Assembly (NCBI GenBank): GCA_043809145.1
Contig: JAZDED010000033.1
Location: 18,196-82,195, forward strand
Source of the DNA: Candidatus Omnitrophota bacterium
GTDB taxonomy: Bacteria; Omnitrophota; Gorgyraeia; Gygaellales; Profunditerraquicolaceae
DNA: 64,000 bases
Direction: 5' to 3'
Below, piece after piece: positions 1 through 64,000 of the stretch (positions within the stretch are counted from its first letter, which is position 1; the number at the start of each line of letters is the position of its first letter). Under the pieces are notes generated by a model that had not been told where the DNA came from, made no database searches, and was given only the letters and a program-made list of their open reading frames with translations. Made by a program: the position numbers and the translations under genes.

Positions 1-569
1 TAGGCGGCAAACGCACTCAACTTATTCCTTTGGTAACCGAAGCCTTAAACTGGCAACATGGCGTATTTATGGGGGTAAGAAACGGTTCAGAAACTACAGC
101 AGCGGCCATCCATAAAGAGGGCATATTAAGAAGAGACCCTATGGCTATGCTTCCTTTTTGCGGATACAATATGGGAGACTATTTTCAACACTGGCTGAAT
201 ATGGGTAAACGTATGAAGCATCCGCCGAAAATATATAGCGTTAACTGGTTCCGCGTTGATGACGAAGGAAAATTCATCTGGCCCGGGTTCGGAGAGAATA
301 TCCGCGTATTAAAATGGATATTAGACCGTGTAAACAATAAGGTGGGAGCAAGAGAAACGCCCTTAGGACTAGTCCCGGAACTAAAAGACCTGGATTTAAA
401 AGGACTCGATATCCCACTGGCAAAGTTAGAGAAACTATTCCAGGTTAATCCGCTGGATTGGAAGGAAGAGCTACAAGATATCAAAAAATTCCTGGCAAAA
501 TTTGAAGGCAATCTACCGCAGGAAATATTAACTGAATATGAAAGCCTATCAGCCAAACTTAAAATATAG
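1..569 (+). CDS. pckG: phosphoenolpyruvate carboxykinase (GTP), C-terminal part; 5' end lies upstream of the window
   Basis: The frame is open from nt 3 (GGKRTQLIPLV...). Translation shows SETTAAA, RRDPMAMLPFCGYNMGDYFQHWL and NWFRVDDEGKFIWPGFGENIRVLKWI, typical of the GTP-PEPCK C-terminus. Confidence 0.85.
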   Translation, partial: GGKRTQLIPLVTEALNWQHGVFMGVRNGSETTAAAIHKEGILRRDPMAMLPFCGYNMGDYFQHWLNMGKRMKHPPKIYSVNWFRVDDEGKFIWPGFGENIRVLKWILDRVNNKVGARETPLGLVPELKDLDLKGLDIPLAKLEKLFQVNPLDWKEELQDIKKFLAKFEGNLPQEILTEYESLSAKLKI

Positions 570-648
570 CGCCTTGTAAGCCAACCGGTCATGACCTTTA
601 ACCTCTTTAGTAAAAAATTCAAAGAGGCACCCAGACCTATTAAGGGTC

Positions 649-1761
649 ATGCAAGTCCAAATCGACTTCGAAAGAAAACCGCTACTTTTTGACCAACCTG
701 AATATATCATATCCAGTTATAACAGCAAAACATTCTATAAAGCCTTTAACCAAATCGAAAAAGCATTAAGAGAAGGTTTATACGTTGCCGGCTTATTTTC
801 TTACGAAGCCGGATATTTTTTCGAGCCTTGCCTAAAACTTGACAAGAAGTTTGATTTTCCGCTTATCCTGACCGGAGCCTATAAGCAACCCCTTAAGCAA
901 AAATTAAAACAGGATAAATCAGAGGGGTTTAGTATTCAAAATCTTAAACTTAATATCTCCAGGGAAAAATACGCCTCCCATATAAATATTATCCGTAACC
1001 ATATCCGGCAAGGTGATGTCTACCAGATTACCTATTGCCTGAAGTTTAAATTTAATTATCGCGGCAATCCCCGGGAACTGTATTTGGAACTATTAAAGCG
1101 ACAGCCTGTGCCTTATCCGGCATATATCAGCACAAAGGATTTCTCCATACTTTCGCTCTCTCCGGAGCGCTTTATTAAAAAGAGTGATACTTTCTGCATC
1201 ACCGAACCCATGAAGGGAACCTGGATGCGTAAAAATGACCCTTTCTCTAACACTCTTGCCCGCAAAGAATTCTCAAACGACCCAAAGAACAGAGCAGAGA
1301 ATGTCATGATCGCCGACCTTTTAAGAAATGACTTAGGCAGAATAGGCCAAGATGTACGCGCCCCCAGGCTCTTTAAAATCGCCAAATATAAAACGCTCTT
1401 CCAGATGACCTCAATAGTAACGGCAAACATAAAAAAAGATGTTGGCTTATACAAACTTTTTTCCGCGATATTTCCTTCGGGTTCTGTCACCGGTGCTCCT
1501 AAAATAAGAGCCATGCAAATTATCAAAAATTTGGAGCAAGAGGAACGTAAAATTTATACTGGAGCAATCGGTTACATTACGCCCAGGCGCGACCTTTATT
1601 TTAATATCCCTATCCGCACTATTCTTATAAAATCCGGCCAGGCAGAGATGGGAGTCGGCGGAGGGATTGTCTGGGATTCTACAGCAAAGGGTGAATGGGA
1701 GGAAGGCCTGCTCAAAGCAAAATTCCTGACTGCCCTGGCAAGTACTCCTTATATAGATTGA
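649..1761 (+). CDS. pabB: chorismate-binding enzyme, aminodeoxychorismate synthase component I-like (short form)
   Basis: Motifs SPERF, PMKGT (Lys as in PabB PIKGT, not TrpE PIAGT), AENVMIADLLRNDLGR, FPSGSVTGAPKIRAM and ERKIYTGAIGY. Confidence 0.7.
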   Translation: MQVQIDFERKPLLFDQPEYIISSYNSKTFYKAFNQIEKALREGLYVAGLFSYEAGYFFEPCLKLDKKFDFPLILTGAYKQPLKQKLKQDKSEGFSIQNLKLNISREKYASHINIIRNHIRQGDVYQITYCLKFKFNYRGNPRELYLELLKRQPVPYPAYISTKDFSILSLSPERFIKKSDTFCITEPMKGTWMRKNDPFSNTLARKEFSNDPKNRAENVMIADLLRNDLGRIGQDVRAPRLFKIAKYKTLFQMTSIVTANIKKDVGLYKLFSAIFPSGSVTGAPKIRAMQIIKNLEQEERKIYTGAIGYITPRRDLYFNIPIRTILIKSGQAEMGVGGGIVWDSTAKGEWEEGLLKAKFLTALASTPYID

Positions 1762-1822
1762 CAGCCAGTGTACATGGCTGTATACTTATAACTATCTAAA
1801 ATATGCTAAAAGAGGAGTAGAT

Positions 1823-2050
1823 ATGCCTAAGAATAAAGATATTTTAACAGCCAAGCAAGTCGCTGAATACCTGCATCTGCACCCATTGACTGTGCACCGT
1901 TATGCCCGTGAAGGTAAGATTCCAGCTTTTAAAATCGGGACAGATTGGAGGTTTTACAGTAAATACCTGGAAAGGTGGATAAAACAGAAACACGGCGCCT
2001 CTTCCGTCGACAAAAAAAGCAAAAATAACGAATTGTTTGATAAAAAATAA
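1823..2050 (+). CDS. excisionase-family (MerR-like) helix-turn-helix DNA-binding protein
   Basis: LTAKQVAEYLHLHPLTVHRYAREGKIPAFKIGTDWRF matches the excisionase-type HTH pattern. AGGAG lies upstream of the ATG. Confidence 0.6.
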   Translation: MPKNKDILTAKQVAEYLHLHPLTVHRYAREGKIPAFKIGTDWRFYSKYLERWIKQKHGASSVDKKSKNNELFDKK

Positions 2051-2054
2051 CCTT

Positions 2055-2666
2055 ATGTGGTATTGGATATTCAGCATCTTATTTTCCGTAATCGGTAAAA
2101 CCTTTTTTCAATTAAAAGTAGAGGGATTGAAAAATATTCCCTCGCGAACCAATTTTATTATAGTGGCTAACCACTTTAGTTTTCTCGACCCACTGGTAAT
2201 CATGGCAGCGGTGCGCAAGAAGATTTACTGCATTGCCCTAAGGGACATTTATAAAATCAAGTGGATGGGGTGGTTTCTAAAAATGGTAGAGACCTTTCCC
2301 TGCGGAACAGCATCATCGATTGCGGTAAAACTCTTATCAGAAAATAAAAATGTGGGCCTTTTTCCCGAAGGCGGAGTCAGCCGCGACGGAAAACTTAAAG
2401 AATTCAGGCGGGGCGCGGCACTCTTAGCTTATAAGACCGGCCGCCCAATAGTCCCTTGCGCCATATTGGGCGCATTTGAATCTCTTCCTTTTGGCAACAG
2501 CTTCCCTAAGATGCGCCCGATTAAATTAAAGATTGGCCGGCCTATCTATCTGACTAAAGAGTTTGATGAACGTATAGACGAGCTGTATTTGCAAGACGGG
2601 ATTTTTCGTATCCGAAATTCTATAAAGGAAATGTTAAAATGCCCGATAACGAATTTATCGAAATAG
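2055..2666 (+). CDS. 1-acyl-sn-glycerol-3-phosphate (PlsC/AGPAT-family) acyltransferase
   Basis: HX4D block VANHFSFLDP and FPEGGVSRDG block, with an N-terminal TM segment. ATG at 2055 is preferred over TTG at 2037. Confidence 0.8.
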   Translation: MWYWIFSILFSVIGKTFFQLKVEGLKNIPSRTNFIIVANHFSFLDPLVIMAAVRKKIYCIALRDIYKIKWMGWFLKMVETFPCGTASSIAVKLLSENKNVGLFPEGGVSRDGKLKEFRRGAALLAYKTGRPIVPCAILGAFESLPFGNSFPKMRPIKLKIGRPIYLTKEFDERIDELYLQDGIFRIRNSIKEMLKCPITNLSK

Positions 2667-4234
2667 AAATATCAAAAATTATCCAGGCTGAAAAATGGAA
2701 AATTATCCGCCTCCTGACAAAAGTCTGGGAATTTCCTTCGTATGTACCCTGCGTAAAAGAATCATCGGTAATCCTGAAAAAACGCCATGTAATGCAAACC
2801 CGATGGTCAATCAAGCTTGAGAATATACCGATTAGATGGATTGAAGAAGACACTCTTTCGCTTAAGGAGAATGCAATTTATTTCAAGGCTATCGAAGGTG
2901 ACCTTGAAGAATTCCGAGGTATCTGGACATTCGCAAACCTTCCCGAAGGAACACTTGTAAAATTACATATCAGCCTTAAAGTCGGCATCCCGGCAATCAA
3001 TGAATTTGCCAATGAGTATGTACGCAAACTAATAACGAAAAATTTTGAGGCTATTCTTGATGCTATTGAACGCAGGCTTATATCAACGCGTTACAGCAGT
3101 TACCGCCAGGGCAATATAGAAAAAATATCCGGATTCGGCATTATTATTCATTTTTATAATTACTGCCACCTGGAGAAGGGCCTGCTTAAACTTAATCCCG
3201 AACTTAAGTTACCTTCCCGGGCATTCCTACAACAGCTCTATCAAATCGCTCCTTCATTTAAGCTCTGCGATATTGATAGTTTTACCTCCAAGAATAAAAG
3301 TTCGGTAAAGGGCTCATTTGTAATAGCTACTTTTATCCCGGATATGCTGGAACAGGACCAATGGGCAGCTTATTCAAAAGTCATCAAAGCCTGCAAGATA
3401 GCAGAAAAAAAAGGAGTAGGTATTGTAACCCTGGCTAATTTTTCTTCTATGGTGCCGCAGAAAATCGACCATAAAATAAGCGATGATATCTATGTCCCGG
3501 TAACTACCGGGAATTCTTTTACCGTAGCCACAGTCATAGAAAGCATTCTTAAAGCCAATATGGCCCTACAGCTGAACCTTAGCCAATCGACCTTGACAAT
3601 TGTCGGAGGAACAGGAGATATCGGCAGCGCCTGCGCCAGAATACTGGCGGATAGAGTGAAAGAATTGATCATAACCGGAAGGAACAAGGAAAAGTTAAAG
3701 AACCTACATGATGAGTTAGCCCGTAAATATAAAACAAAGATTATTGCAACTACCGATAATCTTGCGGCAGTCAAAGCCGCTGACATAGTCATCGCCTGCG
3801 CAAACTCCAGCGCGTCATTTCTGAATATTGACTGGTTCAAACCCGCGAGCATAATCTGCGATGTAGGATATCCTAAAAACGTCTGCTATTATTCCAGCCG
3901 GGAGGATATACTGATATTTTCCGGAGGCTTGGTAAAATCCCCTACTCCTATTGATTTTCCTATTGACCTGGGGCTGCCGGCTCAGGATATAATCTATTCT
4001 TCTTATGCCGAAGGAATAATCCTGGCCCTGGAGAAAAGGTATGAAAATTATTCTCCCCAGGACAAAAATATTACTCCGCAAAAAGTTGAAGAAATAAGGC
4101 AACTCGGGGCTAAACATGGTTTTGAGCCGGCGGATTTTTACTGGTCAGGAAAACCCATAACCGAAGACCATATCCAGAAGGTGCGCAAAATTAACCAACT
4201 ACTCGGAAAAAATGCTGAATATAAAATAATATAA
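2639..4234 (+). CDS. SRPBCC (cyclase/dehydrase, START-like) domain fused to an acyl-ACP-reductase (cyanobacterial AAR)-like domain
   Basis: The N-terminal ~145 aa have an SRPBCC pattern (W..F.SYVP..., GDLEEFRGIWTF). The rest aligns by eye along its length with Synechococcus AAR: FGIIIHF, TFIPDML, TTGNSFT, TIVGGTGDIGSACARIL, GRNKEKLKNLHDEL, DVGYPKN, AKHGFEP. The AAR catalytic Cys position reads Ser (YSSYAEG). Confidence 0.65.
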   Translation: MPDNEFIEIEISKIIQAEKWKIIRLLTKVWEFPSYVPCVKESSVILKKRHVMQTRWSIKLENIPIRWIEEDTLSLKENAIYFKAIEGDLEEFRGIWTFANLPEGTLVKLHISLKVGIPAINEFANEYVRKLITKNFEAILDAIERRLISTRYSSYRQGNIEKISGFGIIIHFYNYCHLEKGLLKLNPELKLPSRAFLQQLYQIAPSFKLCDIDSFTSKNKSSVKGSFVIATFIPDMLEQDQWAAYSKVIKACKIAEKKGVGIVTLANFSSMVPQKIDHKISDDIYVPVTTGNSFTVATVIESILKANMALQLNLSQSTLTIVGGTGDIGSACARILADRVKELIITGRNKEKLKNLHDELARKYKTKIIATTDNLAAVKAADIVIACANSSASFLNIDWFKPASIICDVGYPKNVCYYSSREDILIFSGGLVKSPTPIDFPIDLGLPAQDIIYSSYAEGIILALEKRYENYSPQDKNITPQKVEEIRQLGAKHGFEPADFYWSGKPITEDHIQKVRKINQLLGKNAEYKII

Positions 4235-4235
4235 T

Positions 4236-5276
4236 ATGGCTAAATTCGCATTTATCGTAAATCCGGTTGAGCTCAACAATATCTATCAGCAATTTCCTTT
4301 CTCCCGGATACTTCCGAAAATTATCCTAAAAAAAGCGCTGCGCCTGCTTCCGCCGTTAAAAATAGCGCAAACAAGAAAATTTCTATCCCCTGCAGGAGAA
4401 GAAATACAAGGTTATTTTATAGCGCTACCTTTACTCTCAGAGCAGATTAGAGAGCTAGATGAAACCGACGCCGTTAAAAGACTGACCCTCTGTATAGACC
4501 TATGCCGCAGGCTTCAGGTGGATATTATTGGAGTAGGCGCAGCAGCCGCAACCATAGGCAATGGCCTGGAGGAGATTTCCAAGCAATGCGAGATACCATT
4601 GACTAATGGCTCCAGCCTCGGCTCAGCCGCGATACTGGAAGTAATAGAAAAAGCGGCAATCCTAAAACATATTGACCTTAAAAATACGAAACTTGCGATT
4701 ATCGGCGCCACTAATGCAGTCGGACAAAACTGCTCGCTTGAGTTTTCCAGACAGGTGGCTTCGCTGAGTTTAATCGCTAAAAATGAACAGCGTTTAATTG
4801 AGTTAAACAAATATCTGCTCGCGCAGCATATAACAGCGCAGATAGAGATAAACCCGGCTAACGCGCCTGAAGCAGTCAAATGCGCTGACATCGTAATATT
4901 CACCGCTTCCGCAGGTGAAATTAACTTTAAGACAACGGCTGACTCATTTAAAAAAGGGGCAATAGTCTGTGATATGCCTGCTTCGCGAAATATAACCCGA
5001 AAGATAGCTTTAACAAGAAAAGACATTCTGGTCATTGATACCGACGTAATTAAACCGCCGCAAACAATTGATTTAGGCTTCAGCCTGCCACAAATAGGAA
5101 AGGGGAACCTGTTTGCCTGTATAGCCGAAACAATACTGTTAACACTTGAGAAGAAATTTGACCGGAATTTCTCTGTTGGCTTTAAACCTGACCTGAATAA
5201 AACAAAAGAGATACTAACGATTGCTAAAAAACATGCCTATAAAATCGCGTTTACGAGCTTCAACCAGGAAATTTAA
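4236..5276 (+). CDS. acyl-ACP-reductase (AAR)-like protein, paralogue of the previous gene
   Basis: FAFIVNP, LAIIGATNAVGQNCS, AKNEQRLIELNKYL and LFACIAETILLTLEK (Cys retained at the AAR FACFAE position). The glycine motif is degenerate (GATNAVG). Confidence 0.65.
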   Translation: MAKFAFIVNPVELNNIYQQFPFSRILPKIILKKALRLLPPLKIAQTRKFLSPAGEEIQGYFIALPLLSEQIRELDETDAVKRLTLCIDLCRRLQVDIIGVGAAAATIGNGLEEISKQCEIPLTNGSSLGSAAILEVIEKAAILKHIDLKNTKLAIIGATNAVGQNCSLEFSRQVASLSLIAKNEQRLIELNKYLLAQHITAQIEINPANAPEAVKCADIVIFTASAGEINFKTTADSFKKGAIVCDMPASRNITRKIALTRKDILVIDTDVIKPPQTIDLGFSLPQIGKGNLFACIAETILLTLEKKFDRNFSVGFKPDLNKTKEILTIAKKHAYKIAFTSFNQEI

Positions 5277-5943
5277 ATCCAGGAACCTGCAGCAACCAAT
5301 AAAATCATTACTGTTATTACTGATAATAATATGGTTTACCGCAGCCGTATCAATATCATTTTCCGATCCAAAGAATACCTTGCTTACCCTTGTTTTGATT
5401 TTAATCGCCATAGAGCGCTTTATAGAAACCTTCTTCACCAGCAAACAAAATATTTTGAAAAAAAATACCAGGTTCGATTGGATTTTTATCTCATTGACCC
5501 TTGGCTATATAATGCTTATGTATGGATCACTTCTAGAGGCGTTTTTTAGCCCACATAAACTTTCTCCGCTTATTTCAATCCAAGGTATTATAGTCTACTG
5601 CCTGGGCTTAGGCCTGCGATGGTGGTCGATTAAATCCCTGGGTTTTGGCTGGAACCTCTTTATATCAAAAAAGTCCATAAAAAAAAGTGTACATTTAAAA
5701 CTGGTTAAAAACGGTCCGTATGCGCTGGTGCGCCACCCCATATATATAGGGACCATTTTTGAAATACTAAGCATCCCGATAATTGCCAATGCCTTATTCT
5801 CCCTGATCTTTGCCATTGCCACAATAATCCCGTTATTGATTATTCGAGCGTTATTGGAAGAAGAGATCTTAGTCCGTTATTTCAAAAACCGTTACGCTGA
5901 ATACAAAAAAAGAACAGGTTTTCTTATGCCTAAGCTTTTTTAA
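5233..5943 (+). CDS. membrane methyltransferase of the ICMT/PEMT family
   Basis: Multi-TM protein with LVKNGPYALVRHPIYIGTIFE and the C-terminal LLEEEILVRYFKNRYAEYKKRT signature. Confidence 0.65.
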   Translation: MPIKSRLRASTRKFKSRNLQQPIKSLLLLLIIIWFTAAVSISFSDPKNTLLTLVLILIAIERFIETFFTSKQNILKKNTRFDWIFISLTLGYIMLMYGSLLEAFFSPHKLSPLISIQGIIVYCLGLGLRWWSIKSLGFGWNLFISKKSIKKSVHLKLVKNGPYALVRHPIYIGTIFEILSIPIIANALFSLIFAIATIIPLLIIRALLEEEILVRYFKNRYAEYKKRTGFLMPKLF

Positions 5944-5954
5944 AAAATATACCT

Positions 5955-8126
5955 ATGAATATTATGATTTTTTACTCCTTAAGCGGGTTATTCAGCGCGG
6001 TCATCGCTTCCGTGTTCGGCATATTCGTATTCATCAAAAAACCGCAAGGAGCAGTTAACCGCACCTACGCGGCCTTAAGCTTCTGGATTGCCTTATGGGG
6101 ATACGCCTATTTTTATTTTCCCATATCGCAAAATGATAAGGATACCGTACTTTTATCCTTCCAAATCCTACAAATAGGCGCTATTTTTATCGGCCCGGCA
6201 TTCCTGCATTTTGTCCTATCCCTTTTAAATATGCATAAAGAAAAGAGAGGGTGGGTTAACCTAGCTTATATACTGGGCATTATCTTCGCAATTTCAGACT
6301 TCACTCCGTTTTTCATAAAAAGAATGGTTCCAAAATTTGAATTTAATTACTGGGCTGAACCGGGTTTCATGTATCACTTATATCTTGTATTCTGGTCCTG
6401 GTGCATTATCTATCCCTGGAGTTTAATACTGCGCAGATACAGCCAACTATCAGAATTTAAACAGAACCAGTTAAAATATGTATTTATCGCCTCAATAATA
6501 GGCTTTCTGGGCGGAGCTACCAATTATCCTTTCTGGTACAATATAGCTATACCTCCAATAGGCACATTCCTGGTAGGAGTGCATGTGCTTATCCTAGCCT
6601 ATGCCATCATTAAATACCGCCTGATGGATATAAAAGTCACGATTACCAGAGCAGGTGTTTTCCTGGCAGTATATACCCTGGTGCTGGGCGCGCCTTTTAT
6701 CCTCTCTACATCCGGAAAATTGCTCCTGATTGAAATCCTGGGAAGAAATTGGTGGTTGGGCCCATTGGTTCTTATGGCGCTCCTGGGCACAGGAGGCCCT
6801 TTTATATACATCTTCCTCAAGAACAGCGCTGAATCATTGATATTACGCGAACAAAAAAAATGCCAGAAGGTTCTTAAAAACGCAGCTGTCGACCTGACCC
6901 GTATACGCAATATACAAAAACTGCTGGATTTTGTCTGTCAAACTATAACCGAAGCCGTGAATATAAAGAACGCGGCAATTTATTGTTTTGACGCCAAACA
7001 AAACGCCTTCATTCTGCAATCAGGAATGGACTTAAGTAAAAAACAGCCCAAATCCATACCTTGCCATAATAAACTCATTGAACTGATGCAGAAGAATAGA
7101 GACTCGCTTATCCTGGAGGAAATTATATACAACTCTCAAGAAGATAATACCTCCTGCCTAAAAAGCCTGGAAATAGAGATGCTTCAATTAGGCGCAGCCA
7201 TGGCAGTACCCTGTTTTCTAGAAGACAAACTCCTGGATGTCATCATCCTGGGCGAAAAGAAATCTGCAAAGATGTATGGGCAGGAAGATGTGGAAAATTT
7301 CAATATTCTGGCTCCGGAAGTGGCGCTAGCAACGGAAAATGCCCAGCTCTACGAAAAAATAGAAGAGGAGGTCCGCGAAAAAACCAGCGAACTAGGTGAA
7401 ACCCAGAAGCAGCTGGTACAGGCAGAAAAATTAGCCACCATCGGAACTTTGGCCGGAGGAGTAGCGCATGAAATAAATAATCCTTTAACCGCTATACTAA
7501 CCAATGTCCAGATGCTATTAGATAGCGACGAGCCGGATAAGGAATGTTTAGAAATGATTGAAGACGCCACCAAACGCTGCAAAACAATAGTCCAGAAATT
7601 AATGGCCTACGCCAAGAAACCACATGCGAATAACGAAGAGCTCGTCATGCTGGATTTACGCCAGACTACCGAGAAAACAGTCTCTTTTCTCAAATTTCAG
7701 ATGGATCAGGAAAGTATCACGCTAAATATAAAAAAAACCAAAAACGAATGCCTGATTATGGGCAATCCCAATGAATTAGAACAAGTGATAACCAATATCC
7801 TGATTAACGCAAAAGATGCTATTAAACAAATCCATAAAAGTGGTATAATTAATGTATCAGTTTACGAGCACCAGTCTTGGTCTAAAATAGAAATACAAGA
7901 CGACGGAGTGGGAATAGCAAAAGAACTGCTCCCTAGAATATTCGACCCTTTTTTTACCACTAAAGATGTGGGAAAAGGCCTGGGGTTGGGATTATCTATC
8001 TGCCAATCGATTATAGAAAAACATAGCGGCAGGATATGCGTAGATTCCGAGATTAATAAAGGCGCGAGGTTCACTATATGGCTCCCCCTGACTACAAAGG
8101 TAGACAGGAGCAGGAAAACAGTCTAA
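5955..8126 (+). CDS. sensor histidine kinase: N-terminal 7TM sensor region, GAF-like domain, HisKA, HATPase (HK1)
   Basis: About 290 aa of TM helices. H-box GGVAHEINNPL, N-box ITNILINAKDA, DDGVGI and GKGLGLGLS. Confidence 0.85.
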   Translation: MNIMIFYSLSGLFSAVIASVFGIFVFIKKPQGAVNRTYAALSFWIALWGYAYFYFPISQNDKDTVLLSFQILQIGAIFIGPAFLHFVLSLLNMHKEKRGWVNLAYILGIIFAISDFTPFFIKRMVPKFEFNYWAEPGFMYHLYLVFWSWCIIYPWSLILRRYSQLSEFKQNQLKYVFIASIIGFLGGATNYPFWYNIAIPPIGTFLVGVHVLILAYAIIKYRLMDIKVTITRAGVFLAVYTLVLGAPFILSTSGKLLLIEILGRNWWLGPLVLMALLGTGGPFIYIFLKNSAESLILREQKKCQKVLKNAAVDLTRIRNIQKLLDFVCQTITEAVNIKNAAIYCFDAKQNAFILQSGMDLSKKQPKSIPCHNKLIELMQKNRDSLILEEIIYNSQEDNTSCLKSLEIEMLQLGAAMAVPCFLEDKLLDVIILGEKKSAKMYGQEDVENFNILAPEVALATENAQLYEKIEEEVREKTSELGETQKQLVQAEKLATIGTLAGGVAHEINNPLTAILTNVQMLLDSDEPDKECLEMIEDATKRCKTIVQKLMAYAKKPHANNEELVMLDLRQTTEKTVSFLKFQMDQESITLNIKKTKNECLIMGNPNELEQVITNILINAKDAIKQIHKSGIINVSVYEHQSWSKIEIQDDGVGIAKELLPRIFDPFFTTKDVGKGLGLGLSICQSIIEKHSGRICVDSEINKGARFTIWLPLTTKVDRSRKTV

Positions 8127-8141
8127 GCAGGAGGCAAAAAG

Positions 8142-8534
8142 ATGTCTAAGAAAATCCTCATAATCGACGATGAAACAATGATTACCAAAAGCCTGAAAAA
8201 ACTGCTCACTAAAGAAGGATACCTTCCGACAATCGTCTCAAGCGGAAACGAAGCGCTTGACCAGCTCAAAACCGATAATTTCGATCTTTTGGTATTGGAT
8301 ATGCGCATGCCCCAGATGGACGGTATTGAAACCATCCGGGCTATCCGCCAATACCTGGCAATAGAGCAAAAAGACCCCATGCCGGAAATAGTCATTACCG
8401 GATACGCAGACGAAAATAAATATAAGTGCGCCGTAGACCTTAAGGTGGCAGCCTACATTTACAAACCTTTTGACACTAAAGATTTTATGGCTACGGTAAA
8501 AAAAGCCCTGGGAGAAGATAATGCTGCAAAATAA
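8142..8534 (+). CDS. single-domain response regulator (REC)
   Basis: KILIIDDE, LLVLDMRMPQMDG and YIYKPF. GGAGG lies upstream. Confidence 0.85.
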   Translation: MSKKILIIDDETMITKSLKKLLTKEGYLPTIVSSGNEALDQLKTDNFDLLVLDMRMPQMDGIETIRAIRQYLAIEQKDPMPEIVITGYADENKYKCAVDLKVAAYIYKPFDTKDFMATVKKALGEDNAAK

Positions 8535-9264
8535 AACAGCGATTATTAGCGGAGCTTCGCGCGGAATAGGAAGAGCGATTGCTTTGGAGTTAGCTGCTAG
8601 CGGATGTAATATATCTTTCAGCTACCTAAAAAATGAAGCGGAAGCCAGAAAACTGGAAGAAGAAATCATAAAGATAAAAGTTAAGGCTATGGCTTTTCAG
8701 GCAGATATTAAAGATTATGAAGCGGTGTGCGCCTGGGTAACTAAAACCAAAGAAGTATTCGGTTCTCTGGATATAGCCATAAACAATGCCGGAGTAATTA
8801 AAGACAAAGCCCTAGTTTTTATGGAAAAAATAGACTGGCAGGAGGTCATGCAAACTAACCTAGACGGAGTATATAATCTAAGCCGGGCAGTGATCACCGG
8901 ATTCTTAAAACAAAAAAGCGGCAATATCATTAATATCAGCTCCGTAAGCGGGATTATCGGGCTGCCACGTCAAACTAATTATTCTGCCTCCAAGGCAGGA
9001 GTAATCGGTTTTACCAAAGCCCTAGCCAAAGAAGTTGCCGGATACAACATCCGAGTTAATGCAATAGCCGCGGGTTTTATCGAAACAGACATGACTAAAG
9101 AACTCAAGGATTCGCTGCGGGAAAAGATGCTTAAAAATATCCCCCTGGGCCGCTTTGGAAAAACTGAAGAAGTAGCTCTTGCAGTTAAATTCCTGGCCAG
9201 TGACGTATCGGAATATATTACCGGAGAAACCCTGGTCATTGACGGCGGATTATCAATGTTATGA
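8521..9264 (+). CDS. fabG: 3-oxoacyl-ACP reductase (SDR)
   Basis: SGASRGIGRAIA, NNAG, YSASKAG and GETLVIDGG. Confidence 0.85.
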   Translation: MLQNKTAIISGASRGIGRAIALELAASGCNISFSYLKNEAEARKLEEEIIKIKVKAMAFQADIKDYEAVCAWVTKTKEVFGSLDIAINNAGVIKDKALVFMEKIDWQEVMQTNLDGVYNLSRAVITGFLKQKSGNIINISSVSGIIGLPRQTNYSASKAGVIGFTKALAKEVAGYNIRVNAIAAGFIETDMTKELKDSLREKMLKNIPLGRFGKTEEVALAVKFLASDVSEYITGETLVIDGGLSML

Positions 9265-9301
9265 GACGAAGTAACCGAATGCTTGGTTATTAAATAAATA
9301 T

Positions 9302-10543
9302 ATGGGTAATAATAAAGTAGTCATAACCGGAATCGGAGTAATTGCTCCCAACGGCATCGGCAAGGATGAATTCTGGAAAGCATTAAAGAATGGTATATCC
9401 GGAATCCGGCCGATTACTATCTTTGACTCTACTCTATTTAAGACACACCAGGCAGGAGAGGTGATTAATTTTGATCCGGTGACCTACTTGGGAGAAAAAG
9501 GCTTGCGCAATTTAGACCGCAGCACCAAACTTCTGTGTTCTGGCGCAAAGTTAGCCCTGGATGATGCCCGCCTGGATACAACAGGTGATAATGCCGATCA
9601 TATCGGAATAATAACCTCAACCACGCTTTCAGTTATCTGGAATATCGCGGAATTTAATAAAGAGGCAGAGGACTCCGGGCCGCAGTTAGTCAATCCGGCT
9701 ATGTTTCCCGGAACCACTATTAACGCGCCCTCAAGCCAAGTTTCAATCAGGTTTAATATTAAAGGTTTTAATACCACTATCTCCACAGGTTATACTGCCA
9801 GCCTTGACGGCCTTAAATATGCGGTTGATTTCTTAAGGGCAGGACGGGCAAAAGCGATATTACTTGCCGGAGTAGAAGCGCTATTTTTCCAAACTTTTGT
9901 CGGGTTTAATAAATTGGAATTCTTAGCCGGGATAAAAGGAGAGGAACTTTCATGCCCATTTGATTTACGCAGAAATGGAATCATAGTCGGTGAGGCAAGC
10001 GCGGTGCTGGTTTTAGAAAATGAAGCTTACGCGCACCAAAGAAAAGCAAGAATTTACGCCGAAGTAAAAGCCGTGGAAAACTTCTTTGATCCTTTCCGCA
10101 GCGGAAGATACAACCCCAAATCCGAGGGCCTCAAACGTTCTATGACCAAAACCCTCAAGGATAGCCGCTTAAAAGAATCCGAGATAAGCTATATTTGCGC
10201 AGCAGCAAACTCCGTGCCTCTTCAGGATGCCCTGGAAACAGCAGCCATTAAAGAGGTATTCGGTGCAACAGCCGCTAAAGTACCGGTGAGTTCAATTAAA
10301 TCCATGGTCGGAGAAACCGTAAGCGCCGCCGGCGCATTGCAGATTGCCGCGTCTATCGGAGCTATGGAGCAAGATTTTATTCCCCCGACAATAAATTACC
10401 AAAAACCTGATCCGGCCTGCGACCTGGATTATGTTCCAAATAAATGCAGGTTTCAAAAAATAAATAATGTTTTGATTAATAATTTTGGCCCGGGTGGAAA
10501 CAATGCTTCCTGCATAATAGGAAAATATGAATGCTTGCAATAG
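9302..10543 (+). CDS. beta-ketoacyl synthase-like protein lacking catalytic Cys/His/His (chain-length-factor-like partner)
   Basis: KS fold motifs (VVITGIGVIAPNG, GFNKLEFLA). The active-site block reads ISTGYTAS instead of TACAAG, HGTGT is replaced by AAANSV, and the Lys/His block is KSMVGETVSAAG. Confidence 0.75.
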   Translation: MGNNKVVITGIGVIAPNGIGKDEFWKALKNGISGIRPITIFDSTLFKTHQAGEVINFDPVTYLGEKGLRNLDRSTKLLCSGAKLALDDARLDTTGDNADHIGIITSTTLSVIWNIAEFNKEAEDSGPQLVNPAMFPGTTINAPSSQVSIRFNIKGFNTTISTGYTASLDGLKYAVDFLRAGRAKAILLAGVEALFFQTFVGFNKLEFLAGIKGEELSCPFDLRRNGIIVGEASAVLVLENEAYAHQRKARIYAEVKAVENFFDPFRSGRYNPKSEGLKRSMTKTLKDSRLKESEISYICAAANSVPLQDALETAAIKEVFGATAAKVPVSSIKSMVGETVSAAGALQIAASIGAMEQDFIPPTINYQKPDPACDLDYVPNKCRFQKINNVLINNFGPGGNNASCIIGKYECLQ

Positions 10544-11744
10544 AGTAGTTGTCACCGGCCTGGGAGTTATTTCGGCCATCGGCACCGGTAGAAAAAAATT
10601 CTGGGAAGCCGCCCTAAGCGGGGCCTCAGGAATAAATGAAGTCTCCTCGTTCGATACGAGCAGTTTTAAATGCCACCGAGCAGGAGAAGTTAAAAATTTT
10701 AATCCTGAAGAATTCATCCCTAAAAGAAAGGTCAAATTTTTAGGCCGCTCTTCGCAATTGGCCATTGCTGCTGCGTCTTTAGCCATTCAGGACGCTGGTT
10801 TTGAATTAAAGACTCTGCCCAAAAATAAATTAGGCGTACTCATAGGCACTACCATGGGAGAAAAACCCATTGAAGAGCTGGCGCAAATCTGGGCCAAGGG
10901 AGGACTAAAAGATATTGACCGCCGCAGAATCCTGCAATCTTCAGCAAATAATATATCAGCCAATGTAGCCATGTACGCCAAAGCTCGTGGCCAAAATTAT
11001 TTATTTCCCACAGCCTGCGCAGCTGGAAATTATGCCATTGGTTATGGATTTGATTTAATCCGCAGCCGCGATATAGATTATGCCCTAGCCGGAGGAGCAG
11101 AAGCTTTTTCATACACTGCCTTTGTAGGCTTCCAGCGTCTTTATGCCATGGCTACTGATAAATGCCAACCCTTTGATAAGAACCGCAAAGGCATGATGTT
11201 AGGAGAAGGGTCAGCAATGCTGCTTTTAGAAAGATTAGACCTGGCTCTGGAAAGAAAGAGAGAGATTTACGCGGAAATCATAGGCTACGGATTATCCTGC
11301 GACGCACATCATGCTACAGCTCCGGAAGTCAGAGGCGTATCCCAAGTAATGGAAAAAGCGCTAAAGGAATGCAGTATCTCTTATAAAGATGTGGATTATA
11401 TCTGCGCTCACGGTACAGGAACGCCGATGAACGACAGGATAGAAGCCCAAGCAATCAAAAATGTGTTCAAAGAACGCGCTAAAGAAATCCCGGTCAATGC
11501 CCTTAAATCCATGCTCGGGCACAGTATGGGCGCTGCCTCTGCTATAGAAGCAGTGTCCTGCTGCCTCTCCGCAAAATTTGACACAATACCCCCAACTATA
11601 AATTACGAAACCCCTGACCCGCAATGCGATATTGACTGCGTGCCAAACACTAAGCGGGAAAAAATAATAAATATTGCCATGAATAATGCCTTTGCTTTCG
11701 GCGGAAATAATTCCAGCCTGGTAATAAAAAAATTTATAAAGTAA
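10527..11744 (+). CDS. beta-ketoacyl-ACP synthase (FabF/KS-alpha-like), catalytic triad intact
   Basis: PTACAAGNYAIG (Cys), CDAHHATAP (His), AHGTGTPMND (His) and KSMLGHSMGAAS. Overlaps the preceding KS-like gene by 17 nt. Confidence 0.85.
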   Translation: MNACNRVVVTGLGVISAIGTGRKKFWEAALSGASGINEVSSFDTSSFKCHRAGEVKNFNPEEFIPKRKVKFLGRSSQLAIAAASLAIQDAGFELKTLPKNKLGVLIGTTMGEKPIEELAQIWAKGGLKDIDRRRILQSSANNISANVAMYAKARGQNYLFPTACAAGNYAIGYGFDLIRSRDIDYALAGGAEAFSYTAFVGFQRLYAMATDKCQPFDKNRKGMMLGEGSAMLLLERLDLALERKREIYAEIIGYGLSCDAHHATAPEVRGVSQVMEKALKECSISYKDVDYICAHGTGTPMNDRIEAQAIKNVFKERAKEIPVNALKSMLGHSMGAASAIEAVSCCLSAKFDTIPPTINYETPDPQCDIDCVPNTKREKIINIAMNNAFAFGGNNSSLVIKKFIK

Positions 11745-11759
11745 TTATGCATAAATTAC

Positions 11760-11788
11760 TTGTAAAATCCTGGAAAAAAAGCTATACT
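11760..11788 (+). promoter_or_regulatory. candidate sigma-70 promoter upstream of the ACP gene
   Basis: TTGTAA (11760-11765), a 17-nt spacer, then TATACT (11783-11788). Followed by GGGAGGGTG and the ATG at 11823. Confidence 0.35.
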
Positions 11789-11822
11789 AAATATCGCGCG
11801 CATATAACAGGGAGGGTGAATA

Positions 11823-12074
11823 ATGCCCAAGACGGATTTTGAGCAGATAAAAAAAGAAGTCAAAAGAATGGTGGCTGAAATAACCGAGCTAACAGAAACT
11901 AAGCTCAAAGACGAAGCAAAGTTTGTGGATGACTTAGGGGTTGACAGCATGATGGCCCTGGAAATCGTAGCCAGCATTGAAAAGAAATACAAAGTTACAA
12001 TTCCTGAAACCGAAATTCCTAAGATGCGCTCGCTTAACGATATTTACGCGTTGCTTGAAAAGGAAATGAAATAG
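11823..12074 (+). CDS. acyl carrier protein
   Basis: 83 aa with DDLGVDSMMALEIV (phosphopantetheine Ser). Confidence 0.85.
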   Translation: MPKTDFEQIKKEVKRMVAEITELTETKLKDEAKFVDDLGVDSMMALEIVASIEKKYKVTIPETEIPKMRSLNDIYALLEKEMK

Positions 12075-12078
12075 GCCA

Positions 12079-12522
12079 ATGAACGCTATCTGGGATATAA
12101 CCAAAATCCAGGAGATCTTGCCGCACCGCTACCCATTCCTCTTCATTGATAGCGTAGTTGAAATTAACGAAGAGGAGAAACGGGTTGTCTGCCTAAAAAA
12201 CGTTACCATAAATGATTATTTCTTTAAGGGCCATTTTCCTGGTAATCCGGTGATGCCGGGAGTAATTATCATTGAAGGCATGGCCCAATCCTGCATCATA
12301 CTTTACGCCGCCATTAAGCCCGAGATAGCCGCTAAACATCCTATCTATTACCTGGGCAACGCCGATATTAAATTCCTTAAACCCGTATTCCCGGGCAGCC
12401 AGCTTATGCTGGAAGCAACCCACCGCAAGATCATGGAGAAGGTCGGTATTGCCAGCGTCACAGCCAGGGTCAACAATGAAATCGTAGCCAAAGGCGAAAT
12501 CATCTTTGGCATCAAACTATAG
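12079..12522 (+). CDS. fabZ: 3-hydroxyacyl-ACP dehydratase
   Basis: LPHRYPFLFIDSV and GHFPGNPVMPGVIIIEGMAQ. Confidence 0.85.
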   Translation: MNAIWDITKIQEILPHRYPFLFIDSVVEINEEEKRVVCLKNVTINDYFFKGHFPGNPVMPGVIIIEGMAQSCIILYAAIKPEIAAKHPIYYLGNADIKFLKPVFPGSQLMLEATHRKIMEKVGIASVTARVNNEIVAKGEIIFGIKL

Positions 12523-12554
12523 ACATTGCGCGCAACTCTTTATATCTTAAAGAA

Positions 12555-12609
12555 TTACAAAGTAAATATTTCTGCCCTAAAGTCTTATAAAAAAATATTT
12601 ACTTTGTAA
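12555..12609. repeat. perfect 17-bp inverted repeat (terminator or operator) at the fabZ / AT-rich block junction
   Basis: TTACAAAGTAAATATTT (12555-12571) and AAATATTTACTTTGTAA (12593-12609), separated by 21 nt. Confidence 0.6.
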
Positions 12610-12649
12610 CATTTTAGGCTACAATAAGTTATGTAAAGCGTCTACAAAT

Positions 12650-13738
12650 ATGACAAATCACAAACCACATCAGCCGACCATATTTTTAACCGGGGCAACA
12701 GGATTCCTGGGATCCTATCTATTAAAACTTTTCCTTGAAAATAATCATAAAGTATATGCCTTGTCCAGAGGAAAAAAAAGCCAGGATACCAGAGGGAGGA
12801 TTATTTCGGTATTAGAATTCTGGGGAGGCCCATGTTTAAAAAAGATCATCAACCTGATTGTCCTAAACGGTGACGTAACCCTAAAAAACCTGGGTTTAAG
12901 CAGGCCTGATAGAAGCCTCTTACAAGCCAAGACTGAACAAATCTTTCATTCAGCGGCAATTACCGACCTAAAAACAGAATCAAAACAAATCAACAAGGTT
13001 AATATTGAAGGTACGAGAAATATCTTAAACCTGGGTTTAGAATGGCATAAAAAAGGATGCCTTAAAAAAATTAACCATATCAGCACTGCTTATATCTACG
13101 GAGATTATCAGAAAACTTTTAAAGAGAGCGACTTTTACAAAAGGCAGAAATTCTATACCAATTACGAACAGAGTAAGTTTGAAGCTGAAAAAATTGTACA
13201 GCAATTCAGAAGGAAGGGGCTATGGATAGATATCTATCGCCCATCCATGGTCTTGGGCGAATCCAAATCCGGAAAAACCTTTCAACTAAAACATATCTAC
13301 CAATTCCTTAATCTTTGTAAAGTTGAAATATTTCAATCCCTGCCTATCAAAAACGGCTATGTCAGCCTGGTGCCTATTGATATAACCTGCAAAGCGATCT
13401 ATCTCTTAAATACCATGAATAAAGTTAGGAATATGGTCTTTCACCCTTTCCCTAGAAAACTGACATCTATTGAAGAAATCCTCAATATTGGAGCAAAGCT
13501 TATAGGCTTTGACCCCCCTCAAGCAGTAGAATTAAAAGATTTCCCCACCCTAAACCTGACCCCAGTCCAAAGGATGTTATTAAATGATACAGTGCTTTCG
13601 GTTAATTTTAAGACCAAAATTAACTCGGATATAACTAATAATTTATTAGAAAAATACCGTTTTAAGATACCGAATATGGACAATAAAATCTTATCACTAA
13701 TCCTCAGATACTCCATCAATAAGAAGAGAGGAAAGTGA
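12650..13738 (+). CDS. thioester-reductase-type extended SDR (fatty acyl reductase / NAD_binding_4-like)
   Basis: IFLTGATGFLGSYLL, ALSRGKK, FHSAA, NIEGTRNIL, HISTAYIYG, YEQSK (YxxxK) and YRPSMVLGESKSGK. Confidence 0.65.
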   Translation: MTNHKPHQPTIFLTGATGFLGSYLLKLFLENNHKVYALSRGKKSQDTRGRIISVLEFWGGPCLKKIINLIVLNGDVTLKNLGLSRPDRSLLQAKTEQIFHSAAITDLKTESKQINKVNIEGTRNILNLGLEWHKKGCLKKINHISTAYIYGDYQKTFKESDFYKRQKFYTNYEQSKFEAEKIVQQFRRKGLWIDIYRPSMVLGESKSGKTFQLKHIYQFLNLCKVEIFQSLPIKNGYVSLVPIDITCKAIYLLNTMNKVRNMVFHPFPRKLTSIEEILNIGAKLIGFDPPQAVELKDFPTLNLTPVQRMLLNDTVLSVNFKTKINSDITNNLLEKYRFKIPNMDNKILSLILRYSINKKRGK

Positions 13739-15009
13739 TGCAAGAAAGATATGATTATATTATTGTAGGAGCAGGGCTCTGCGGCCTGGTCTTAGCCAAG
13801 GAACTTAGCCAGAAAAATAAAAGAGTCCTTATTCTGGAAAGGGGAGGATATATACGCAACCTTGGAAGTATCATGTACGTGGCTCCGTTTTACGATAAAA
13901 TTGGATTAGCCAAAAGCCGCCAAGGAGTAATTAATCTGCGTGTATTAGGAGTTGGCGGAACAAGTGTGGTCAGCTGCGGCAATGCTGTAGAATTTCCCGA
14001 AGAAGAAACAAAGAAAATAGGAATAGATTTTAGCAGTGAAATTGAGTCATCAAAAAAAGAATGCAATGTAAGTACAGACCATGTAATTGGAAGAGCCTCT
14101 AAAAGAATCATGGAAGAGGCTAATCGATTAGGGTATGGAATGCGCTCCATGCCAAAACTTCATTTAAAAAAATGTGTTTCTTGCGGTAACTGCATCTGGG
14201 GATGCGCTCATCAAAATAAATGGAGTTCTATAGATTTCCTGAAAGATATCAACACTAAAAATATTCAGATTATAACCAGCTTCAATGTACGCAAAGTAAC
14301 CTCCTCCAATAGCAAGGCCCTGGGAATCGAAGGAACTCGTAACCTTAACCCAAAGAAATATCTTGCCGAAAAAATAATCCTGGCCGCTGGAGGCTTAGGA
14401 ACACCGGTAATCCTGCAGAATTCAGGTATTGAAGAAGCAGGAAAAAATCTTTTTCTCGATTTATTCAATATTATATATGGCCTTAATGAACAATACAACC
14501 AGGCTAAAGAATTAACTATGTCAGTAGTTTGCGATAAATTCCATAAAAATGAGGGCTTCATACTTTCACCGCTAGTTGATAGCTCAATTGGGCTTCTTGC
14601 CTGTATAGACTTAAAATACATTGGAAATGTATTCAGGCTAAATAATCTTATGGGCTTAATGAATAAGATTAAAGATGAAAACATGGGTCGGGTTTATCCT
14701 AACGGCGCTTTTGACAAAACACCCACTGCCAATGATCGAAAAAAACTAAATAAAGGCGCAGAAGTTGCCAAAGAAATACTTATCCAATGCGGAGTTAGGC
14801 CTAAAAGTATTTTTGTAACCCGTCCCAGAGGGGCGCATCCCGGCGGCACAGCAGCAATCGGGAAAGTCGTGGACAAGAATTTAGAAACGCGGATTAAAAA
14901 TCTTTTTGTTTGCGACGCAAGCATACTACCAGAAGCGCCAGGCCTACCGCCCATATTGACCCTTGTAGCTATATCAAAATGGTTTGTTAAAAATATTTTG
15001 GAGAAATAA
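13735..15009 (+). CDS. GMC-family FAD oxidoreductase with an internal Cx2Cx2Cx3C motif
   Basis: YDYIIVGAGLCGLVLA...ILERG (FAD ADP-binding) and C-terminal GAHPGGTAAIGKVVD...LFVCDASILP. Internal motif CVSCGNCIWGC. Confidence 0.7.
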   Translation: MMQERYDYIIVGAGLCGLVLAKELSQKNKRVLILERGGYIRNLGSIMYVAPFYDKIGLAKSRQGVINLRVLGVGGTSVVSCGNAVEFPEEETKKIGIDFSSEIESSKKECNVSTDHVIGRASKRIMEEANRLGYGMRSMPKLHLKKCVSCGNCIWGCAHQNKWSSIDFLKDINTKNIQIITSFNVRKVTSSNSKALGIEGTRNLNPKKYLAEKIILAAGGLGTPVILQNSGIEEAGKNLFLDLFNIIYGLNEQYNQAKELTMSVVCDKFHKNEGFILSPLVDSSIGLLACIDLKYIGNVFRLNNLMGLMNKIKDENMGRVYPNGAFDKTPTANDRKKLNKGAEVAKEILIQCGVRPKSIFVTRPRGAHPGGTAAIGKVVDKNLETRIKNLFVCDASILPEAPGLPPILTLVAISKWFVKNILEK

Positions 15010-15594
15010 ATGGATATATTAAAACTTATTAAAAAAAGATGCACAACAAGAATATATTTAAATAAAAAGATACCTCACAAAATAATAAATAAAATAATTG
15101 AAGCAGGGGTATGGGGACCATCCATACACGGTTTCCAACCTTGGAAATTTATAATAGTACAAAATCGGAAAATAATTAACAGATTTTCTAAAACCATTCT
15201 TAGTAAAACTCAAATAACAGAAACTTATGCAAATACTCTAATGACCATTACAGCTAGGACAATTAAAAACGCTGGCACAATTATAGCTATATATAACTCT
15301 AGAAATTTTACAAATTTTGCACATCAATTTAAAAAAAGAAACTACACTAAAATATCTGAATTATCAGAAGTTGAAGCCATATCTGCAGCGATCCAAAATA
15401 TGTTACTTACTGCAGAGACATTAAGAGTTGGTAGCTGTTGGACAATAGTACCATTATTTTACGAACAAGAAATTAATAGAATACTAGATACAAAAGATAG
15501 ATTATTAGCCATTGTTACATTGGGTTTTCCTGCAGAAAAAGGCAGAAGAACAAAGCGTAAACCTAATAATATAGTTACTAAATATATAGCTTAG
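15010..15594 (+). CDS. nitroreductase-family flavoprotein
   Basis: CTTRIY, IIEAGVWGPSIHGFQPWKFIIV and AIQNMLLTAETLRVGSCW. Confidence 0.7.
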   Translation: MDILKLIKKRCTTRIYLNKKIPHKIINKIIEAGVWGPSIHGFQPWKFIIVQNRKIINRFSKTILSKTQITETYANTLMTITARTIKNAGTIIAIYNSRNFTNFAHQFKKRNYTKISELSEVEAISAAIQNMLLTAETLRVGSCWTIVPLFYEQEINRILDTKDRLLAIVTLGFPAEKGRRTKRKPNNIVTKYIA

Positions 15595-15595
15595 A

Positions 15596-17032
15596 ATGCG
15601 TAATAGATATGATGCTATTATAATCGGAGCGGGAATTGGAGGCTTAGTAGCTGGATGCTACTTATCTAAACTCGGATCCAGGGTATTAATCATTGAACAA
15701 CAAAATAAACCAGGAGGATGCTGTACCTCATTTGAAAAAAACGGATATAAATTTGATGTAGCTGTTCACTATTTAGGAGGAATCAATAAAGGAATACTAG
15801 GAACTATATTTGATGAGTTGGGGTTAAGGGGTGATTTAAAATTCAATCAATTTGATCCTGTCGATAAAATCATAACACCAAAAATTATAACTTATATAAG
15901 AAACAAATCGACTTCTACAATTAAAGAGTTAAAGCACAACTTTTCCAAGGAAAGGAACAATATTGATAAATTCTTTTCTTTTGTATTACATGAAAATATT
16001 TATAATATGTATAAGAAGGTAGGTGCTTTAACAACAAAACAATTGCTTGATACTTTTTTTGAAGATAGATGTTTGAAAAGCACTTTAAATGTTACCTTGA
16101 GAAACATTGGATTATGTGCAAATGAATCATCTTCACTTGCATTCATTACTCTACTAAAAGATTACATATTAGATCCTGGATACTACCCTATTGGCGGCAT
16201 GCAAGAATTACCAAATAAATTGGCAGATAAATGCATAAACTTTGGAGGAAAGATTATCTTAAATCATTCCGTAAATAAAATTGTTCTTTCCAATAAAATG
16301 GTACAAGGAGTTAGGCTTGATGATGGGCAAGAATTCAAAACCAATACAGTTATCTCAAATATTAATGCAACAGATACATTCTTTAATCTATTAAAAATTA
16401 AAACGAGAGAACAAAACATAATAAAGAAACTTGTGCCCTCCCCATCTCTTTTTCTCGTATATGTCGGTCTCAATAATAAATTTAAGATTTCTTCAAAGGC
16501 GTCCTATAATATCTGGCCTTTTTTAAGCAATAATTTAAACAGATCTCCTGTTGTTTCAAAAAAAGAGATTGAAAGGGGAAAAGCATCAATAACAACAATA
16601 ACCTTTCCCTCCCAGCACGATAATTCAGTATCTAAAAAAACAGCAACTATTTTTTCTACTGTAGAGATTAGCAATAAAATATTCTGGGACAAATATAAAA
16701 ATATATATGCAAATAGTCTAATAAATAAAACAGAGAAAATAATTCCTTTTTTTAGTAATTTTGTTGATTTAAAGATAGTGGCAACACCATATACCTTTCA
16801 AAAATACACCTCAAATAAAAATGGCTCCGCATACGGCTGGGCTTCAAATGTTAAACAAATAAGCACAGCATTAATATCTCAGAAAACATCGATACCTGGA
16901 TTATTTCTAGCTGGACATTGGTCTATGGTCGGAACAGGACAAGGCGGGGTATCAAAATCAGCTTTTTCAGGAAGAAGAGTTGCTAGTTTAATATTAAACG
17001 AGAACAAATCTTTAATTAATGAATTTAAGTAA
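15596..17032 (+). CDS. CrtI/phytoene-desaturase-family NAD(P)/FAD oxidoreductase
   Basis: YDAIIIGAGIGGLVAGCYLSKLGSRVLIIEQQNKPGGCC, IGGMQELP and C-terminal GLFLAGHWSMVGTGQGGV. Confidence 0.75.
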   Translation: MRNRYDAIIIGAGIGGLVAGCYLSKLGSRVLIIEQQNKPGGCCTSFEKNGYKFDVAVHYLGGINKGILGTIFDELGLRGDLKFNQFDPVDKIITPKIITYIRNKSTSTIKELKHNFSKERNNIDKFFSFVLHENIYNMYKKVGALTTKQLLDTFFEDRCLKSTLNVTLRNIGLCANESSSLAFITLLKDYILDPGYYPIGGMQELPNKLADKCINFGGKIILNHSVNKIVLSNKMVQGVRLDDGQEFKTNTVISNINATDTFFNLLKIKTREQNIIKKLVPSPSLFLVYVGLNNKFKISSKASYNIWPFLSNNLNRSPVVSKKEIERGKASITTITFPSQHDNSVSKKTATIFSTVEISNKIFWDKYKNIYANSLINKTEKIIPFFSNFVDLKIVATPYTFQKYTSNKNGSAYGWASNVKQISTALISQKTSIPGLFLAGHWSMVGTGQGGVSKSAFSGRRVASLILNENKSLINEFK

Positions 17033-19237
17033 TAGTATGAATATTTTTGCTTTTTCATCAATTTTAATTATTGTATCTAATCTACTTTGCGCAATCTTTC
17101 TTCTAAGAATCCCTAAACAAAGATTGAATGCAATATGGGCTGTGGTATGTATAGCTGTTTCTATCTGGGGCGTTGGATCCTACAAGTTTTCAACTGCTCA
17201 AACTAAAGAAGTGGCGTTCTTTTGGTGGCAAATAGCACACATAGGCACAATATTCGTACCTGTATTTTACTATCATTTTGTACATTCATATCTTAAATTA
17301 AATAAAATATACCAAAAACACCTACTTATTGTAGTCTATCTATTAGGTGTATTCTTTCTTGTATGTACTTTTTATCCGAAAAAAATATTCATAGGTGAGC
17401 TTAGACTTATATTTAATCAATACTACTCACATGATTGGACAATAAAAAAAATATACTTTACTTACTTTTTTATATTAGTTTCTACTGGATACTTTTAATG
17501 TATTCTTTTTGCTTAATCTTAAATAGGTATCTTCATTCTAGTGGACTTATTAAAAATCAACTAAAATATTTCTTTGTTGCTATGATAGTTGGTTGGTTTG
17601 GTCCCCATGGAGACTATCTTCCAGTATTCGGAATATATATTTATCCATATTCAAATTTTCTTATGACCTTTTACACCATCATTATAGCCTATGCGATTTT
17701 TAAATACCGGCTTCTGGATGTAAGAGTTGCCATTACCCGCGCTGGCCTTTTTATTGCGGTTTATACTCTGGTTTTAGGCGTTCCATTTGCCATTGCCAAT
17801 CTTTACAAACAGACATTAGTAGATTGGTTAGGGGCAAACTGGTGGATGCTTCCTCTAAGCTTAATGGCAGGCTTAGCTACAATCGGGCCATTCATCTACA
17901 TCTATCTTGACCGCAAAGCAGAAGAGGCGCTTTTAAGAGAACAAAAGAGATACCAGAACACCTTAAAGCAGGCATCGGTAGGAATGACCCGCATTCGCAA
18001 TTTAAAAAGGCTCCTGGAATTAATCGCCCATATCGTAACCAAGACCGTCAAAATTTCCTACGTAGCTATCTATATCTACGATAAGGATAATGATGAGTAT
18101 GTCCTGCAGGTCAACCGAGACAAAGGGAGGATTCCCATTGCCCGATTAAGCTCATCCAATATCCTTTTAGATTTTCTATTTAGAAAGCGCGAACCAATTA
18201 TCTATGAAGAAATCAAACGCCTTAGCGAAGACTCTACAAACCCAATTTATAAAAGTATAGAAGAAAATATGGCGCAATTAACGGCTTCAGTTATTATTCC
18301 CAGCCTCTTAGAAAGAAAACCCATGGGCTTTATTGTCCTGGGAGACAAAATGTCAGGACAGATTTATACTCCGGATGATTTAAATGTCTTCCAGGTCTTA
18401 GCCAGCCAGGCAGCATTGGCTATTGAAAATGCTAAATTTATAGAAGAGGCTAAAGAAATGCAGGCGCAGATTGCCCACGCGGAAAAGATGGCTACCGTAG
18501 GAACCATGGCTGATGGATTATCGCACCAGATCAATAACCGTTTCTACGCCTTATCCCTAATCGCCGGAGACGCGCTAGATAGCTTAAAAATCACAGATAC
18601 CACTAAATGCACTCCCGAAGTCCAGCAGATGCTTCAGGATATTAACCACGCCTTAGAGCGCATTGAGGTAAATGTAATGAAGGGTGGAGAGGTTGTTAAA
18701 GGTATCTTAAAATACACCCGCAAGGAAAAAGAGGTCTTTGAATCCTTAATCCTGGATGAAATAATTGACGGCACCCTGGACATGGTACAGTATAAAGTAA
18801 AGCTTTCGGATATAGACATTATCCGTAGTTACCGCAAAGACATTCCCGGGATACAAGGTAACCTGGTCCAACTTCAGGAGGTCTTCTTTAATTTTATCGA
18901 TAACGCCAATGACGCGATGGCTGAACGCAAAACCACCCTTAAGGAGCCGGGATACCGCGGAAAGATTACTATCTCAGCGATAGATGAAAATAACTCCCTG
19001 CAAGTTATTATCCAGGATAACGGCATGGGTATTAAAAAGCAGGACACCAAGAAAATATTCACTCCTTTTTTTACCACCAAAATCTCCTCCCGCAAAGGCA
19101 CCGGGTTAGGGCTCTATGTGATTAATAAAATCATTACAGAAAACCATCACGGCAAGATACTCTTTGAATCCGAACATATGGCCGGAACGCGCTTTATCAT
19201 CGAGCTGCCGATAGCTCAACCGCCTGCAGCCCAATAG
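17019..19237 (+). pseudogene. sensor histidine kinase HK2 (paralogue of HK1) split by a frameshift in an A8 run. It may be a real pseudogene, a slippage switch or an assembly error.
   Basis: ORFs 17019-17498 and 17435-19237 together reconstruct the HK1 architecture. The frame change maps to AAAAAAAA at 17444-17451. Downstream motifs: AYAIFKYRLLDVRV, LSHQINNRF, FIDNANDAM, DNGMGI, GTGLGLYV. Confidence 0.7.
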
Positions 19238-19333
19238 CATTTTCTTTTCATGGAATAGCGAATATGGAATTACTTCTTGCAAAGTCGGAAATAGTTTAAT
19301 AGAATGTAAGCCTGTGTTAAAAGAGGAGGTAGA

Positions 19334-19699
19334 GTGCCAAAACTGATGATTGTAGATGATGAAGATGACGTGCGCGAGTTTGCCGCTAACTTCTTCCGCA
19401 AGCGCAAGATAGATGTAGTAACCGCGAAAAGCGGAGAAGACGCCCTGCGCAAGCTGGAAAAAGAAAAACCCACCCTGGTTCTTTTGGATATCCAGATGGC
19501 CGGGCTAGACGGTATCCAGACGTTGGAATCAATTAAGAAAAAAAATAAAGATATCAAGGTGGTCATGGTCACCGGGCGCAGCCCTTCGGAAAATAATACC
19601 CTGGAAAAATGCAAGAGCCTGGGGGCAATGGATTATATCCATAAGCCGCTGCGCCTTGATGAGCTGGAACGTGTAGTGCTATCCGCCTTAACTTCATAA
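19334..19699 (+). CDS. single-domain response regulator (REC)
   Basis: GTG start after AGGAGG. LMIVDDEDD, LVLLDIQMAGLDG and YIHKPL. Confidence 0.85.
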   Translation: MPKLMIVDDEDDVREFAANFFRKRKIDVVTAKSGEDALRKLEKEKPTLVLLDIQMAGLDGIQTLESIKKKNKDIKVVMVTGRSPSENNTLEKCKSLGAMDYIHKPLRLDELERVVLSALTS

Positions 19700-19706
19700 A
19701 TACAAT

Positions 19707-20873
19707 ATGGCCATAGATTATAAGAAAGAACTAGAAACCGCCGCCAAAAACATGATTCTGGTGCATGAGCCTGACCTGCTCATCAAGATGATTGTGCGCA
19801 CTATTGTCCAAAAAATCAAGGTCAGGCATGCTGGGATCCTTCTGCGCGACAAAGAAAAAAATAGCTATGTCCTTAACGTATCCGGAGGCCCCAAAGGAAT
19901 ACGCGTGCCTGCAGGATTTGCCCGTATGGATCCGGACAACCCCTTAATCCGCTTCTTTACCACTAAGAGACTCAGTTCTGTAATGAAAAACGGGGCATTC
20001 TTCTATTCTGACGGAGAAAAGATGATAAAAAACAGCAGGATCCCCGCAGAACTGCGCGAAATTATCCGACAATCACTTTACCAGATGGATATATTCGATA
20101 GCGTGGCCGGCGTGCCGAGTTATTTTCAAGATAGCCTTCTGGGAGTCTTGCTTCTGGGTAAGAAAGCCAACGGCCGAAACCTGCGCCACAGGGAGATAGA
20201 TTTTCTGGTAGCCCTGGCTTCAGACGTAGCCATGGCCATAAGAAACGCCCAGCTCTTTAAGGATTTAGAGCAAGAATTAATTAAGAAACATAATATGTTT
20301 ATTAATACTACCGTAGCCCTGGCTGCAGCGGTTGACGCTAAAGACCATTATACGCACGGACATATTAATCGGGTGACCAACATCTGTATGGAAATTGTCG
20401 CTAAACTAACCCAAAAAAACAAAGTAAAATTCAGCGACAAATTCATGGAGAATCTGCATATCGCAAGCCTCCTGCATGATATCGGAAAAATCGGTATTCC
20501 GGAGGCAATACTAAACAAGCCCGGCCCTCTGACCGACGAAGAAAGAAAGATAATTAATGGACACACCTTGATCGGAGTAAATATCCTGCAACCGATAAAA
20601 GAGCTTGAAACCGTAATACAGGGAGTAAAATACCACCATGAAAGATACGACGGCGCAGGTTATCCGGAAGGATTAAAAGGCGACGCCATTCCTATTCTGG
20701 CAGCAATCATCGCGGTTGCCGACAGCTATGACGCCATGACCTTGGACCGGCCCTACCGTAATGGCCTCTCCAAGAATGCGGCAATGGAGGAAATAGAAAC
20801 TCAGAGCGGCAAACAATTTCACCCCATGATAGTCCAGGCTTTTAGTGAACTATATAGAGAAGGTAAAATATAA
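19707..20873 (+). CDS. GAF-like domain + HD-GYP c-di-GMP phosphodiesterase
   Basis: HYTHGHINRV, LLHDIGKIGIP and HHERYDGAGYPEGL. Confidence 0.85.
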   Translation: MAIDYKKELETAAKNMILVHEPDLLIKMIVRTIVQKIKVRHAGILLRDKEKNSYVLNVSGGPKGIRVPAGFARMDPDNPLIRFFTTKRLSSVMKNGAFFYSDGEKMIKNSRIPAELREIIRQSLYQMDIFDSVAGVPSYFQDSLLGVLLLGKKANGRNLRHREIDFLVALASDVAMAIRNAQLFKDLEQELIKKHNMFINTTVALAAAVDAKDHYTHGHINRVTNICMEIVAKLTQKNKVKFSDKFMENLHIASLLHDIGKIGIPEAILNKPGPLTDEERKIINGHTLIGVNILQPIKELETVIQGVKYHHERYDGAGYPEGLKGDAIPILAAIIAVADSYDAMTLDRPYRNGLSKNAAMEEIETQSGKQFHPMIVQAFSELYREGKI

Positions 20874-20875
20874 CC

Positions 20876-21988
20876 ATGCCCAAGCGTGTTTTGCTCATGC
20901 ACATATCCAAGGTTTCAGGGCATCGCAGTGCAAGCATAGCCCTTGAAAAAACCCTGAAAATATTGGCTCCTGACACACAGGTGTTGAATATCAACGCCTT
21001 CCAATATACCAGCCCCATTGCCGAGAAGATTGCTAACCGCATTTATATGACGGTAATTAATAAAGCTCCGGGTATATGGGAATATATTTACGACAATCCG
21101 GCCTTTGCCAGAAGGCTGGAAACCTGGAAAAATCTGGCGCATAAGATAAATAACCCGAAGTTAAAAAAACTCTTTGATAGTTTCCGGCCTGATGTAGTAG
21201 CCTGCACCCAGGCATACCCTTGTGGAATGGTGGCGGATTTCAAAAAAACCTACCGCGTAGACACCCCCTTAATAGCAGTACTCACGGATTTCTCTCCGCA
21301 CCGCTACTGGATATACAACCAGGTTAATTATTTCATAACTCCATCGCACGAAATATCACAGCAATTTATGAACGCAGGCATACCGGAAAATAAATTAAAA
21401 TGTTTAGGAATACCATTTGAGCATAAATTTAACGAACCAGTTGATAAAGAAGAGGTACATAAAAAACTGGGTTTAAACTCAAAAGTGCCCACCATCTTAA
21501 TTATGGGTGGAAGCCACGGCTTGGGCCCCATAAAAAACATGCTGCAATCATTAGACAAGGCAAACCTTGAATTCCAAATGCTCATCGTAGCCGGCGCGAA
21601 CATGAAACTCTACCAATCCCTCTCCAGAGACATCCGGACATTTAAGAAAAAATGCGCACTTTTCGGCTATACCGACAAAGTTCACGAGTTAATGAGTATC
21701 TCAAGCCTAATTATCACCAAACCCGGAGGCATAACCACTTCGGAAGCGCTGGCCAAAGGGCTCCCCATGCTAATAGTAAAACCTCTGCCGGGCCAAGAAG
21801 CCAACAATACCGCATTTCTTACCCTAAAAAACTCAGCTATAGAAATTGAAGAAATTAAAAAGATAAGTTTGGTTATCGAAGAGCTGCTAAAAAATCCCAT
21901 TAAATTAAAACACTTAAAGGATGCGGCTCTAAATTTAAGTAAGCCTAATGCCAGCATGGATATTGCCAGGCTTATACTCGGCTTATAA
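20876..21988 (+). CDS. MGDG-synthase/UgtP-like (GT28) diacylglycerol glycosyltransferase
   Basis: RVLLMHISKVSGHRSASIAL at the N-terminus and C-terminal ITKPGGITTSEALAKGLPM. Starts 3 nt after the HD-GYP stop. Confidence 0.75.
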   Translation: MPKRVLLMHISKVSGHRSASIALEKTLKILAPDTQVLNINAFQYTSPIAEKIANRIYMTVINKAPGIWEYIYDNPAFARRLETWKNLAHKINNPKLKKLFDSFRPDVVACTQAYPCGMVADFKKTYRVDTPLIAVLTDFSPHRYWIYNQVNYFITPSHEISQQFMNAGIPENKLKCLGIPFEHKFNEPVDKEEVHKKLGLNSKVPTILIMGGSHGLGPIKNMLQSLDKANLEFQMLIVAGANMKLYQSLSRDIRTFKKKCALFGYTDKVHELMSISSLIITKPGGITTSEALAKGLPMLIVKPLPGQEANNTAFLTLKNSAIEIEEIKKISLVIEELLKNPIKLKHLKDAALNLSKPNASMDIARLILGL

Positions 21989-22005
21989 TTTACGCAACTC
22001 AGAAA

Positions 22006-22863
22006 ATGTTTAATTATATCCTCTACAGAATAGGACAATTTTTAGCCTTATCTCTGCCGATAAAAATAGCCTACGCGGTAGCCGTATTCTGCTCAGACCT
22101 GCACCAGATTTTTGCCGACAAGGACCGGGCAAATGTTACTGCTAATCTTAAGGTAATATTCCCGGATAAACCCTTAAACGAAATACGCAGGATAAGGCTT
22201 AAAATGGCCAGGAACTTCGCCAAATACCTGGTGGACTTTTTCCGTTTTTCTTTAATAGATAAAAAATATATGAGAAAAATGGTTAAATTGGAGAACACCC
22301 ACTACCTGGATGAGGCATTGGCCAGGAAGAAAGGGGTTATAGCCCTAAGCGCGCATTTGGGTAACTGGGAATTAGGCGGGGCAGCTGTGGCGCTCTTAGG
22401 TTACGATATCTGGGCAGTAGCCTTAACACACAAGCACAAGATAGTTAATGATTTCTTCAATAAACAGAGGGGAATTAAAGGGCTTAAAGTAATACCCCTG
22501 GGTAAAGCGGTAAGAAAATGCCTGGAGGTGTTTGGCCAAAACGGGATAATCGCGCTCGTAGGCGACCGTGATTTTTCGGAAAAAGGAGCGGTTATTGATT
22601 TATTCGGCAAGCCCGCTATCTTACCCGAAGGCCCGGCGGCATTCCACTTAAAGGTCGGAGCGCCCATAGTGCCTGTTTTTATGGTCCGCAACCCCGATGA
22701 CACCTTTACATTAATAATTGATAAGCCTATTGAATTCATACCCAGCGGAAATAAAAATAAAGACCTGCCGGAACTTATGTCAAAATACAACATCACCCTA
22801 GAACATTATATAAAGAAATACCCTGACCAGTGGTATATGTTCAGGAAATTCTGGATTAAATGA
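22006..22863 (+). CDS. LpxL/HtrB-family (lysophospholipid/lipid A-type) acyltransferase
   Basis: GVIALSAHLGNWELGG, LVGDRDFS and the C-terminal YPDQWYMFRKFW signature. Confidence 0.75.
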   Translation: MFNYILYRIGQFLALSLPIKIAYAVAVFCSDLHQIFADKDRANVTANLKVIFPDKPLNEIRRIRLKMARNFAKYLVDFFRFSLIDKKYMRKMVKLENTHYLDEALARKKGVIALSAHLGNWELGGAAVALLGYDIWAVALTHKHKIVNDFFNKQRGIKGLKVIPLGKAVRKCLEVFGQNGIIALVGDRDFSEKGAVIDLFGKPAILPEGPAAFHLKVGAPIVPVFMVRNPDDTFTLIIDKPIEFIPSGNKNKDLPELMSKYNITLEHYIKKYPDQWYMFRKFWIK

Positions 22864-23519
22864 AAACACTCATAATTATCCCCACCTTTAACGAATCCCG
22901 GTCAATAGTTAAACTTTTATTAAAAATTAAGGAGAGCGGGTTAGAAGTATTGGTTATTGATGACGGCTCCTCTGACAAGACTGCAGAGAAAGCTAAAGAG
23001 CAGGGGGTTATAGTCATAAAAAATGATACCAACCAAGGCAAAGGCGCAACGCTGAAAATTGGTTTTACCTATGCTTTAGAAAACGGTTATCAGGCCGTGA
23101 TTACCATGGACGGCGACGGACAACATTCTCCCGACGAGCTGCCTAGATTAATTCATGCAGGAGAAAATTCATCTTCCGGAATCATTGTAGGCAATCGTAT
23201 GCAGGCGGTAAAAAATATGCCCCTTATCCGCATCCTGACCAATAAATTCATGTCCTGGTTTATCTCCAGAAAAACCGGACAGTATATTGCTGACACGCAG
23301 TGCGGTTTACGGTTGATTAAAAGAGAGGTCCTGGAAAAAATCAGCCTGGAAACCAAAAGATTTGAAATCGAATCCGAATTATTAATCAAAGCTTCTTTAG
23401 CGGGTTTTAAAATAGAATCATTGCCTATTACCAGTATTTATTACGACGAAAAAAGCCAAATTAACCCTTTCACTGACACACTTAGATTTATAAAATTCAT
23501 CCTACATAGTGGAAATTAG
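22860..23519 (+). CDS. family 2 glycosyltransferase (polyprenyl-phosphate sugar synthase-like)
   Basis: IIIPTFNES, VLVIDDGSSDKT, MDGDGQHSP and QCGLRL. Has an ATGA overlap with the previous gene. Confidence 0.8.
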   Translation: MKTLIIIPTFNESRSIVKLLLKIKESGLEVLVIDDGSSDKTAEKAKEQGVIVIKNDTNQGKGATLKIGFTYALENGYQAVITMDGDGQHSPDELPRLIHAGENSSSGIIVGNRMQAVKNMPLIRILTNKFMSWFISRKTGQYIADTQCGLRLIKREVLEKISLETKRFEIESELLIKASLAGFKIESLPITSIYYDEKSQINPFTDTLRFIKFILHSGN

Positions 23520-23573
23520 GGACAGCGACTATTTTTTTTAGAGTAGCTATAAAAAAAAATAGTCGCTGTCCCT
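23518..23573. terminator. long perfect hairpin closing the plus-strand cluster (bidirectional intrinsic-terminator-like)
   Basis: AGGGACAGCGACTATTTTTTTT, an 11-nt loop, then AAAAAAAATAGTCGCTGTCCCT. Overlaps the GT2 stop codon. Confidence 0.6.
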
Positions 23574-23586
23574 AATAAAAGATAAT

Positions 23587-24231
23587 ATGGATTATGTGGC
23601 TTTAAGAAAAAAGATGGTTGAAGAGCATATTATCCGCAGAGGCATCACTACAAAACGCTTGCTGGATGTATTGCTTAAAGTCGAAAGGCACAAATTCGTT
23701 ACACAAGACTTATCTGACAGCGCATACTCGGATTTTCCTGTTCCTATCGGAGAAGGACAAACTATCTCCCAGCCATATATGGTGGCATTAATGACGGATC
23801 TGTTGAATTTAAAGGGAGAGGAAAAAATACTTGAGATAGGCACCGGATCAGGTTATCAAACAGCCATACTGGCAGATTTAGGGAGAGTAGTATATACTAT
23901 CGAAAGAATGAAAAATCTGGGAAAAAATGCTTTTTGCCTGCTTGATACATTACAGTATACTAATATAAAAACTAAAATAGGGGATGGAAGCCTGGGTTGG
24001 CCTGAAGAAGCGCCATTTGACCGCATCATCATTACTGCAGCTACTGCCAGAATGCCTCTACCGCTTACCGAACAGCTAAAAGAAGGAGGGAGGATTATCG
24101 CTCCTTTAGGGCAAGACTTCAGCCAAATCCTAACCCTAGGCGAAAAGACCAAGGGAAATATAGACTATAAACAGGTTTGCGGCTGTGTATTCGTGCCTCT
24201 GGTGGGAAAATTCGGGGAAAAGGAAAAATAA
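23587..24231 (+). CDS. pcm: protein-L-isoaspartate O-methyltransferase
   Basis: QTISQPYMVA and LEIGTGSGYQTAILA. Confidence 0.85.
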   Translation: MDYVALRKKMVEEHIIRRGITTKRLLDVLLKVERHKFVTQDLSDSAYSDFPVPIGEGQTISQPYMVALMTDLLNLKGEEKILEIGTGSGYQTAILADLGRVVYTIERMKNLGKNAFCLLDTLQYTNIKTKIGDGSLGWPEEAPFDRIIITAATARMPLPLTEQLKEGGRIIAPLGQDFSQILTLGEKTKGNIDYKQVCGCVFVPLVGKFGEKEK

Positions 24232-24234
24232 AAT

Positions 24235-24732
24235 ATGCTCGACATTATTATCAACTGGTTAAAAGATATACCCAAGGAATATTTAGTAGTTATTATCGGG
24301 GCGCTGCCGGTCTCAGAATTAAGAGGAGCAATACCATTTGCTTTATACCAAGGTATACCTGCGGTTAAGGCCTTCTGGCTCGCAGTATTGGGCAATATCC
24401 TGCCGGTTGTTCCTGGGCTAATTCTCCTTGAACCAATAACCAAAGCCTTGAGAAAATTCGAGCTGTTTAGAAAATTCTTTGACTGGTGGTTTGCCAGGAC
24501 CAAGAGAAATTCAGATACCGTGCAGAAATACGAGGCCCTGGGACTTGCCCTTTTTGTAGCTATTCCGCTTCCGATAACCGGAGCTTGGAGCGGAATAGCT
24601 GCCGCGTCATTATTTAAAATACGGTTTCGTTACGCGGTAATCTCAATTATTGCAGGAATAATCGGCGCTGGATTAATAGTTTCGTTCTTATGCGCCTTAA
24701 GTATTTTAAGCTGGAAGGCGGTTGTCCATTGA
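24235..24732 (+). CDS. small multidrug-export-like membrane protein (COG2426-type)
   Basis: ALPVSELRGAIPFAL and four predicted TM helices. Family assignment is from memory of this motif. Confidence 0.55.
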   Translation: MLDIIINWLKDIPKEYLVVIIGALPVSELRGAIPFALYQGIPAVKAFWLAVLGNILPVVPGLILLEPITKALRKFELFRKFFDWWFARTKRNSDTVQKYEALGLALFVAIPLPITGAWSGIAAASLFKIRFRYAVISIIAGIIGAGLIVSFLCALSILSWKAVVH

Positions 24733-25229
24733 TTCAGGTATACACCGGAAGCGGCAAAGGCAAAACTACCGCTGCCCTGGGCCTGGCCTTAAGGGCAGCA
24801 GGGGCGGGTTTACGTATTTATATTGCACAGTTTGCCAAAGGCAAAAAATGCAGCGAATTTGTGTCGCTTAAAAAAATAAAAAAAATAACTGTCCAGCAAT
24901 TCGGAACCTGCCGTTTTGTGCGCAGTCCAACTTCCGCAGATATTGCCCTGGCCAAAAAAGGCATAGATAGTGTTAAAGAAAAAATTAAATCAAAAAAATT
25001 TGACCTAATAATCCTAGATGAAATAAATAACGCCCTAAACCTGGGGCTTCTTGAAATCAATCAAGTCCTAGAGGCTATCAAAACTGGCATTTGCGGGCCT
25101 GAAATAATCTTAACCGGACGCAACGCTCCAAAGAAGATTATTAAAATTGCGGATTTGGTCAGCGAGATAAAAGAAGTAAAACATTACTACGCCCGGGGCA
25201 TAAAAGCAAGAAAAGGAATAGAATACTAA
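24690..25229 (+). CDS. cobO: cob(I)yrinic acid a,c-diamide adenosyltransferase (CobO/BtuR type). The true start is probably TTG at 24729.
   Basis: IQVYTGSGKGKTTAALGLALRA, LIILDEINNAL and ILTGRNAP. Confidence 0.8.
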   Translation: MRLKYFKLEGGCPLIQVYTGSGKGKTTAALGLALRAAGAGLRIYIAQFAKGKKCSEFVSLKKIKKITVQQFGTCRFVRSPTSADIALAKKGIDSVKEKIKSKKFDLIILDEINNALNLGLLEINQVLEAIKTGICGPEIILTGRNAPKKIIKIADLVSEIKEVKHYYARGIKARKGIEY

Positions 25230-25233
25230 ACTT

Positions 25234-25907
25234 ATGAATTCTGAAAATAGAATATTTAAGATTACGCTCATCATATCCCTAGCCCTGCATGGAGCGCTGT
25301 TAATCTTTAATCCGTATTGGAACTCTGCGCTTAGAAAAAATGAGGTTAAGGAAACAGAAATAAATTATGTACGCCGGCCGGAGACAGACAGAAAAAATCT
25401 GTTCAAAGTCGGCAACCTTTGAAAGATATTCCTTCCAGGGCCAATATGCAAAAGATAAACCCTCCGCCTTACGTACAAAAAGATTCCGGGATTAAGAAAG
25501 TCGGCGCCCCGGCTCCCGCTAAGCCCGATTTCGTAAAACCCGAATTCAGCAAACCCGATGTAACGGCCTTAAAAAGAAAAATAAACCTACCAGCTCTGGA
25601 GGCAGGCAAAATAAACAACCCCTCCTATATGAACTATTACCAGCTGGTGCGAGAAAAAATCCGGCGTTCAGCATACCAAAACTATACGCGCGATCAAACC
25701 GGAGAAGTTTATATCTCCTTTGTCATAAGCTCCGCGGGAAACCTCAAAGATATTCAGCTTATTGAAAACAAATCCTCCCACAATGAATACCTTGGAGAGA
25801 CCGCCTTAAGAAGCGTAAGGGGCTCAGCCCCATTTCCGGCATTCCCAAAAGAACTCGATTATGCACAGTTGTCCTTCAATGTAATCATATCATTTGAAAT
25901 AGAATAA
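25234..25907 (+). pseudogene. TonB-family protein split into an N-terminal TM anchor ORF and a Pro-rich + TonB_C ORF by an apparent frameshift near 25415-25422
   Basis: ORF1 (25234-25422) has the TM helix ITLIISLALHGALLIF. ORF2 (25419-25907) is in another frame and carries PPPYV..APAPAKPDFVKPEFSKP and C-terminal GEVYISFVISSAGNL...APFPAFP. Confidence 0.5.
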
Positions 25908-25958
25908 CTATTGAGAATAACCTATATCCTGTCCTAGAATAAAACAATGAATACAGTA

Positions 25959-26030
25959 ATTCCGCGCAGAGCGCGGAATAGAATCAAATATAGCCGAATA
26001 TAGCGGAATATACTTTGCAGAGCAAAGTAT
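25959..26030. repeat. two tri-loop hairpins of the GC-AGA-GC family
   Basis: ATTCCGCGC-AGA-GCGCGGAAT (25959-25979) and ATACTTTGC-AGA-GCAAAGTAT (26010-26030). The first is the exact reverse complement of the hairpin at 61366-61386. Confidence 0.7.
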
Positions 26031-26091
26031 AAAATTAAGCAAAACACCAGAGGTTACTTAATTTTACACCGGAGGCATATTTGATTTTAAG

Positions 26092-26119
26092 TTGACATAA
26101 TAAATATATATGCTATACT
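26092..26119 (+). promoter_or_regulatory. candidate sigma-70 promoter for the PilZ operon
   Basis: TTGACA (26092-26097), a 16-nt spacer, then TATACT (26114-26119). Confidence 0.4.
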
Positions 26120-26171
26120 CACACTTAAGAAGAAGGAAAGCCACGGATTCTTTCAAATAATTGGATTATAA

Positions 26172-26510
26172 ATGGTTTTTAACCGGGTAGAAAAAAGAAA
26201 GTCACCTAGAATTAATGTGGCTTTTCCCATCCGTTATCAGATTCCAGGCACAGCAGAAGTAATTAGCTGCCTGACTAATAACATCGGAATGGGCGGAGTA
26301 GGTTTTATGAGTAATAATTTCATACCTACTAAAACTCCTCTAAAATTAGAGATCAACCTGCGTAACAGAATCCTGAACCCGGAAGCAAAGGTAAGCTGGG
26401 TTAGCTCCATACCTCATTCTGATAATTATTATTCGGGTATTGAATTTACGCAGTTAACCGTATTTGACAAAGAACGCCTGGCGGATTACATTGAGTTAAA
26501 ATCATATTAA
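26172..26510 (+). CDS. PilZ domain protein
   Basis: RKSPR (RxxxR) and NNIGMGGVGF. Confidence 0.75.
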   Translation: MVFNRVEKRKSPRINVAFPIRYQIPGTAEVISCLTNNIGMGGVGFMSNNFIPTKTPLKLEINLRNRILNPEAKVSWVSSIPHSDNYYSGIEFTQLTVFDKERLADYIELKSY

Positions 26511-26528
26511 TTTATAAGGAGTGCCAAA

Positions 26529-26699
26529 GTGGCTACAAACGAAAGCGCAGAAGCAGCAAAAGTGCAGGAAAAGCAGACCAATTGCCTGGCGTGCAATAAA
26601 CCGCTAAAAAAGATTAAGCAATATTATCGTAACCAAAAATACTACTGCAGCAAAAAATGCTGGAAAAAATCATTAAAGCCTAAGGAAGAACAGCAATGA
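26529..26699 (+). CDS. small (56 aa) Cys4 zinc-ribbon protein, FCS/TRASH-like. Not in the supplied ORF track.
   Basis: GTG start 7 nt after AAGGAG. Translation is VATNESAEAAKVQEKQTNCLACNKPLKKIKQYYRNQKYYCSKKCWKKSLKPKEEQQ. The stop overlaps the next ATG (ATGA). Confidence 0.45.
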   Translation: MATNESAEAAKVQEKQTNCLACNKPLKKIKQYYRNQKYYCSKKCWKKSLKPKEEQQ

Positions 26700-27061
26700 C
26701 AAGAAAAGTTATGAAATCCGAAAGAAGACGCCATACGCGCATTGATACAGCCCTGCCTATAAGGCTGGCAGTAAACGGCTATGACTTTTCCACATCCACA
26801 AAAAATTTAAGCTGTGTCGGAGCATATTGTCTCATTAATAAATATATCCCGCCTTTCACCAAGGTCTCGGTTAAAATGATGCTCCCCATAAAAAATGAAT
26901 ATTGCGACGCTAAATGCACCGGAGTAATCGTCAGGACCGAGGATGAACCCGCCGGCGGCTTCAACATCGCCATCTTCTTTAACGGCATAAGGGACATTAC
27001 CCGCCAGAAAATCTCGCGCTATATCACCCAATTATTACCAAACCACAGCGCATCTTTTTAA
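26696..27061 (+). CDS. PilZ domain protein
   Basis: RRHTR (RxxxR) and NLSCVG (DxSxxG-like). Confidence 0.7.
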   Translation: MTRKVMKSERRRHTRIDTALPIRLAVNGYDFSTSTKNLSCVGAYCLINKYIPPFTKVSVKMMLPIKNEYCDAKCTGVIVRTEDEPAGGFNIAIFFNGIRDITRQKISRYITQLLPNHSASF

Positions 27062-27072
27062 ATCATCTCTTT

Positions 27073-27597
27073 ATGGGTAAAATTCAATCCCTGCAACCGG
27101 TAAAGCTAATCAGCGGTTTTATTTTTAAAGATGAACTTATCTATAAAAAGACAAAGGGTATCCTGGAGAGGCAATACGGGAGTATTGATTTTGAAAGCCA
27201 GGCAATTGATTTTATTCACACTGATTTTTATAAAAGCGAGATCGGAACCAATTTAAAAAGAAAATTCATAAGCTTCAAAAAACTAATTCCTCCTAATCAC
27301 CTTTCTTCAGTAAAAACCTTCGCGAATAAAATTGAAAAAAAGTTCTCAAGCAATAATAAACGCGCGGTAAATATCGATCCGGGTTACTTGGATTTGAGCA
27401 AAATGGTACTGGCTACCACCAAGGATTTTACACACCGCATCTATCTGGATAAAGGAATATTCGCCGAAGTAACTCTTTTTTTCCAGGGTAAATCTTATAA
27501 ATGCTGGCCTTGGACTTACCCGGATTACCAGACGCCGGAACATATTGCCATATTCAATATTATCCGGGAACTCTTCCGCCAGCAGCTGACACGATAA
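27073..27597 (+). CDS. DUF4416-like protein
   Basis: N-terminal PVKLISGFIF and VNIDPGYLDLSKMVLATTKDFTHRIYL. Family assignment is from memory only. Confidence 0.45.
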   Translation: MGKIQSLQPVKLISGFIFKDELIYKKTKGILERQYGSIDFESQAIDFIHTDFYKSEIGTNLKRKFISFKKLIPPNHLSSVKTFANKIEKKFSSNNKRAVNIDPGYLDLSKMVLATTKDFTHRIYLDKGIFAEVTLFFQGKSYKCWPWTYPDYQTPEHIAIFNIIRELFRQQLTR

Positions 27598-27599
27598 TA

Positions 27600-28559
27600 A
27601 TGCCGGCATCTTACCTAAAATCTTTCAAATCCGGAAAACTAAAAAAAATAACTAAAAAAATATACCAAGAGCTAAAGTCCTGTGCTATCTGCCCCAGAAA
27701 GTGCCGGGTGAACCGCCTTAAAAATGAGATGGGTTTCTGCCGTACCGGGTTAAAAGCAAGAATTTACAGTTTTATGCCCCATCACGGAGAAGAGCCTCCC
27801 ATATCAGGAAAAATGGGCTCAGGAACAATTTTTTTCAGTAACTGCAATATGTCCTGCGCCTATTGCCAGAATTTTAAATTCAGCCAAGAAGGAGAGGGCA
27901 GGGAAGTTGATGACCATGAACTATCCTCTTTTATGCTGGAATTGCAAGAAATGGGCTGCCACAATATAAATCTTGTTACCCCTACACATGTCCTGCCGCA
28001 GATACTAAACGCCTTACTCTTAGCGATTCCTCAAGGGCTTAAATTACCCATAGTTTACAATACCGCAGGCTATGAACTCCTGAAAATAATCAGGATGTTA
28101 GAAGGAATCGTAGATATATACCTTGCTGATATGCGCTACGCAAGCGAAAAAAAAGCCAAAGAATATTCCCTGGCTCCGGGGTATCCAAAATACAATCAGC
28201 AATCTCTAATTGAAATGCACAAACAGGTAGGCATGGCTAAATTCGACCTTTGCGGTATAATAGTTCACGGGCTAATTATCCGCCACCTGGTCCTTCCCGG
28301 GCGAACGTCAGGAACAGAGCAAGTTATGCGCTTCATCGCAGATAATATCTCACAGGAAACTTATATAAGCCTTATGAGCCAATACTCGCCCTATTATAAG
28401 GCTTGCAAACACCAGGAGATTAATCGCCGCATTTCACTTGAGGAATATGCAGAAGCAAAAAAAATAATGCAGGAATGCGGGCTTCATAATGGTTGGACGC
28501 AAGAAGAACACGGGCTAGAAAACCTTGCCGGTATCCATATAAAAAGCAATTTTTTATAA
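27600..28559 (+). CDS. radical SAM enzyme, PflX-like (putative activase family)
   Basis: CNMSCAYCQN (Cx3Cx2C) preceded by CAICPRKCRVNR...GFCR. ATG at 27600 is preferred over 27501. Confidence 0.8.
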   Translation: MPASYLKSFKSGKLKKITKKIYQELKSCAICPRKCRVNRLKNEMGFCRTGLKARIYSFMPHHGEEPPISGKMGSGTIFFSNCNMSCAYCQNFKFSQEGEGREVDDHELSSFMLELQEMGCHNINLVTPTHVLPQILNALLLAIPQGLKLPIVYNTAGYELLKIIRMLEGIVDIYLADMRYASEKKAKEYSLAPGYPKYNQQSLIEMHKQVGMAKFDLCGIIVHGLIIRHLVLPGRTSGTEQVMRFIADNISQETYISLMSQYSPYYKACKHQEINRRISLEEYAEAKKIMQECGLHNGWTQEEHGLENLAGIHIKSNFL

Positions 28560-28564
28560 AATAA

Positions 28565-29041
28565 ATGGATAACATAAAAAAAGTATGCCTAAAACTATTC
28601 CGCACCAATGATTCAGCGCAAAAAATTGCCATTGGATTTGGCTTAGGCGTATTCCTAGGCATCCTACCGGGAACCGGGCCACTGGCGTCGCTATTCCTTG
28701 CCACCCTCTTAAAGGTCAACCGGGCAGCAGCCTTTGTAGGAAGCCTGCTGGTAAATACCTGGTTAAACATTATTACTTTTTTATTGTCAATTCAAATAGG
28801 TTCTGCTATAATGCAGCTTCATTGGCAGGATGTTTATGACGGATGGTCTATCTTTATTAAGAATTTCAAATGGCGCAATTTATTTGAACTACCTTTACTT
28901 AAATTTATTCTGCCGGTAATCCTGGGGTATTTCGTAATCGGTTTGGCCCTGGGGGCTCTGAGTTACCTAACGATATTAGTTATCATGAAACTAAGGAGGC
29001 AAAATGGAAAAATCTATAAAAGGAACGCGGACAGAAAATAA
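28565..29041 (+). CDS. DUF2062-like membrane protein
   Basis: IAIGFGLGVFLGILPGTGPL plus further TM helices. Confidence 0.55.
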   Translation: MDNIKKVCLKLFRTNDSAQKIAIGFGLGVFLGILPGTGPLASLFLATLLKVNRAAAFVGSLLVNTWLNIITFLLSIQIGSAIMQLHWQDVYDGWSIFIKNFKWRNLFELPLLKFILPVILGYFVIGLALGALSYLTILVIMKLRRQNGKIYKRNADRK

Positions 29042-29582
29042 CCTACTTAAGGCTTTTGCCGGAGAATCCCGGGCCAGAAACCGCTATACTTATTTTGCCA
29101 GCAAAGCCCGCAAAGATGGCTTCGAACAAATCGCCAATATTTTTATGGAAACTGCTGAAAATGAAAAAGAGCATGCCAAGGTCTTCTTCAAATACTTAGA
29201 AGGCGGAGATCTGGAAATAACTTCAGTTTATCCGGCAGGAGTAATCAAAGACACCAAGTCCAACCTTGAAGAGGCCGCCGCCGGAGAAAATATGGAGTGG
29301 ACGACTATCTATTCTGATTTCGCCAAAAAAGCCAAAGAAGAAGGTTTTGCGGACATATCGCGCTCATTTGAACAGATCGCTAAAGTAGAAAGATTCCACG
29401 AATCCAGATACCGTAAATTAGCCAATAATCTGGCCAATAAAGAAGCCTTTAAGAAGAAACAAACAGTCAAGTGGCACTGTATAAACTGCGGTTATGTCAT
29501 TGAAGCAGACGAAGCCCCTAAGGAGTGTCCAGCATGCAAACACCCGCAAGGCTTTTATGAAGTGCTGGCGGAGAATTTCTAG
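29004..29582 (+). CDS. rbr: rubrerythrin
   Basis: NLLKAFAGESRARNRYTYFA, ENEKEHAK and the C-terminal rubredoxin-like CINCG...CPACKHP. Confidence 0.85.
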   Translation: MEKSIKGTRTENNLLKAFAGESRARNRYTYFASKARKDGFEQIANIFMETAENEKEHAKVFFKYLEGGDLEITSVYPAGVIKDTKSNLEEAAAGENMEWTTIYSDFAKKAKEEGFADISRSFEQIAKVERFHESRYRKLANNLANKEAFKKKQTVKWHCINCGYVIEADEAPKECPACKHPQGFYEVLAENF

Positions 29583-29584
29583 CC

Positions 29585-29917
29585 ATGATGCTCGACAAAA
29601 TAAGTACCTGCTTAAAAGAAATTGAATGCGTAGAATTAAGAAAAGACACGGCCGGCAAATACTATGAGGCTGTTTTTCTGCAAAGCAAAATCCCCTCAAT
29701 CATGCAAACCCTGGAATCATCATTAGGAAAACCAATTCCCCGAGCCAACTTTACCCCTTTAATAGAAAAGACTATTTCCGAATACGGAGGGGTTGGCGAT
29801 GGACAAACCCTCTACTTCCTGAAACAGGATAAAGAAATATTATTTGCCATGCTTTGGCCATGGCAAAGCGGCCAATTCACTACAATAAAATTAGCAACCA
29901 AAACTACTTCGGTATAA
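29585..29917 (+). CDS. hypothetical protein
   Basis: ORF tightly following rbr. No motif recognised. Confidence 0.4.
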   Translation: MMLDKISTCLKEIECVELRKDTAGKYYEAVFLQSKIPSIMQTLESSLGKPIPRANFTPLIEKTISEYGGVGDGQTLYFLKQDKEILFAMLWPWQSGQFTTIKLATKTTSV

Positions 29918-30028
29918 TAGAAGCTACTATTATCTCCTTGTATTTTAGATGCTTTATAGTAAAATAAAAAAAGATAATGTCACCAAAAACAAGTTCCTTA
30001 GCATAGGAACACTAAAAGGAGGGAGTAA

Positions 30029-31309
30029 ATGAAACGAACTGGGTTAAAAGGAACGCTTAGTTTATTTCTTGTATTTGTCTATGTCTTATCTTTTAGCGTG
30101 CTTTTAACAAGCAATCTCTTTGCGGCAGAGCGTCCGGATCGGGATTACATCCTAATCGGCCATCCTAATCCTTCTACCGGTAAGGTCGGCGCTTTTGGCG
30201 AAGTCTCTCCGTGGGTAGATGATGAAATTGTTGCTGCAATTAACGCAGAAGGCGGTATATACATTAAGGAATATGGCAAAAAGATGCCTATCAAGGTTAA
30301 GGTTGTAGACGTTCAAAGCAGCTCCACAATTACCGCAGATGTTACTACCAAGTTAATCCTTGAAGATAAAGTAGACATGATTGTAGTTATGCATACGCCG
30401 GACATAGTCATTCCAGCAAGTATGGTCTGCGAAAAATTCAATATCCCTTGCATAGTTACTAACTGCCCGACCGATGCCTGGACATCGGCGGCCAATTACA
30501 AGTGGGTTTATGATATCTTCTGGAATTATCAGACAGCCGCAGAAGTTCATACCGGATTATGGAAAAAATTCGAGGGACAAACCAATAAAGTCGTGGGCGC
30601 GTTTGCCACTGATGATATAGCTGCTAAGATGTGGATAGCGCCAAATATTAAAATAGCGAAGGAGATGGGATACAAAGTAGTTGAGGCATTAGATATACCC
30701 GGCTCAACAACAGACTATAGCGCTATAGCCGAACTTTTTAAGAAAGAGAAAGCAGAGATATTTATCGGCAACACAGTTCTTCCTGTTTTCAGCCAGGCCT
30801 GGAAACAGTTTAACCTCATGGGTTATAAGCCTAAGTTTGCGTCTATTGCCCGGGCTATGCTCTTTCCCAGCGCCGTAGAAACGCTCGGAGAAAATGCAGA
30901 CGGAATAGCCGTAGAAATATGGTGGCATCCGGAATTTCCTTTTAAATCGTCATTAAACGGTATGAGCGCCAAAGAATTCGCAAATGCATATGAAAACAAG
31001 GCTGGAAAACAATGGAACATGGCACTTGGGTTTGTTCACGCCGCATTTGAAGTCGCAATTGACTCTTTAAAGCGCGCAGGAACCCTGGATAAGGAAAAAA
31101 TCAACCAGGCAATTAGAGAAACTGACCTTGACACCATTGTCGGGCATATTAGATTTAACAAAGATCAATATTGTTTGACCCCAATAGTTGGCGGACAATG
31201 GACCAAGGGGACTAAATGGCCTTGGGAGTTAAAGATAATCTCCAATGACGGACACCCGGAAATACCTTTAACCGGCGAATTAATGTTTCCGCTTCCCGGT
31301 TCAAAATAA
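30029..31309 (+). CDS. periplasmic substrate-binding protein (LivJ/Peripla_BP_6-like)
   Basis: Signal peptide ...LLTSNLFAAE. Size and alternating alpha/beta pattern are typical of type I SBPs. GGAGGG lies upstream. Confidence 0.65.
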   Translation: MKRTGLKGTLSLFLVFVYVLSFSVLLTSNLFAAERPDRDYILIGHPNPSTGKVGAFGEVSPWVDDEIVAAINAEGGIYIKEYGKKMPIKVKVVDVQSSSTITADVTTKLILEDKVDMIVVMHTPDIVIPASMVCEKFNIPCIVTNCPTDAWTSAANYKWVYDIFWNYQTAAEVHTGLWKKFEGQTNKVVGAFATDDIAAKMWIAPNIKIAKEMGYKVVEALDIPGSTTDYSAIAELFKKEKAEIFIGNTVLPVFSQAWKQFNLMGYKPKFASIARAMLFPSAVETLGENADGIAVEIWWHPEFPFKSSLNGMSAKEFANAYENKAGKQWNMALGFVHAAFEVAIDSLKRAGTLDKEKINQAIRETDLDTIVGHIRFNKDQYCLTPIVGGQWTKGTKWPWELKIISNDGHPEIPLTGELMFPLPGSK

Positions 31310-31428
31310 AGAACATTTTTTAATACTCTCTGCGCGCTACTGCCTCTGTAAAAAAAGTGGTAGAAGCGCGCATAGATAAATAAAAGCCTGGTCTTAAAGA
31401 ATCACTCTAGAATGGAAGGCGTTTAAGC

Positions 31429-33570
31429 GTGAGAAAATCGCTCAAGAATAAGATGCTTATCGGCGTGCCGCTGGTAATTATTACTGTCATGCTAATTGTC
31501 ATGACAGTCGTCACATTTATTATTAGCAAACAAAACCAAAGATCAGCCACCACGCTTCTGCAGAACGCCCTTGCTATAGTCACCAATTTTCTTACCGAAA
31601 GACAAGATAAACTAAAATTTGATACCGCGCAAATCGCCTCATTGGGGGATATGGGCGAGAAAATAAAGTACGTTTCCGACAATAAGGTTAATTTCCAGTA
31701 TAGCTTTATCAAACCCACCTATACCGAAATTGCCGGGCTTATGTATAATACCGCGACTACCGCCGGAATATGGCAGGTCTATATTTATAGTTTAAGCGGC
31801 GATTTAGTATCTTTTACTGTTATTGACGAGTCGGGAAGCAAAATAGGTTTTGTGTATGACCAGAATACGGTAGAATTAGCCCAACTAAAACCGGAAGAAA
31901 AATTGGGCCACGATGCCTGGAAAAGCCAAAACAGTTTGCCTTCAGGAATTGCCTACAAAATTGGTAATGAGATACCTGATAAAGAAAATATAGATTTTAA
32001 AGTCATTGGTAAATACTTATGTTTGGTCGCCAATGTACCGATTGTGGGCCTGGATTATAATACTAAAACCGGAAAGATGGAATTAAAACAGGTTGGTATC
32101 GCTGTAACAATTCAGAGGCTTGGCGCAACTTTTACCAGAAAGCTAGCAGAATTATCCGGAACATATATAAATATATTCGGTTTAGACGGATTGATTACGG
32201 GAACGCAACTGCAATACAGAGTATTAGATATTGCCAGATTTCCTGAATCAAAACAAGAATGGAACCTAACAGAGCAAAAGTTAATATTTAACGATATCCA
32301 GATAGATAAAGAAATATACTACCAGGGGATTCTTCCTATTTATTCCGGCTCAAAATGCATAGCCGCCATATCAAGCTTATATTCCAAAGAGACCGCGCGA
32401 GCCAATACTACTCAAATAATCAACACCCTGATCCTGGTCTGCCTTATCGGCATTATTATTATCGTGCCCATAACATTTCTTTTGGTGCGCGGCATAATCA
32501 GCCCCCTGGAGAAAACCGCCAAAATGATGCATGACATCGCCGGTAAAAAGGGCGACCTGACCATGCAGCTGGATATTAAAGGAGAGCAGGAAATAAAAGA
32601 TTTGGCTTCAGCCTTTAACGGCCTCATTAAAAGCATATCCGAAATTATTGGCATGATCCGCGCAACCTCTGACAAGATTACTACTTCAAGCCAAGGAGTA
32701 GCTACCAATGCTCAAGAGATGAATTCCTTAACCGTCAAAGAAGCCTCTACTATTCAACAGGTATCCAAAGGCGTATCCGAACAAGCAAGTAAAATCGAAA
32801 GTACCGCGCGCATTATGGGCGAAATGACTGTTTCGGTAAAACAGGTTTCACTTAATGCCCAGGCTGCAGCTAATGCATCTAAAAAAGCTGCTGACATTGC
32901 CAATAAAGGAGGCGAATTATCCATGCAAGCCGTAGAAAGGATAGCAGAAATAAACAAAGCCATCAGCTCCTCGGCAGAAATGGTCAGCAGGCTTGCAGAA
33001 CGCTCCAGGCAGATATTTGCCATAGCAGATGTCCTGACTAAAATAGCCGACCAGACCAATCTATTAGCCCTGAATGCAGCTATTGAAGCAGCGCGCGCAG
33101 GAGAATCCGGGCGCGGTTTCGCAGTAGTAGCCGAAGAAGTAAGAAAACTTGCTGAAGGCTCATCATCCTCAGCCAAAGATATAGGCAAACTAATTCATGA
33201 AATACAAAAGGAAACAGTGGAAACTGCCAATTCCATTGGTTCAGGAACACAGATGTTATCTGAAGGTACTGTAATCATAAATGAACTGGGAATTGCTTTG
33301 GGTGAAATAGTCAAATCTGCCAAAGAAGCATCCAATATGGTTTACCAGATAGCTGCTGCAAGCGCGCAACAGCAGGAAGGTACTCAAAAGGTAGCTCAAA
33401 CTATAAGCGAAATTGCCCTAATTGCAGAAGAATCTGCTGCAGCCGCTCAAGAAGCAGCTTCATCCACAGAGGAGCAAACCTCTTCGATGCAGGAAATGGC
33501 TGCCAGCGCTCAAGAATTATCTAGCATGTCTGAACGCCTAAAGGAAGTTGTTTCCAGGTTTAAACTATAA
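31429..33570 (+). CDS. methyl-accepting chemotaxis protein with a large periplasmic sensor domain and HAMP
   Basis: Two TM segments and the signalling hairpin core [34 protein letters not shown]. Confidence 0.85.
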
Positions 33571-33701
33571 TAAAACTTATCAATTTACGTTATACCCTTG
33601 AAAAACCTACCAAAAAACAACTTATTACTCTTTAATGAAGGTAAAATAAGCTTAAAAAACAGCAGGGGAGAGGCTAAAAAGAGAGCAGAGAGGAAGCAAA
33701 T

Positions 33702-34451
33702 ATGCATAAATTAGTACTTTTAAGGCATGGAGAAAGCACCTGGAATAAAGAAAACCGATTTACTGGCTGGACTGATGTAGACCTGTCAGACAAAGGGCTT
33801 ATAGAAGCCAAACATGCCGCAGAAACCCTCAAAAAAGACGGTTATATATTTGATTTAGCCTATACTTCGGTTTTGAAAAGAGCCATTCGCACACTCTGGA
33901 TAGCTTTAGATAAAATGAATCTAATGTGGATACCGGTATTACGCTCCTGGAGGCTTAATGAAAGGCATTACGGAGCCCTACAAGGCCTAAATAAAGCTGA
34001 AATGGCTGCTAAGTACGGAGAAGAGCAAGTCCTTGTCTGGCGCAGGAGCTACGACACCAGGCCTCCGGCATTGGATATTAATGATGATAGATACCCCGGA
34101 AATGACCCGCGTTATGCTGAACTAGACAAAAAAGAGCTTCCCCTGACAGAATGCCTGAAAGATACTGTGGACAGATTCCTGCCTCACTGGCACGAACAAA
34201 TAGCCCCTGCGGTAAAATCCGGCAAAAAAGTGATTATTGCAGCTCATGGCAACAGCTTACGAGCGCTGGTTAAATACCTGGACAAGGTTTCAGAGCAGGA
34301 TATCGTAAACCTTAACATACCCACGGGAATTCCTTTAGTCTACGAACTTAATGCTGACCTTACGCCAATTAAACATTACTATCTGGGAAACCAAAAAGAA
34401 ATAGATTTAGCTATGCAAAAGGTAGCCTCCCAAGGCAAAGCCAGAAAATAA
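33702..34451 (+). CDS. gpmA: 2,3-bisphosphoglycerate-dependent phosphoglycerate mutase
   Basis: [26 protein letters not shown] and [11 protein letters not shown]. Confidence 0.9.
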
Positions 34452-34456
34452 ACATC

Positions 34457-35230
34457 ATGAACAGGATAAGATTAGGTATTCTTTTCTTTATTTTTCTGGT
34501 TCTGCTTTTTATCATAATTAAATTTGGCACACCGATTAAAAATAGCAGCCCGGCCAAACCAAAACCTATCAGTATAACATTGCAAAAAAAGACTGCTTCA
34601 AATATTAATTTTTCAAAAGAAAAAATAATTTATGATGTAAAAATAGGAAAAATCAATCTGGGTATAGCCGAATTCACTTATCTTGGCCAATCCTTAAATA
34701 AAGGTAGACTATTGAATGAGATGTTGATGAAAACCAGGCTAAAAAAATTTACCGATACAGACCGGATTTTTAGCGACCCGATTACACTGCTACCGGTGAT
34801 CGTGGAAAGAGAAATAAGTAAGTTATTCAGCCGGGAAAAAATAACCGAAGAATACGATCAGAAAAACTTTACAGTCACTATAAATAAAACCGTAGGATTA
34901 GAAACTGAAACAACAGTTATACAAAAAGACGGGCCTATACACAACGTAATACTTCTGCCGCATTATGTGCGCAAGAATAAAGACCTTAATATAGGTAAAA
35001 CTATAACCGTAAATCTACCTACCCGTAAATTAGAGTTAAAATTAACCTCAATAGAGAATATCAAAACCCCCGCAGGACTCATTCAGGCATACCACTTTGA
35101 AAGCACTCCTAAGCAAATTGAAATCTGGGTAAGCGCAGATAGCCGCAAAATTCCTTTAAAAATTGAAAGTAGCGGCTTGCTCGGATACACTATGTTAATG
35201 AAAAAGTATATAGCTGACTTTACCAATTAA
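34457..35230 (+). CDS. hypothetical membrane-anchored/secreted protein
   Basis: N-terminal hydrophobic helix LGILFFIFLVLLFIII. No catalytic motif recognised. Confidence 0.4.
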   Translation: MNRIRLGILFFIFLVLLFIIIKFGTPIKNSSPAKPKPISITLQKKTASNINFSKEKIIYDVKIGKINLGIAEFTYLGQSLNKGRLLNEMLMKTRLKKFTDTDRIFSDPITLLPVIVEREISKLFSREKITEEYDQKNFTVTINKTVGLETETTVIQKDGPIHNVILLPHYVRKNKDLNIGKTITVNLPTRKLELKLTSIENIKTPAGLIQAYHFESTPKQIEIWVSADSRKIPLKIESSGLLGYTMLMKKYIADFTN

Positions 35231-35445
35231 ATTATGTTTGTATAAGAACTGCATCTAGATGTAGAAGTTACCAAAATAAAGTAAGTCCAAGTAAATCCAA
35301 AAACGCTTATCCACAGAAAAATCCCAAAACAACATAACTCATTGCAGTACAACATGTTAAGCATACTTCTCTCCATATGCTCAAGTTAACATAAGATATA
35401 TTATAGGCACTTGTACGACATTCAAGATTAAATAAAAAACACTGC

Positions 35446-35658
35446 TTATAAGGCCGATTCCTGCTCTAAACGACTTTTATTAAGATACTCCCTGATTTGA
35501 GCCATTTCCTTATCATCAGGGTCACTTTTTTCTTTAAGCCATCTTTGAATTGTCCGGGTGCTTACACCAAGATATTCCGCCAGATCCTTAGTTTGATACC
35601 CACCAGAGTTAAGGTGAAATTGATGCAGCTTGTGCCATTCCTCAAGCTCTCTATTCAC
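35446..35658 (-). CDS. small helix-turn-helix protein
   Basis: TKDLAEYLGVSTRTIQRWLKE. The GTG start overlaps the stop (TAAGTG) of an unlisted 42-codon ORF at 35659-35787. Confidence 0.5.
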   Translation of the reverse strand: MNRELEEWHKLHQFHLNSGGYQTKDLAEYLGVSTRTIQRWLKEKSDPDDKEMAQIREYLNKSRLEQESAL

Positions 35659-35849
35659 TTAAATACCTCCCTCAAGTACATACATAAATCGCTGTCCGAG
35701 AAACCCCGTATAACCCTGCAATATCATCCAGGGATTTCTTTTCACTACTATACATTCTTGTTTAGTCAAACCAGCTAATTTTACCATTTTCTGCTTTATT
35801 TAAGCGAGCTAAATTACTTGTTAGTTATTTTTGACTGGTTATTCTATAG

Positions 35850-36155
35850 CTACTCACTCTTGTACTCAAAGTTACCGCCATGGATACGAATTAGCTTACC
35901 GTTTACCAAGGCATCAGCAACGGTCTTATGACCATGTTTAAGGATCCTGCTTAAGGTCTGCTGGGATATTCCCATGGATTTGGCTGCCTCTTTTTGGCTC
36001 AATCCCTTAAAATCAACTAACCTCAATGCCTCTACCATGTCTAGGGTCAAATACGCCTCATCCGGCCTGCCAGGGCGTCCCCTAGGGCTAAATTGGCTAA
36101 TTTTACCTATATCACGGATTATCCTGGATTTCTTTGGCCTTCCCCGCGGAAACAT
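35850..36155 (-). CDS. DUF134 (UPF0251) family DNA-binding protein
   Basis: PRGRPKK, F.PRG, LTLDMVEALRLVDFKGLSQKEAAKSMGISQQTLSRIL. Confidence 0.7.
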   Translation of the reverse strand: MFPRGRPKKSRIIRDIGKISQFSPRGRPGRPDEAYLTLDMVEALRLVDFKGLSQKEAAKSMGISQQTLSRILKHGHKTVADALVNGKLIRIHGGNFEYKSE

Positions 36156-36371
36156 AATTAATTATCTTTTTACCTTGATTTACCTGGCTTTAACGCCCAA
36201 GTTATTTTGAGTACTTACTCATACTTCAGCCAAATTAATTAGGGCTCTCGTCGAGACAAAAGCCCTTATATAAATTTACTTGAGTTTACCTGTGTTTATC
36301 GTGATTATAATTATACCGCAATCAATTACAAAATCAAACATGAATTTGTTCTATATATATGTATCAATAAA

Positions 36372-36824
36372 TTATGCTTTGACCACCAAGTCTCTTCTTC
36401 TCACCCGGGATTTAACCAATATGCCGATCTCATCGCCTTTTTTAGCCTGTTGGATAGGAGAACGGTCAATCTGCATGGAGTTAATCGTCTGGTTAAAATC
36501 CGTAGTATGGCCTTTAATCCTTATGGTGTCACCTAAAACTAACGGCGCCTTGAGCTTGACCACTCCGGCCTGGACATGGGGAAAATAATGGGTTACTTCG
36601 CCGATGATGTCGGAAGCAGCTATCCCTTTGGGTAAACCTTTCTTTGCTGATACCCGCTTGGCAGAGGACTTTTTCTTGGGCTTAATTGACTTTTTCCCTG
36701 CCTGGGGTTTTTTTCTTACTACCTTTTTTGCTACTTTTTTTACTAACCTGATCTTTACGACCTTCTTTTTTACTACTTTCTTCGTTGCTGCTTTCTTAGC
36801 TTTCTTTTTTTTATTTAGAGGCAT
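36372..36824 (-). CDS. protein with a histone-H1-like Lys/Ala/Val-rich N-terminal half and a C-terminal EF-Tu-domain-II-like beta-barrel ('translation elongation factor-like')
   Basis: MPLNKKKKAKKAATKKVVKKKVVK...KPKKKSSAKRVSAKK, then IGEVTHYFPHVQAGVVKL...GDTIRIKGHTTDFNQTINSMQID...AKKGDEIGILV. AAGGAGG lies upstream. Confidence 0.6.
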   Translation of the reverse strand: MPLNKKKKAKKAATKKVVKKKVVKIRLVKKVAKKVVRKKPQAGKKSIKPKKKSSAKRVSAKKGLPKGIAASDIIGEVTHYFPHVQAGVVKLKAPLVLGDTIRIKGHTTDFNQTINSMQIDRSPIQQAKKGDEIGILVKSRVRRRDLVVKA

Positions 36825-36869
36825 TTTAAAACCTCCTTATGTTTTAGCGGTTTCTTAATGGCCGCTAAT

Positions 36870-37961
36870 TTAGCCCTTCACCTCAATCAAGGAATCTTTC
36901 TGGCCGTAGGGATTAACTGTCGTATTTGGATTATTCGGATCTTCAACCCAATCTCCGTCAACCACAAATTTGTAACGGTATCTTCCTGCCACCAGGTCAA
37001 TTTTTTTACCCCAAGAACCTTCTGCGGACTGTTCCATGCGGCTATCTTCATTGACCTTCCAATCATTAAAATCTCCCACCAGATGCACTTCTTTAGCCGC
37101 GCTATTCTTAAGCGAAAATACCATTTCGCTAAACTTAGGGATTTCTTCCTTAAGAATCTGCTTCATCTTTTTATCCAGCGCATCCATAACCTTGGCCGGA
37201 CCCTCTTCCATGGTAATAACCTCTCTGGCCAGGCTGAAATAATCTTTTGCCCCCCGGCAATATTTGTCAAATTTCCAGATATGCAAACCTTGGTTCTGGG
37301 CTTCCTTAAGTTTGACATTAACATGAATAATCGTAGAATACATCATCTTTTTAAAAGCGGACTTAATCCTATCCAGCATAATGAAGGAATGGCGCAGGCG
37401 CGAGTCGAAATTGGTAACCAGGACTTTGGAATCAACTTTATGGTCAAGCCTTTCCTTGACCAGTTCGATTATACTGGTCAACTGAGATAATCCTTCCAGG
37501 GAAAAGCGACTGGCCTCTACAGGTATAATTATCTCATCAGTTGCCCGGACTGCATTAATAGTCAGGATCCCTAAGTTTGGCGGACAGTCTATCAAAATAT
37601 AATCATAGTCAGCCTTAAAACCGCTCAAGATATCAGATAGCCGGGATTCTCTGCCAATCTCATAGGCCATCTCCTGCTCCAGGGTACTCAAAATAATGCT
37701 TGATGGCGCAATATCAAAATTTCCATCGACCTTTTGAATAATCTCGGGTAGTGCCGCGCTCTTACTGGTGAGCTTGGACAAAACATTATAGATACTTAAG
37801 TCAACCTTAATATCTAATCCTAAAGTAGCGTGCGCCTGAGGGTCCAAATCAATAAGCAATACCTTCCTGTTATTCTGCGCTAAAGTTGCAGCCAAATTCA
37901 CCGCAGTAGTGGTTTTGCCGCATCCTCCCTTTTGATTAGTAATGGAAATTATGCGCATCAA
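36870..37961 (-). CDS. Soj/ParA-type ATPase fused to a C-terminal CBM48 / AMPK-beta glycogen-binding-type domain
   Basis: [21 protein letters not shown] (deviant Walker A), [12 protein letters not shown] and [11 protein letters not shown]. The C-terminus [12 protein letters not shown]...[20 protein letters not shown] parallels AMPK-beta VYLSGSFNNW...HQYKFFVDGQWTHDPSEP. AAGGAGG lies upstream. Confidence 0.85.
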
Positions 37962-37975
37962 TTGCCTCCTTTTAA

Positions 37976-38545
37976 TTATTTTAACAACACAACGTTATCT
38001 ATATATAAAGCGCCGCTTTTATTTTCTACATTCCATTCTTCTAAAATAAATGCCAGGTTCAACATGTCTGTCCAATCGGTTATGCCCTTAAAATCATCCA
38101 TGAGTATCCGGTATGCTTTCCAGCGAAATGGTATATTCTTAAGATAGAGCTCTGACTTCTCCTTAAAGGAATTGACAAATTCAGTCCTCACAGACACATT
38201 ATCCTTAAGGTCACTCTTTCTAAATGAAACCCCTAAGTATTTGTATTTACTTAAGTTTAATCCTTTTAAATTTATGGCGTATATTTGTTTCTTACCTGGG
38301 TCAAATTTAAACCCAACCTTAACCGAATCTGACAGAAGCACATAGGTGGACTCTGTGTTTATTGGGTTACTCCGCACCTGGGCAATAGTAAAATAGAGCG
38401 ATAACGCCAATAATATAATAAGGATAAAGCTCGGATATAAATATTTGTATTTTGTTTTAGGCGGAGAGACAACTTCATTCTTTTTTTTTAACGAATTATC
38501 GAGATAAACATTTGCCAGGTGTTCGTAGATATCCTGTTTGTTCAT
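37976..38545 (-). CDS. hypothetical single-pass membrane-anchored protein, possible beta-sandwich (CBM-like) ectodomain
   Basis: TM helix [21 protein letters not shown]. The C-terminal ...[19 protein letters not shown] resembles the last strand of carbohydrate-binding beta-sandwiches (weak). Confidence 0.4.
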
Positions 38546-38594
38546 ATTGCCATAAGTATATCACAGAGCTTTACCAAATGTCAACATTTTCGTA

Positions 38595-40154
38595 TCAAGC
38601 AACCAAAGGATGATGTAAATACTCCGGAACAGCTTTACCTATAAGTTTGTAAAAATTCTCTAGATGCATGCGGTATAAATAATCAAAGCTCGCTTCATTA
38701 TCTCCGTACCACCAAAACCAGTCACTGCCTTCTAAGATATACATCTGTTTCCAAGCCAAGTCTGGAATTACCTTACCCTCATCTTCCAGTTTCTTGATTT
38801 CTTTTCTTGCTGCGGCCAACCACTCCCAAGCCTTAACTTTATGGGGATTGCCGATCCATTTACCAAACTCCCCGTATATCCAGGAGCCGGCAGCCAGGCG
38901 CTTGATATTCCTTTTTTTAGCTTTGGGGTTGTTTTCAAAATATTTTTTGAGAGTTGTAGTCTTTACAAAATCCGTTTCCATTAATCTTTGATATAAAAGA
39001 TTCAGGAAATCATGCCCGTCATTAGCGTAATATTCCCAGGCATTCTCACCATCCATAGCAATTACTACCAGTATGTCCTCTTTTTTGAAAGCGGAATTAA
39101 TATTCTCTAAATGCCGCATAAAATCCGTAACTGCATCATTAGCTTTCCAGGTATGATATATAAAACCCAGCATGTCGGACAAATTCCTATCGCGGAAAAT
39201 TATATTTAACTCCCCCTCCTCTCTCTTTAATATATATGGCTGATAGAGTAACCGGGTGTCTCTTTTCTTTGCTTTTAGCGATTTAAAAAGTATAGCCTCA
39301 TCCGTAACTATCCATTTAACCTCGGATTCAATGATAAAGGGGAGAATGTGCTCACTAACCGCTTCCTCTGAAGGCCACATCCCAGTCAGGCTATCCCCAA
39401 ATCTTGCGTGGTAAAACTCTACCGCCATATCTATCTGGGCCTTAGCATCAGAAGGATAAGCGAATAATTCCTTAGGCAAGACAGTCTTATTATTGGCCTC
39501 CCGGGCAATGCGGTTATTGTAAAGTAACGGCAGTATGGGATGGTAATACGGGCTGACAGTCACCTCTACCTGTCCTTTATCCACGAATTGTTTATAACAC
39601 GGGATAATCGAATTTAATAGTTTAAGGTGCGCATCTAAAACATGGTTCTTATCATCTTCGTTAAAGAACCTGGCTTTCTGGATTATTTTTTGCAAGCCAG
39701 GATCGCTATCTCTAAAAATCGGGTCAATCCAACTTAAATTAAACCATACCACCAAGTCCAGGTAATCTTTTAACTGAAAATCCTTTCCTGCCTGTTTCAT
39801 ATAATAAAGTTCCAGGTAACGCGGATGCATATCAATTACCTTGGACCGATTAATCATAAAAAAATTATCTTTAATAAAATTCTTCTCTTGCGCATTCAAA
39901 TCCACGTTTTCTTTACGGGACAACTCCAGGAATTTATCTTTTACCTTTCCCTGGCCATAGTCTTCAATTTGTTCAACCAGAGACGGAACTAAATTAAAAG
40001 TCTGTTGGATGCCGGGATACTTTTCCAGGATCTTGACCATATCCAGATAATCCTTGGTGCCGTGCAAACGCACCCAAGGAAGGCCGGATTCCTGGGTCAG
40101 GAGGTTTTTATAATACGGCTGGTGCATATGGAATATAAAGGCGAGATTAAGCAT
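38595..40154 (-). CDS. glycoside hydrolase family 57 alpha-glucan enzyme (amylase/glucanotransferase/branching type). An alternative upstream ATG lies at 40202.
   Basis: LAFIFHMHQPYY, HGTKDY, VSPYYHPILPLL, GMWPSEEAVSE (nucleophile Glu block), IAMDGENAWEY (acid/base Asp block) and GSDWFWWYG. Confidence 0.85.
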   Translation of the reverse strand: MLNLAFIFHMHQPYYKNLLTQESGLPWVRLHGTKDYLDMVKILEKYPGIQQTFNLVPSLVEQIEDYGQGKVKDKFLELSRKENVDLNAQEKNFIKDNFFMINRSKVIDMHPRYLELYYMKQAGKDFQLKDYLDLVVWFNLSWIDPIFRDSDPGLQKIIQKARFFNEDDKNHVLDAHLKLLNSIIPCYKQFVDKGQVEVTVSPYYHPILPLLYNNRIAREANNKTVLPKELFAYPSDAKAQIDMAVEFYHARFGDSLTGMWPSEEAVSEHILPFIIESEVKWIVTDEAILFKSLKAKKRDTRLLYQPYILKREEGELNIIFRDRNLSDMLGFIYHTWKANDAVTDFMRHLENINSAFKKEDILVVIAMDGENAWEYYANDGHDFLNLLYQRLMETDFVKTTTLKKYFENNPKAKKRNIKRLAAGSWIYGEFGKWIGNPHKVKAWEWLAAARKEIKKLEDEGKVIPDLAWKQMYILEGSDWFWWYGDNEASFDYLYRMHLENFYKLIGKAVPEYLHHPLVA

Positions 40155-40234
40155 GGAATTATAATGTCGTTTGATAATGCCGACTTTTACAAAATTCGGC
40201 ATATTCGTCTTTAATTGTAAAACGCTATGGACGA

Positions 40235-40268
40235 ATAAAAAACCCCTGAGGGATTGCTCCCCCAGGGG
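40235..40268 (-). terminator. intrinsic terminator after the porin-like gene
   Basis: The minus strand reads CCCCTGGGGGAGCAATCCCTCAGGGG followed by TTTTTT. Confidence 0.55.
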
Positions 40269-40292
40269 TCATTTAATTACATAAAAGAATAC

Positions 40293-41606
40293 TTAGAACG
40301 CTACTTTCATTGAACCGATCAACTGGGTTGCGTCATTATTAGCATCCTGAAATGCTTTACCTGGTTTAAACCAACCCCAATTAAGCGCCATCTGGACATC
40401 TTCTGTGTAGTCATAGGTTGCAGATAAGTCAAGTTCCTGTCCGGCTTCTTTATCATCATTAAACATCAGGGTCTGGCCGGTATAAATATTGGTAAAGCTC
40501 GCCCTTTTGGATGTAAGATAATACAAACCTAAGTTGGCCTTAAGAGCAAGGTCATCCTTTGGTTTTAATTTGCCGTAAACATTAAAGACTGCAACGTTGG
40601 TGCCGGCAAATATGGCATTGGTGAGATCATTGGGTGCCTGGCCTTCAAACATAGGGTCCCACTCCGCGTGTGTATTATCCGTAGCTGATTGGTCACCGGA
40701 TAAATAGGTATAAGCAACTCCTACCATGGGATCCAGCTTGGTCTTGAACATGTAATCAGCCATGGCCTGTATGGCAAATGCGCGGCGCCTGGTGGCGGCA
40801 TCTGTGGCAGTAGATCTAAAAGCACCAAACTGATATGCAAATTCCAACGAAGTCATTAATTTTTCAATAGGATTAACTGCCAATAAAGCACCTATGGTGT
40901 AGAACTTCTCTTTCTTGCCTAGGCCATTCTTATCATTCTTGGCATAGAAGTAACCGTCAACAGAAGTCTTGTTATCAATAACATAATGAGCATTTAATCC
41001 AGCAACATCCACATCATCGCTAACATTCCTGGTGTTCTCTTCTGCCTTGGCATAAATCAAATCCACCATCAGGGGGTCATAGTTCAATGTTGCCCTGATC
41101 GCGTCAAACGCTTTTCTTAGGCTTAAATCATTAGGCACATTGGAAGCCTTGGTAGTAGAAAAATCGTAGTAATTTGTGCCATCAGCAATAATCAGACCTT
41201 TGCCGAAAAATATCTCCTGTCGCCCTAAGGTCAAGGTCAAAGGAGAATACAGGAACTCTTTTAAGGTAATATAGGCAAGGTCAATATCGATATTGTTGGT
41301 ATTATTGGTTGCAGTATTAACTGAATTCTGTTCACCCCAAAGACGCTCATTGATCAATCTCATGGTAGTAGAGACATTATCCGTTAAATCAGCATCCACT
41401 TTCACGCGCACCTGCGAAGAGATAAAACTTTCACGATAATCGCGCTCATTGGCAGTTGAGCCTGCCTTAAGACGAAAATCATCGCGGGAAACTCCCTGCA
41501 TCAAGATATCTCCGCCAACTTTCACATTCTGTACCTCAGCATAAGCATTAAAGAATAATCCCACTACAAATGCCAGGGTCAAGGTTAATATTAATCGCTT
41601 ATTCAT
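40293..41606 (-). CDS. outer-membrane beta-barrel (porin-like) protein
   Basis: Signal peptide ...FFNAYA. Alternating amphipathic beta-strand pattern, many aromatic girdle residues and C-terminal ...MKVAF. Confidence 0.6.
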   Translation of the reverse strand: MNKRLILTLTLAFVVGLFFNAYAEVQNVKVGGDILMQGVSRDDFRLKAGSTANERDYRESFISSQVRVKVDADLTDNVSTTMRLINERLWGEQNSVNTATNNTNNIDIDLAYITLKEFLYSPLTLTLGRQEIFFGKGLIIADGTNYYDFSTTKASNVPNDLSLRKAFDAIRATLNYDPLMVDLIYAKAEENTRNVSDDVDVAGLNAHYVIDNKTSVDGYFYAKNDKNGLGKKEKFYTIGALLAVNPIEKLMTSLEFAYQFGAFRSTATDAATRRRAFAIQAMADYMFKTKLDPMVGVAYTYLSGDQSATDNTHAEWDPMFEGQAPNDLTNAIFAGTNVAVFNVYGKLKPKDDLALKANLGLYYLTSKRASFTNIYTGQTLMFNDDKEAGQELDLSATYDYTEDVQMALNWGWFKPGKAFQDANNDATQLIGSMKVAF

Positions 41607-41803
41607 GTTTTACTCCTCCTTTTTCTACTACTTTTACCATCATTTTTTTGATTTATATTTATAGGTTACCCTAAGAGAAATGTAAGGACTGCTACTTTTA
41701 AATTTGTCTTTATTTTATCCCTATGCACCCCCTTCGCACTCGCTGTATATTATTGTTTTTTTTATCATATATGCGGATGTTTGTCAAGCATTTTTTAGCG
41801 CTC

Positions 41804-42165
41804 CTACACCTTCAACAGCCTCCGGGCATTACCGGAAAATATGCCTTGAGTTAACCCTGGAGATAAACACAAGCCCCGCAGGTAATCTATGTCTTTCTTT
41901 TGATCTGCCAAAGGAAAATCCGTGCCAAAAAGCAAACGGTCTGGGCGATGTTTTAATATGAGGCAACGAGTCCTGCTTTTAGATAAAAAACCCAGGAAGA
42001 AATGGAAAAAACCTTCTTGTCATCAATATAAAAATTCTGAAATTCCGGCTGAAATTTAACTCCGTCTGCTCTTTCCTTTATTCTCTCTAATTCCCTGCAT
42101 TTTGACCTTAAAAAATTTTTCCAATTGACTCTTGGCTTTGAGCGATATCTTGACCGGCCAGGCAT
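41804..42165 (-). pseudogene. remnant of an amidohydrolase (Amidohydro_2/TIM-barrel metal hydrolase) gene, internally deleted and frameshifted
   Basis: The minus frame from ~41955 to the stop at 41804 reads ILKHRPDRLLFGTDFPLADQKKDIDYL...GNARRLLKV. ORF 41953-42165 carries GVKFQPEFQNFYIDDKKVF. The ~100 aa normally separating these blocks are missing. Confidence 0.45.
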
Positions 42166-42208
42166 GAGTATGGATATTAATTATCATAAAATTTTCCGTT
42201 AATCTTTT

Positions 42209-42838
42209 CTAAAACTTCCTTATTGCTCCCAGGATAAACCAAAAACCAAAAAAAAGCAATAATACAGAGCATGTCCCGATTATCCCGGATTGAACTTTAA
42301 GACTCCAAAGTCTACGGGACTTAAAAGCGGCCCAGGAGACTGTCAGATAACAGATAGCATCGCAACACCAATGAGTAAAGGCAAATAGAATAAACCCCCT
42401 TATGCCAAACCTGCGCGTATTCAATACTAAAGCCGCGCCTATAGTTGACCACCATATTAAAAAATAAGGGTTAGCAGCTGTACTTAACAATCCGGCAAAC
42501 ATGGATCCGTAAGGGCTATCCTTAAGTAACCTATAATCCTGGCTTCTATTAATAAACATGTTAATGCCCATAACAATGAGCATAACTCCGCCAGATATGC
42601 TGATAATCTTTTGCACAATATTCAAGCCAAATATTCGGCTCATTCCAGCATATAGGAGAACCATTAGGGGGATTTCAATAAGCCCGTGGCCCAGGGATAA
42701 AAATAGGCCGCTAAACTTATTCCTTTGACCTTTGGTTAATGCAAGCGCAAAAACAGGTCCGGGCATGAGGGCCCCGGAAAGAGAAATGACAAAAACAGAA
42801 AAAAGAAATACAACTAACTCCTGCGGAGAATTGGACAT
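42209..42838 (-). CDS. LysE/RhtB-family amino acid exporter
   Basis: SGALMPGPVFALALTKG and six TM helices. Confidence 0.8.
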   Translation of the reverse strand: MSNSPQELVVFLFSVFVISLSGALMPGPVFALALTKGQRNKFSGLFLSLGHGLIEIPLMVLLYAGMSRIFGLNIVQKIISISGGVMLIVMGINMFINRSQDYRLLKDSPYGSMFAGLLSTAANPYFLIWWSTIGAALVLNTRRFGIRGFILFAFTHWCCDAICYLTVSWAAFKSRRLWSLKVQSGIIGTCSVLLLFFGFWFILGAIRKF

Positions 42839-42850
42839 GCTCTATCTTAA

Positions 42851-43315
42851 TTACTTTACAATCTGCCTATCCCTATTTTTCCTGATTATATTCTGGGATT
42901 TAGGTCCCAAAGATATGGATACGGTTATATACTTACCTTTAACAGAGAGGGTTACAATACAGGTCTCATTTTCCTTATCAAAGTTAAGCATTCTTTCACC
43001 GTATTCCACAATATTGATAAGATTCCAGTTATACATCATCATCTGCTCTTTGTAAAAATTAACTAACTGGTCGGGATTAGCCTTACCAAGGTACTTTAAA
43101 AGGCCAACCCGGGTAACTCCGCTTTCAAAGGAATATGAACCATTAGTTAACTGCCTAAAACCTGCAGGAACCGGTATATCGGTAAATTTCAACATAACTC
43201 CTGGCTCTAATAATGTGCCATCCTTAGTCATACTAGACTTATCTAAGGTAGTGGCGCAACCTAAAAAAACCAACAGGCTTAAACATAATAAGAAAAAAAG
43301 GAACCTTTTACACAT
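42851..43315 (-). CDS. hypothetical lipoprotein
   Basis: MCKRFLFFLLCLSLLVFLGC lipobox. ATG at 43315 is preferred over 43351. Confidence 0.5.
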   Translation of the reverse strand: MCKRFLFFLLCLSLLVFLGCATTLDKSSMTKDGTLLEPGVMLKFTDIPVPAGFRQLTNGSYSFESGVTRVGLLKYLGKANPDQLVNFYKEQMMMYNWNLINIVEYGERMLNFDKENETCIVTLSVKGKYITVSISLGPKSQNIIRKNRDRQIVK

Positions 43316-43967
43316 TATACATCCCCCTTTCTTTAAGAAAAAAATCCACATTTTGATTAATTTTAACTATCTCTTTTTTATTTAAACCTGCTTTCTTTCC
43401 TATATATAACAAATTCTCAAAATTAATAATATCCTCCGGTCTATGGCTATCCGTACTAAAAATAAGATTGGCTCCAAACTTTAAGGCTTTTCTTACAACC
43501 AGGTTGTTAGTCCGGCAGTGGCCGGGACGGCTGGTTATTTCAAGGAAAACTCCCCTCTCCTTTGCCAAAACCACATCCTCATCATTAATATTTCCCGGAT
43601 GGGCTAATATATCAATATCCGAAAGCAACGCCATCCTATTCGTACCCTTTACCACCGGCTCCACCGGGCTTTCACCATGAGCGACGATAATCTTGGCTCC
43701 TTTTTTGCGGGCATATTCAGCTAAGGGTTTAAACTGAACAGGCGGTAAATGTGTCAATTCTACTCCCGGAATAACACAAATTTGAGAATCTAAAGGCCAG
43801 TGCCTGGTAAATTCAGATATTGCTTGAATAATAGAATCAATATTACTGTAATCGGCGTGGTCTGTAATCCCTAAAATCTTGTACCCTTGGGCTTGATATC
43901 GCATCGCCAATTCCGAAGGAAGCAAACATCCGTCACTTAATAATGAGTGGCTATGCAAATTATACAT
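43308..43967 (-). CDS. PHP-domain metal-dependent phosphoesterase
   Basis: YNLHSHSLLSDG, GITDHAD and VAHGESP. Confidence 0.75.
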   Translation of the reverse strand: MYNLHSHSLLSDGCLLPSELAMRYQAQGYKILGITDHADYSNIDSIIQAISEFTRHWPLDSQICVIPGVELTHLPPVQFKPLAEYARKKGAKIIVAHGESPVEPVVKGTNRMALLSDIDILAHPGNINDEDVVLAKERGVFLEITSRPGHCRTNNLVVRKALKFGANLIFSTDSHRPEDIINFENLLYIGKKAGLNKKEIVKINQNVDFFLKERGMYNV

Positions 43968-44055
43968 TGAGCACCTTAATACGCCTGCCGAGGGCAGGCA
44001 TTAAACGAAACTTCGACGTAGTCGAAGCTAGAGCGCCTTAAAGTACGAAAACAAA

Positions 44056-44185
44056 CCATTGATCTTCCTGCCTATAAACTTAACCCAATGGCATAGATAT
44101 CGACTATGACCTAATCTAGAAATTTCTACTGCCATTGTGCGATTTCGAGCGACTAAACTATAGAAATCGTGCGCCTGGCAGGAAT
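44056..44185. repeat. direct repeat copy 1 (130 nt), ending with a copy of the last 16 nt of tRNA-Arg
   Basis: Matches 44324-44452. The last 77 nt are identical, including TGCGCCTGGCAGGAAT, and there are about 6 differences in the first ~55 nt. Confidence 0.85.
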
Positions 44186-44200
44186 GGAGCACAAAAAGCT

Positions 44201-44324
44201 TTTGTTTAGTCCGAAATACCCCGCAGGGGAACGAACACCTTAATCCTTTATCCAGGGTGAAATACCCCGGAGGGGTACGAACACCCCCTTTATCCAGGGT
44301 GAAATACCCCGGAGGGGTACGAAC
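44201..44324. repeat. three tandem ~42-nt repeats, each with a TACCCC-GGA-GGGGTA hairpin
   Basis: TTTATCCAGGGTGAAATACCCCGGAGGGGTACGAAC(ACC) starts at 44247 and 44289. A degenerate copy lies at 44201 (TTTGTTTAGTCCGAAATACCCCGCAGGGGAACGAACACC). Confidence 0.85.
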
Positions 44325-44452
44325 CATTGGTCTTCCTGCCTGTAACTTAACCTAATGGCTTAGATATCGACTATTACCTAATCTAGAAATTTCTACTGCC
44401 ATTGTGCGATTTCGAGCGACTAAACTATAGAAATCGTGCGCCTGGCAGGAAT
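44324..44452. repeat. direct repeat copy 2 (129 nt), running into the 3' end of tRNA-Arg
   Basis: See copy 1. Nucleotides 44437-44452 are the genuine tRNA 3' end. Confidence 0.85.
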
Positions 44453-44510
44453 CGAACCTGCCGCCCGCGGTTTAGGAAACCGCTGCTCTATCCTTATGAG
44501 CTACAGGCGC
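44437..44510 (-). tRNA. tRNA-Arg (anticodon CCT)
   Basis: The reverse complement GCGCCTG-TA-GCTC-ATAAGGATA-GAGC-A-GCGGT-TTCCTAA-ACCGC-GGGCG-GCAGG-TTCGATT-CCTGC-CAGGCGC-A folds as a cloverleaf. CCA is not encoded. Confidence 0.9.
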
Positions 44511-44705
44511 GTAGTCTAATCGCATCCGCCGTGTCCCCTGCGCTTAAATTTACACAGTAAATTTACAGGGGGCTAGGCGCTCAACTTCTATCACTTACTT
44601 ACATGAAGTTCACTCCGAAAACTGCAGACAAATCTAGAGCATATTAACGCAACAAATAGTTTTCGGAGCAACCGCTATTTCGCATCCGCCGTGTCCTAAA
44701 AAAAA

Positions 44706-45236
44706 TTATTTCCCGTGGAATTTTATCAAAGAATGAACAGAGTGAACTCTTAGATTCTGCCGGCCTTTTAGGTCTACTAACTCAACCAAACAAACAATAC
44801 CGAATATTTTACCCCGTAACTGCCGAACAAGCTCCGTAACCGCCTTCATTGTACCTCCGGTAGCCAATAGATCATCTACAATCAATACTTTAGCTCCTGG
44901 AGTAATCGCATCTTTGTGGATTTCTAAAGTATCTGTCCCATACTCTAATTCATAAGAAGCGGAAATTGTCTCAGAGGGAAGTTTACCTTTCTTACGTACC
45001 GGTACGAATCCTGCGCCTAATTTATAAGCTAACGCGCTTCCAAATATAAAACCGCGCGATTCAACAGCAACCACCAGGTTAATCTTCTTCTTTTTATACT
45101 TCCTTACCATCTCATCCACAGAAGCACGAAACGCCTCAGGATCTTTAAGAAGAGTAGTGATATCCCTGAATAATATCCCCTGCTTGGGAAAATCAGGTAT
45201 GCTTCTTATATGAGACTCCAGATTTATTCTGCTCAT
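44706..45236 (-). CDS. apt: adenine phosphoribosyltransferase
   Basis: [18 protein letters not shown] and [13 protein letters not shown]. Confidence 0.9.
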
Positions 45237-46045
45237 CGCCTCCCCTCCTGATTAACAAATCTTCTTAATTTAGCAAGAGCTTCCGCTTCAATTTGACGCA
45301 CTCGTTCGCGCGATATTCCTAATCTTTTAGCCAGTTCTCTTAGGGTGTAGATCTTGCTTTTAACCAACCCGAAGCGCATATCCAATATTTTCTTTTCACG
45401 CTTAGTCATCAAGCCCAGCAGATCATTAACCCTCTCCTTATCCATTACTCTTTTGACCTCAGTATCAGGAGAAGCAACTGTCTGATCTTCGATTAAATCC
45501 GAAACGCGGCTCTCCTCTTCTTCACCGATGGGCGATTCCAAAGAAGAAGTCGTACTGGTAAGCCAGAATTTAATCTCATCAATATCATTCGCGGATAATT
45601 TCAGGCGTTTGGCAATTTCCTGATCATCCGGATCGCGTTTAAAACGTTGAGAAAAACCTTCTCTTATTTTCTTCCATTTAGTTATCCTCTCATTGATGTA
45701 TACAGGTAAACGCACCATCTTACCCTGCTGGCTTATAGACCGTATGATGCCCTGCCTTATCCACCAGGCCGCATAGGTCGAAAACCTGTAACCTTTCTTA
45801 TGGTCGAATTTATCCACCGCGCGCATTAAACCGAGATTACCCTCTTCAATAAGGTCCAAAAGGGGTATTCCAAGGTGAGAATACTTTTTAGCAATATTAA
45901 TTACCAGGCGAAGATTTGAACGAATCATTTCTTTACGCGCCTTCTCATCGCCCTTCTTTATTCGCTTGCTTAACTCCACCTCCTGTAAGGGGGTGAGCAG
46001 AGATTCTTTTCTGACATCTTGGAGATAAACTTTTAAGGCTTCCAT
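45233..46045 (-). CDS. sigma-70 family RNA polymerase sigma factor (compact RpoD/RpoS-like)
   Basis: [46 protein letters not shown] and region 4 [23 protein letters not shown]. Confidence 0.85.
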
Positions 46046-46122
46046 AGTTTTTCCTTAGAATAATCTTAGGTACATGCGTAGGTAAAGGCAGAGAATGATA
46101 ATCTTTACCTTTATCTACACCT

Positions 46123-48867
46123 TTACCTAGTTTTTTTATTTTTTTCTCTTAATACTGCCTGCGCAGCCGCAAGCCTGGCAATCGGCACTCTAAATGGAGA
46201 ACAGCTGACATAATCCATTCCTATCTTGTGGCAAAATTCCACTGACCGCGCCTCGCCTCCATGTTCACCGCAAATACCAACCTCCAGATTCTTGCGCGCC
46301 TTTCTTCCTCTTTCAATACCAATCTTTATTAACTCTCCGATTCCCTCTTGATCAATGGACTGAAATGGGTCTTCTGGCAATATCCCCTTTTTAATATATT
46401 CGGGGACAAATCCGCCTATATCATCGCGGGAAAAACCAAATCCCATCTGGGTCAAATCATTGGTGCCAAAAGAGAAGAACTCGGCAATAGTAGCAATTTT
46501 TCCGGCAACTAATGCTGCGCGGGGAATTTCTATCATCGTCCCAAGCATATGTTTAATTTTCTTTAAATTATATTTCTTTAAAACCTCGGCATAAATATTT
46601 TTTGCAATTTTGAACTGGTCCTCAATCTCCTTAACATCGCAGACAACGGGTATCATAATTTCAGGATAGGGTTTTTTGCCTTCCTTAATCAATTCTGCGG
46701 CTGACTCAAATATAGCTCGTATCTGCATGGAGCTAATTTCTGGATAAGTAACCCCTAAACGCACTCCTCTATGCCCCATCATAGGGTTAGATTCATGCAA
46801 GCCGTCAGCGCGATGCTGCAACTCACCAAGAGTAATATTCAGGTCTTTAGCCAACTCTTCTAACTTTGCCGGCTCGCGCGGAACAAATTCATGTAACGGT
46901 GGGTCAAGCAAACGGATAACAACCGGATAACCATCCATAGCTTCAATGGTACCCTTAATATCCCTCTTAACAAAAGGAAATAACTCATTGAGCGCCTTTT
47001 TTCTTTCATCTTCGGTTTTTGATACAATCATTTTCCGTAAGATAAATAGAGGCTCATCAGAACCTTTACCATAAAACATATGTTCTGTTCTAAAAAGGCC
47101 AATCCCCTCTGCGCCAAACTGCCTGGCCTTCTGGGCGTCGCTAGGGGTATCAGCGTTAGTCCTGATGCCCAGTTTCTTTATGCAATCACATAACTTTAAG
47201 AAATCATTTAAGACTTCGTTCTCCTCAGTAGCATCCATCATGGGAAGCTGGCCCTCATAAACATTACCCTTTGTCCCATTCAATGTAATCCAATCGCCTT
47301 CGTTAAGAACCTTATCCTGGACACTGAGCTGCTTCTTAGAATAATCAATATACATACCACTGCAGCCGACAATACAGCATTTTCCCCAGCCGCGCGCTAC
47401 CAGCGCAGCATGAGAAGTCATGCCGCCCCTGGCAGTAAGAACCGCTTCTGCCGCGCGCATACCCTCAACATCTTCAGGATTTGTCTCTTCCCTGACCAAG
47501 ATGACCTTCTTGCCCTGATTTTTCCATTGCACAGCTTCATGGGCGCTAAAAACAATCTGGCCTGTTGCGCCTCCCGGCCCTGCAGGAAGGCCCTTAGCCA
47601 ATGGCTTATTAGTGGCTTCTACCTTTGGGTCGATTATCGGATGAAGTAATTCATCAAGTTGAGCAGGAGTAACCCGTAAAACTGCCTCCTCCTTAGAGAT
47701 AAATTTCTCCTTATACATATCAACTGCCATGCGCACTGCCGCAGGACCATTACGTTTTCCTACCCGACACTGCAACATAAAAAGTTTACCCTTTTCAATG
47801 GTAAACTCAATATCCTGCATGTCGCGATAGTGTTTCTCAAGGCGATTGCGATACTCAAATAACTCCTTATATAACTTAGGCATCCCCTCTTCCAAAGTAA
47901 GCTGGCTCTTATTATGCGCGGATTTGGAATATTTGTTAATCGGCGCCGGAGTCCTGATACCTGCCACCACATCTTCGCCCTGGGCGTTAATCAGATATTC
48001 TCCGTAAAAATTATTTTCTCCGTTACCGGGATTACGCGAAAAAGCTACACCTGTAGCTGAATCCTCACCCATATTCCCAAAAACCATGGTTTGAACATTA
48101 ACTGCCGTACCCCACTCATCCGGGATACCTTCAATACGGCGGTAACTTATGGCGCGCTTGCCATTCCAGGAAGAAAATACAGCCCCTACTCCACCCCAAA
48201 GCTGCTGTATCGGCTCATCCGGAAACTCCCTGCCTAAAACATCTTTAATTTTTTCTTTAAATTGAGCGCATAATTTCTTTAAATCATCAGAGGTTAAATC
48301 CGTATCCAGCTTATAACCTTTTTCCTTTTTCACTTTATCCATTATCTTTTCCAGCTGTTTACGGATACCTTGTTCATCCTTCGGTTCAATGCCAGCAGCT
48401 TTTTCCATAACTACATCGGAATACATCATAATCAGCCTACGGTAGGCATCATAAACAAAACGCTCATTATTTCCACTCTGTTTAACTAATCCCGGTATTG
48501 TCTTCTGGGTTAATCCTACGTTTAATACTGTCTCCATCATCCCGGGCATGGACTTTCGCGCTCCGGAGCGCACAGAAACCAGTAGCGGATTATCAGCATC
48601 GCCAAATTTCCTGTCCATAAGTTTTTCTACGTTAGCTAAAGCCTTCTGCACTTCTTCCTTCATGCCTTGAGGATAATTCTTTTTATGTTGATAATAATAA
48701 ATACACACTTCCGTGGTTATGGTAAATCCCGGCGGGACCGGCAGCCTTAAACTCTTATGCCCGGCCATCTCAGCTAAATTGGCGCCTTTTCCGCCGAGAA
48801 GATTTTTCATGCTCTCATTACCTTCTGCTTTACCGCCCCCAAACGAATAAACATATTTCTTTGCCAT
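46123..48867 (-). CDS. ppdK: pyruvate, phosphate dikinase
   Basis: LLGGKGANLAEM, GGMTSHAALVARGWGKCCIVG, FRTEHMF and SFGTNDLTQ. Confidence 0.95.
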   Translation of the reverse strand: MAKKYVYSFGGGKAEGNESMKNLLGGKGANLAEMAGHKSLRLPVPPGFTITTEVCIYYYQHKKNYPQGMKEEVQKALANVEKLMDRKFGDADNPLLVSVRSGARKSMPGMMETVLNVGLTQKTIPGLVKQSGNNERFVYDAYRRLIMMYSDVVMEKAAGIEPKDEQGIRKQLEKIMDKVKKEKGYKLDTDLTSDDLKKLCAQFKEKIKDVLGREFPDEPIQQLWGGVGAVFSSWNGKRAISYRRIEGIPDEWGTAVNVQTMVFGNMGEDSATGVAFSRNPGNGENNFYGEYLINAQGEDVVAGIRTPAPINKYSKSAHNKSQLTLEEGMPKLYKELFEYRNRLEKHYRDMQDIEFTIEKGKLFMLQCRVGKRNGPAAVRMAVDMYKEKFISKEEAVLRVTPAQLDELLHPIIDPKVEATNKPLAKGLPAGPGGATGQIVFSAHEAVQWKNQGKKVILVREETNPEDVEGMRAAEAVLTARGGMTSHAALVARGWGKCCIVGCSGMYIDYSKKQLSVQDKVLNEGDWITLNGTKGNVYEGQLPMMDATEENEVLNDFLKLCDCIKKLGIRTNADTPSDAQKARQFGAEGIGLFRTEHMFYGKGSDEPLFILRKMIVSKTEDERKKALNELFPFVKRDIKGTIEAMDGYPVVIRLLDPPLHEFVPREPAKLEELAKDLNITLGELQHRADGLHESNPMMGHRGVRLGVTYPEISSMQIRAIFESAAELIKEGKKPYPEIMIPVVCDVKEIEDQFKIAKNIYAEVLKKYNLKKIKHMLGTMIEIPRAALVAGKIATIAEFFSFGTNDLTQMGFGFSRDDIGGFVPEYIKKGILPEDPFQSIDQEGIGELIKIGIERGRKARKNLEVGICGEHGGEARSVEFCHKIGMDYVSCSPFRVPIARLAAAQAVLREKNKKTR

Positions 48868-48957
48868 TTCCTTTAAAACCCTCGCTTTCTAATGTGAGCC
48901 GCGCTCAAACGGCTAATGTTTACTCCTCAAACTAAATAATGATTATAGCTGATGGAG

Positions 48958-50274
48958 CTAATTATTCAACTTCTCTAGCAAATACCCTTTTAACTGTTCA
49001 ACCCCGATTCTCTCCTGCAGCATCGTATCCCGATCACGCACAGTCACCAATTTATCTTCGAGAGACTGCACATCCACGGTAACACAGAAAGGTGTACCTA
49101 CCTCATCCTGGCGGCGATACAACTTACCGATAGAAGCAGTGTCATCATAAGTAGTATAAAAACATTTTTTTAAATCATCGGCTATGCGCTTAGACACTTC
49201 TACAATCTCTGGCCTATTCTTCAAAAGAGGCAACACTGCCACTTTTACCGGCGCAAGAGATTTATGAAGTTTTAAAACTACTCTTATATCATCTTTTACC
49301 TTCTCCTCGGCAAAAGCATCAACCAAAATAGCCAGAACACATCTATCTACGCCGCCGGAAGGTTCAATAATGTAAGGGTAAAATTTTTCTTTTTTTACAT
49401 CATCAAAATATTTCATCTCCTTTCCGCTATATTCAGCATGCTGTTTTAAGTCAAAATCCGTCCGATTAGCAATACCCTCCAGTTCGCTCCAGCCAGCGCC
49501 AGTGGAAAATGGAAACTTATACTCAAGGTCAGTGCAGGCTTTAGCATAGTGGGCAAGCTCATCAGCAGCATGCGGCCTCTTCCTTAAATTTTCTTTTTTT
49601 ATCCCTAACCCCAGATACCAGTTAAATCTTTCTTCAACCCAATATTCAAAGTATTTATCCGCCTCTTCGGGGCGCACAAAATATTCAATTTCCATCTGTT
49701 CAAACTCGCGCGTCCTAAAAGTAAAGTTGCCAGGGGTAATCTCATTACGAAATGATTTACCAATTTGCGCCAGGCCAAATGGCAGTTTTGGATGGCGAGA
49801 ATCCAGAATATTGGAAAAATTAACAAACATACCCTGGGCAGTTTCCGGACGAAGATAAATAAGGCTCGCCTGTTCATCCACTGCCCCTTGATGCGTTTCA
49901 AACATAAGATTAAACTGCCTTGCCTCGGTAAGCTCACCGGAACACTCCGGGCATTTATTATTATCCTTGAGGTCCGCGGTCTTAAAACGTTTTTTGCAGC
50001 TTTTGCAATCACTTTTTAAATCATAAAAGTTCTTTACATGTCCCGAAGCCTCCCAAACCTTAGGATGCATAAGAATTGAGGCGTCTAATCCTAAAATATC
50101 GTAACGGCGGTGGACATTATTCTTCCACCAGGCAGATTTTAGATTATTCTTAAGTTCAACACCAAAAGGCCCGTAGTCCCAGGTATTGCTTAAACCACCG
50201 TAAATTTCCGAAGACTGAAATATAAGGCCGCGGCGTTTACATAACGAAACTATTTTTTCCATTGAATCATTCAT
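48958..50274 (-). CDS. glyQS: glycine--tRNA ligase (homodimeric GlyQS type)
   Basis: CKRRGLIFQSSEIYGG, YLRPETAQG, FRNEITP and PSGGVDR. Confidence 0.9.
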   Translation of the reverse strand: MNDSMEKIVSLCKRRGLIFQSSEIYGGLSNTWDYGPFGVELKNNLKSAWWKNNVHRRYDILGLDASILMHPKVWEASGHVKNFYDLKSDCKSCKKRFKTADLKDNNKCPECSGELTEARQFNLMFETHQGAVDEQASLIYLRPETAQGMFVNFSNILDSRHPKLPFGLAQIGKSFRNEITPGNFTFRTREFEQMEIEYFVRPEEADKYFEYWVEERFNWYLGLGIKKENLRKRPHAADELAHYAKACTDLEYKFPFSTGAGWSELEGIANRTDFDLKQHAEYSGKEMKYFDDVKKEKFYPYIIEPSGGVDRCVLAILVDAFAEEKVKDDIRVVLKLHKSLAPVKVAVLPLLKNRPEIVEVSKRIADDLKKCFYTTYDDTASIGKLYRRQDEVGTPFCVTVDVQSLEDKLVTVRDRDTMLQERIGVEQLKGYLLEKLNN

Positions 50275-50280
50275 AGGACT

Positions 50281-51666
50281 TTAAATATAACGCGCAAACT
50301 CTTGCGAATAAAAAACTGCCGTTTCCGTATCTATAGTATTATCTTCTAAATATCTGCGTATAGCGTCCTGCATAAGCTGCATCTTACTACTCACGCCCGT
50401 CTGCATCACTGTGGCAAGCTGGAATAATTCATCTTTGCGGATTATTCGCTTGACCGCGTCTGTCGCCATAAGGACTTCGGTAGCCAGAACCCTTCCTTTT
50501 CTATCCCTGCGCGGAATGAGCACTTGGGCAATAATACCCTTTAAGCAATTTGACAGTTGGGAGAGCATCTGCCTGCGGTTCTCCGCGGGAAACATGCTAA
50601 TCAGGCGATCAATAGCCTGTATTGAATCCGGGGCATGGAAGGTCGCCACAACCAGATAACCTGCTTCCGCGGCGATTATCGCCGTCTTAATGGTCTCGTA
50701 ATCATCCATCTCCCCAACCACAATTACGTTCGGATCCTGGCGCAAGCTGCTCTTTAAAGCGTCAGAGAAAGAATCCGTGTCAACTCCAATTTCGCGCTGC
50801 TTCACAATGCTTTTAATATTTTTATGCATATATTCAATAGGGCGTTCCAGAGTAATAATAACTACTCTTCTCTCGCGATTGATTAAATCTACCATAGCAG
50901 CAATGGTCGTAGTCTTGCCCGAACCAGTGGGGCCGGTAATTATGATAAGGCCGTCTCTTTGCCTGGCCAGGTCCTGCACTATATCTGGAATTCTCAATTC
51001 CTCAAATGAAAATGTTTTGGTCGCAATAAGGCGCAGCGCCGCTTCAGTGAAACCGCGCTGTTGATGCACATTAACCCGGAAGCGGTTTGAAATATCAAAC
51101 TGGATACCGAAATCGATCTCCCTCTTCTTTTCAAAAGCCCTTACTTGCTCCTTGGACATAAGGCTAAAAACCAGCTGCCGGATATCCTCAGCATGCAAAG
51201 CTTCACCTTCCAACGGGCGTAACTCCCCGTTAATCCTCATCACCGGAGAATATTCCGCCAATAAGTGCAAATCCGAAGCCCCTTTATCAATTGTAAGTTT
51301 AAGAAAATTATTTATATTTGAACGCTCGACATATTTACCGATATCTTCCTTATCCTCTTCAGCGATATGGGTAAATCTTGCCCCCACGCCAAATACATCC
51401 TTAGCTAAAGATTCTATACGCACCACCATAATCGTGGCACTAGTCATTTTATTTGAACGCGGTAACTGAAATTTGATATTTATTTCGCTGCGCAAAGCAA
51501 CAAGCTCGTCAATCTCAAAATAGAGGCCGTTAGGGCTTACGTTCTGGCAGATCGCAGTCTTGCTGTGGGAGATGCGCGAAACCGGATCAGTAAGTTCGCA
51601 CAATACGGTACTACGCAAGAATACCCGGGTATTAACCCTTCTCTCAGTTTCGAATCCGGGCTGCAT
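50281..51666 (-). CDS. N-terminal PilZ domain fused to a PilT-type type IV pilus retraction ATPase
   Basis: RVNTR (RxxxR) and NVSPNG (DxSxxG-like) in the first ~110 aa. Then ASDLHL, GPTGSGKTTT, ITLERPIEY, VVGEMDDYETI and TFHAPDS. Confidence 0.8.
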   Translation of the reverse strand: MQPGFETERRVNTRVFLRSTVLCELTDPVSRISHSKTAICQNVSPNGLYFEIDELVALRSEINIKFQLPRSNKMTSATIMVVRIESLAKDVFGVGARFTHIAEEDKEDIGKYVERSNINNFLKLTIDKGASDLHLLAEYSPVMRINGELRPLEGEALHAEDIRQLVFSLMSKEQVRAFEKKREIDFGIQFDISNRFRVNVHQQRGFTEAALRLIATKTFSFEELRIPDIVQDLARQRDGLIIITGPTGSGKTTTIAAMVDLINRERRVVIITLERPIEYMHKNIKSIVKQREIGVDTDSFSDALKSSLRQDPNVIVVGEMDDYETIKTAIIAAEAGYLVVATFHAPDSIQAIDRLISMFPAENRRQMLSQLSNCLKGIIAQVLIPRRDRKGRVLATEVLMATDAVKRIIRKDELFQLATVMQTGVSSKMQLMQDAIRRYLEDNTIDTETAVFYSQEFARYI

Positions 51667-51730
51667 AACTATTCTCCTTGTTATAATTGGAAATTTTTAT
51701 TATACCACAATAAAGTATCATTTCAAATAT

Positions 51731-52573
51731 TTAGAGAGCCTTTTTTACTTTATCAAATTCCGCATCTTTAATTTCATAAGAATGTTCCCGGGAAGGAAAA
51801 ATACCTTTACGCACCTCTTGCGCATATTGCTCAATTGCTGCGAGAATAACGGATCTGGCATCAACGAATTTCTTTACGAATTTCGGCAGATGTATTCCGG
51901 ATAAACCGATAAGGTCATGAATAACCAAAACCTGCCCGTCGCAGTACCTACCTGCGCCAATACCTATAGTAGGTATGGATATCCCTTGAGTTATTATACC
52001 GGCAATCCGCTCAGGGACACACTCTAAAATCAGGGCAAAACAACCCTCTTTTTCTAAGGCTTTCGCCTGACGAATCAATTCAACAGCCTGTTCTGCATCC
52101 TTACCTTGAACTCTAAAACCGCCCAATTTATCCGCAGTCTGAGGAGTTAATCCGATATGACCCATTACCGGAATTCCGCTTTTTATGATCTGTCCGGTTA
52201 TCTGGGCGCATTTGGCAAACCACTCCAGTTTTACAGCATTGCAACCAGCTTCATCTATAAAACGCCTGGCATTATTTAGCGCATCTGCAGAATCAAGCTG
52301 ATATGCCTCAAAAGGCATATCCCCTACCAAAAGCGCGTTTTTTACAGCCCTTCTTACAGCCTGGGTATGATAAAGCATTTGTTCCAAAGTCACATCTTTA
52401 GTTGAATCCAAGCCCAAAACAACATTAGCCAGAGAATCACCGACTAAAATAATATCAATACCTGCTTCATCTGCTATACTACCTAGAGGATAATCATAAG
52501 CCGTAAGCATGGTAATTTTGTGCTTTCCTTTGCTATCTGCAATTTGTTGAAAGGTTACTTTGTCTTTAGGCAT
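51731..52573 (-). CDS. panB: 3-methyl-2-oxobutanoate hydroxymethyltransferase
   Basis: ITMLTAYDYP, ILVGDSLANVVLG and VKLE. Confidence 0.9.
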   Translation of the reverse strand: MPKDKVTFQQIADSKGKHKITMLTAYDYPLGSIADEAGIDIILVGDSLANVVLGLDSTKDVTLEQMLYHTQAVRRAVKNALLVGDMPFEAYQLDSADALNNARRFIDEAGCNAVKLEWFAKCAQITGQIIKSGIPVMGHIGLTPQTADKLGGFRVQGKDAEQAVELIRQAKALEKEGCFALILECVPERIAGIITQGISIPTIGIGAGRYCDGQVLVIHDLIGLSGIHLPKFVKKFVDARSVILAAIEQYAQEVRKGIFPSREHSYEIKDAEFDKVKKAL

Positions 52574-52576
52574 GAG

Positions 52577-53815
52577 CTATTTAATAAAAACCAGCACAAA
52601 GAGAAAAATAGATAAAGAAACCATCCCGATAATCACTGCTATGGATATAAAATTGTAAAACTTGGAATTAGTATATTTGCCCATCAGCCTTTTGTTATTC
52701 ACCAATAAAAGCATAAAAAAAAGGACAAAAGGCAAGAGTAGACCATTAAAGGCCTGGGAAACCAACATAATCGGGATCAGCTTTACTCCCGGCAATAATA
52801 TAATTGCTGCGCCGATTATTATTATTGCGGTATAAAGAGAATAAAACTGCGGCGCCTCGCGAAAACGCCTGTTTACTCCCACTTCCCAGCCCATCCCCTC
52901 ACAAACTGAATAAGCTGTAGACAAGGGAAGTATACAGGCTGAGAAAACCGAAGCATTCAATAACCCAAAAGCAAAAAGATAAAAACAATACTCCCCTGCC
53001 AATGGCTTTAAAGCCAGAGCTGCATCTTTTGCCGATTCGATTCTTATGCCATTTGTAAAAAGGGTGTTGGCGCAGACAACCACAATAAATATAGCCACAA
53101 TGTTAACCACAAAAGAGCCCACTATAACATCTAATCTGCAATATTTGTAATTTTCTATTTTTATCCCTTTTTCTACTACCGAGGACTGCTGGTAAAATTG
53201 CATCCAGGGAGCAATAGTTGTCCCGACAACTCCGATAAGCATAAATACGTAAGTCTTGGTCCAGGTAATCTGCGGCCTGATAACGCTCAACCCCACCTCT
53301 TTCCAATTCGGATTAGACAAATAACCCGAAATAATATAGGAAATATAAAATATACAGGCAACCAGAAAAACCTTTTCTACTGTCTTGTAGGTCCCTTTTA
53401 CGATCAACCACCAGACAAAAACAGCGCATAGCGGAACAAGTATATATTTACTTATGCCCAAAAGCTCGGCGCTAGCCGCGATCCCGGCAAATTCAGATAT
53501 AGTATTGAAGATATTGGAGAAGATAAGCACGACCATGGCATAAAAAGTCACCTTCACCCCGAATTCTTCGCGGATTAAATCTGCCAAACCCTTACCGGTA
53601 ACCACAGCCATACGGCTACACATCTCCTGAATTATGGTTAGAACGAGTATTATCGGTATAAACGACCAAATCAGGGAATAACCGAAATGCGCTCCGGCAA
53701 CCGAATAGGTTGTAATGCCTCCGGCGTCATTATCAACATTGGCGGTAATAATCCCCGGCCCCATGATGGACAAAAAGAGTACTATTTCTCTCCAATATTT
53801 TTTCAGTTTACTCAT
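52577..53815 (-). CDS. NRAMP-family transporter with a non-canonical metal site
   Basis: GPGIITANVDNDAGG (canonical DPGN absent) and TTIAPWMQFYQQS (canonical A..MPHN Met absent). About 11 TM helices. Confidence 0.8.
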   Translation of the reverse strand: MSKLKKYWREIVLFLSIMGPGIITANVDNDAGGITTYSVAGAHFGYSLIWSFIPIILVLTIIQEMCSRMAVVTGKGLADLIREEFGVKVTFYAMVVLIFSNIFNTISEFAGIAASAELLGISKYILVPLCAVFVWWLIVKGTYKTVEKVFLVACIFYISYIISGYLSNPNWKEVGLSVIRPQITWTKTYVFMLIGVVGTTIAPWMQFYQQSSVVEKGIKIENYKYCRLDVIVGSFVVNIVAIFIVVVCANTLFTNGIRIESAKDAALALKPLAGEYCFYLFAFGLLNASVFSACILPLSTAYSVCEGMGWEVGVNRRFREAPQFYSLYTAIIIIGAAIILLPGVKLIPIMLVSQAFNGLLLPFVLFFMLLLVNNKRLMGKYTNSKFYNFISIAVIIGMVSLSIFLFVLVFIK

Positions 53816-53824
53816 ATCTCTAAC

Positions 53825-55216
53825 CTATATCTTTATCTCTTCCTGAGATTGAGCCTGTTGTTTAGGCAATACCTTGATTTTCTTTAACCTGCGCCAAGCA
53901 ATAGAAATAATCTGGCTCAAGACATCGTCTACAGTAACGATCCCCTGCAAAACATTATTATCATCAACGACCGGAATAGCATAATATTTATATTTTTCCA
54001 TCAGGTATGCCACTTCTTTAACGCTTGAATTAAGGCGAACATAATAAGTCTTGGGAAACATGACCTTTTCTATTAATTCATCGGGATTAGCAAAAATCAT
54101 CCTGCGAAAATTAGTCGAGCCGACAAGACGGTAATTCTCGTCAACGATATATACAAACTGAGCGGGTTCAGTTTTAAAAGACCGTATTTTTAGCTGGCTT
54201 AATACAGCATTGATTGAAGTTCCCTTAAGAAACGCCATGAATTCGGTAATCATTAACCCGGCTGCCGAATCGCTGGAATAACCCAAAAGCTCAGATAATT
54301 TCTTGGAGGTCTTACTCTCCATAAGCTTTAGGATTTTCTCGGTTTCATCCTTAGGCAGCTTCTCCAGAAAATCAATTGTTTCATCCGAAGGAATAGAGTT
54401 TAATAACTCTACGACATCCTTATCGCTAAGCTCTTCTACTAAAGAATTCTGTGTCTTGAAATCTATATTCACAAAAGTCCTGGCCTTGGTATTTATATCC
54501 AGTGATTTAAATAAAGCAACCTGGTGTTTAGTGCTTAAGTCCAGGAATATTTCCCCTAAATCTGCGGCAGGAATATTCGATAACTGGCTTTGAGGGGCGT
54601 CAATCTTAATAGTCATGCTCACCGGATTTATAGATAAAGGCTGAATAAATTTCCAGGATATCAGGTATTCAGCTTTGAGGTAACGGGCATTCTTATTAAC
54701 GAATCTGACTAAGAAATCCACGCTCTTCTCTAAGCCTAACCTGCGCAATAGGCCACGCGTACTTATATCAACATGCGCCAACATTAAGGAATCATCAACC
54801 AACAAAAGATGAATATCGTTTACCCTGATGACCTTATGGTTATAAGTATCCACAACCTGCTGGTCTAGAATATCCCTTCTTAAAGTAAATTCTGCTTTTT
54901 CATCATGCTTTTCGTAAAAATTAAGAGATTTGCCGTCGATCTTAAGCCTGACTTCTCTTTCATCTATTTCAGAGATATCTGACCATTTTACAAGGGCATA
55001 CTTACGGTTGGGATACCCGCGACGAATAATCAGGCTATCTGACTGCGGGTAAATTGCGCTCTTTTTAACCACAATGTCATATAATTCTCCAGCCTGGATG
55101 CCAAGATTATCTATAACAGGCTTATCCATAAGCTGAGACAAATACACAAACATCGGTTTAAACTTGGGATTATTAGCAATACTCTTATTAACGTTTTCGT
55201 TTGGCATCATTCCCAC
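53825..55216 (-). CDS. soluble MgtE_N + CBS-pair protein (no transporter TM domain), with an N-terminal PRC-barrel-like region
   Basis: LFKSLDINTKARTFVNIDFKTQNSLVEELSDKDVVELLNSIPSDETIDFLEKLP (MgtE_N-like), then YAIPVVDDNNVLQGIVTVDDVL (CBS). Ends without TM helices. Confidence 0.65.
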   Translation of the reverse strand: MGMMPNENVNKSIANNPKFKPMFVYLSQLMDKPVIDNLGIQAGELYDIVVKKSAIYPQSDSLIIRRGYPNRKYALVKWSDISEIDEREVRLKIDGKSLNFYEKHDEKAEFTLRRDILDQQVVDTYNHKVIRVNDIHLLLVDDSLMLAHVDISTRGLLRRLGLEKSVDFLVRFVNKNARYLKAEYLISWKFIQPLSINPVSMTIKIDAPQSQLSNIPAADLGEIFLDLSTKHQVALFKSLDINTKARTFVNIDFKTQNSLVEELSDKDVVELLNSIPSDETIDFLEKLPKDETEKILKLMESKTSKKLSELLGYSSDSAAGLMITEFMAFLKGTSINAVLSQLKIRSFKTEPAQFVYIVDENYRLVGSTNFRRMIFANPDELIEKVMFPKTYYVRLNSSVKEVAYLMEKYKYYAIPVVDDNNVLQGIVTVDDVLSQIISIAWRRLKKIKVLPKQQAQSQEEIKI

Positions 55217-56150
55217 ACTTAATATGCAAATTACCCATAATTATTTTTGCCTGCGCGCCTTTAAAATTACTAACAAGCTGACAGCCGGCTTTATCACCCA
55301 TGATAAATACTGATGTAGCTAAGGCATCCGCGCTCACGCAATCATCGGCAATTACAGTTACCGAACTTATGCCATTATTCACAGGGCTTCCGGAGCGAGG
55401 ATCAAAGATATGAGAGAAACGCCTGTTCTTATTTAAAAAATACTGTTCGTAATTTCCCGACGTAGCAATAGCCTTATCCCTTAACCGGACATACTCGCGG
55501 ATACGATTACTTCCTGGCTGCCTTACTCCTACACGCCAGGGCTTGCCTGATTTATTACCCAAACAATAGATGTCTCCGCCGGCATTTATCAAACAACTTT
55601 TAACCCCTGCTTCTTTTAATTCCCTTACGGCGGAATCTACAGCATAACCCTTGGCTAACCCTCCCAAATCCAGGGTCATTCCCGGAACTTCGAATTTTAC
55701 CACAAAGTTGTCTTCATCCAAAATAATCTTTTCATATCCAACCAAAGCCAAAGCTTCTTTTATCTGAGCTGAATCAGGTATTCTATATTTCTTATCGGTA
55801 AAACCCCAGACTTTTAATAGCGGGCCAACCGTTATGTCAAAAGCCCCTGCGCTGAGCTTATAGAACCTTCCCGCTTCATTTAAGAGATATAATACCTCTG
55901 CCGAAACCTTTGACTCACCATATTTATTTAATCTAAATATCTGGCTTTGGGAATCATATTTACTGAATAATCCCTCTACCCTTTTAATTTCCTGAAAAAC
56001 TATTTCCGACGCTTTTGGTTCAGGTGAAATAACCTCCACCATAGTACCCATCATCAAACGGTTATTTATATACAAGTTCTCATCTGCACACCCTGTCAGC
56101 AGGCAATATACCGCGCAAATGACAAAAAATAAAATTTTATTCACCAACAA
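55188..56150 (-). CDS. apbE: FAD:protein FMN transferase (ApbE) lipoprotein
   Basis: Lipobox LLTGC, MGTMVEV, FDITVGPL and LDLGGLAKGYAVD. Confidence 0.8.
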   Translation of the reverse strand: MLVNKILFFVICAVYCLLTGCADENLYINNRLMMGTMVEVISPEPKASEIVFQEIKRVEGLFSKYDSQSQIFRLNKYGESKVSAEVLYLLNEAGRFYKLSAGAFDITVGPLLKVWGFTDKKYRIPDSAQIKEALALVGYEKIILDEDNFVVKFEVPGMTLDLGGLAKGYAVDSAVRELKEAGVKSCLINAGGDIYCLGNKSGKPWRVGVRQPGSNRIREYVRLRDKAIATSGNYEQYFLNKNRRFSHIFDPRSGSPVNNGISSVTVIADDCVSADALATSVFIMGDKAGCQLVSNFKGAQAKIIMGNLHIKCGNDAKRKR

Positions 56151-56412
56151 TCACCTTAACCATATTCTTAAGCTCGGCAGGAGGTAGGCGGTATTTAACC
56201 AGACAATCAAGCGCTCCCAGTTCTACAGCTCTTTCTTTTTCCTCGCGGGAATCGCGCGATGTCAGAACTAAGACTGGTATATCCTTTAAGGCGGGGTCGC
56301 TTTTAACCATGGTAAGGAATCCAAACCCGTCAAGCCCAGGCAGGCTTAACTCAATAATAATAAGGCTGACGGGAAGGCTGTATTTTATACGTTCTAATGC
56401 CTGGCTACCCTT
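56137..56412 (-). pseudogene. N-terminally truncated receiver-domain copy (tandem partial duplicate of the upstream response regulator)
   Basis: Directly after the stops TAG TAA the frame reads KGSQALERIKYSLPVSLIIIELSLPGLDGFGFLTMVKSDPALKDIPVLVLTSRDS... This aligns to residues ~36-125 of the 56416-56793 protein. There is no start codon, no acidic pocket, and the phospho-acceptor Asp position is Glu. Confidence 0.5.
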
Positions 56413-56415
56413 TTA

Positions 56416-56793
56416 CTAACCAGCCATTAATTCAGTGACCATATTATATACCTCGGCAGGAGAAGTCTTCTGTTTTATTAAACAATCAACTGCGCCAAGC
56501 TTAACTACCTCCTCCCTGGTCTCTTCCGAGTCTCTGGAAGTAAGAACTAATACAGGTATATCTTTAGTAGCTGCGGAATCCTTAACAACCGCTAAAAAAC
56601 TTAACCCATCTAACCCCGGAAGAATAAGGTCAAGGAGAACAAAATCAACCTTGTTGGAATTTATCTTTTCAAGCGCTTCGTTACCATCCTCGGCAGTTAT
56701 AGTAGAATAACCATTCTTCTCAAAGACATCCTTAAGCATGCTCAGATTTAATTTATCGTCATCGATAATCATGACTACTTTATTGTCGGGCAT
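56416..56793 (-). CDS. single-domain response regulator (REC)
   Basis: VVMIIDDD, FVLLDLILPGLDG, VLVLTSRD and LIKQ. Confidence 0.85.
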   Translation of the reverse strand: MPDNKVVMIIDDDKLNLSMLKDVFEKNGYSTITAEDGNEALEKINSNKVDFVLLDLILPGLDGLSFLAVVKDSAATKDIPVLVLTSRDSEETREEVVKLGAVDCLIKQKTSPAEVYNMVTELMAG

Positions 56794-56807
56794 ACCCCCC
56801 TCCTTTT

Positions 56808-57749
56808 TTATTTATGCTTAAATGTTATATTATAACTTAGCTCGATAGTCCTGACCAAGTCTAATAACAGCGTATTAACTGGCGTAGGTATAGCCATCTC
56901 CTGGGCAAGACGCACAACTACAGAATTTATAAAATCTACCTCGGTGCGCTTCTGGGACAAAACATCCTGAAGCATAGAAGAAAGATTATTTGCCGTTGCC
57001 TCACAAACCGCCTCAACTTTAGCTAAAGGGTCATCATAAATAAGTTTTATCCTCTTTCTTTTGGCAACCCGGGTGGCCTCGGCTACCGCATTCCTAAGAA
57101 TCCTGCGCGTACCCTCAAATTCAAGCAATTTTCCGTTAGGTAGGCCAGTTATCGCAGTCAGAGCATTTATCCCGACGTTAATCAAAAGCTTTGACCAGAG
57201 AAGTGAACGGATATCCCGAGACACGCGAACATTTAACCCGGCGGACTGAAATAACTCTCTTATAGAGCGTAATTCAACCGGAATCTTTCCGTCTATCCTG
57301 CCGATAATGGTCTCGCCTTCTCCGCAGTGCCTGACTAATCCTGTCTCAATAAGCGTTGCCCCTAATTCAGTAGCCCCTCCAATTACCCTCTCTTCGCCGA
57401 CAATCTCAGAAATAATTTCCAAGCTCCCTATCCCATTCTGCAAAGAGAGAACTCTTGTATTCTGGACTAGCAAAGGACGGATAGAAGGAACTGCCTGTTT
57501 TGTATCATAAGCCTTAACACAAATAATAATCAGTTCACATGGCGGAACCTGTTTGATATCAGAAGTTGCTTTTACCTTAGCCTGCCAGTTTCCAGAAACC
57601 CCTTCGATCCTAATCCCTGAATTGTTTAGCTGGTTGGCTCTAAAGCAGTCCTTATCCAAGAGCCAGAGCTCCTCTTTAGTTTTAGATAAAAATCCGGCCA
57701 ACAAACAACCTAAAGATCCGGCCCCCAGAATCGCAACCCTCATAACCAA
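56808..57749 (-). CDS. panE: 2-dehydropantoate 2-reductase
   Basis: MRVAILGAGSLGCLLAG, VKAYD, LQNG and C-terminal ...PTPVNTLL. Confidence 0.8.
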   Translation of the reverse strand: MVMRVAILGAGSLGCLLAGFLSKTKEELWLLDKDCFRANQLNNSGIRIEGVSGNWQAKVKATSDIKQVPPCELIIICVKAYDTKQAVPSIRPLLVQNTRVLSLQNGIGSLEIISEIVGEERVIGGATELGATLIETGLVRHCGEGETIIGRIDGKIPVELRSIRELFQSAGLNVRVSRDIRSLLWSKLLINVGINALTAITGLPNGKLLEFEGTRRILRNAVAEATRVAKRKRIKLIYDDPLAKVEAVCEATANNLSSMLQDVLSQKRTEVDFINSVVVRLAQEMAIPTPVNTLLLDLVRTIELSYNITFKHK

Positions 57750-57759
57750 ACCTCCTAGT

Positions 57760-58533
57760 TTAAATACCCAATGGCAGAAAATTATCGATCTTATTCAATA
57801 CTCTTTGGGAATTTAATTCTTTTTCCAGGTGAAAATTAAAAAATGAGTCCAACAATAAATCCAGTTCTTTCTTAATCACAGGATTGATGCCCAAATTCAG
57901 ATTGGCTTTAAAATCATTCTTTTGAATATGCAGTATCGTAGCCACAGTACCCTTAAAGATGTTCCTTAAAGATACGCTCCTTTTACTTCTGGTGCATCCC
58001 GGGCATACCAACCCGCCCAGGCTCAGAGAAAATTTCATCTCTCCCGACATCTTTGCGTCGCATAGAACGCATGCATCCAAATTTGGTTTAAAACCCGACA
58101 GAGACAGTATCTTGATTTTAAAAATAGCTAATATTTTATCCGGATTGCTACTGACGCCTAAATGCGTAAGCAGGTTAAGGAATAAATCAAAAACCTCAAT
58201 ATTCTTCTCCTCTACCGGCATAACCGCATCTACCAACTCTGTAGCTAAGCTCACCATGCCTAGTTTACGTAAATCTAAACGTAGAGGACTGAAACTATTT
58301 ATTAAATCACACTGGCTCACCAGATGAAACGCAGAGTTCCTTCTGGGGTAAAAAATTATCTCATTATGAGAGAATAGCTCCAGGGTGCTGGCGAATTTAG
58401 CCGGCTCTGTCCGCGCCCCCTTCAATACGCCAGTTAACCTACCAAAATCCCGGGTGTAAAAATTAACCAAAAAAGAGGTCTCTCGTAACTCGCGCCTCTT
58501 AAGAATAATAGCTTCACTGCGCTCTATAGGCAT
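57760..58533 (-). CDS. recO: DNA repair protein RecO
   Basis: AIILKRRELRETSFLVNFYTRDFGRLTGVLKGAR and the zinc motif CVLC...CPGC. Confidence 0.85.
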   Translation of the reverse strand: MPIERSEAIILKRRELRETSFLVNFYTRDFGRLTGVLKGARTEPAKFASTLELFSHNEIIFYPRRNSAFHLVSQCDLINSFSPLRLDLRKLGMVSLATELVDAVMPVEEKNIEVFDLFLNLLTHLGVSSNPDKILAIFKIKILSLSGFKPNLDACVLCDAKMSGEMKFSLSLGGLVCPGCTRSKRSVSLRNIFKGTVATILHIQKNDFKANLNLGINPVIKKELDLLLDSFFNFHLEKELNSQRVLNKIDNFLPLGI

Positions 58534-58541
58534 AACTAATT

Positions 58542-59030
58542 TTATTGTTGAATACCTAATCTTTCTAATAAATTTGCTGACATTGCATTCATCCGCTTGC
58601 GCTGACCAAGCGTAAAATCATTATAACCTAAAATGTGCAGTATACCGTGAGCAATATACAGATAGGCTTCATAATCCAGACTGGTTTTAAAGACGCGTGA
58701 ATTGGTAACACAAGTCTCTGTAGAAATAACTATATCCGCATGAATATTCTCTTTGCCGCGGCTAAAATCAAATGCCAAAACATCCGTAGGGCTATCTTGA
58801 CCCAAGTATAAACGATTGAGCTTTCTCATAGCGCCATCGCCGGTAAAACAAACCAAAATTTCCGCGCCACCTTTAAAACCTTGCTGCTTGAGCGCGTAAG
58901 AAACAATTTCTTTAATTTTTTTGTCACTCAACGATACGCAAGAAGTTAACCTAACTCGCCCCTTGTTCTTGGTTGGGGCCAAGGTCAAATTCTTTCGCAG
59001 TCTTTTTATGGTCACGCAGCAGTTTTTCAT
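58542..59030 (-). CDS. ybeY: rRNA maturation RNase YbeY. The real start is probably an internal alternative codon near 58950-58980.
   Basis: PTDVLAFDF and HGILHILGYND (HxxxHxxxxxH-type). Confidence 0.85.
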   Translation of the reverse strand: MKNCCVTIKRLRKNLTLAPTKNKGRVRLTSCVSLSDKKIKEIVSYALKQQGFKGGAEILVCFTGDGAMRKLNRLYLGQDSPTDVLAFDFSRGKENIHADIVISTETCVTNSRVFKTSLDYEAYLYIAHGILHILGYNDFTLGQRKRMNAMSANLLERLGIQQ

Positions 59031-60396
59031 CCGGGTAATTTATGCGCGTATGATAGATTCCGGTTAAGATACGGATAAAAACATTAGAGATCTTCTCTAA
59101 ATCCTTTAACGTCAAATCGCACTCATCAAGCTGTCCGTCTATAAATTTATTATTAATAATCTTGTGCACAATTTCTTCGATTTTCGGTACATTGGGCTCT
59201 TTCATTGCCCGGGTAGCCGCTTCTACGGAATCAGCCAATAGGACTATAGCGGTTTCTTTAGTATTGGGTTTAGGCCCGGGGTAACGAAAACCCTCCTCTT
59301 TTACCTCCTGGTCTTCCTCCAAAGCCTCTAATGCCCGGCGGTAAAAATAATAAACCAAACCGGTACCGTGATGCTGCTGAATAAAATCGATTATCCGCGG
59401 ATTTAATCTATGGGCCTTTGCTAACTCAAAGCCTTCCTTGACATGATTTATAATAATGAGTTTGCTCATATTCGCAGGAAGGCTTTCGTGTTTACTGACT
59501 TTAATGGCCTGGTTTTCGCTGAAATATTCAGGTTTTTCAAGCTTTCCTATATCATGATAATATGCCCCCACCCTGGCCAATAGGGTATTGGCCCCCACTG
59601 CCTCACAGGCAAGTTCAGAGATATTGCCTACAATTAAGCTATGATGATATGTGCCGGGCGCCTCCATAATCATCCGGTTTAAGAGCGGATGATGAAAATC
59701 TGCTAATTCTAAAAGGCTGATATTGGTAATCGTATTAAAAAGGTATTCAAAAACCGGAGTACTGCCTAATACAACAACGCTACACAAAAAACCATTAGCT
59801 ACTAATAGTAGATACCCTTGGTGATTAGAAATAATAAAATTATCCATAAATAATAAAGAAAATGCCTGGATTATGCCTGTAATAATTCCTCCGCGGATAA
59901 CCGTATTACGTGTACGGGCATCAAAAACCAGGACGCTGGAAACTAATCCGCTAATTAAAAAAAGTATCCCTATGAGAACGTTATTAGCCGACATAAGAGA
60001 AACGCTTAAAGACAAGGAGATAGTAATGATAAGGCTAGTTATAAGATCATTAAAGAGCAGGGTAATCAACATCGGAGCAATAGAAAATGGAATAAAATAA
60101 ATCGAATACCCTCTAGATATCAAAAAGAAACTCGAAACAAAGATAAGAACAAAGATCAAAATCAGATAAAGCAGGTTTTGTGGTTTACAAAAGAGATTCT
60201 TACGATATATAAAATCTATGTAGAGAACAATCGACAAAAGCAATAATACTATAATCGGATTGATTTTGAGGCTAAAGCTCACAAAGAAAAGAAACAGCCC
60301 AAGCAACAAAATAACAAACAATCTCCTGAGATCCAGCGAAAAATCCGAGAATTGTATTACAAACTTAAATTTATTGATTCCGGTTAGCTTTTTCAT
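58951..60396 (-). CDS. 7TM-HD membrane phosphohydrolase (PgpH/YqfF-like HDIG protein)
   Basis: Seven TM helices, then [17 protein letters not shown] and LADSVEAA. Confidence 0.75.
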
Positions 60397-61330
60397 ATGC
60401 TTGAACGATCTTTTGTACTAATTCATGCCTGACCACATCCAGGCCGCTGAAACGGGAGATTTTTATTCCCTCTATACCCTTTAAAATTTCTAAAGCCTGT
60501 AATAGGCCCTGAGGCTTTCCTCCCGGTAAATCACTCTGAGTTATATCACCGGTAATAACTACCTTAGAATCAAAACCCAGCCTTGTCAAAAACATCTTCA
60601 TCTGTTCCTGAGTTGCATTCTGGGCTTCATCTAAGATAATAAACGCGTCATTGAGCGTTCTACCCCGCATGTAGGCTAAAGGAGCGACTTCAATAATACC
60701 TGATTCTATATATTTTTCAATTCTATCGCCTTCTATCATATCATAAAGCGCGTCATATAAAGGCCTAAGATACGGAGAAATCTTTTCATACATATCCCCG
60801 GGCAAAAACCCCAATGATTCTCCGGCTTCAATAGCCGGACGGGTAAGAATAATCCTGCGTACCTGCTGTTCTTTCAAGGATTTTACGGCGGCAAACATAG
60901 CCAAATAAGTCTTACCGGTACCGGCCGGGCCTACGCCAAAAACAATATCGTATTTCCGGATTGCCTCAACATATTCCCTTTGCCCCTTTGTCTTAGGCTC
61001 AATTATCCTTTTATTAGTAAAACCCATCCTTCTATTATTAAACATCGCGGCCTGAAGGCCGTTTTGGACATCCTTCCTGCCCTTGTTAAGATTACCCGCA
61101 TCTCTCATTTCCAAACTACGGAAGTCATTATGAGTAAAATCATTCAAAAATTCCTGAATAAGGTTCGCTGCTTTTTTAACCCGGGCAAAAGACCCGTTGA
61201 TCCTTAAGTTCTCCCCATCCAAAGACAAAGACACCTTTAAATCTCTCTCTAATCTCTTGGCATTTCTATCATGCAAGCCAAATAAACCCTGCGCCTGATT
61301 AAGACTGTTAACCCGAATTATCTTTTCCAT
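60371..61330 (-). CDS. phoH: PhoH-family ATPase
   Basis: [30 protein letters not shown] and ILDEAQN. Confidence 0.9.
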
Positions 61331-61335
61331 AAATC

Positions 61336-61539
61336 AAAAATGCCTCTGGCGTTTATTTTTGATTTATTCCGCGCTCTGCGCGGAATTACTACCTTAAAAT
61401 TTGATTTGCCTCTGGCGTTTTGTTTAATTTTATCCTGCCTTCAAACAAACCATACCTTTGGTGTATATGGTTTGTTTGATACCGTGCTCTGCACGGTACT
61501 GGCGCTTAGGATTAAATTTATCCCGCATTATGTGCGGGA
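61336..61539. repeat. intergenic block of four hairpins and two 'TGCCTCTGGCGTTT' boxes
   Basis: Hairpins are ATTCCGCGC-TCT-GCGCGGAAT (61366-61386), a 13-bp stem CAAACAAACCATA/TATGGTTTGTTTG (61442-61478), TACCGTGC-TCT-GCACGGTA (61480-61498) and TCCCGCA-TTATG-TGCGGGA (61521-61539). The boxes lie at ~61341-61354 and ~61408-61421. Confidence 0.75.
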
Positions 61540-61540
61540 C

Positions 61541-62101
61541 TTATTTCATTGTATCTTTTTTAACTTTAACAGCCTCGTCGCTTTGATAGACAGAATCCAG
61601 CACTACATTAATAACCTGGCCAGGCAATATTTTATCCGGTCCTTTTAGAACTTCGGAATTGGCTTCGTAAATTTTAGTCCATTTACGGCTTGACCCATAG
61701 AACTTCTTGGATATACTTTGCAGGGTATCATTTTTTTGTACAGTATATTTTTCTATCCTTTGAGTAACCTCTACCTCCGACGGCAGAGAAGATTCTGTCA
61801 GATTGCCTTCTTCAGCTTGAATCACCGGAGAAACTGTCCGTATATCCTGCGCCTGTTTTAATTCAGGCTTTTCTCTGGGTTTAGCCAATGAGGGAAACTC
61901 GAATTCAATAACCTGTATTGTGCGAGTAGTCTTCCTGGGCTTGTCTTCAGGCAATTGCTGATTAGCCTGCAGGTATCCCCGGTTTCCCGGTAATTCCTGG
62001 TCGACCCTCTCTCTAGTTACCTGGTAGGTTCTGGCAACACAACCTGATAATAAAAGAACAATAAACAGAATAAGCAAATTAAATCTATTCTTTAAGAACA
62101 T
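61541..62101 (-). CDS. LysM-domain lipoprotein
   Basis: Lipobox LLSGC and C-terminal YTVQKNDTLQSISKKFYGS...WTKIYEAN...PGQVINV. Confidence 0.7.
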   Translation of the reverse strand: MFLKNRFNLLILFIVLLLSGCVARTYQVTRERVDQELPGNRGYLQANQQLPEDKPRKTTRTIQVIEFEFPSLAKPREKPELKQAQDIRTVSPVIQAEEGNLTESSLPSEVEVTQRIEKYTVQKNDTLQSISKKFYGSSRKWTKIYEANSEVLKGPDKILPGQVINVVLDSVYQSDEAVKVKKDTMK

Positions 62102-62158
62102 CTAAGCCTCCATTATTTATTCGCTGCGAATAACACAAAAGCAATCTGATAACCATAT

Positions 62159-63562
62159 TCAATCTTTTTTTTGATTGTCAGGTTCTTTTACGATTAAATG
62201 TAATTCTTTTAATTGTTTTTTATCGACAACTGAAGGAGCGCTGGTTAAAGGACAGAAGGCCTTCTGTGTCTTAGGGAAAGCAATTACCTCCCTGATACTC
62301 TGCTCGCCTGCAATCATGGCTAATAACCTGTCTACGCCAAAAGCAAATCCTCCGTGCGGAGGCGCCCCGTATTGGAAGGCTTCCAAGAGAAATCCAAATC
62401 GCCTATAGGCATCCTCTTTCTCAATACCAATAAGTTTAAGAATCCTCTCCTGTAGTTTCGGGTCATGGATTCTTATTGAACCTGAACCAATCTCAGCCCC
62501 ATTCAAAACCAAATCATAAGAACGCGAGCGCACCTTCTCCGGAGAACTCTCAAGTATCTCAATGTCCTCCTGAACCGGAGCAGTAAAAGGATGGTGCTCG
62601 CTCTCCCAGCGCTTCTCTTCCCCATTATATTTCAAGAGTGGAAAATCGATAATCCAGACAAAAGCAAATTCCACATTCAACTCTGCGCGCAGGTCCGGCT
62701 TATCACTCTTAAATTTAGCTACCGCATCCTTATATTGCATACGCGGAAAAGGCCTCTTTAATTCTACTCCTTTTAGCTCTTTAAATATGATCTGCATTAA
62801 TTCTTCAAAAACAGTAAAAATATCCTCCTCCTGAATAAAAGACATCTCTAAATCCAACTGCGTGAATTCGGGCTGGCGGTCAGCCCTAAGGTCCTCATCC
62901 CGAAAACATTTAGCAATCTGATAATACTTCTCAATACCCGCAACCATGAAAATCTGCTTAAACAACTGGGGGGATTGAGGCAAGGCGTAAAATTCACCCG
63001 GATTAAGCCGCGATGGCACCAGGTAATCCCTAGCGCCTTCAGGAGTAGATTTTGTCAAAATAGGTGTTTCGCATTCAATAAATCCATGGTTGTCAAGATA
63101 GGCTCGGATAACTCTAAAAAGATCATGCCTTAGCCTAAAATTACGCAATACCTTCGGCCTGCGCAAGTCCAGATAGCGGTACTTAAGACGCATCTCCTCT
63201 GTAATATCCAAATCGTCTTTAATTTCAAAAGGCGGAGTCAGGCTGGAATTAAGAATTTCCAATTCCAGGCCCAATATTTCGATTTCACCAGTCGGTATTT
63301 TGGAATTAATCATTCCGGACGGACGAAGATTAACTATCCCTTTTACCCTAACCACAAACTCAGAACGCAACTCCTGGGCTTTCAGGTAAGCACCTTGTGA
63401 CTGCTTAGGAATAAATACAATTTGGGTAATACCAGACCTATCCCGAATATCTATAAAAATAAGCTTCCCATGGTCACGCCTAGTATCTACCCATCCGCAT
63501 AAAATAACTTCCCTTGCGGCATCTTTACTATTTAATTCTCCACAGGTGTGAGTCATCAGCAT
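62159..63562 (-). CDS. aspS: aspartate--tRNA ligase, bacterial type but lacking the GAD insertion domain
   Basis: GWVDTRRDHGKLIFIDIRDRSG, FRDEDLRADRQPEFTQLD, GAPPHGGFAFGVDR. SDKPDLR is followed after 9 residues (AELNVEFAF) by VWIIDFPLL. Confidence 0.9.
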   Translation of the reverse strand: MLMTHTCGELNSKDAAREVILCGWVDTRRDHGKLIFIDIRDRSGITQIVFIPKQSQGAYLKAQELRSEFVVRVKGIVNLRPSGMINSKIPTGEIEILGLELEILNSSLTPPFEIKDDLDITEEMRLKYRYLDLRRPKVLRNFRLRHDLFRVIRAYLDNHGFIECETPILTKSTPEGARDYLVPSRLNPGEFYALPQSPQLFKQIFMVAGIEKYYQIAKCFRDEDLRADRQPEFTQLDLEMSFIQEEDIFTVFEELMQIIFKELKGVELKRPFPRMQYKDAVAKFKSDKPDLRAELNVEFAFVWIIDFPLLKYNGEEKRWESEHHPFTAPVQEDIEILESSPEKVRSRSYDLVLNGAEIGSGSIRIHDPKLQERILKLIGIEKEDAYRRFGFLLEAFQYGAPPHGGFAFGVDRLLAMIAGEQSIREVIAFPKTQKAFCPLTSAPSVVDKKQLKELHLIVKEPDNQKKD

Positions 63563-63570
63563 AAATACTC

Positions 63571-64000
63571 CTATTTGATTCGTGATTCGTGGTCAGTGCC
63601 TGCCTTACGGATAGGCAAGGTCCGCGGTTCGCGGTTAATTAGTAATTCCTGCACAACAGTAGAAATCGCAACTTCTCTCTGATTTCCTGTAGTTAGATCT
63701 TTTAAGGTTATGCTCTTATTCTGCAGTTCGTTATCGCCTAAAATTAAGACGGATGCAGCGCCAAGGTCATTCGCCCTCCTCATCGCTCCTTTTAAAGACC
63801 TATTCTCGTAATCTGTATCGGCCGAGATGCCAGCCTGACGCAAATCACGTAGAATAGTAATCCCTGTCTTCCTTGCGGCTTCCCCCATGGTTATTAGATA
63901 CACTAGATCATTACTTTGGGCCGTTGGCAGTGGGCCACTAACCATCAAAAGCCTCTCCATACCAAAAGCAAAACCTATTGCGCCTGCGGCATTACCTCCT
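63571..64000 (-). CDS. hisS: histidine--tRNA ligase, C-terminal part (continues beyond the window end)
   Basis: The frame is open to nt 64000 (..GGNAAGAIGFAFGMERLL = motif 3), then the anticodon-binding domain VYLITMG...VLILGDNE. Confidence 0.85.
   Translation of the reverse strand, partial: GGNAAGAIGFAFGMERLLMVSGPLPTAQSNDLVYLITMGEAARKTGITILRDLRQAGISADTDYENRSLKGAMRRANDLGAASVLILGDNELQNKSITLKDLTTGNQREVAISTVVQELLINREPRTLPIRKAGTDHESRIK

Follow-up and report, generated by a model that had tools for sequence, protein, structure and literature searches.

The window, a 64-kb stretch of DNA from a Candidatus Omnitrophota bacterium, was scanned for domains in 58 ORFs (most of the ORFs of at least 110 aa in the window and all of those within the 21.5-kb interval under study). 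Sequence comparisons with Pfam, NCBIfam and the PDB upheld the lipid-enzyme assignments of an earlier sequence-only reading, which had described the interval as a single co-directional supercluster. The genes are indeed co-directional and tightly packed, but this is not specific to the cluster. Since the + strand block extends from 30 to 35,230 and includes unrelated housekeeping genes, strand and spacing are insufficient to define a cluster. Promoter-like and terminator-like sites in the locus were no more frequent than expected by chance. The same reading had left two histidine kinases, two receivers, an HD-GYP protein and an HTH_17 protein out of its inventory; in the Pfam domain scan, signalling genes occupied about 6.9 kb of the interval, i.e. 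ca. one third. All the genes described below are on the + strand.

The core module (8.5-17 kb) encodes, in order, FabG, a dead KS, a live KS, ACP, FabZ and a CrtI-like flavoprotein. FabG (8521..9264), a 3-oxoacyl-ACP reductase, scored 299.5 bits against TIGR01830, exceeding the cutoff of 297.75. The dead KS (9302..10543) is a chain-length-factor-like subunit, which in the alignment has Tyr/Ala/Glu where the Cys/His/His triad is expected and keeps the Lys; its best PDB match was amxFabFmut (9s5h_C, 3e-113). Its partner, the live KS (10527..11744), has a Cys-His-His triad and best matched amxFabF2 (9s5h_B, 1.8e-137), followed by Iga11 (6kxd, 5e-95), and it showed 52-56% identity with Brocadiales KS as compared to 41-44% with canonical FabF. 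The dedicated ACP (11823..12074; PF00550), carrying a DSM motif, best matched the anammox ACPs 7qv0_D, 7auf_A and 9s5i_E, and the FabZ dehydratase (12079..12522) best matched amxFabZ (7qv0_A, 3.5e-36), whose signature it shares: an Ile replaces the Gly in the tunnel, and two ACP-contact sites are non-basic. The KS/CLF-ACP-KR-DH logic with a dead and a live KS is real. fabD, fabH, fabI and acc, previously noted as absent, were not found among the 58 scanned ORFs, and the view that this is not an ordinary housekeeping FAS-II operon is supported.

The proteins encoded after FabZ would form a tailoring and release set. A thioester-reductase-type SDR of the NAD_binding_4 family (12650..13738; PF07993, 169.6 bits; TIGR01746, 1.6e-42), matching the MxaA reductase domain in the PDB (3e-22), is a candidate for reductive chain release, and candidates of this kind, including the AAR-like proteins described below, are present as had been proposed. 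It is followed by a short, alcohol-oxidase-like GMC-family flavoprotein (13735..15009; PF00732 and PF05199; PDB alcohol oxidase 8rpf, 2e-12), whose only counterpart among the fetched loci was in the close relative L084 (67% identity), and by a nitroreductase-fold flavoprotein (15010..15594; PF00881), which matched the FbiB C-terminal domain and BluB below cutoff. The last member is a flavoprotein of the CrtI/CrtISO family (15596..17032; PF01593; TIGR02730 carotenoid isomerase, 4.7e-38, below cutoff), the counterpart of the anammox 'PDH'. Domain scans of the interval did not detect any adenylation enzyme for starter activation, nor a thioesterase, LolA/MMPL exporter, amide synthase or cyclase; the first three had already been reported as missing.

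The genes flanking the core on both sides (1.8-8.5 kb and 17.0-22.9 kb) make up an Omnitrophota cassette, hereafter unit A. Its first gene encodes a small HTH_17 DNA-binding protein (1823..2050; PF12728) and is also located directly upstream of PlsC in L001, L002, L082, L083 and L084. The PlsC-type (AGPAT) acyltransferase (2037..2666, probable start 2055; PF01553, 92.5 bits) showed 75% identity with its counterpart in L084 and 58% with that in L003, and in L082 and L083 too it adjoins the gene for an SRPBCC lipid-binding domain fused to an acyl-ACP-reductase-like domain (2639..4234; PF03364 and PF01488; TIGR04058, 1e-44, below cutoff; PDB 6jzz, 3e-32). This SRPBCC-AAR protein was 57-68% identical across more than 100 clusters among the matches listed, the named members all being Omnitrophota. 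A second protein resembling AAR and the PigE N-terminal region is encoded at 4236..5276 (NCBIfam PigE, 4.5e-31, and AAR, 1e-20; PDB 4ppm, 5e-12). Reductase activity of the AAR-type proteins in this lineage appears doubtful, because SRPBCC-AAR, with an intact NADP motif, has Ser455 at the conserved Cys position of the family, the second protein retains this Cys (LFACIAE) while its NADP motif is degenerate in the alignment, and L003 has Ala and Pro at the conserved-Cys site. An ICMT/PEMT-type membrane methyltransferase (5455..5943; PF04140/PF04191) comes next; its domain assignment was correct, but the start is likelier to be 5455 than 5221, and the called gene in L001 encodes 162 aa. No counterpart was found in L084 or L003.

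The signalling genes of unit A lie on either side of the core. The 7TM-GAF-HisKA histidine kinase HK1 (5955..8126; PF16927, PF13492, PF00512 and PF02518), whose position is kept in L003, L084, L082 and L083, precedes a stand-alone receiver (8142..8534; PF00072) that overlaps the fabG start by 14 nt; a receiver gene immediately precedes FabG in L003, L004 and L079, and in L006 and L084 one immediately precedes the dead KS. The second 7TM-GAF histidine kinase, HK2 (17019..19237), appears as two ORFs matching the two halves of PF16927. The split comes from a 1-nt frameshift at an A8 run (17444-17451) within a single gene, and the addition of one A yields a 739-aa ORF matching the L084 kinase. A second receiver (19334..19699; PF00072; 64% identical in L003) and an HD-GYP protein (19707..20873; PF13487 and PF01966), a putative c-di-GMP phosphodiesterase, follow; the HD-GYP gene also follows kinase and receiver genes in L003, L085 and L082. 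The cassette continues with a UgtP/MGDG-synthase-like GT28 glycolipid glycosyltransferase (20876..21988; PF06925 and PF04101; NF010135 diglucosyl-DAG synthase, 6e-68, below cutoff), with counterparts in L003 (56%) and L082, and an LpxL/PIM-type lipid acyltransferase (22006..22863; PF03279, 152.6 bits; 56% identical in L003). The stop of the latter is overlapped by 4 nt by a GT2 polyprenyl-phosphate-sugar-type transferase (22860..23519; PF00535). The GT2 domain was thus confirmed, but membership of the cluster is uncertain: no syntenic counterpart was seen among the fetched loci, few of which reach so far past the core. In the comparison of these loci, GMC, ICMT and GT2 were lineage-specific additions.

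The core recurred in 26 Omnitrophota-like and 17 Nitrospirota loci, and gene presence was counted in the long ones (17 and 11, respectively). FabG was present in 14 of the 17 and 7 of the 11, and was not found in the L084 module. The CrtI-like gene followed the core in 10/17 Omnitrophota-like, 7/11 Nitrospirota and 5/5 Brocadiales loci. Thioester reductase (5/17 Omnitrophota-like loci), nitroreductase (4/17) and AAR genes accompanied the core only in a minority of loci; AAR-type pairs lay within the module operon in L034, L044 and L085. Membrane-embedded sensor kinases followed the module in 8/17 Omnitrophota-like and 8/11 Nitrospirota loci, with a HisKA_7TM sensor in the scanned Omnitrophota kinases and MASE8-PAS in the single Nitrospirota kinase scanned (L019). 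Conserved synteny in relatives, which had been set beforehand as a refutation test, was found: the whole architecture recurred in L003 and also in L084, where most genes showed 68-79% identity. However, unit A was found without the KS core in L082 and L083. The 21 kb is not the single supercluster previously described; it combines a core module of wide conservation with a PlsC/AAR/kinase/GT28 cassette specific to Omnitrophota. The pabB-like gene, suggested earlier as a possible member, was not conserved with the cluster in the loci of relatives.

The enzymes of anammox 'Cluster I' (amxFabFmut/amxFabF2, amxACP, amxFabZ and PDH) have been thought unique to ladderane-making anammox bacteria. On sequence comparison, the core belongs to the same KS/chain-length-factor subfamily: the best PDB matches of both KS subunits, ACP and FabZ are Cluster I proteins, the dead KS lies upstream of the live KS in both systems, five of the six Cluster I gene families have counterparts here, and the core has residue signatures published as anammox-specific. 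The amxFabZ signature, defined as a tunnel Ile plus two non-basic ACP-contact residues (PMC10139942), occurred in the window and nearly all module FabZs, whereas control FabZs had Gly or Thr in the tunnel and, at the two contact sites, Lys/Arg and Arg or Phe. In the dead KS of amxFabFhet, mutagenesis of Phe135 and Val139 alters chain-length preference (10.64898/2026.05.19.726425); in the Omnitrophota/Nitrospirota dead KSs, position 135 was Phe in 41/41 and position 139 was Val in 36 and Thr in 5, the window having Phe135/Thr139. In neighbour-joining bootstrap trees, not maximum-likelihood ones, the Omnitrophota/Nitrospirota and anammox pairs fell in clades with support of 89/100 (dead) and 93/100 (live), outside which lay canonical FabF and the Desulfobacterota type. 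The KS pair, whose phylogenetic placement had been called for, thus groups with the anammox pairs and apart from canonical FabF, APE KS sequences being outside the direct comparison. Iga11 was inside the 93/100 clade and grouped at 74/100 with the anammox and Omnitrophota/Nitrospirota live KSs, and the latter two alone received 49/100, so that these trees do not fix the exact sister placement relative to the anammox pairs. In all three phyla a CrtI-like gene comes after the core, and the window's protein is far closer to the anammox PDH (33-34% identity and 239-251 bits with the Brocadiales gene at the same position) than to CrtI (63 bits with PDB CrtI). Cluster I, which the sequence-only reading had mentioned just in passing in connection with CrtI homologues, is therefore the closest known system, rather than the aryl-polyene clusters with which it had mainly compared the interval.

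One component differs. In Brocadiales, all six loci that extend far enough have a B12-binding radical-SAM gene after the PDH-like gene; no homologue was detected in the window or in the 43 Omnitrophota-like/Nitrospirota loci. As noted earlier, the cluster has no radical-SAM partner, the sole radical-SAM gene of the window (27501-28559) having no B12 domain and being located 4 kb outside. The B12 radical-SAM enzyme is thought to build the ladder of ladderanes, and because it is missing, the cluster probably makes a different lipid. Enzymes close to those supposed to be unique to anammox bacteria are, thus, now seen in an uncultured Omnitrophota bacterium without the radical enzyme.

Based on these results, we lean slightly towards a lipid locus composed of two units that are separable in evolutionary terms, in which a dedicated self-priming synthase would make a short or unsaturated chain that is released reductively into a glycerolipid or glycolipid under membrane-sensor control. 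By analogy with the anammox proteins, which are only 44-56% identical to those of the window, the KS heterodimer may prime itself via malonyl-ACP decarboxylation, and the KS and FabZ tunnels may favour intermediates of about C6-C8: amxFabFhet decarboxylates malonyl-ACP and prefers C6/C8 probes (10.64898/2026.05.19.726425), and amxFabZ prefers chains up to C8 (PMC10139942). Since no enoyl reductase is encoded, the chain would be short and/or unsaturated, unless an outside enzyme or a flavoprotein reduces it. It would then leave as an aldehyde or alcohol, and unit A may attach acyl or alkyl chains to a scaffold, glycerol or glycolipid, and couple this to membrane-embedded sensing. The end product would be a membrane lipid or glycolipid not described so far, perhaps with an ether linkage, and not a ladderane. 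Homologues of ElbD, an ether-lipid reductase/acyltransferase, have been reported in 93 of 267 Black Sea Omnitrophota MAGs (PMC11868695). The absence of FabG in L084 and the lack of conservation of GT2, ICMT and GMC weigh on this explanation.

The module could instead be the housekeeping fatty-acid synthase of Omnitrophota, with the heterodimer replacing FabH, and the nitroreductase-fold or CrtI-like flavoprotein or another enzyme replacing FabI/K/L/V. The dead KS was 59-75% identical across 119 other clusters among the matches listed, all but two of the named ones being Omnitrophota, and the priming ability of amxFabFhet fits such a role. There is room for it because the KO lists of Omnitrophota genomes 58 and 231 include fabD, fabG, fabZ, fabF, plsX/Y/C and acc genes and lack fabH and the four enoyl-reductase KOs (Seymour et al. 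2023, PMC10066038, supplement 6), although the table gives presence only, for two or three MAGs, genome 221 lists fabH and genome 58 lists an LpxC-FabZ fusion (K16363). We consider this role unlikely, if worth weighing: MAG GCA_041643395.1 has two paralogous modules with different release genes, one of them without FabG, so another FabG must exist elsewhere; the module comes on top of a canonical FAS-II in Nitrospirota (L081, where plsX-fabH is adjacent) and in anammox bacteria; and neither the short-chain constrictions in the FabZ and KS tunnels nor the linked reductive-release enzymes, unnecessary for phospholipid synthesis, suit it. It is rather unlikely that the locus is a highly reducing type-II PKS whose polyene product (ishigamide- or aryl-polyene-like) is secreted or of the pigment type instead of being a membrane structural lipid. 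KS/CLF, KR and DH without ER is polyene-forming logic, Iga11 ranks second among the solved relatives of the live KS and shares its clades, and release by a thioester reductase could give a polyenal; against this, the adenylation, thioesterase, export, amide synthase and cyclase genes are lacking, the module is linked to PlsC, UgtP-like and LpxL-like enzymes, and retention across much of a small-genome phylum would be odd for a dispensable secondary metabolite.

That the core alone is functional and PlsC/AAR, the kinases, GT28, LpxL and GT2 are chance neighbours is improbable. The + strand block ignores function, the outer genes are common only to L003 and L084, and unit A occurs alone; yet the junctions PlsC-AAR-...-HK-RR-module-...-HK-RR-HD-GYP-GT28 are the same in both relatives despite 20-45% protein divergence, AAR-type genes enter the module operon in three other loci, and the receiver overlaps fabG. 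Ladderane synthesis in Omnitrophota is highly improbable. Such clusters have been labelled 'ladderane' by antiSMASH, as reported in passing (bioRxiv 10.1101/2022.12.20.521206), a label that also shows that describing the combination as unrecognised overstated its novelty, and the shared Cluster I families agree with it; the missing B12 radical-SAM enzyme and the finding of ladderanes solely in anammox bacteria (PMC10139942) speak against it.

The core of the locus (8.5-17 kb) comprises FabG, a dead KS, a live KS, ACP and FabZ, followed by a CrtI-like flavoprotein and tailoring genes. In PDB searches, the dead KS was closest to amxFabFmut (9s5h_C; 3e-113), the live KS to amxFabF2 (9s5h_B; 1.8e-137) and FabZ to amxFabZ (7qv0_A; 3.5e-36), and ACP matched the anammox ACPs (7qv0_D, 7auf_A and 9s5i_E; 1e-13 to 4e-12) ahead of other ACPs (4e-10) by a small margin. 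In anammox bacteria, amxACP, amxFabZ, amxFabF2, amxFabFmut, a CrtI-like flavoprotein (PDH) and a B12 radical-SAM enzyme are encoded by Cluster I (KustE3603-3608), a putative ladderane cluster that is said to be conserved among ladderane producers and restricted to them (PMC10139942; 10.64898/2026.05.19.726425). As in Cluster I, the dead KS gene of the window lies directly upstream of the live KS gene, and the two overlap by 17 nt. The live KS has an intact C-H-(K)-H set, which in the dead KS has become Y-A-(K)-E, only the Lys being retained; the replacement of the second catalytic His by Glu is shared with Cluster I.

The residues regarded as characteristic of the anammox proteins were compared among the module proteins. 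amxFabZ is defined by a tunnel Ile, where canonical FabZ has Gly, and by non-basic residues at positions 96 and 115 (PMC10139942). The window FabZ has Ile, Leu and Met at these three positions. Of 38 FabZs encoded in modules of Omnitrophota-like, Nitrospirota and Planctomycetia loci, 34 share the tunnel Ile and four have Cys, whereas control FabZs have Gly or Thr, then Lys/Arg, at these sites. In amxFabFmut, Phe135 and Val139 were shown by mutagenesis to shape the chain-length preference (10.64898/2026.05.19.726425). All 41 Omnitrophota/Nitrospirota dead KSs have Phe at the Phe135-equivalent position, and the Val139-equivalent is Val (36 proteins) or Thr (5 proteins, including that of the window); canonical FabFs carry Ile or Val there. 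Downstream of the core, as in Cluster I, lies the CrtI-like gene (15596-17032), whose product shares 33-34% identity (239-251 bits) with the Brocadiales protein encoded at the same position (PDH), as against only 63 bits with the solved CrtI in the PDB.

In bootstrapped NJ trees of the dead and live subunits, the Omnitrophota/Nitrospirota pairs grouped with the anammox pairs with support values of 89/100 (dead) and 93/100 (live), and canonical FabF and the Desulfobacterota pairs fell outside these clades. Both clades also contained a Blastocatellia pair (L052) and a second Scalindua pair, and the live clade additionally contained Iga11. A strict sister relation between the anammox and Omnitrophota/Nitrospirota pairs received only 49/100; strict monophyly of the two groups, considered before the addition of Iga11, L052 and the second Scalindua pair, had received 2-49/100 and was rejected. 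By these sequence comparisons the window core is an anammox Cluster I-type KS/CLF module; since strict monophyly failed, we assign it to the same subfamily as the anammox pairs, not to a sister group.

The dead-KS alignment was scanned against one genome per GTDB species to examine the distribution of the module, and the resulting 79 loci (21 kb each) were analysed by tblastn and ORF-family clustering. The core FabG-KSdead-KSlive-ACP-FabZ was found in 26 Omnitrophota-like and 17 Nitrospirota/Thermodesulfovibrionales loci, several of the Nitrospirota loci being located on contigs of 0.15-1.6 Mb. Neighbouring genes were counted only where the flanking sequence of a locus exceeded 9 kb. A CrtI-like gene was present 3' of the core in 10/17 Omnitrophota-like, 7/11 Nitrospirota and 5/5 Brocadiales loci, and a membrane sensor kinase gene in 8/17, 8/11 and 0/5, respectively; the Omnitrophota kinases scanned carry a HisKA_7TM sensor domain, and the single Nitrospirota kinase scanned has MASE8-PAS. 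A thioester reductase was encoded near the core in 5/17, 1/11 and 0/5 of these loci, and the nitroreductase-fold protein and the SRPBCC-AAR-like protein were each encoded there in four of the 17 Omnitrophota-like loci and in none of the Nitrospirota (0/11) or Brocadiales (0/5) loci. SAM-dependent methyltransferase genes (one CMAS-like) occur in or beside the module in L019, L036, L081, L018 and L068, which are Nitrospirota and some Omnitrophota loci, and a third, divergent KS-like gene was observed in L004, L009, L029 and L032. Genes upstream of the module in two further loci (L014 and L016), considered as candidates for plsX, fabH and fabD, proved by Pfam to belong to an unrelated rib operon (riboflavin, NusB).

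The Brocadiales loci have the order ACP-FabZ-KS-KSdead-PDH followed by the B12 radical-SAM gene in all six loci that were long enough (confirmed by Pfam). In contrast, tblastn with the Brocadia B12 radical-SAM enzyme gave no homologue in the window or in any Omnitrophota or Nitrospirota locus, in agreement with the earlier observation from the sequence that the cluster lacks a radical-SAM partner. The only candidate elsewhere in the window, a radical-SAM gene of 352 aa that lacks a B12 domain and lies beside a DUF4416 gene (27073-28559, 4 kb downstream), was rejected, and no link between these two genes and the cluster was found. A corrinoid adenosyltransferase gene (CobA/BtuR, 24690-25229) located 1.2 kb downstream is probably unrelated to the cluster. 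The window module further differs from Cluster I in containing FabG, in its gene order (FabG-KSdead-KS-ACP-FabZ vs ACP-FabZ-KS-KSdead), in the residue replacing the catalytic Cys (Tyr/Phe vs Val/Thr/Glu), in the addition of a thioester reductase (12650-13738), a nitroreductase-fold protein, a GMC enzyme, AAR-like proteins and sensor kinases, and in its host (Omnitrophota vs Brocadiales), with a protein identity of only 33-56%.

In the structural papers on amxACP, amxFabZ and amxFabFhet (the anammox dead/live KS heterodimer), the restriction of Cluster I to ladderane producers served as an argument for its role (PMC10139942; 10.64898/2026.05.19.726425). Here, five of the six Cluster I gene families, together with the 'anammox-specific' residue signatures, were found to be common to many Omnitrophota and Nitrospirota without the B12 radical-SAM gene. 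Thus, ladderane synthesis requires more than the KS/CLF-ACP-FabZ-PDH set, and the foremost candidate for what is specific to ladderanes within Cluster I is the radical-SAM step. The Omnitrophota and Nitrospirota modules also provide ladderane research with non-anammox homologues. It is already known that antiSMASH 'ladderane' clusters occur in Omnitrophota and other phyla, as reported from the Cariaco Basin with their function left open (10.1101/2022.12.20.521206), and that anammox clusters show partial synteny with Desulfotalea (Rattray et al. 2009). Our literature search found no residue-level account of the amxFabZ/amxFabFmut signatures outside anammox bacteria and no description of the consistent absence of B12 radical-SAM genes from non-anammox loci, of the two-unit anatomy of the locus described below or of its sensor-kinase link. 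Two Desulfobacterota MAGs (L060 and L070) carry a more distant KS/dead-KS/FabZ cluster with several B12 radical-SAM genes, which is the Desulfotalea type described by Rattray et al. 2009. The radical-SAM association therefore exists beyond anammox bacteria, but in a different KS clade.

The locus was then compared with other known systems. The ishigamide genes iga10-16 resemble the window in encoding a KS/CLF pair (Iga11-Iga12), a KR and a FabZ-type DH without an ER, and Iga11 falls inside the live-KS clade. However, the window has no amide-forming or starter enzymes, its module is linked to lipid acyltransferases and glycosyltransferases, and its FabZ tunnel is of the constricted anammox type. 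APE clusters carry PlsC-like, LpxL-like and GT2 genes, and the sequence-only reading had stressed a likeness to them. The KS pair, ACP, KR and DH of APE/flexirubin clusters are indeed present with PlsC-like, LpxL-like and GT2 genes nearby, but these last genes either form part of a separate cassette or lack conservation, and the FlxB model scored 252 bits against a cutoff of 340. Pfam domains of an adenylating starter enzyme, a thioesterase, LolA or MMPL were not found in the ORFs between 1 and 27 kb, as that reading had also noted. The nearest solved relatives of the window KSs are the anammox proteins and Iga11. The traits of aromatic type II PKSs were also lacking: the dead KS has Tyr where their CLFs have the active-site Gln, actinorhodin KS/CLF (1tqy) was among the distant PDB matches, and the sole SRPBCC domain is fused to an AAR-like reductase. 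By domain content, the NAD_binding_4 thioester reductase and PlsC/AGPAT resemble the myxobacterial Elb system, but ElbD is one multidomain enzyme (ligase-ACP-reductase-AGPAT), whereas the window proteins are separate and without an AMP-ligase domain. ElbD-type ether-lipid genes have been reported from a third of Black Sea Omnitrophota MAGs (PMC11868695), which would fit an ether-linked product without proving it.

The relation to canonical FAS-II (fabH-fabD-fabG-acpP-fabF, fabZ, fabI) raises the question of whether the module could be the housekeeping FAS of Omnitrophota. The window FabG passes its equivalog cutoff, and the KS, ACP and FabZ are homologous to FabF, AcpP and FabZ. On the other hand, the live KS scored 416 bits against the fabF equivalog cutoff of 494, the dead KS was below all cutoffs, and the window FabZ has non-canonical tunnel and ACP-contact residues. 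The absence of fabD, fabH, fabI and acc, which had been noted for this region beforehand, held for all window ORFs scanned. A housekeeping role would accord with the strong conservation of the module across the phylum and with the KO lists of Omnitrophota genomes 58 and 231, which include fabD, fabG, fabZ, fabF, plsX/Y/C and acc and contain neither fabH nor any of four enoyl-reductase KOs (PMC10066038); these lists (Seymour et al. 2023, supplementary file 6, 'KO counts per genome') cover two or three genomes and record presence only. An LpxC-FabZ fusion is likewise on the list of genome 58 (PMC10066038). However, a third Omnitrophota genome does list fabH (PMC10066038), one MAG carries two paralogous modules, one module lacks FabG, and in Nitrospirota (L081) and anammox bacteria the module exists alongside canonical FAS-II. 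The constricted tunnels and the link to reductive release also argue against a housekeeping function, which we consider unlikely. Canonical FAS genes were absent from the Omnitrophota loci fetched, a sample far too small to carry weight.

A bolder reading is that the KS/CLF module would be the only elongating FAS in (many) Omnitrophota, with the heterodimer replacing FabH by decarboxylative self-priming and a nitroreductase-fold or CrtI-fold flavoprotein, or an unknown enzyme, standing in for all known families of enoyl-ACP reductase. On this view, an ancient alternative FAS of three phyla would have given rise to anammox Cluster I as a derived copy, to which the B12 radical-SAM enzyme was added for ladderanes. 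We regard this as a more doubtful proposition still, and a dedicated lipid module of the Cluster I type is the reading followed here.

The gene map of the window, whose own proteins carry the name 'Candidatus Omnitrophota bacterium' at NCBI, was drawn from an ORF listing with Pfam and NCBIfam scans. All enzyme families named beforehand were recovered, but the earlier gene list had left out the signalling genes, which occupy about one-third of the interval, and a small HTH_17 gene (1823-2050, + strand). The signalling genes, all on the + strand, encode two 7TM-GAF histidine kinases (5955-8126 and 17019-19237), stand-alone receivers (8142-8534 and 19334-19699) and an HD-GYP protein (19707-20873). 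The second kinase gene appears as two ORFs because its reading frame shifts by 1 nt in an A8 run (17444-17451), and adding one A gave a 739-aa ORF matching the intact kinase of the whole-locus relative L084; the frameshift could be an assembly error, or it could be real and possibly phase-variable. The remainder of the window outside the cluster consists of housekeeping genes. Co-directionality had been taken as a mark of the cluster, but + strand genes run uninterrupted from 30 to 35,230, and therefore the cluster is not delimited by it. Promoter-like and terminator-like sites occurred in the window at chance level only, and an Rfam scan gave nothing above chance. At about 35.2-36.4 kb, the gene orientation flips from all + (30-35,230) to all - (36,372 onward), and GC skew falls from ~0 to ~-0.15 at the same place. 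The pabB-like gene, suggested as a possible starter supplier, was ruled out since PabB has no counterpart in any related locus.

The locus had been read as one ~21-kb unit (2037-23519), but its flanks (1.8-8.5 and 17.0-22.9 kb) recur without the KS module. Two distant homologues of the SRPBCC-AAR fusion protein (L082 and L083) lie in a recurrent Omnitrophota cassette with the order HTH_17-PlsC-SRPBCC-AAR-(SDR)-7TM kinase-receiver-methyltransferase-7TM(GAF) kinase, which in L082 continues with receiver/HD-GYP proteins and a GT28 MGDG-synthase-like gene. The flanks are thus a second unit separable from the KS core, and in the window the KS module sits within this cassette. Conservation of synteny in relatives, suggested earlier as a check, was observed: the full architecture was found again in L084 and L003. 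In L084 (GCA_041643395.1), most proteins are 68-79% identical to those of the window and the GMC and CrtI-like genes are present, but the locus lacks FabG and contains an inserted toxin-antitoxin pair; in L003, most genes are 53-74% identical, and GT28 and LpxL are present but GMC and CrtI-like genes are absent. GCA_041643395.1 carries a second, paralogous module (L085) on a different contig from L084, in which FabZ is directly followed by an AAR-type pair, nitroreductase-fold, CrtI-like, kinase, receiver and HD-GYP genes, a layout shared by L034 and L044. GT2 had no counterpart in related loci, few of which reach that far past the core, and the ICMT-type gene (5221-5943) had only a weak match (32%) in L068. 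Its likely start is at 5455, giving 162 aa as in the gene call of L001, rather than at the TTG at 5221, which leaves a 179-nt gap 3' of the second AAR-like gene (AAR2) and no overlap.

The two AAR-like proteins are the 531-aa SRPBCC-AAR fusion (2639-4234), identical copies of which are found on contigs of the MAGs GCA_043815385.1 and GCA_018825725.1, and AAR2 (4236-5276). The fusion protein resembles cyanobacterial AAR and the PigE N-terminal reductase in its AAR fold and NADP motif, but differs in carrying the SRPBCC domain and in its presumed nucleophile. Cys occupies the nucleophile-aligned site in 107 of 120 family members (consensus YGCFAE), a site which we take to correspond to the catalytic Cys294 of Synechococcus AAR, whereas residue 455 of the fusion protein is Ser (YSSYAE) in the window and in its nearest relatives. 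AAR2 retains the Cys (residue 298) and has a degenerate NADP motif, and both AAR-like proteins of L003 lack the Cys, with Ala and Pro in its place. The window proteins scored 151 and 74 bits against the AAR equivalog TIGR04058 (cutoff 450), and no aldehyde-deformylating oxygenase was found in the window, the sole ferritin-like match being a rubrerythrin (29004-29582). The window thus does not encode the cyanobacterial AAR/ADO alkane pathway. No paper linking an acyl-ACP reductase to bacterial ether-lipid synthesis was found in the literature search.

Based on the anammox proteins, the module may use its own ACP to build a chain that is short and/or unsaturated. The anammox heterodimer can start chains by malonyl-ACP decarboxylation (10.64898/2026.05.19.726425), and the anammox KS pair and FabZ prefer chains of ~C6-C8 (10.64898/2026.05.19.726425; PMC10139942); a short and/or unsaturated chain is proposed because the chain-length determinants are conserved in the window. 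No ER, FabD or FabH gene lies within the cluster. From the chemistry of their families, release of the chain, to an aldehyde or an alcohol, would fall to the AAR-like proteins together with the NAD_binding_4 reductase, which in the PDB is closest to the terminal reductase domains of MxaA and AusA. The GMC enzyme would turn alcohol into aldehyde or the reverse, and a glycerolipid or glycolipid would be put together by the PlsC-type and LpxL-type acyltransferases with the UgtP-like GT28. The other two flavoproteins (nitroreductase-fold and CrtISO-like) might act on double bonds, whether by reduction, isomerisation or desaturation; kuste3607 does not act as a phytoene desaturase (PMC4790861). PDB searches with the GMC and nitroreductase-fold proteins returned only generic relatives.

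The recurrence of membrane sensor kinases, receivers and HD-GYP proteins beside the lipid module in two phyla suggests a so far unstudied circuit of membrane homeostasis. The Omnitrophota are uncultured bacteria of very small size that may depend on a host, and nothing on their lipids was found in the Omnitrophota literature searched. The conserved locus provides a concrete candidate for a distinctive Omnitrophota lipid and a possible biomarker.

An AT-rich segment (15010-17500), covering the nitroreductase-fold and CrtI-like genes and the kinase N-terminus, has a GC content of 0.28-0.31 vs 0.41-0.45 and a GC3 of 0.17-0.24, and is more diverged from L084 (45-53% vs 68-79% identity). Since the same dip and raised divergence were seen in L084 (about 17-20 kb), L085 (about 10-11 kb) and L003 (about 14-16 kb), a private recent horizontal transfer was rejected as the sole cause of the low GC at 15.0-17.5 kb. 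The two modules of GCA_041643395.1 differ in their release genes, namely the thioester reductase and GMC in L084 and the AAR-type pair in L085, and each lies beside an AbiEii toxin gene. Finally, c-di-GMP-related genes are dense in the window, with two stand-alone PilZ genes and a PilZ-T2SSE ATPase fusion (26172-27061, 50281-51666) in addition to the HD-GYP gene of the cluster.

Follow-up and report, generated by a model that had tools for sequence, protein, structure and literature searches.

The window analysed here, a 64 kb stretch of DNA from a Candidatus Omnitrophota bacterium, carries two adjacent genes, par1 and par2, that encode homologues of the acyl-ACP reductase (AAR) of Synechococcus elongatus (orf1594) and are part of a larger gene cluster (Table 1). 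The stop codon of par1 and the start codon of par2 are separated by a single nucleotide (TAA-t-ATG at 4232-4238), as had been read from the letters alone. The acyltransferase gene upstream overlaps the start of par1 by 28 nt, and the methyltransferase ORF overlaps the end of par2. The protein encoded by par1 is 100% identical to a Candidatus Omnitrophota MAG protein at NCBI, and homologues of the NAD_binding_4 protein at the far end of the cluster directly follow par1 in 10 other loci. We found no third AAR-like ORF in the 64 kb window and no ferritin-like protein among the annotated neighbours. A tblastn search of the window with an approximate ADO sequence gave no match better than E = 0.6, in line with the earlier observation that no ADO is present.

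Table 1. Genes and sequence features of the par1-par2 locus (positions in the window)
Feature	Position	Strand	Basis or remark
PlsC/Aas-type acyltransferase	2037-2666	+	PF01553 (E = 3e-26); best NCBIfam match: acyl-ACP--phospholipid O-acyltransferase domain
Par1: SRPBCC domain (aa ~8-147) and AAR-like domain (aa ~195-505)	2639-4234	+	531 aa
Par1 dinucleotide loop GGTGDIG (aa 323-329), intact	3605-3625	+	opposite AAR 162-GATGDIG-168
Par1 Ser455 (codon TCT) at the AAR Cys294 position	4001-4003	+	alignment
Par1 P473-Q474-D475 in place of F-G-R of the family	4055-4063	+	AAR W312-G313-R314, NADPH/CoA phosphate pocket
Par2: one AAR-like domain, GATNAIG lineage, Cys present	4236-5276	+	346 aa
Par2 loop GATNAVG (aa 157-163), N160 at AAR G165	4704-4724	+	alignment
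Par2 Cys295, equivalent of AAR Cys294	5118-5120	+	alignment
ICMT/PEMT-like membrane methyltransferase	5221-5943	+	PF04140, PF04191; start codon uncertain
7TM-type histidine kinase	5955-8126	+	homologue immediately follows par1 in 34 loci
Response regulator	8142-8534	+	response regulator found in 47/80 loci
FabG	8521-9264	+	ORF translation and homologues in related loci; no Pfam scan
CLF-like KS, Cys-His-His triad absent	9302-10543	+	part of type II FAS/PKS-like set (8521-12522)
Active KS	10527-11744	+	part of type II FAS/PKS-like set (8521-12522)
ACP	11823-12074	+	DSM motif in translation only
FabA/Z-like dehydratase	12079-12522	+	part of type II FAS/PKS-like set (8521-12522)
NAD_binding_4 protein (fatty-acyl reductase/terminal reductase type)	12650-13738	+	

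The N-terminal domain of Par1 belongs to the SRPBCC/START superfamily with its helix-grip fold: residues 25-137 match the Pfam family Polyketide_cyc (PF03364, E = 6e-12; 46.3 bits for a cut-off of 23.4), and the domain resembles the START protein PDB 2d4r (E = 1e-11, TMt 0.92). Further along, residues 203-497 match TIGR04058 (E = 4e-44) and residues 209-498 align with AAR 41-337 (PDB 6jzq, E = 1e-31). The AlphaFold model of Par1, a single chain as is that of Par2, has a pLDDT of 86.8 and a TMt of 0.83 to AAR. In the HMMER alignments by which residues were placed, Y453-S454-S455-Y456 stands opposite AAR F292-A293-C294-F295, and the best PDB match of Par1 is 6jzz, the C294S mutant of AAR. The equivalent of R314 is also gone (SPQDKN instead of SFGRGN in the family), and Par1 presents R, K and D at the positions of AAR R189, R193 and R314. 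The sequence-only reading had not recorded this loss of the R314 pocket.

For Par2, residues 46-333 match AAR (E = 2e-6), the protein also matches the N-terminal domain of PigE (E = 5e-12), and the AlphaFold model (pLDDT 88.8) has a TM score of 0.79-0.81 to AAR. Its F293-A294-C295 faces F292-A293-C294 of AAR, and G157-A-T-N160-A-V-G163 faces GATGDIG, so that Asn takes the place of the middle Gly; the positions of R189, R193 and R314 are occupied by K, R and F. Both proteins fall into the AAR-like fold superfamily (COG5322; AAR, PigE-N, TamH-TR, TAD), with the phmmer matches given above and with AAR (TM 0.8) and then TAD as the top matches of Foldseek. These alignments and models bear out the initial description of two full-length AAR homologues, the one combining an SRPBCC domain and an intact GGTGDIG loop with Ser at the Cys position, the other keeping the Cys next to a GATNAVG loop; properly aligned to AAR, Par1 has no Cys and Par2 no intact glycine loop at the functional positions. 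The residue states argue against thioester reduction with NAD(P)H by Par1 and leave this activity open for Par2.

We compared about 170 related loci, using unbootstrapped NJ trees, and counted residue states over 120 par1 homologues and 52 members of the GATN family; the unbiased set consists of 80 GTDB loci and the window, to which targeted look-ups added five loci (L088-L092). The par1 family turned out to be Omnitrophota-wide, in the gene order PlsC-type acyltransferase, SRPBCC-AAR and 7TM histidine kinase: the acyltransferase lies upstream of par1 in 50 and the kinase is found in 58 of the 80 loci, and HisKA_7TM is present in L088-L091. The Cys, the G-loop (GGTGDIG), R/K189 and the R314 equivalent are all kept in 107 of the 120 par1 homologues (YGCF[AS]E, SFGRGN), the GGTGDIG motif itself in 109, and a second AAR-like copy is absent from most par1 loci. 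By homology, a typical enzyme of the family would take the acyl group from acyl-ACP onto its Cys and then reduce it with NADPH. Its hydrophobic product may pass into the fused SRPBCC pocket, much as that of AAR passes to ADO, and the likely partners of the enzyme are the translationally coupled PlsC-type acyltransferase and the dedicated KS/CLF-ACP set.

The family of Par2 has a different history. The loop GATNA[IV]G, the Cys and R193 are each present in 52 of 52 members, with K or R at position 189 throughout. Par2 itself retains 32 of the 36 positions that are conserved in at least 80% of 110 intact relatives, its departures being A88G, T134A, G165N and G266A. Many more conserved positions are lost in doubly dead AAR-like relatives, which make up 28 of 150 representatives and occur in at least 12 Omnitrophota loci. 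The GATNAIG loop thus looks like a fixed trait of the family and no sign of decay. Par1 and Par2 share 26% identity, as would old paralogues and not the products of a recent tandem duplication. The GATN-type genes lack a par1 nearby on all six looked-up contigs with long flanks, and in L081-L087 as well as in 10-11 of 12 metagenome loci they stand alone, as judged from neighbouring sequence, so that a par1-like partner could lie elsewhere in these genomes. Since the GATN lineage is able to exist without par1, we take Par2 for a probably autonomous catalyst that forms an acyl-S-enzyme. The Asn at the middle Gly should impede NAD(P)H binding, so Par2 may reduce nothing on its own. The low identity, the invariant loop of the GATN family and the many single-copy par1 genes that keep their Cys all speak against the reciprocal degeneration of a tandem pair that had been proposed.

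Loss of the Cys in Par1 coincides with the presence of an additional gene. The Cys-less sequences form a subclade that also lacks R314. Counting as partner either an AAR-like gene with the Cys or a fusion of LuxD-like (PF02273) and methyltransferase parts, we found one downstream of 6 of 7 Cys-less par1 genes and of 2 of the 59 Cys-type genes with at least 1 kb of downstream sequence in the 80 GTDB loci and the window (Fisher p = 2e-6, in a test that ignores phylogeny, the main Cys-less clade being one lineage and the losses amounting to roughly 3-5 independent events overall). Among the targeted look-ups, L089, L090 and L092 are Cys-less and L088 and L091 have kept the Cys, all of them with a partner. 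In the Cys-less locus L032, downstream of par1 there is only a 497-aa ORF of no assignable family; no Cys-less par1 without an inserted gene was seen in the loci surveyed. The partners are of three types: a GATN par2, an AAR-like copy with both an intact G-loop and the Cys (L001, L022), or the LuxD-like/methyltransferase fusion (L002, L007, L089, L090). Three of the four fusions have GxSxG at about aa 110, and that of L090 has only GESDG at aa 69.

Within the Cys-less clade the AAR-like domain is 68% identical and 13 of 125 near-invariant columns are changed, including C294, W312/G313/R314 and residues adjacent to R189, with GGTGDIG present in 11 of 13 sequences, both Gly positions in 13 of 13, and R/K189 kept. 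Ser was reached by two codon routes (TGT to TCT in the main clade, TGC to AGC in L022), with further drift to Ala (GCT in L001; also L032) and Pro (CCT in L092). Judged by these substitutions, the loss of the Cys is both targeted and repeated. Next to GATN par2 genes, Par1 is fully intact in L046, retains the Cys without R314 in L091, has Ser and no R314 in the window and L005, and in L092 has Pro, a GATSDIG loop and no R189, which we read as a gradient of decay from intact to fully dead. Complementarity of the two proteins is therefore not conserved, given that L046 is intact and L092 lacks the Cys, the G-loop and R189.

The explanation that we favour, with a probability of about one half, is that Par2 is an autonomous acyl-accepting enzyme and Par1 a pseudo-reductase retained as a lipid-/nucleotide-binding partner. 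A two-gene insert, par2 and the ICMT-like methyltransferase, would have arrived between par1 and the histidine kinase, bringing an enzyme from a separate, older AAR-like lineage that kept the Cys nucleophile along with almost every conserved position. With the acyl-accepting step covered by Par2, Par1 could then have dispensed with Cys294, now Ser, and with the R314 pocket; as its fold, G-loop and SRPBCC domain are kept, it probably persists as a non-reducing partner that binds lipid or nucleotide. The association of Cys loss with partner genes suggests that Cys-less par1 arose after a self-sufficient second gene came, and not by the splitting of one enzyme in two. Of the suggestion that the pair includes a regulatory pseudo-enzyme, the pseudo-enzyme part agrees with the loss of both Cys and R314 from Par1.

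The sequence-only reading had named, as one of two options, an obligate Par1-Par2 heteromer with divided labour. In such a complex the two proteins would share one reaction, Par2 providing the Cys and Par1 the NADPH binding and, with its SRPBCC domain, a product pocket. The complementary residue states in the window, the tight spacing of the two genes and the tracking of Cys loss with a downstream partner speak for this, and the retention of GGTGDIG and R/K189 in Cys-less Par1, which one would not expect of a mere scaffold, would be in keeping with a supply of NADPH. The AAR relative TAD dimerises via its N-terminal domain, and doubly dead AAR-like paralogues are common, so mixed assemblies may be a habit of the superfamily. 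The same cluster even contains a KS/CLF pair (9302-11744), i.e., neighbouring paralogues of which one is stripped of catalytic residues, as in type II PKS and aryl-polyene systems; however, KS and CLF strictly co-occur and share a tunnel, whereas par1 and par2 are each found alone, most par1 loci being single-copy and most GATN par2 genes stand-alone. In AAR, the NADPH C4 and the acyl carbon on Cys294 are 3.14 Å apart within one chain, in a cleft common to NADPH and CoA (PMC7089970), which leaves no obvious way of dividing the site between subunits, and Par1 has lost the R314 of the phosphate pocket as well. Nor are the defects complementary across paired loci: GATN par2 accompanies a fully dead Par1 in L092 and an intact one in L046, Cys-less par1 adjoins a second copy with both motifs in L001 and L022, and the LuxD-like protein takes the partner's place in L002, L007, L089 and L090. 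An active site split across the two proteins is unlikely, and we consider the obligate heteromer improbable.

It is rather doubtful that both proteins are active with altered chemistry, Par2 as a normal thioester reductase in which Asn160 does not prevent NAD(P)H binding, and Par1 using NADPH on a non-covalent substrate (e.g., in aldehyde or keto reduction) or Ser455 as an O-acyl nucleophile. The conserved K189, R193, T223 loop and P248 of Par2, besides its high overall conservation, are consistent with this, as are changes in the Cys-less Par1 domain that are confined to the active site, more like remodelling than decay, and the twofold origin of Ser. Tolerance of Ala (L001, L032) and Pro (L092) at the Ser455 site nevertheless indicates that Ser is no essential nucleophile, the AAR C294S mutant is unable to form the acyl-enzyme (PMC7089970), the G-loop of Par1 can be lost too, as in L092, and the AAR-like fold has no known catalytic acid/base that would serve to reduce a carbonyl directly. 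A little more credible, though still tentative, is that Par2 is a Cys-dependent acyl transferase or thioesterase and no reductase, forming with the ICMT-like methyltransferase a counterpart of the LuxD-like/methyltransferase fusion, e.g., for release and O-methylation of an acyl product, a reading that can stand beside the explanation favoured above. An ICMT/PEMT gene follows GATN par2 in all five Omnitrophota loci (window, L005, L046, L091, L092), sister lineages carry in its stead the LuxD-like protein fused to a SAM methyltransferase at this position, and G165N, T134A and G266A are fixed together. The authors of the TAD study also propose a non-reductive use of the acyl-Cys for an AAR-like domain. 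However, par2-less loci (L026, L044, L061) have ICMT-like genes too, at a greater distance downstream, no methyltransferase was found beside the stand-alone par2 relatives, and conservation of R193 and K189 fits continued binding of an ADP-phosphate ligand, possibly NADPH.

A bolder combination appears to us a long shot: a complex of Par1, as Cys-less NADPH- and lipid-binding SRPBCC pseudo-reductase, with Par2, as Cys-bearing paralogue with an altered loop, would make, with the help of the ICMT-like methyltransferase and of the PlsC-type acyltransferase, a possibly methylated or reduced membrane lipid characteristic of Omnitrophota, under control of the 7TM histidine kinase. If this were true, the related loci would document how a heteromeric enzyme arose, step by step, from one that worked alone.

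Among the closest known systems, AAR itself (PDB 6JZQ/6JZU/6JZY/6JZZ) shares full-length homology, the three-domain fold (TM ~0.8) and the conserved E297 position (AE of FACFAE) with both proteins, the GxxGxxG loop with Par1 and the Cys with Par2. Both nevertheless score far below the equivalog cut-off of TIGR04058 (151.4 bits for Par1 and 74.4 bits for Par2 versus 449.7). Par1 is without C294 and R314 and has an SRPBCC domain added at its N-terminus, Par2 lacks G165 and R314, and the gene context, in a window with no ADO detected, is PlsC, histidine kinase and KS/CLF and not that of alkane synthesis. Mention of AAR homologues for alkane synthesis with ADO was in any case incomplete, as the thioester-reductase domains of PigE and TamH and the TAD of NRPS also exist. 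In prodigiosin (PigE) and tambjamine (TamH) biosynthesis, AAR-like domains are reported to turn carrier-bound thioesters into aldehydes (PMC8341465, PMC9594044). Par2 gets higher scores with the PigE N-terminal model and PDB 4PPM than with AAR, but remains far under the PigE cut-off of 850 bits, and no aminotransferase is fused to it or lies beside it here. The TAD of CarI (PDB 9E4S/9E4U), a homodimer with an invariant Cys beside bound NAD, has an AAR-related fold and is the second-best structural match of both models; it differs in residing in NRPS/PKS megasynthases, in its canonical GxGxxG and NAD specificity, and its E-value to Par1 is only ~4e-5.

Two further likenesses concern gene arrangement. 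A LuxD-type acyltransferase gene, as in LuxCDE, takes the place of par2 in sister loci; the neighbours of par1 showed neither LuxE nor an AMP-ligase. LuxC has an aldehyde dehydrogenase-like fold and the reductase domain of myxobacterial ElbD, a protein of ether lipid synthesis composed of reductase and AGPAT domains, is an SDR, both unlike the AAR-like fold. The coupling of a PlsC-type acyltransferase to an acyl reductase-like domain recalls ElbD, and in one protein (P0215) the PlsC and AAR-like domains are fused.

The window is part of a Candidatus Omnitrophota metagenome-assembled genome. The two neighbouring proteins par1 (an SRPBCC domain followed by a region homologous to AAR, the cyanobacterial acyl-ACP reductase) and par2 (a single AAR-like domain) are each 100% identical to NCBI MAG entries. 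The protein par2 matches AAR with E=2e-6 and the N-terminal domain of PigE with E=5e-12. Both AlphaFold models are confident (pLDDT 86.8 for par1 and 88.8 for par2), and their closest PDB structures are AAR (TM about 0.8) and then the NRPS terminal amidation domain TAD. HMMER alignment places S455 of par1 at the catalytic C294 of AAR and its GGTGDIG motif at the AAR G-loop (162-GATGDIG-168); among PDB entries, par1 matches the C294S mutant 6jzz best. The equivalent of R314, in the phosphate pocket, is also gone in par1 (SPQDKN versus SFGRGN in the family). C295 of par2 aligns with C294 and its GATNAVG with the G-loop, N160 lying on G165. These placements confirm what the sequence-only reading had seen by eye, a Ser for the catalytic Cys beside an intact glycine motif in par1, and a retained Cys beside an altered motif in par2: proper alignment to AAR yields no Cys in par1 and no middle Gly in par2. 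The description of the genes as tandem paralogues holds in that they are homologous neighbours with a TAA-t-ATG junction; however, 26% identity over 325 residues marks them as old paralogues and rules out a recent tandem duplication as their origin. Simple gene decay is ruled out as well: neither ORF is disrupted, each family shows strong conservation and both models are confident.

Coordinates of features in the window, in par1 and in related loci
Feature	Sequence	Position	Strand	Details
par1	window	2639-4234	+	531 aa; N-terminal SRPBCC, C-terminal AAR-homologous region
par2	window	4236-5276	+	346 aa; one AAR-like domain
SRPBCC (PF03364)	par1	aa 25-137		PDB 2d4r match, E=1e-11
TIGR04058	par1	aa 203-497		E=4e-44
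Region aligned to AAR 41-337 (PDB 6jzq)	par1	aa 209-498		E=1e-31
KS homologue of KS/CLF-type pair (9302-11744)	window	9302-10543		Tyr, Phe, Ala at triad positions
KS homologue of the same pair	window	10527-11744		Cys-His-His triad
Low-GC stretch	window	14001-18000		GC 0.32-0.34, about 0.41 elsewhere
Partial HisKA_7TM matches (17019-19237)	window	17019-17498, 17435-19237		overlapping ORFs
Radical SAM ORF	window	27501-28559
Switch of coding strand and GC skew	window	about 36000
LuxD-like/methyltransferase fusion	L002	1655-3325
LuxD-like/methyltransferase fusion	L007	9569-11269
LuxD-like/methyltransferase fusion	L089	7550-9229
LuxD-like/methyltransferase fusion	L090	7594-9261
B12-binding radical SAM protein with DUF4070	L006	9634-11103

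The 64-kb window contains no further AAR-like ORF, and with a hand-entered ADO sequence as query we found in it no ORF resembling ADO, the partner oxygenase of AAR, in agreement with the earlier remark that ADO is missing. Against the AAR equivalog model TIGR04058 (cut-off 449.7), par1 scores 151 bits and par2 74 bits. Given these low scores, the lack of a detected ADO and the key AAR residues missing in each, neither protein is an AAR equivalog. They fall within a wider AAR-like fold group, which includes the PigE/TamH thioester-reductase domains and TAD. AAR-type enzymes are of interest for the production of fatty aldehydes, alcohols and alkanes, and to our knowledge the cyanobacterial enzyme and two pigment pathways account for almost all that is known of them. 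On the SRPBCC-fused family, on its setting of PlsC, kinase and KS-CLF genes and on the GATNAIG lineage, our literature searches retrieved no paper.

A word-index search returned at least 605 matches to par1. Among the 120 listed, from which the following counts are taken, nearly all are full-length SRPBCC-AAR fusions (507-544 aa), and those with a named source come from Omnitrophota. The Cys (YGCF[AS]E) is kept in 107 of the 120, the same 107 having R/K189 and SFGRGN, and GGTGDIG is near-invariant. Related loci (L-numbers) are about 60% identical in amino acids. Across 80 loci of GTDB representative genomes, gene order is conserved as PlsC-type acyltransferase, par1, 7TM histidine kinase and response regulator, often followed by FabG, a KS/CLF pair, ACP and FabZ. 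Directly 3' of par1, 34 loci have the kinase gene and 10 a gene for an NAD_binding_4 reductase, while 7 encode a GMC oxidoreductase there and 4 a B12-radical SAM protein. Loci with a second AAR-like gene are exceptional. Thus par1 was ancestrally, and usually still is, a single protein with all AAR catalytic residues. B12-binding radical SAM proteins with DUF4070 directly follow par1 in L006, L026, L029 and L048, and the window contains a radical SAM ORF. In ~700-aa relatives, the N-terminal ~300 aa were considered as a second, degenerate AAR-like domain (a Rosetta-stone fusion); no such domain was detectable.

Hundreds of SRPBCC-fused proteins from across the uncultured phylum Omnitrophota make up this large uncharacterised AAR-like branch, and its conserved coupling to the PlsC-type acyltransferase, the 7TM sensor kinase and KS/CLF-ACP points to an uncharacterised dedicated lipid pathway. 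By homology, a typical par1 would accept an acyl chain from the cluster ACP on its Cys and then reduce it with NADPH, and the hydrophobic product could plausibly be received by the fused SRPBCC pocket, in the role that ADO plays for AAR. The PlsC-type acyltransferase, whose gene overlaps par1, would work in the same pathway, a link supported by the PlsC-AAR-like fusion protein P0215. The architectures found among P0215, P0225, P0254 and P0270 are PlsC-acyltransferase-AAR-like, PilZ-SRPBCC-AAR-like and HTH_17-PilZ-SRPBCC-AAR-like, those with PilZ hinting that other bacteria use c-di-GMP for control. In L088-L091 the cluster is preceded by a small HTH_17 gene. The KS/CLF-type genes of the window overlap by 17 nt and encode proteins 35% identical; with ACP, FabG and FabZ they look like a dedicated type II FAS/PKS-like set, not housekeeping FAS. 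Many Omnitrophota loci (L004, L005, L012, L016, L023, L026, L029, L032, L043, L067, L072 and L089-L091) have, directly 5' of PlsC, a third type of AAR-like paralogue (~330 aa) that the window lacks. It has no catalytic Cys, and GxxGxxG is nearly always absent (the L091 copy keeps GATGAVG).

The Cys is absent in 13 of the 120 listed par1 homologues, the window included, and in nearly all of these F-G-R (AAR W312-G313-R314) has become P-E-Q/K. In a neighbour-joining tree without bootstrap, most of them form one clade with the window, and L022, L032 and P0112 represent separate losses. Ser arose by two codon routes: the main clade went from TGT to TCT, L022 from TGC to AGC. The site further changed to Ala (GCT, L001) and Pro (CCT, L092), and one member, L088, has a TGT codon. 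Within the Cys-less clade the AAR-like domain averages 68% identity and just 13 of 125 near-invariant columns are altered, including C294, W312/G313/R314 and positions beside R189. This conservation indicates that the active site was lost or remodelled in a targeted way and that the protein as a whole is not decaying.

Every Cys-less par1 locus tabulated has an extra gene between par1 and the kinase. This partner is a GATN-type par2 (loop GATNAIG/GATNAVG) followed by an ICMT-like methyltransferase in the window, L005 and L092, and in L001 and L022 an AAR-like copy whose GxxGxxG and Cys are both intact. In L002, L007, L089 and L090 a LuxD-like acyltransferase (PF02273) fused to a SAM methyltransferase, ~555 aa in all, occupies the par2 position; this fusion was seen only beside Cys-less par1 and has GxSxG in three of four cases. 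In L032 an unassignable 497-aa ORF lies downstream. In an unbiased set (the 80 GTDB loci and the window), a partner gene occurs in 6/7 Cys-less against 2/59 Cys-type par1 loci (p=2e-6, in a test that ignores shared ancestry). Partners also stand beside Cys-type par1 (L031, L042, L046, L088 and L091), so a partner looks necessary but insufficient for Cys loss, a pattern that fits redundancy followed by loss. The Ser-type par1 P0033 and the GATN par2 P0168, each listed on a 4228-bp contig, were considered to lie on one contig; this was rejected, as P0168 adjoins a different, fully degenerate par1, and P0033 was left out of the counts.

The glycine motif of par2 had been called degenerate, which its relatives contradict: all 52 found in databases (40-48% identical) have GATNA[IV]G, the Cys and R193, with K or R at 189. 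An exhaustive search gave 1855 AAR-like cluster representatives at E<=1e-3, of which the top 150 comprise 110 with both motifs, 28 with neither, 6 with the Cys only and 6 with the G-loop only. Compared with the 110 intact representatives, the GATN family retains 32 of the 36 positions that are >=80% conserved in them, departing at A88G, T134A, G165N and G266A. The doubly dead proteins, 28 of the 150 nearest superfamily representatives, drop many more. The GATN loop is, by this measure of constraint, a fixed variant under selection, and the cofactor behaviour of the invariant GATNAIG loop merits measurement. GATN genes stand alone among unrelated housekeeping genes in 6 long-flank contigs (one labelled Smithella by NCBI) and in 10-11 of 12 metagenome loci. 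In a neighbour-joining tree of this family, likewise without bootstrap, Omnitrophota-linked members are deep branches and the stand-alone genes (L081-L087, L093-L102) form a tight crown that also contains the par2 of L005, which suggests later lateral spread between groups.

From the complementary residues of the window pair, the sequence-only reading had proposed reciprocal degeneration leading to an obligate heteromer with divided labour. In AAR, which follows a ping-pong mechanism with one cleft used by NADPH and CoA, the NADPH C4 lies 3.14 A from the acyl chain on C294 of the same chain, and C294S cannot form the acyl-enzyme (PMC7089970). Moreover, the complementarity is not conserved: beside a GATN par2, par1 is fully intact in L046, keeps the Cys without R314 in L091, has Ser and no R314 in the window and L005, and in L092 lacks Cys, G-loop and R189 altogether (YGPYAE, GATSDIG). 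The partners of Cys-less par1 in L001 and L022, finally, have both motifs. A split active site is therefore unlikely, and we consider the obligate heteromer quite improbable. That both proteins are active with altered chemistry is also doubtful, though a less remote prospect. We read the par1 states as probable decay stages of catalytic residues in the presence of another acyl-accepting enzyme, and favour, with a probability of about 0.5, a hand-over in which par2 takes the acyl step and par1 becomes a non-reducing partner.

Under this hand-over, the acyl-S-enzyme step of the window lineage would have passed to par2, and par1, devoid of Cys and R314, would still bind lipid and probably nucleotide or CoA. 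The acyl-Cys of par2 may be reduced, or its acyl group just transferred or hydrolysed. Two observations speak for a release-and-methylate module of par2 and the ICMT-like methyltransferase: the ICMT-like gene always adjoins GATN par2 in Omnitrophota, and sister lineages have the LuxD-like/methyltransferase fusion at the same position. However, stand-alone par2 relatives lack a methyltransferase and the par2 family retains K189 and R193, so reduction of the acyl-Cys by par2 is possible. The loci form a natural series in which, in the order we infer, the Cys and cofactor-pocket residues are lost only after the arrival of a second acyl-accepting gene, making par1 a clean, testable and documented case of pseudo-enzyme formation. 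The enzyme kind is known and no new kind of mechanism is revealed; what is surprising is the comparative pattern, together with the uncharacterised phylum-wide lipid cluster.

A related ~361-aa AAR-like family (L105-L172), with GA[ST]GSIG and [YF]ACMAE intact, occurs commonly, in the form of single genes, across many metagenomes, human gut included; we found no characterised member. In the window, the two overlapping ORFs with partial HisKA_7TM matches look like one further 7TM histidine kinase gene, broken by a frameshift or by faulty assembly. The low-GC stretch, which carries GMC oxidoreductase, nitroreductase and amine-oxidase-like genes, may have been laterally acquired. Coding strand and GC skew switch together at about 36 kb, genes lying on the + strand before and the - strand after this point, beyond which the skew is strongly negative.

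Follow-up and report, generated by a model that had tools for sequence, protein, structure and literature searches.

Organization of the gene cluster

The DNA analysed, a stretch of 64,000 nucleotides from a Candidatus Omnitrophota bacterium (hereafter the window), harbors two ketosynthase-like genes, KSmut and KS, which overlap by 17 nt (Table 1). The ATG start codon of KS is located at positions 10527-10529 and preceded by the Shine-Dalgarno-like sequence AGGA (10519-10522), while KSmut ends with the TAG codon at 10541-10543. An earlier note on this DNA had given the outer limits of the pair (9302-11744) and the extent of the overlap, both of which held. Both ketoacyl-synthase Pfam domains were found in each of the two products. 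Scores against the FabF equivalog model TIGR03150 amounted to 336.1 for KSmut and 415.9 for KS, both of which lay below the cutoff (493.75).

The pair is accompanied by genes for a ketoreductase (FabG), an acyl carrier protein (ACP) and a dehydratase (FabZ). FabG was syntenic with KSmut in 69 loci. The product of the thioester-reductase gene would accomplish a reductive release of the acyl chain to an aldehyde or alcohol. Over the whole length of the protein, the CrtI-like enzyme showed 33% identity to the PDH proteins of Brocadia and Scalindua; of the fetched non-anammox loci, 30 had a PDH-like gene. Within the acyl-ACP-reductase-like domain that is fused to the SRPBCC domain, a Ser occupies the position aligned with the nucleophile of S. 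elongatus AAR. Nothing tied to the cluster emerged when the window was scanned for Rfam families and tRNAs. The gene of the second 7TM-GAF histidine kinase is split by a frameshift near 17444-17450.

Table 1. Features of the ketosynthase pair and its surroundings in the window
Feature	Position	Strand	Remarks
PlsC-type acyltransferase	2037..2666	+	Upstream partner, conserved among Omnitrophota loci
SRPBCC (polyketide cyclase/START-like) domain fused to acyl-ACP-reductase-like domain	2639..4234	+	
Second acyl-ACP-reductase-like / PigE-N-terminal-like protein	4236..5276	+	
ICMT/PEMT-family membrane methyltransferase	5221..5943	+	
7TM-GAF histidine kinase (5955-8126) and stand-alone receiver (8142-8534)	5955..8534	+	Conserved directly 5' of FabG
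FabG-type 3-oxoacyl-ACP reductase (ketoreductase of the module)	8521..9264	+	TIGR01830 299.5 bits (cutoff 297.75)
KSmut, FabF-like subunit without catalytic triad	9302..10543	+	413 aa; best PDB match 9s5h_C (amxFabFmut), E 3e-113
KS, active beta-ketoacyl-ACP synthase subunit (by sequence)	10527..11744	+	405 aa; best PDB match 9s5h_B (amxFabF2), E 1.8e-137
Dedicated acyl carrier protein	11823..12074	+	Closest to anammox-specific ACPs
FabZ-type dehydratase with amxFabZ hallmarks	12079..12522	+	Best match amxFabZ
Thioester-reductase / NAD_binding_4 protein	12650..13738	+	Follows the module in many loci
GMC-family FAD oxidoreductase, accessory	13735..15009	+	Shared only with L006, L070 and a few other loci
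Nitroreductase-family flavoprotein	15010..15594	+	Recurrent neighbour of the module
CrtI/phytoene-desaturase-family FAD enzyme	15596..17032	+	Homologue of the anammox Cluster I 'PDH'
Second 7TM-GAF histidine kinase, receiver (19334-19699) and HD-GYP protein (19707-20873)	17019..20873	+	
MGDG-synthase-like glycosyltransferase, lipid-A-type acyltransferase and GT2 glycosyltransferase	20876..23519	+	Downstream block, conserved among several Omnitrophota loci

Residues of the active sites and the acyl tunnel

Both proteins were aligned with FabF of E. coli and T. thermophilus (1J3N), with Iga11 and with the Brocadia pair. In KS, the residues Cys164, His295, Lys327 and His332 as well as the gating Phe391 are all intact. 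KSmut exhibits Tyr164 at the position of the Cys, Ala301 at that of the first His and Glu338 at that of the second; Lys333 is retained and Pro397 stands where the gating Phe would be expected. Since neither a Cys nor a His resides near any of the three triad positions of KSmut, we concluded that the triad residues are absent and not merely shifted. The earlier note had described the upstream protein as devoid of all three catalytic residues and the downstream one as retaining Cys/His/His. Both statements held, and its reservation that an alignment might reveal displaced residues in the upstream protein was dispelled. It had, however, chosen the wrong third motif, as the CDAHH block, which reads FDPFR in KSmut and does indeed lack a His, is not catalytic. 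The third triad residue is the His of the sequence K-S-M-x-G-H (GH motif), which is replaced by Glu in KSmut.

Among the 120 closest database homologues of KSmut, the Cys position is occupied by Tyr (94) or Phe (26), the first His is replaced by Ala or Ser in 117 proteins, and the second by Glu or Asp in all of them, the Lys being invariant. The dead triad was also found in all 85 fetched non-anammox KSmut loci. Thus, the loss of the triad cannot be attributed to chance. Phe135 of KSmut is present in the window and invariant in the 85 loci, while position 139, a Thr in the window, is Val in 62 and Thr in 23 members of the family. The gating Phe of KS is conserved in the family as well.

Distribution and phylogeny of the KSmut family

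The KSmut family was detected in up to 282 non-anammox species genomes, mostly of Omnitrophota and Nitrospirota, including Omnitrophota genomes assembled as contigs of 1.2-1.6 Mb. KSmut and KS remain co-located across these two phyla. An intact KS was encoded in the same locus in 64 out of 85 cases, with several gene orders. The mean identity to the window proteins over 60 loci was 57.6% for KSmut and 60.6% for KS, and the KSmut reading frame was intact in every locus examined. Eight loci with full 10-kb flanks contained KSmut, FabG and FabZ, but KS and ACP were not nearby, indicating that the partnership of KS and KSmut is not always encoded in cis.

A neighbour-joining tree was calculated from 56 sequences with few outgroups. 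In this tree, the KSmut clade received a bootstrap value of 100% and had the anammox proteins nested inside, while the non-anammox KSmut members were monophyletic in just 17% of the replicates. KS and Iga11 grouped together with a value of 95%, and the anammox counterparts of KS likewise lay within the KS clade.

Relationship to the anammox ketosynthase heterodimer

Chain for chain, the best PDB matches of the window proteins were the subunits of amxFabF2/amxFabFmut (amxFabFhet) of B. fulgida (KustE3605/3606 in Kuenenia), which likewise consists of one intact and one triad-dead subunit. For this heterodimer, purification, assays and a crystal structure (PDB 9S5H/9S5I) have been described, and it behaves as a pair of ketosynthase and chain-length factor (bioRxiv 10.64898/2026.05.19.726425). 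The subunits of the Kuenenia and Brocadia pairs co-purify and gave activity only on co-expression, amxFabFmut by itself being inactive; mutations of the dead subunit at Phe135/Val139 and of the gating Phe had effects, and Phe135/Val139 were implicated in chain-length preference (bioRxiv 10.64898/2026.05.19.726425). In vitro, the anammox enzyme yielded acetoacetyl-ACP as its only product, its chain-length control having been deduced from crosslinking, and it was primed without FabH by decarboxylation of malonyl-ACP. KS and KSmut were 52% and 46% identical, respectively, to a Brocadia-clade pair that in turn shares 90% identity with the subunits in the B. fulgida crystal.

The window and anammox pairs have in common Phe135 in their dead and the gating Phe in their active subunit, and both are encoded beside an amx-type ACP, a FabZ with Ile in its tunnel and a CrtI-like desaturase. 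They differ at the Cys position of the dead subunit, which is Tyr or Phe in the window family but Val or Thr in anammox bacteria, and at the first His position (Ala or Ser versus Asn). The gene orders are also different: in the window, KSmut precedes KS and overlaps it, whereas the anammox order is ACP-FabZ-KS-KSmut. Unlike anammox Cluster I, the window cluster includes FabG and its module is part of a block of approximately 20 kb containing reductases, acyl- and glycosyltransferases and two-component systems. Moreover, the host belongs to the Omnitrophota, which in contrast to anammox bacteria are not known for ladderanes. The specificity of the anammox heterodimer has been put down to a charge asymmetry (bioRxiv 10.64898/2026.05.19.726425). 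We calculated the net charges of the helix-loop-helix and partner-helix segments; they revealed no consistent asymmetry, the Brocadia pair included, so that sequence charge does not serve as a proxy here.

From the homology, the overlapping genes and the synteny, we infer that KS and KSmut form a heterodimer of the amx type, in which KSmut would be the chain-length-factor-like partner. The earlier note had already proposed a chain-length-factor-like pair. This idea is in line with the homology to the 9S5H heterodimer, whereas the systems it had named for comparison, actinorhodin KS/CLF and ApeO/ApeC, are only distantly related.

Carrier protein, dehydratase and search for further genes of fatty acid synthesis

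The ACP of the window was 50% identical to the Brocadia amxACP, and the PDB chains 7qv0_D, 7auf_A and 9s5i_E outranked canonical AcpPs among its matches. ACPs of the family showed about 27-44% identity to E. coli AcpP and remained below the NCBIfam ACP cutoffs. In the FabZ of the window, Ile takes the place of the tunnel Gly, and two ACP-docking positions that are otherwise basic carry Met and Leu; not one of 71 family members possesses Gly at the tunnel position. In amxFabZ, the Ile in the tunnel goes along with poor turnover past C8.

The window and 87 loci were searched within 10 kb by tblastn for FabD, FabI, FabH and AcpP, using E. coli queries. This search gave no hit to FabD or FabI, be it in the window or at the 87 loci. 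FabH was found in one locus only (L085), which shows that the canonical initiation enzyme can coexist with the module, and the ACPs obtained were all divergent. No enoyl reductase of the FabI/K/L/V types was detected in the window cluster. As regards a canonical fatty acid synthase elsewhere in Omnitrophota, the genomics literature that we found on this phylum does not treat fatty acid synthesis. The cobalamin radical-SAM enzyme of Cluster I had no match in the window when the Brocadia and Scalindua enzymes were used as tblastn queries, and weak class-B radical-SAM matches (20-25% identity) were obtained in six of 85 loci (L077, L054, L081, L044, L082 and L063).

Comparison with other ketosynthase systems and alternative interpretations

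A known system with some resemblance to the window is that of ishigamide synthesis (Iga11/Iga12, PDB 6KXD-F). Both comprise KS/CLF, ketoreductase, dehydratase and ACP without an enoyl reductase, and Iga11 (6kxd_A) was the second-best solved relative of KS (322 bits, 43% identity). Iga12, in contrast, is not close to KSmut, whose list of 60 best PDB matches did not contain it. Furthermore, ishigamide is made by an actinomycete with amide-forming and polyene-tailoring machinery, while the window stems from another host and contains neither.

The architecture of an intact and a dead ketosynthase also fits the KS/CLF pair of an aromatic type II PKS or an aryl-polyene (APE) system. In actinorhodin KS-alpha/CLF (PDB 1TQY), an active KS is likewise combined with an inactive, cavity-shaping homologue, roles that in the window are assigned by homology. 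The SRPBCC 'polyketide cyclase' domain upstream and, in related loci, matches of FabZ to ApeI/ApeP-like Pfam models would agree with this reading, and so would the nearby PlsC-type acyltransferase and GT2, both of which occur in APE clusters. We nevertheless regard it as improbable. CLFs of aromatic PKSs carry Gln at the KS Cys position, where KSmut has Tyr164, and KSmut scored only 131 bits with the actinorhodin CLF, compared to 240 bits with canonical FabF and 382 bits with amxFabFmut (KS versus actinorhodin: 216 bits). The lists of the 60 best PDB matches of KS and of KSmut contained no chains of ApeO/ApeC (6QSP, 7F28), and the Pfam search of the neighbourhood revealed none of the APE accessory domains (AMP-ligase, thioesterase, LolA-like, MMPL export). 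In addition, unlike the actinorhodin system, the window contains a ketoreductase and a dehydratase, which argues for a reducing system, and its sole cyclase-like element is the SRPBCC domain fused to a reductase-like domain. It is even harder to believe that KSmut is a decaying duplicate without function or the carrier of a new catalytic activity, although it has lost all canonical catalytic residues and a separate coupling role was once proposed for the anammox protein by Rattray et al. The reading frame is preserved in all loci with a conservation nearly that of KS, the alternation of Tyr and Phe at the Cys position argues against a catalytic Tyr, and the anammox homologue is inactive alone.

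With canonical FabF (KAS II), the pair shares the fold and both domains; KS keeps every catalytic residue, and ketoreductase, dehydratase and ACP are of the fatty acid synthase kind. FabF, however, is a homodimer, while one protomer of the window pair is dead, ACP and FabZ are non-canonical, and fabD, fabH and fabI are not among the neighbours. That the cluster represents the principal, housekeeping type II fatty acid synthase of the organism, Omnitrophota simply using a heterodimeric FabF, is unlikely in our opinion. In favour of such a role, the family is very widespread in Omnitrophota, and in locus L059 the trio KSmut-FabG-FabZ resides among riboflavin, nusB and ligA genes; FabG meets its equivalog cutoff, and FabH is dispensable for priming of the anammox enzyme. 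On the other hand, neither FabD nor FabI lies within 10 kb in the window or the 87 loci and FabH does so only in L085, the ACPs of the family are divergent and fall short of the NCBIfam cutoffs, the FabZ tunnel contains Ile, both KS and KSmut miss the FabF equivalog cutoff, and anammox bacteria possess a canonical FabF beside the amx pair. A synthesis of ladderanes by this cluster, which would mean that these lipids exist outside anammox bacteria, might be suspected because homologues of ACP, FabZ, KS, KSmut and PDH, hence of five out of six Cluster I gene types, exist here and because clusters termed 'ladderane' by antiSMASH are on record for Omnitrophota MAGs, where they are also expressed. 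Yet a homologue of the cobalamin radical-SAM enzyme is missing from the window, the PDH match reaches just 33%, and ladderanes have been reported from anammox bacteria only, while the family spans up to 282 non-anammox species. We thus attribute hardly any probability to this possibility.

Proposed function and implications

On this comparative evidence, we regard the pair as a real and conserved CLF-like heterodimeric ketosynthase within a specialised, fatty-acid-synthase-like lipid cluster. The kind of enzyme is already known from anammox bacteria, and the window pair is a further case outside this group. Quite likely, each of the overlapping genes contributes one subunit to a single ketosynthase of the amxFabF2/amxFabFmut type that works in the following manner. 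KS would perform all of the chemistry at Cys164/His295/His332, i.e., it would take over the acyl chain from ACP, decarboxylate malonyl-ACP and carry out the Claisen condensation. KSmut, with an aromatic residue instead of the active-site Cys and both His gone, would be non-catalytic and replace the second protomer of the FabF dimer. Its helix-loop-helix (Phe135, Thr139) is predicted to line the wall of the acyl tunnel and may thereby influence the chain lengths accepted. The pair probably cooperates with its own ACP, the FabG ketoreductase and the amx-type FabZ, whose tunnel would be narrowed by Ile. Since an enoyl reductase, a malonyl transferase and KAS III are missing from the cluster, malonyl loading would be provided from elsewhere, and priming probably proceeds by decarboxylation of malonyl-ACP as with the anammox enzyme in vitro. 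Judging from the neighbouring genes, the product may be a short-to-medium, possibly unsaturated acyl-ACP, which would be modified by the CrtI-like desaturase and released by the thioester reductase. The released chain could then be passed to the acyltransferase and the glycosyltransferases, so that a specialised membrane lipid would result, and the interleaved two-component systems would control the lipid module.

In structural work on the anammox enzymes, Cluster I was considered exclusive to ladderane producers, and this was used to argue for its role in ladderane synthesis. Four Cluster I signature proteins with supposedly anammox-specific hallmarks, however, recur in the genome from which the window stems as well as in up to 282 further non-anammox species. 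This recurrence, together with the nested position of the anammox proteins, weakens the argument from exclusivity and suggests that it is the radical-SAM step which is specific to anammox bacteria. The module is thus not confined to anammox bacteria; a ketosynthase of the CLF type in a fatty-acid-like pathway is common in two poorly known phyla, and the antiSMASH 'ladderane' clusters of such genomes gain a concrete functional reading. We tentatively suggest, as a possibility and still a doubtful one, that the fatty-acid-like core of Cluster I, comprising the heterodimer of KS and KSmut, the amx-type ACP, the FabZ with Ile in its tunnel and the CrtI-like desaturase, did not arise in anammox bacteria but is an old module for a specialised lipid, widespread in Omnitrophota and Nitrospirota, to which anammox bacteria added mainly the cobalamin radical-SAM enzyme. 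The lipid of such a module would perhaps be short-chain or unsaturated and reductively released. If so, the non-anammox clusters would report on the linear precursor of ladderanes, and the ring-forming chemistry would be narrowed to very few genes. At a few Omnitrophota loci (e.g., L077), B12-radical-SAM genes adjoin the module directly, and loci of this type might make other modified lipids.

The KS/KSmut gene pair

The earlier note had described two ORFs overlapping by 17 nt, the upstream one for a ketosynthase-like protein without catalytic residues (KSmut) and the downstream one for an intact ketosynthase (KS), and both were borne out exactly. The KS ATG at 10527 lies 17 nt ahead of the KSmut TAG (10541-10543) and is closely preceded by AGGA (10519-10522). 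Residues were mapped by alignment to FabF of T. thermophilus, FabF of E. coli, the ishigamide KS Iga11 and both chains of PDB entry 9S5H. In this alignment, KSmut exhibits Tyr164 at the position of the catalytic Cys, Ala301 and Glu338 at those of the first and second His and Pro397 at that of the gating Phe; the conserved Lys is retained as Lys333. In KS, Cys164, His295, Lys327, His332 and Phe391 are present. The replacements of TACAAG and HGTGT reported for the upstream protein were thus correct, as was the Cys/His/His triad of the downstream one. CDAHH had been wrongly taken as the third catalytic motif, the true residue being the His of K-S-M-x-G-H; since this His is gone from KSmut as well, the claim that all three residues are missing still stands. 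Among the 120 database proteins closest to KSmut (59-100% identity), the Cys position was occupied by Tyr (94) or Phe (26), the first His was replaced by Ala or Ser in 117 and the second by Glu or Asp in all; the Lys was invariant. The match at 100% identity, protein P0001, assigns the window to a Candidatus Omnitrophota MAG.

Features of the window and of related database loci
Feature	Locus	Position	Strand	Remarks
PabB-like gene	window	649-1761		aminodeoxychorismate-synthase-like; just 5' of lipid cluster
Reductase-like fusion	window	2639-4234		SRPBCC domain fused to acyl-ACP-reductase-like domain
KSmut	window	9302-10543	+	413 aa; N- and C-terminal ketoacyl-synthase domains
KS	window	10527-11744	+	405 aa; N- and C-terminal ketoacyl-synthase domains
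Low-G+C stretch	window	14000-18000		G+C 0.32-0.34 vs 0.41-0.44 in flanks on both sides
CrtI-family gene	window	15596-17032
Second 7TM-GAF histidine kinase	window	17019-19237		broken into two ORFs
tRNA-Arg(CCT)	window	44436-44510	minus	sole RNA gene found in window
B12-binding radical-SAM locus	L077	4490-9928, 15931-17433		radical-SAM gene directly 5' of KSmut
B12-radical-SAM gene	L081	6224-7621		case like L077
Third KS	L029	13141-14454		directly 3' of active KS
KSmut-FabG-FabZ trio	L059	10001-12450		between riboflavin/nusB genes and ligA

Relationship to the anammox heterodimer

The best PDB matches of KSmut and KS were chains C (E 3e-113) and B (E 1.8e-137) of 9S5H, both of which scored far above canonical FabFs. 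This structure originates from a May 2026 preprint on amxFabF2 and amxFabFmut, two FabF homologues of Cluster I, the putative ladderane cluster of anammox bacteria (bioRxiv 10.64898/2026.05.19.726425). The two proteins co-purify, crystallized as a heterodimer and jointly, neither alone, decarboxylate malonyl-ACP and form acetoacetyl-ACP; Phe135/Val139 mutants of amxFabFmut and likewise gating-Phe mutants of amxFabF2 shifted the chain-length preference in crosslinking assays (same preprint). Phe135 is shared by the window KSmut and invariant in 85 of 85 family members, Val139 is replaced by Thr (family: Val 62, Thr 23), and the gating Phe is retained in KS. The view of the genes as a CLF-like KS/dead-KS pair therefore proved essentially right, the proteins being homologous to amxFabF2/amxFabFmut. 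That they represent an active KS and its inert homologue is directly supported, and the pair belongs to a recently characterised kind, the amxFabFhet type. Membership among the KS/CLF pairs of aromatic PKS or APE systems failed, as the sequences are distant, the Gln is absent and accessory genes are missing.

The window ACP and FabZ also had their best PDB matches in anammox-specific ACPs and amxFabZs, respectively. Tunnel and ACP-docking residues distinguishing amxFabZ were singled out in a 2023 JBC paper; in the window FabZ, Ile replaces the tunnel Gly of the canonical enzyme, and non-basic Leu and Met occupy two docking positions of Lys/Arg. The anammox loci used for comparison, one Brocadia-type and one Scalindua, share the gene order ACP-FabZ-KS-KSmut-PDH-B12 radical SAM, PDH denoting a phytoene-dehydrogenase homologue. 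Identities to the Brocadia proteins amounted to 50% (ACP), 44% (FabZ), 52% (KS) and 46% (KSmut), and the CrtI-family gene of the window matched PDH over the full length (33%). A PDH-like gene was found in 30 non-anammox loci.

Distribution and evolution

Scanning one genome per species disclosed 282 stretches encoding a KSmut relative. The best 80 of these (49-75% identity) belong mostly to Omnitrophota and Nitrospirota/Thermodesulfovibrionia MAGs, and a few carry the labels Planctomycetia, Desantisbacteria or Deltaproteobacteria. The KSmut homologue revealed the dead pattern [Y/F/H]-x-K-E-P in each of the 85 non-anammox loci examined, and 64 of these loci also contained an intact KS (C-H-K-H-F). 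Gene orders were FabG-KSmut-KS-ACP-FabZ (window), FabG-KSmut-ACP-FabZ-KS (Nitrospirota) and KSmut-FabG-ACP-FabZ-KS. Over 60 loci, mean identity to the window was 57.6% for KSmut vs 60.6% for KS, and this similar conservation indicates that KSmut is under strong constraint and not decaying. Any reading of KSmut as a pseudogene or a new enzyme conflicts with this conservation and with the switching between Tyr and Phe where the catalytic Cys would be.

Neighbour-joining with bootstrapping united the dead subunits, anammox proteins included, in a single clade (100%), and the active subunits clustered with Iga11 (95%). Monophyly of the non-anammox dead subunits was obtained in just 17% of replicates, which places the anammox branch inside the family. 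Judged from this tree and the distribution of the family, duplication and inactivation are older than the split between these lineages. The anammox structural papers, including the above preprint, regard the cluster as exclusive to ladderane producers; given KSmut modules in other lineages with the anammox branch nested among them, this is valid, at most, for the version containing the radical-SAM gene. The existence of such clusters is not new, since antiSMASH "ladderane" clusters, function unassigned, were reported to be present and expressed in Omnitrophota and other phyla (PMC9902471). As far as the literature searched shows, their identification as amxFabFhet-type modules with amx hallmarks is. 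The main value is comparative: an "anammox-specific" FAS module is widespread beyond anammox bacteria.

Genomic context and possible function

In four related genomes (L001, L005, L006, L008), the arrangement is kept over ~20 kb: PlsC-type acyltransferase, SRPBCC/acyl-ACP-reductase-like fusion, 7TM histidine kinase, receiver, FabG, KSmut, KS, ACP, FabZ, thioester reductase, nitroreductase-family protein, second 7TM-GAF kinase, receiver, HD-GYP protein, MGDG-synthase-like glycosyltransferase, lipid-A-type acyltransferase and GT2 glycosyltransferase. A GMC oxidoreductase and a CrtI-like gene occur in a subset of loci, including L006, the closest relative of the window.

By tblastn with E. coli queries, FabD and FabI were not detected within 10 kb of the module in any locus, and FabH in only one. 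The module thus resembles a type II PKS or a specialised FAS with borrowed malonyl loading and no enoyl reduction of its own. That it is instead a housekeeping FAS has some support from L059, whose KSmut-FabG-FabZ trio resides among housekeeping genes on a 1.2-Mb contig, but FAS neighbours are missing, the ACP is divergent and the FabZ tunnel is non-canonical. Ladderanes are an unlikely product, since the Cluster I radical-SAM enzyme has no counterpart anywhere in the window.

For a specialised module, we infer that KS and KSmut form an obligate heterodimer, in which KS would carry out transacylation, decarboxylation and condensation, and KSmut would complete the dimer, line the acyl tunnel and bias chain length. 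Priming would proceed via decarboxylation of malonyl-ACP. More speculatively, the narrowing of the FabZ tunnel by Ile, together with the conservation of the tunnel residues, points to chains of short to medium length, like those of the anammox enzymes; a specialised membrane lipid is suggested by the desaturase, thioester reductase, acyltransferase and glycosyltransferases, and regulated production by the interleaved two-component genes.

Variant loci and further observations

In L077 (Omnitrophota MAG DeMMO4_7), another B12-rSAM and a SPASM rSAM lie close by and a CrtI-like gene follows 3', so that every Cluster I gene type is present in one non-anammox locus. The rSAMs of L077 and L081 share only 22-25% identity with the anammox enzyme. 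The third KS of L029, divergent with intact Cys-His-His, has equivalents in L012, L016-L018, L020, L027, L030-L032, L035, L038, L046 and L048; it occurs in many Nitrospirota and some Omnitrophota loci, is 24-31% identical to the window KS, forms a separate clade and is perhaps involved in priming. In one Omnitrophota sub-lineage (L059, L041, L044, L050, L053, L062, L063, L082), neither KS nor ACP occurs within 10 kb of KSmut-FabG-FabZ, so the partner KS has to come from another part of the genome.

The PabB-like gene was not detected among the related loci and thus probably serves unrelated folate metabolism rather than starter-unit supply. Aligned with S. elongatus AAR (6jzz), the reductase-like fusion has Ser at the presumed nucleophile position, which we take to be the catalytic Cys of that enzyme; its predicted reductase activity is therefore uncertain. 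Within the low-G+C stretch lie the genes for the GMC oxidoreductase, the nitroreductase-family protein and the CrtI-like enzyme, a set common to the window, L006 and L070; L001 is without GMC and CrtI. In L001, the orthologue of the broken kinase is a single protein of 739 aa; its match to the window runs in frame 3 as far as 17450 and in frame 2 from 17444 onwards, indicating a frameshift near 17444-17450 that is either genuine, making the gene a pseudogene, or due to misassembly. At ~36000, gene orientation and GC skew change from the plus to the minus strand.
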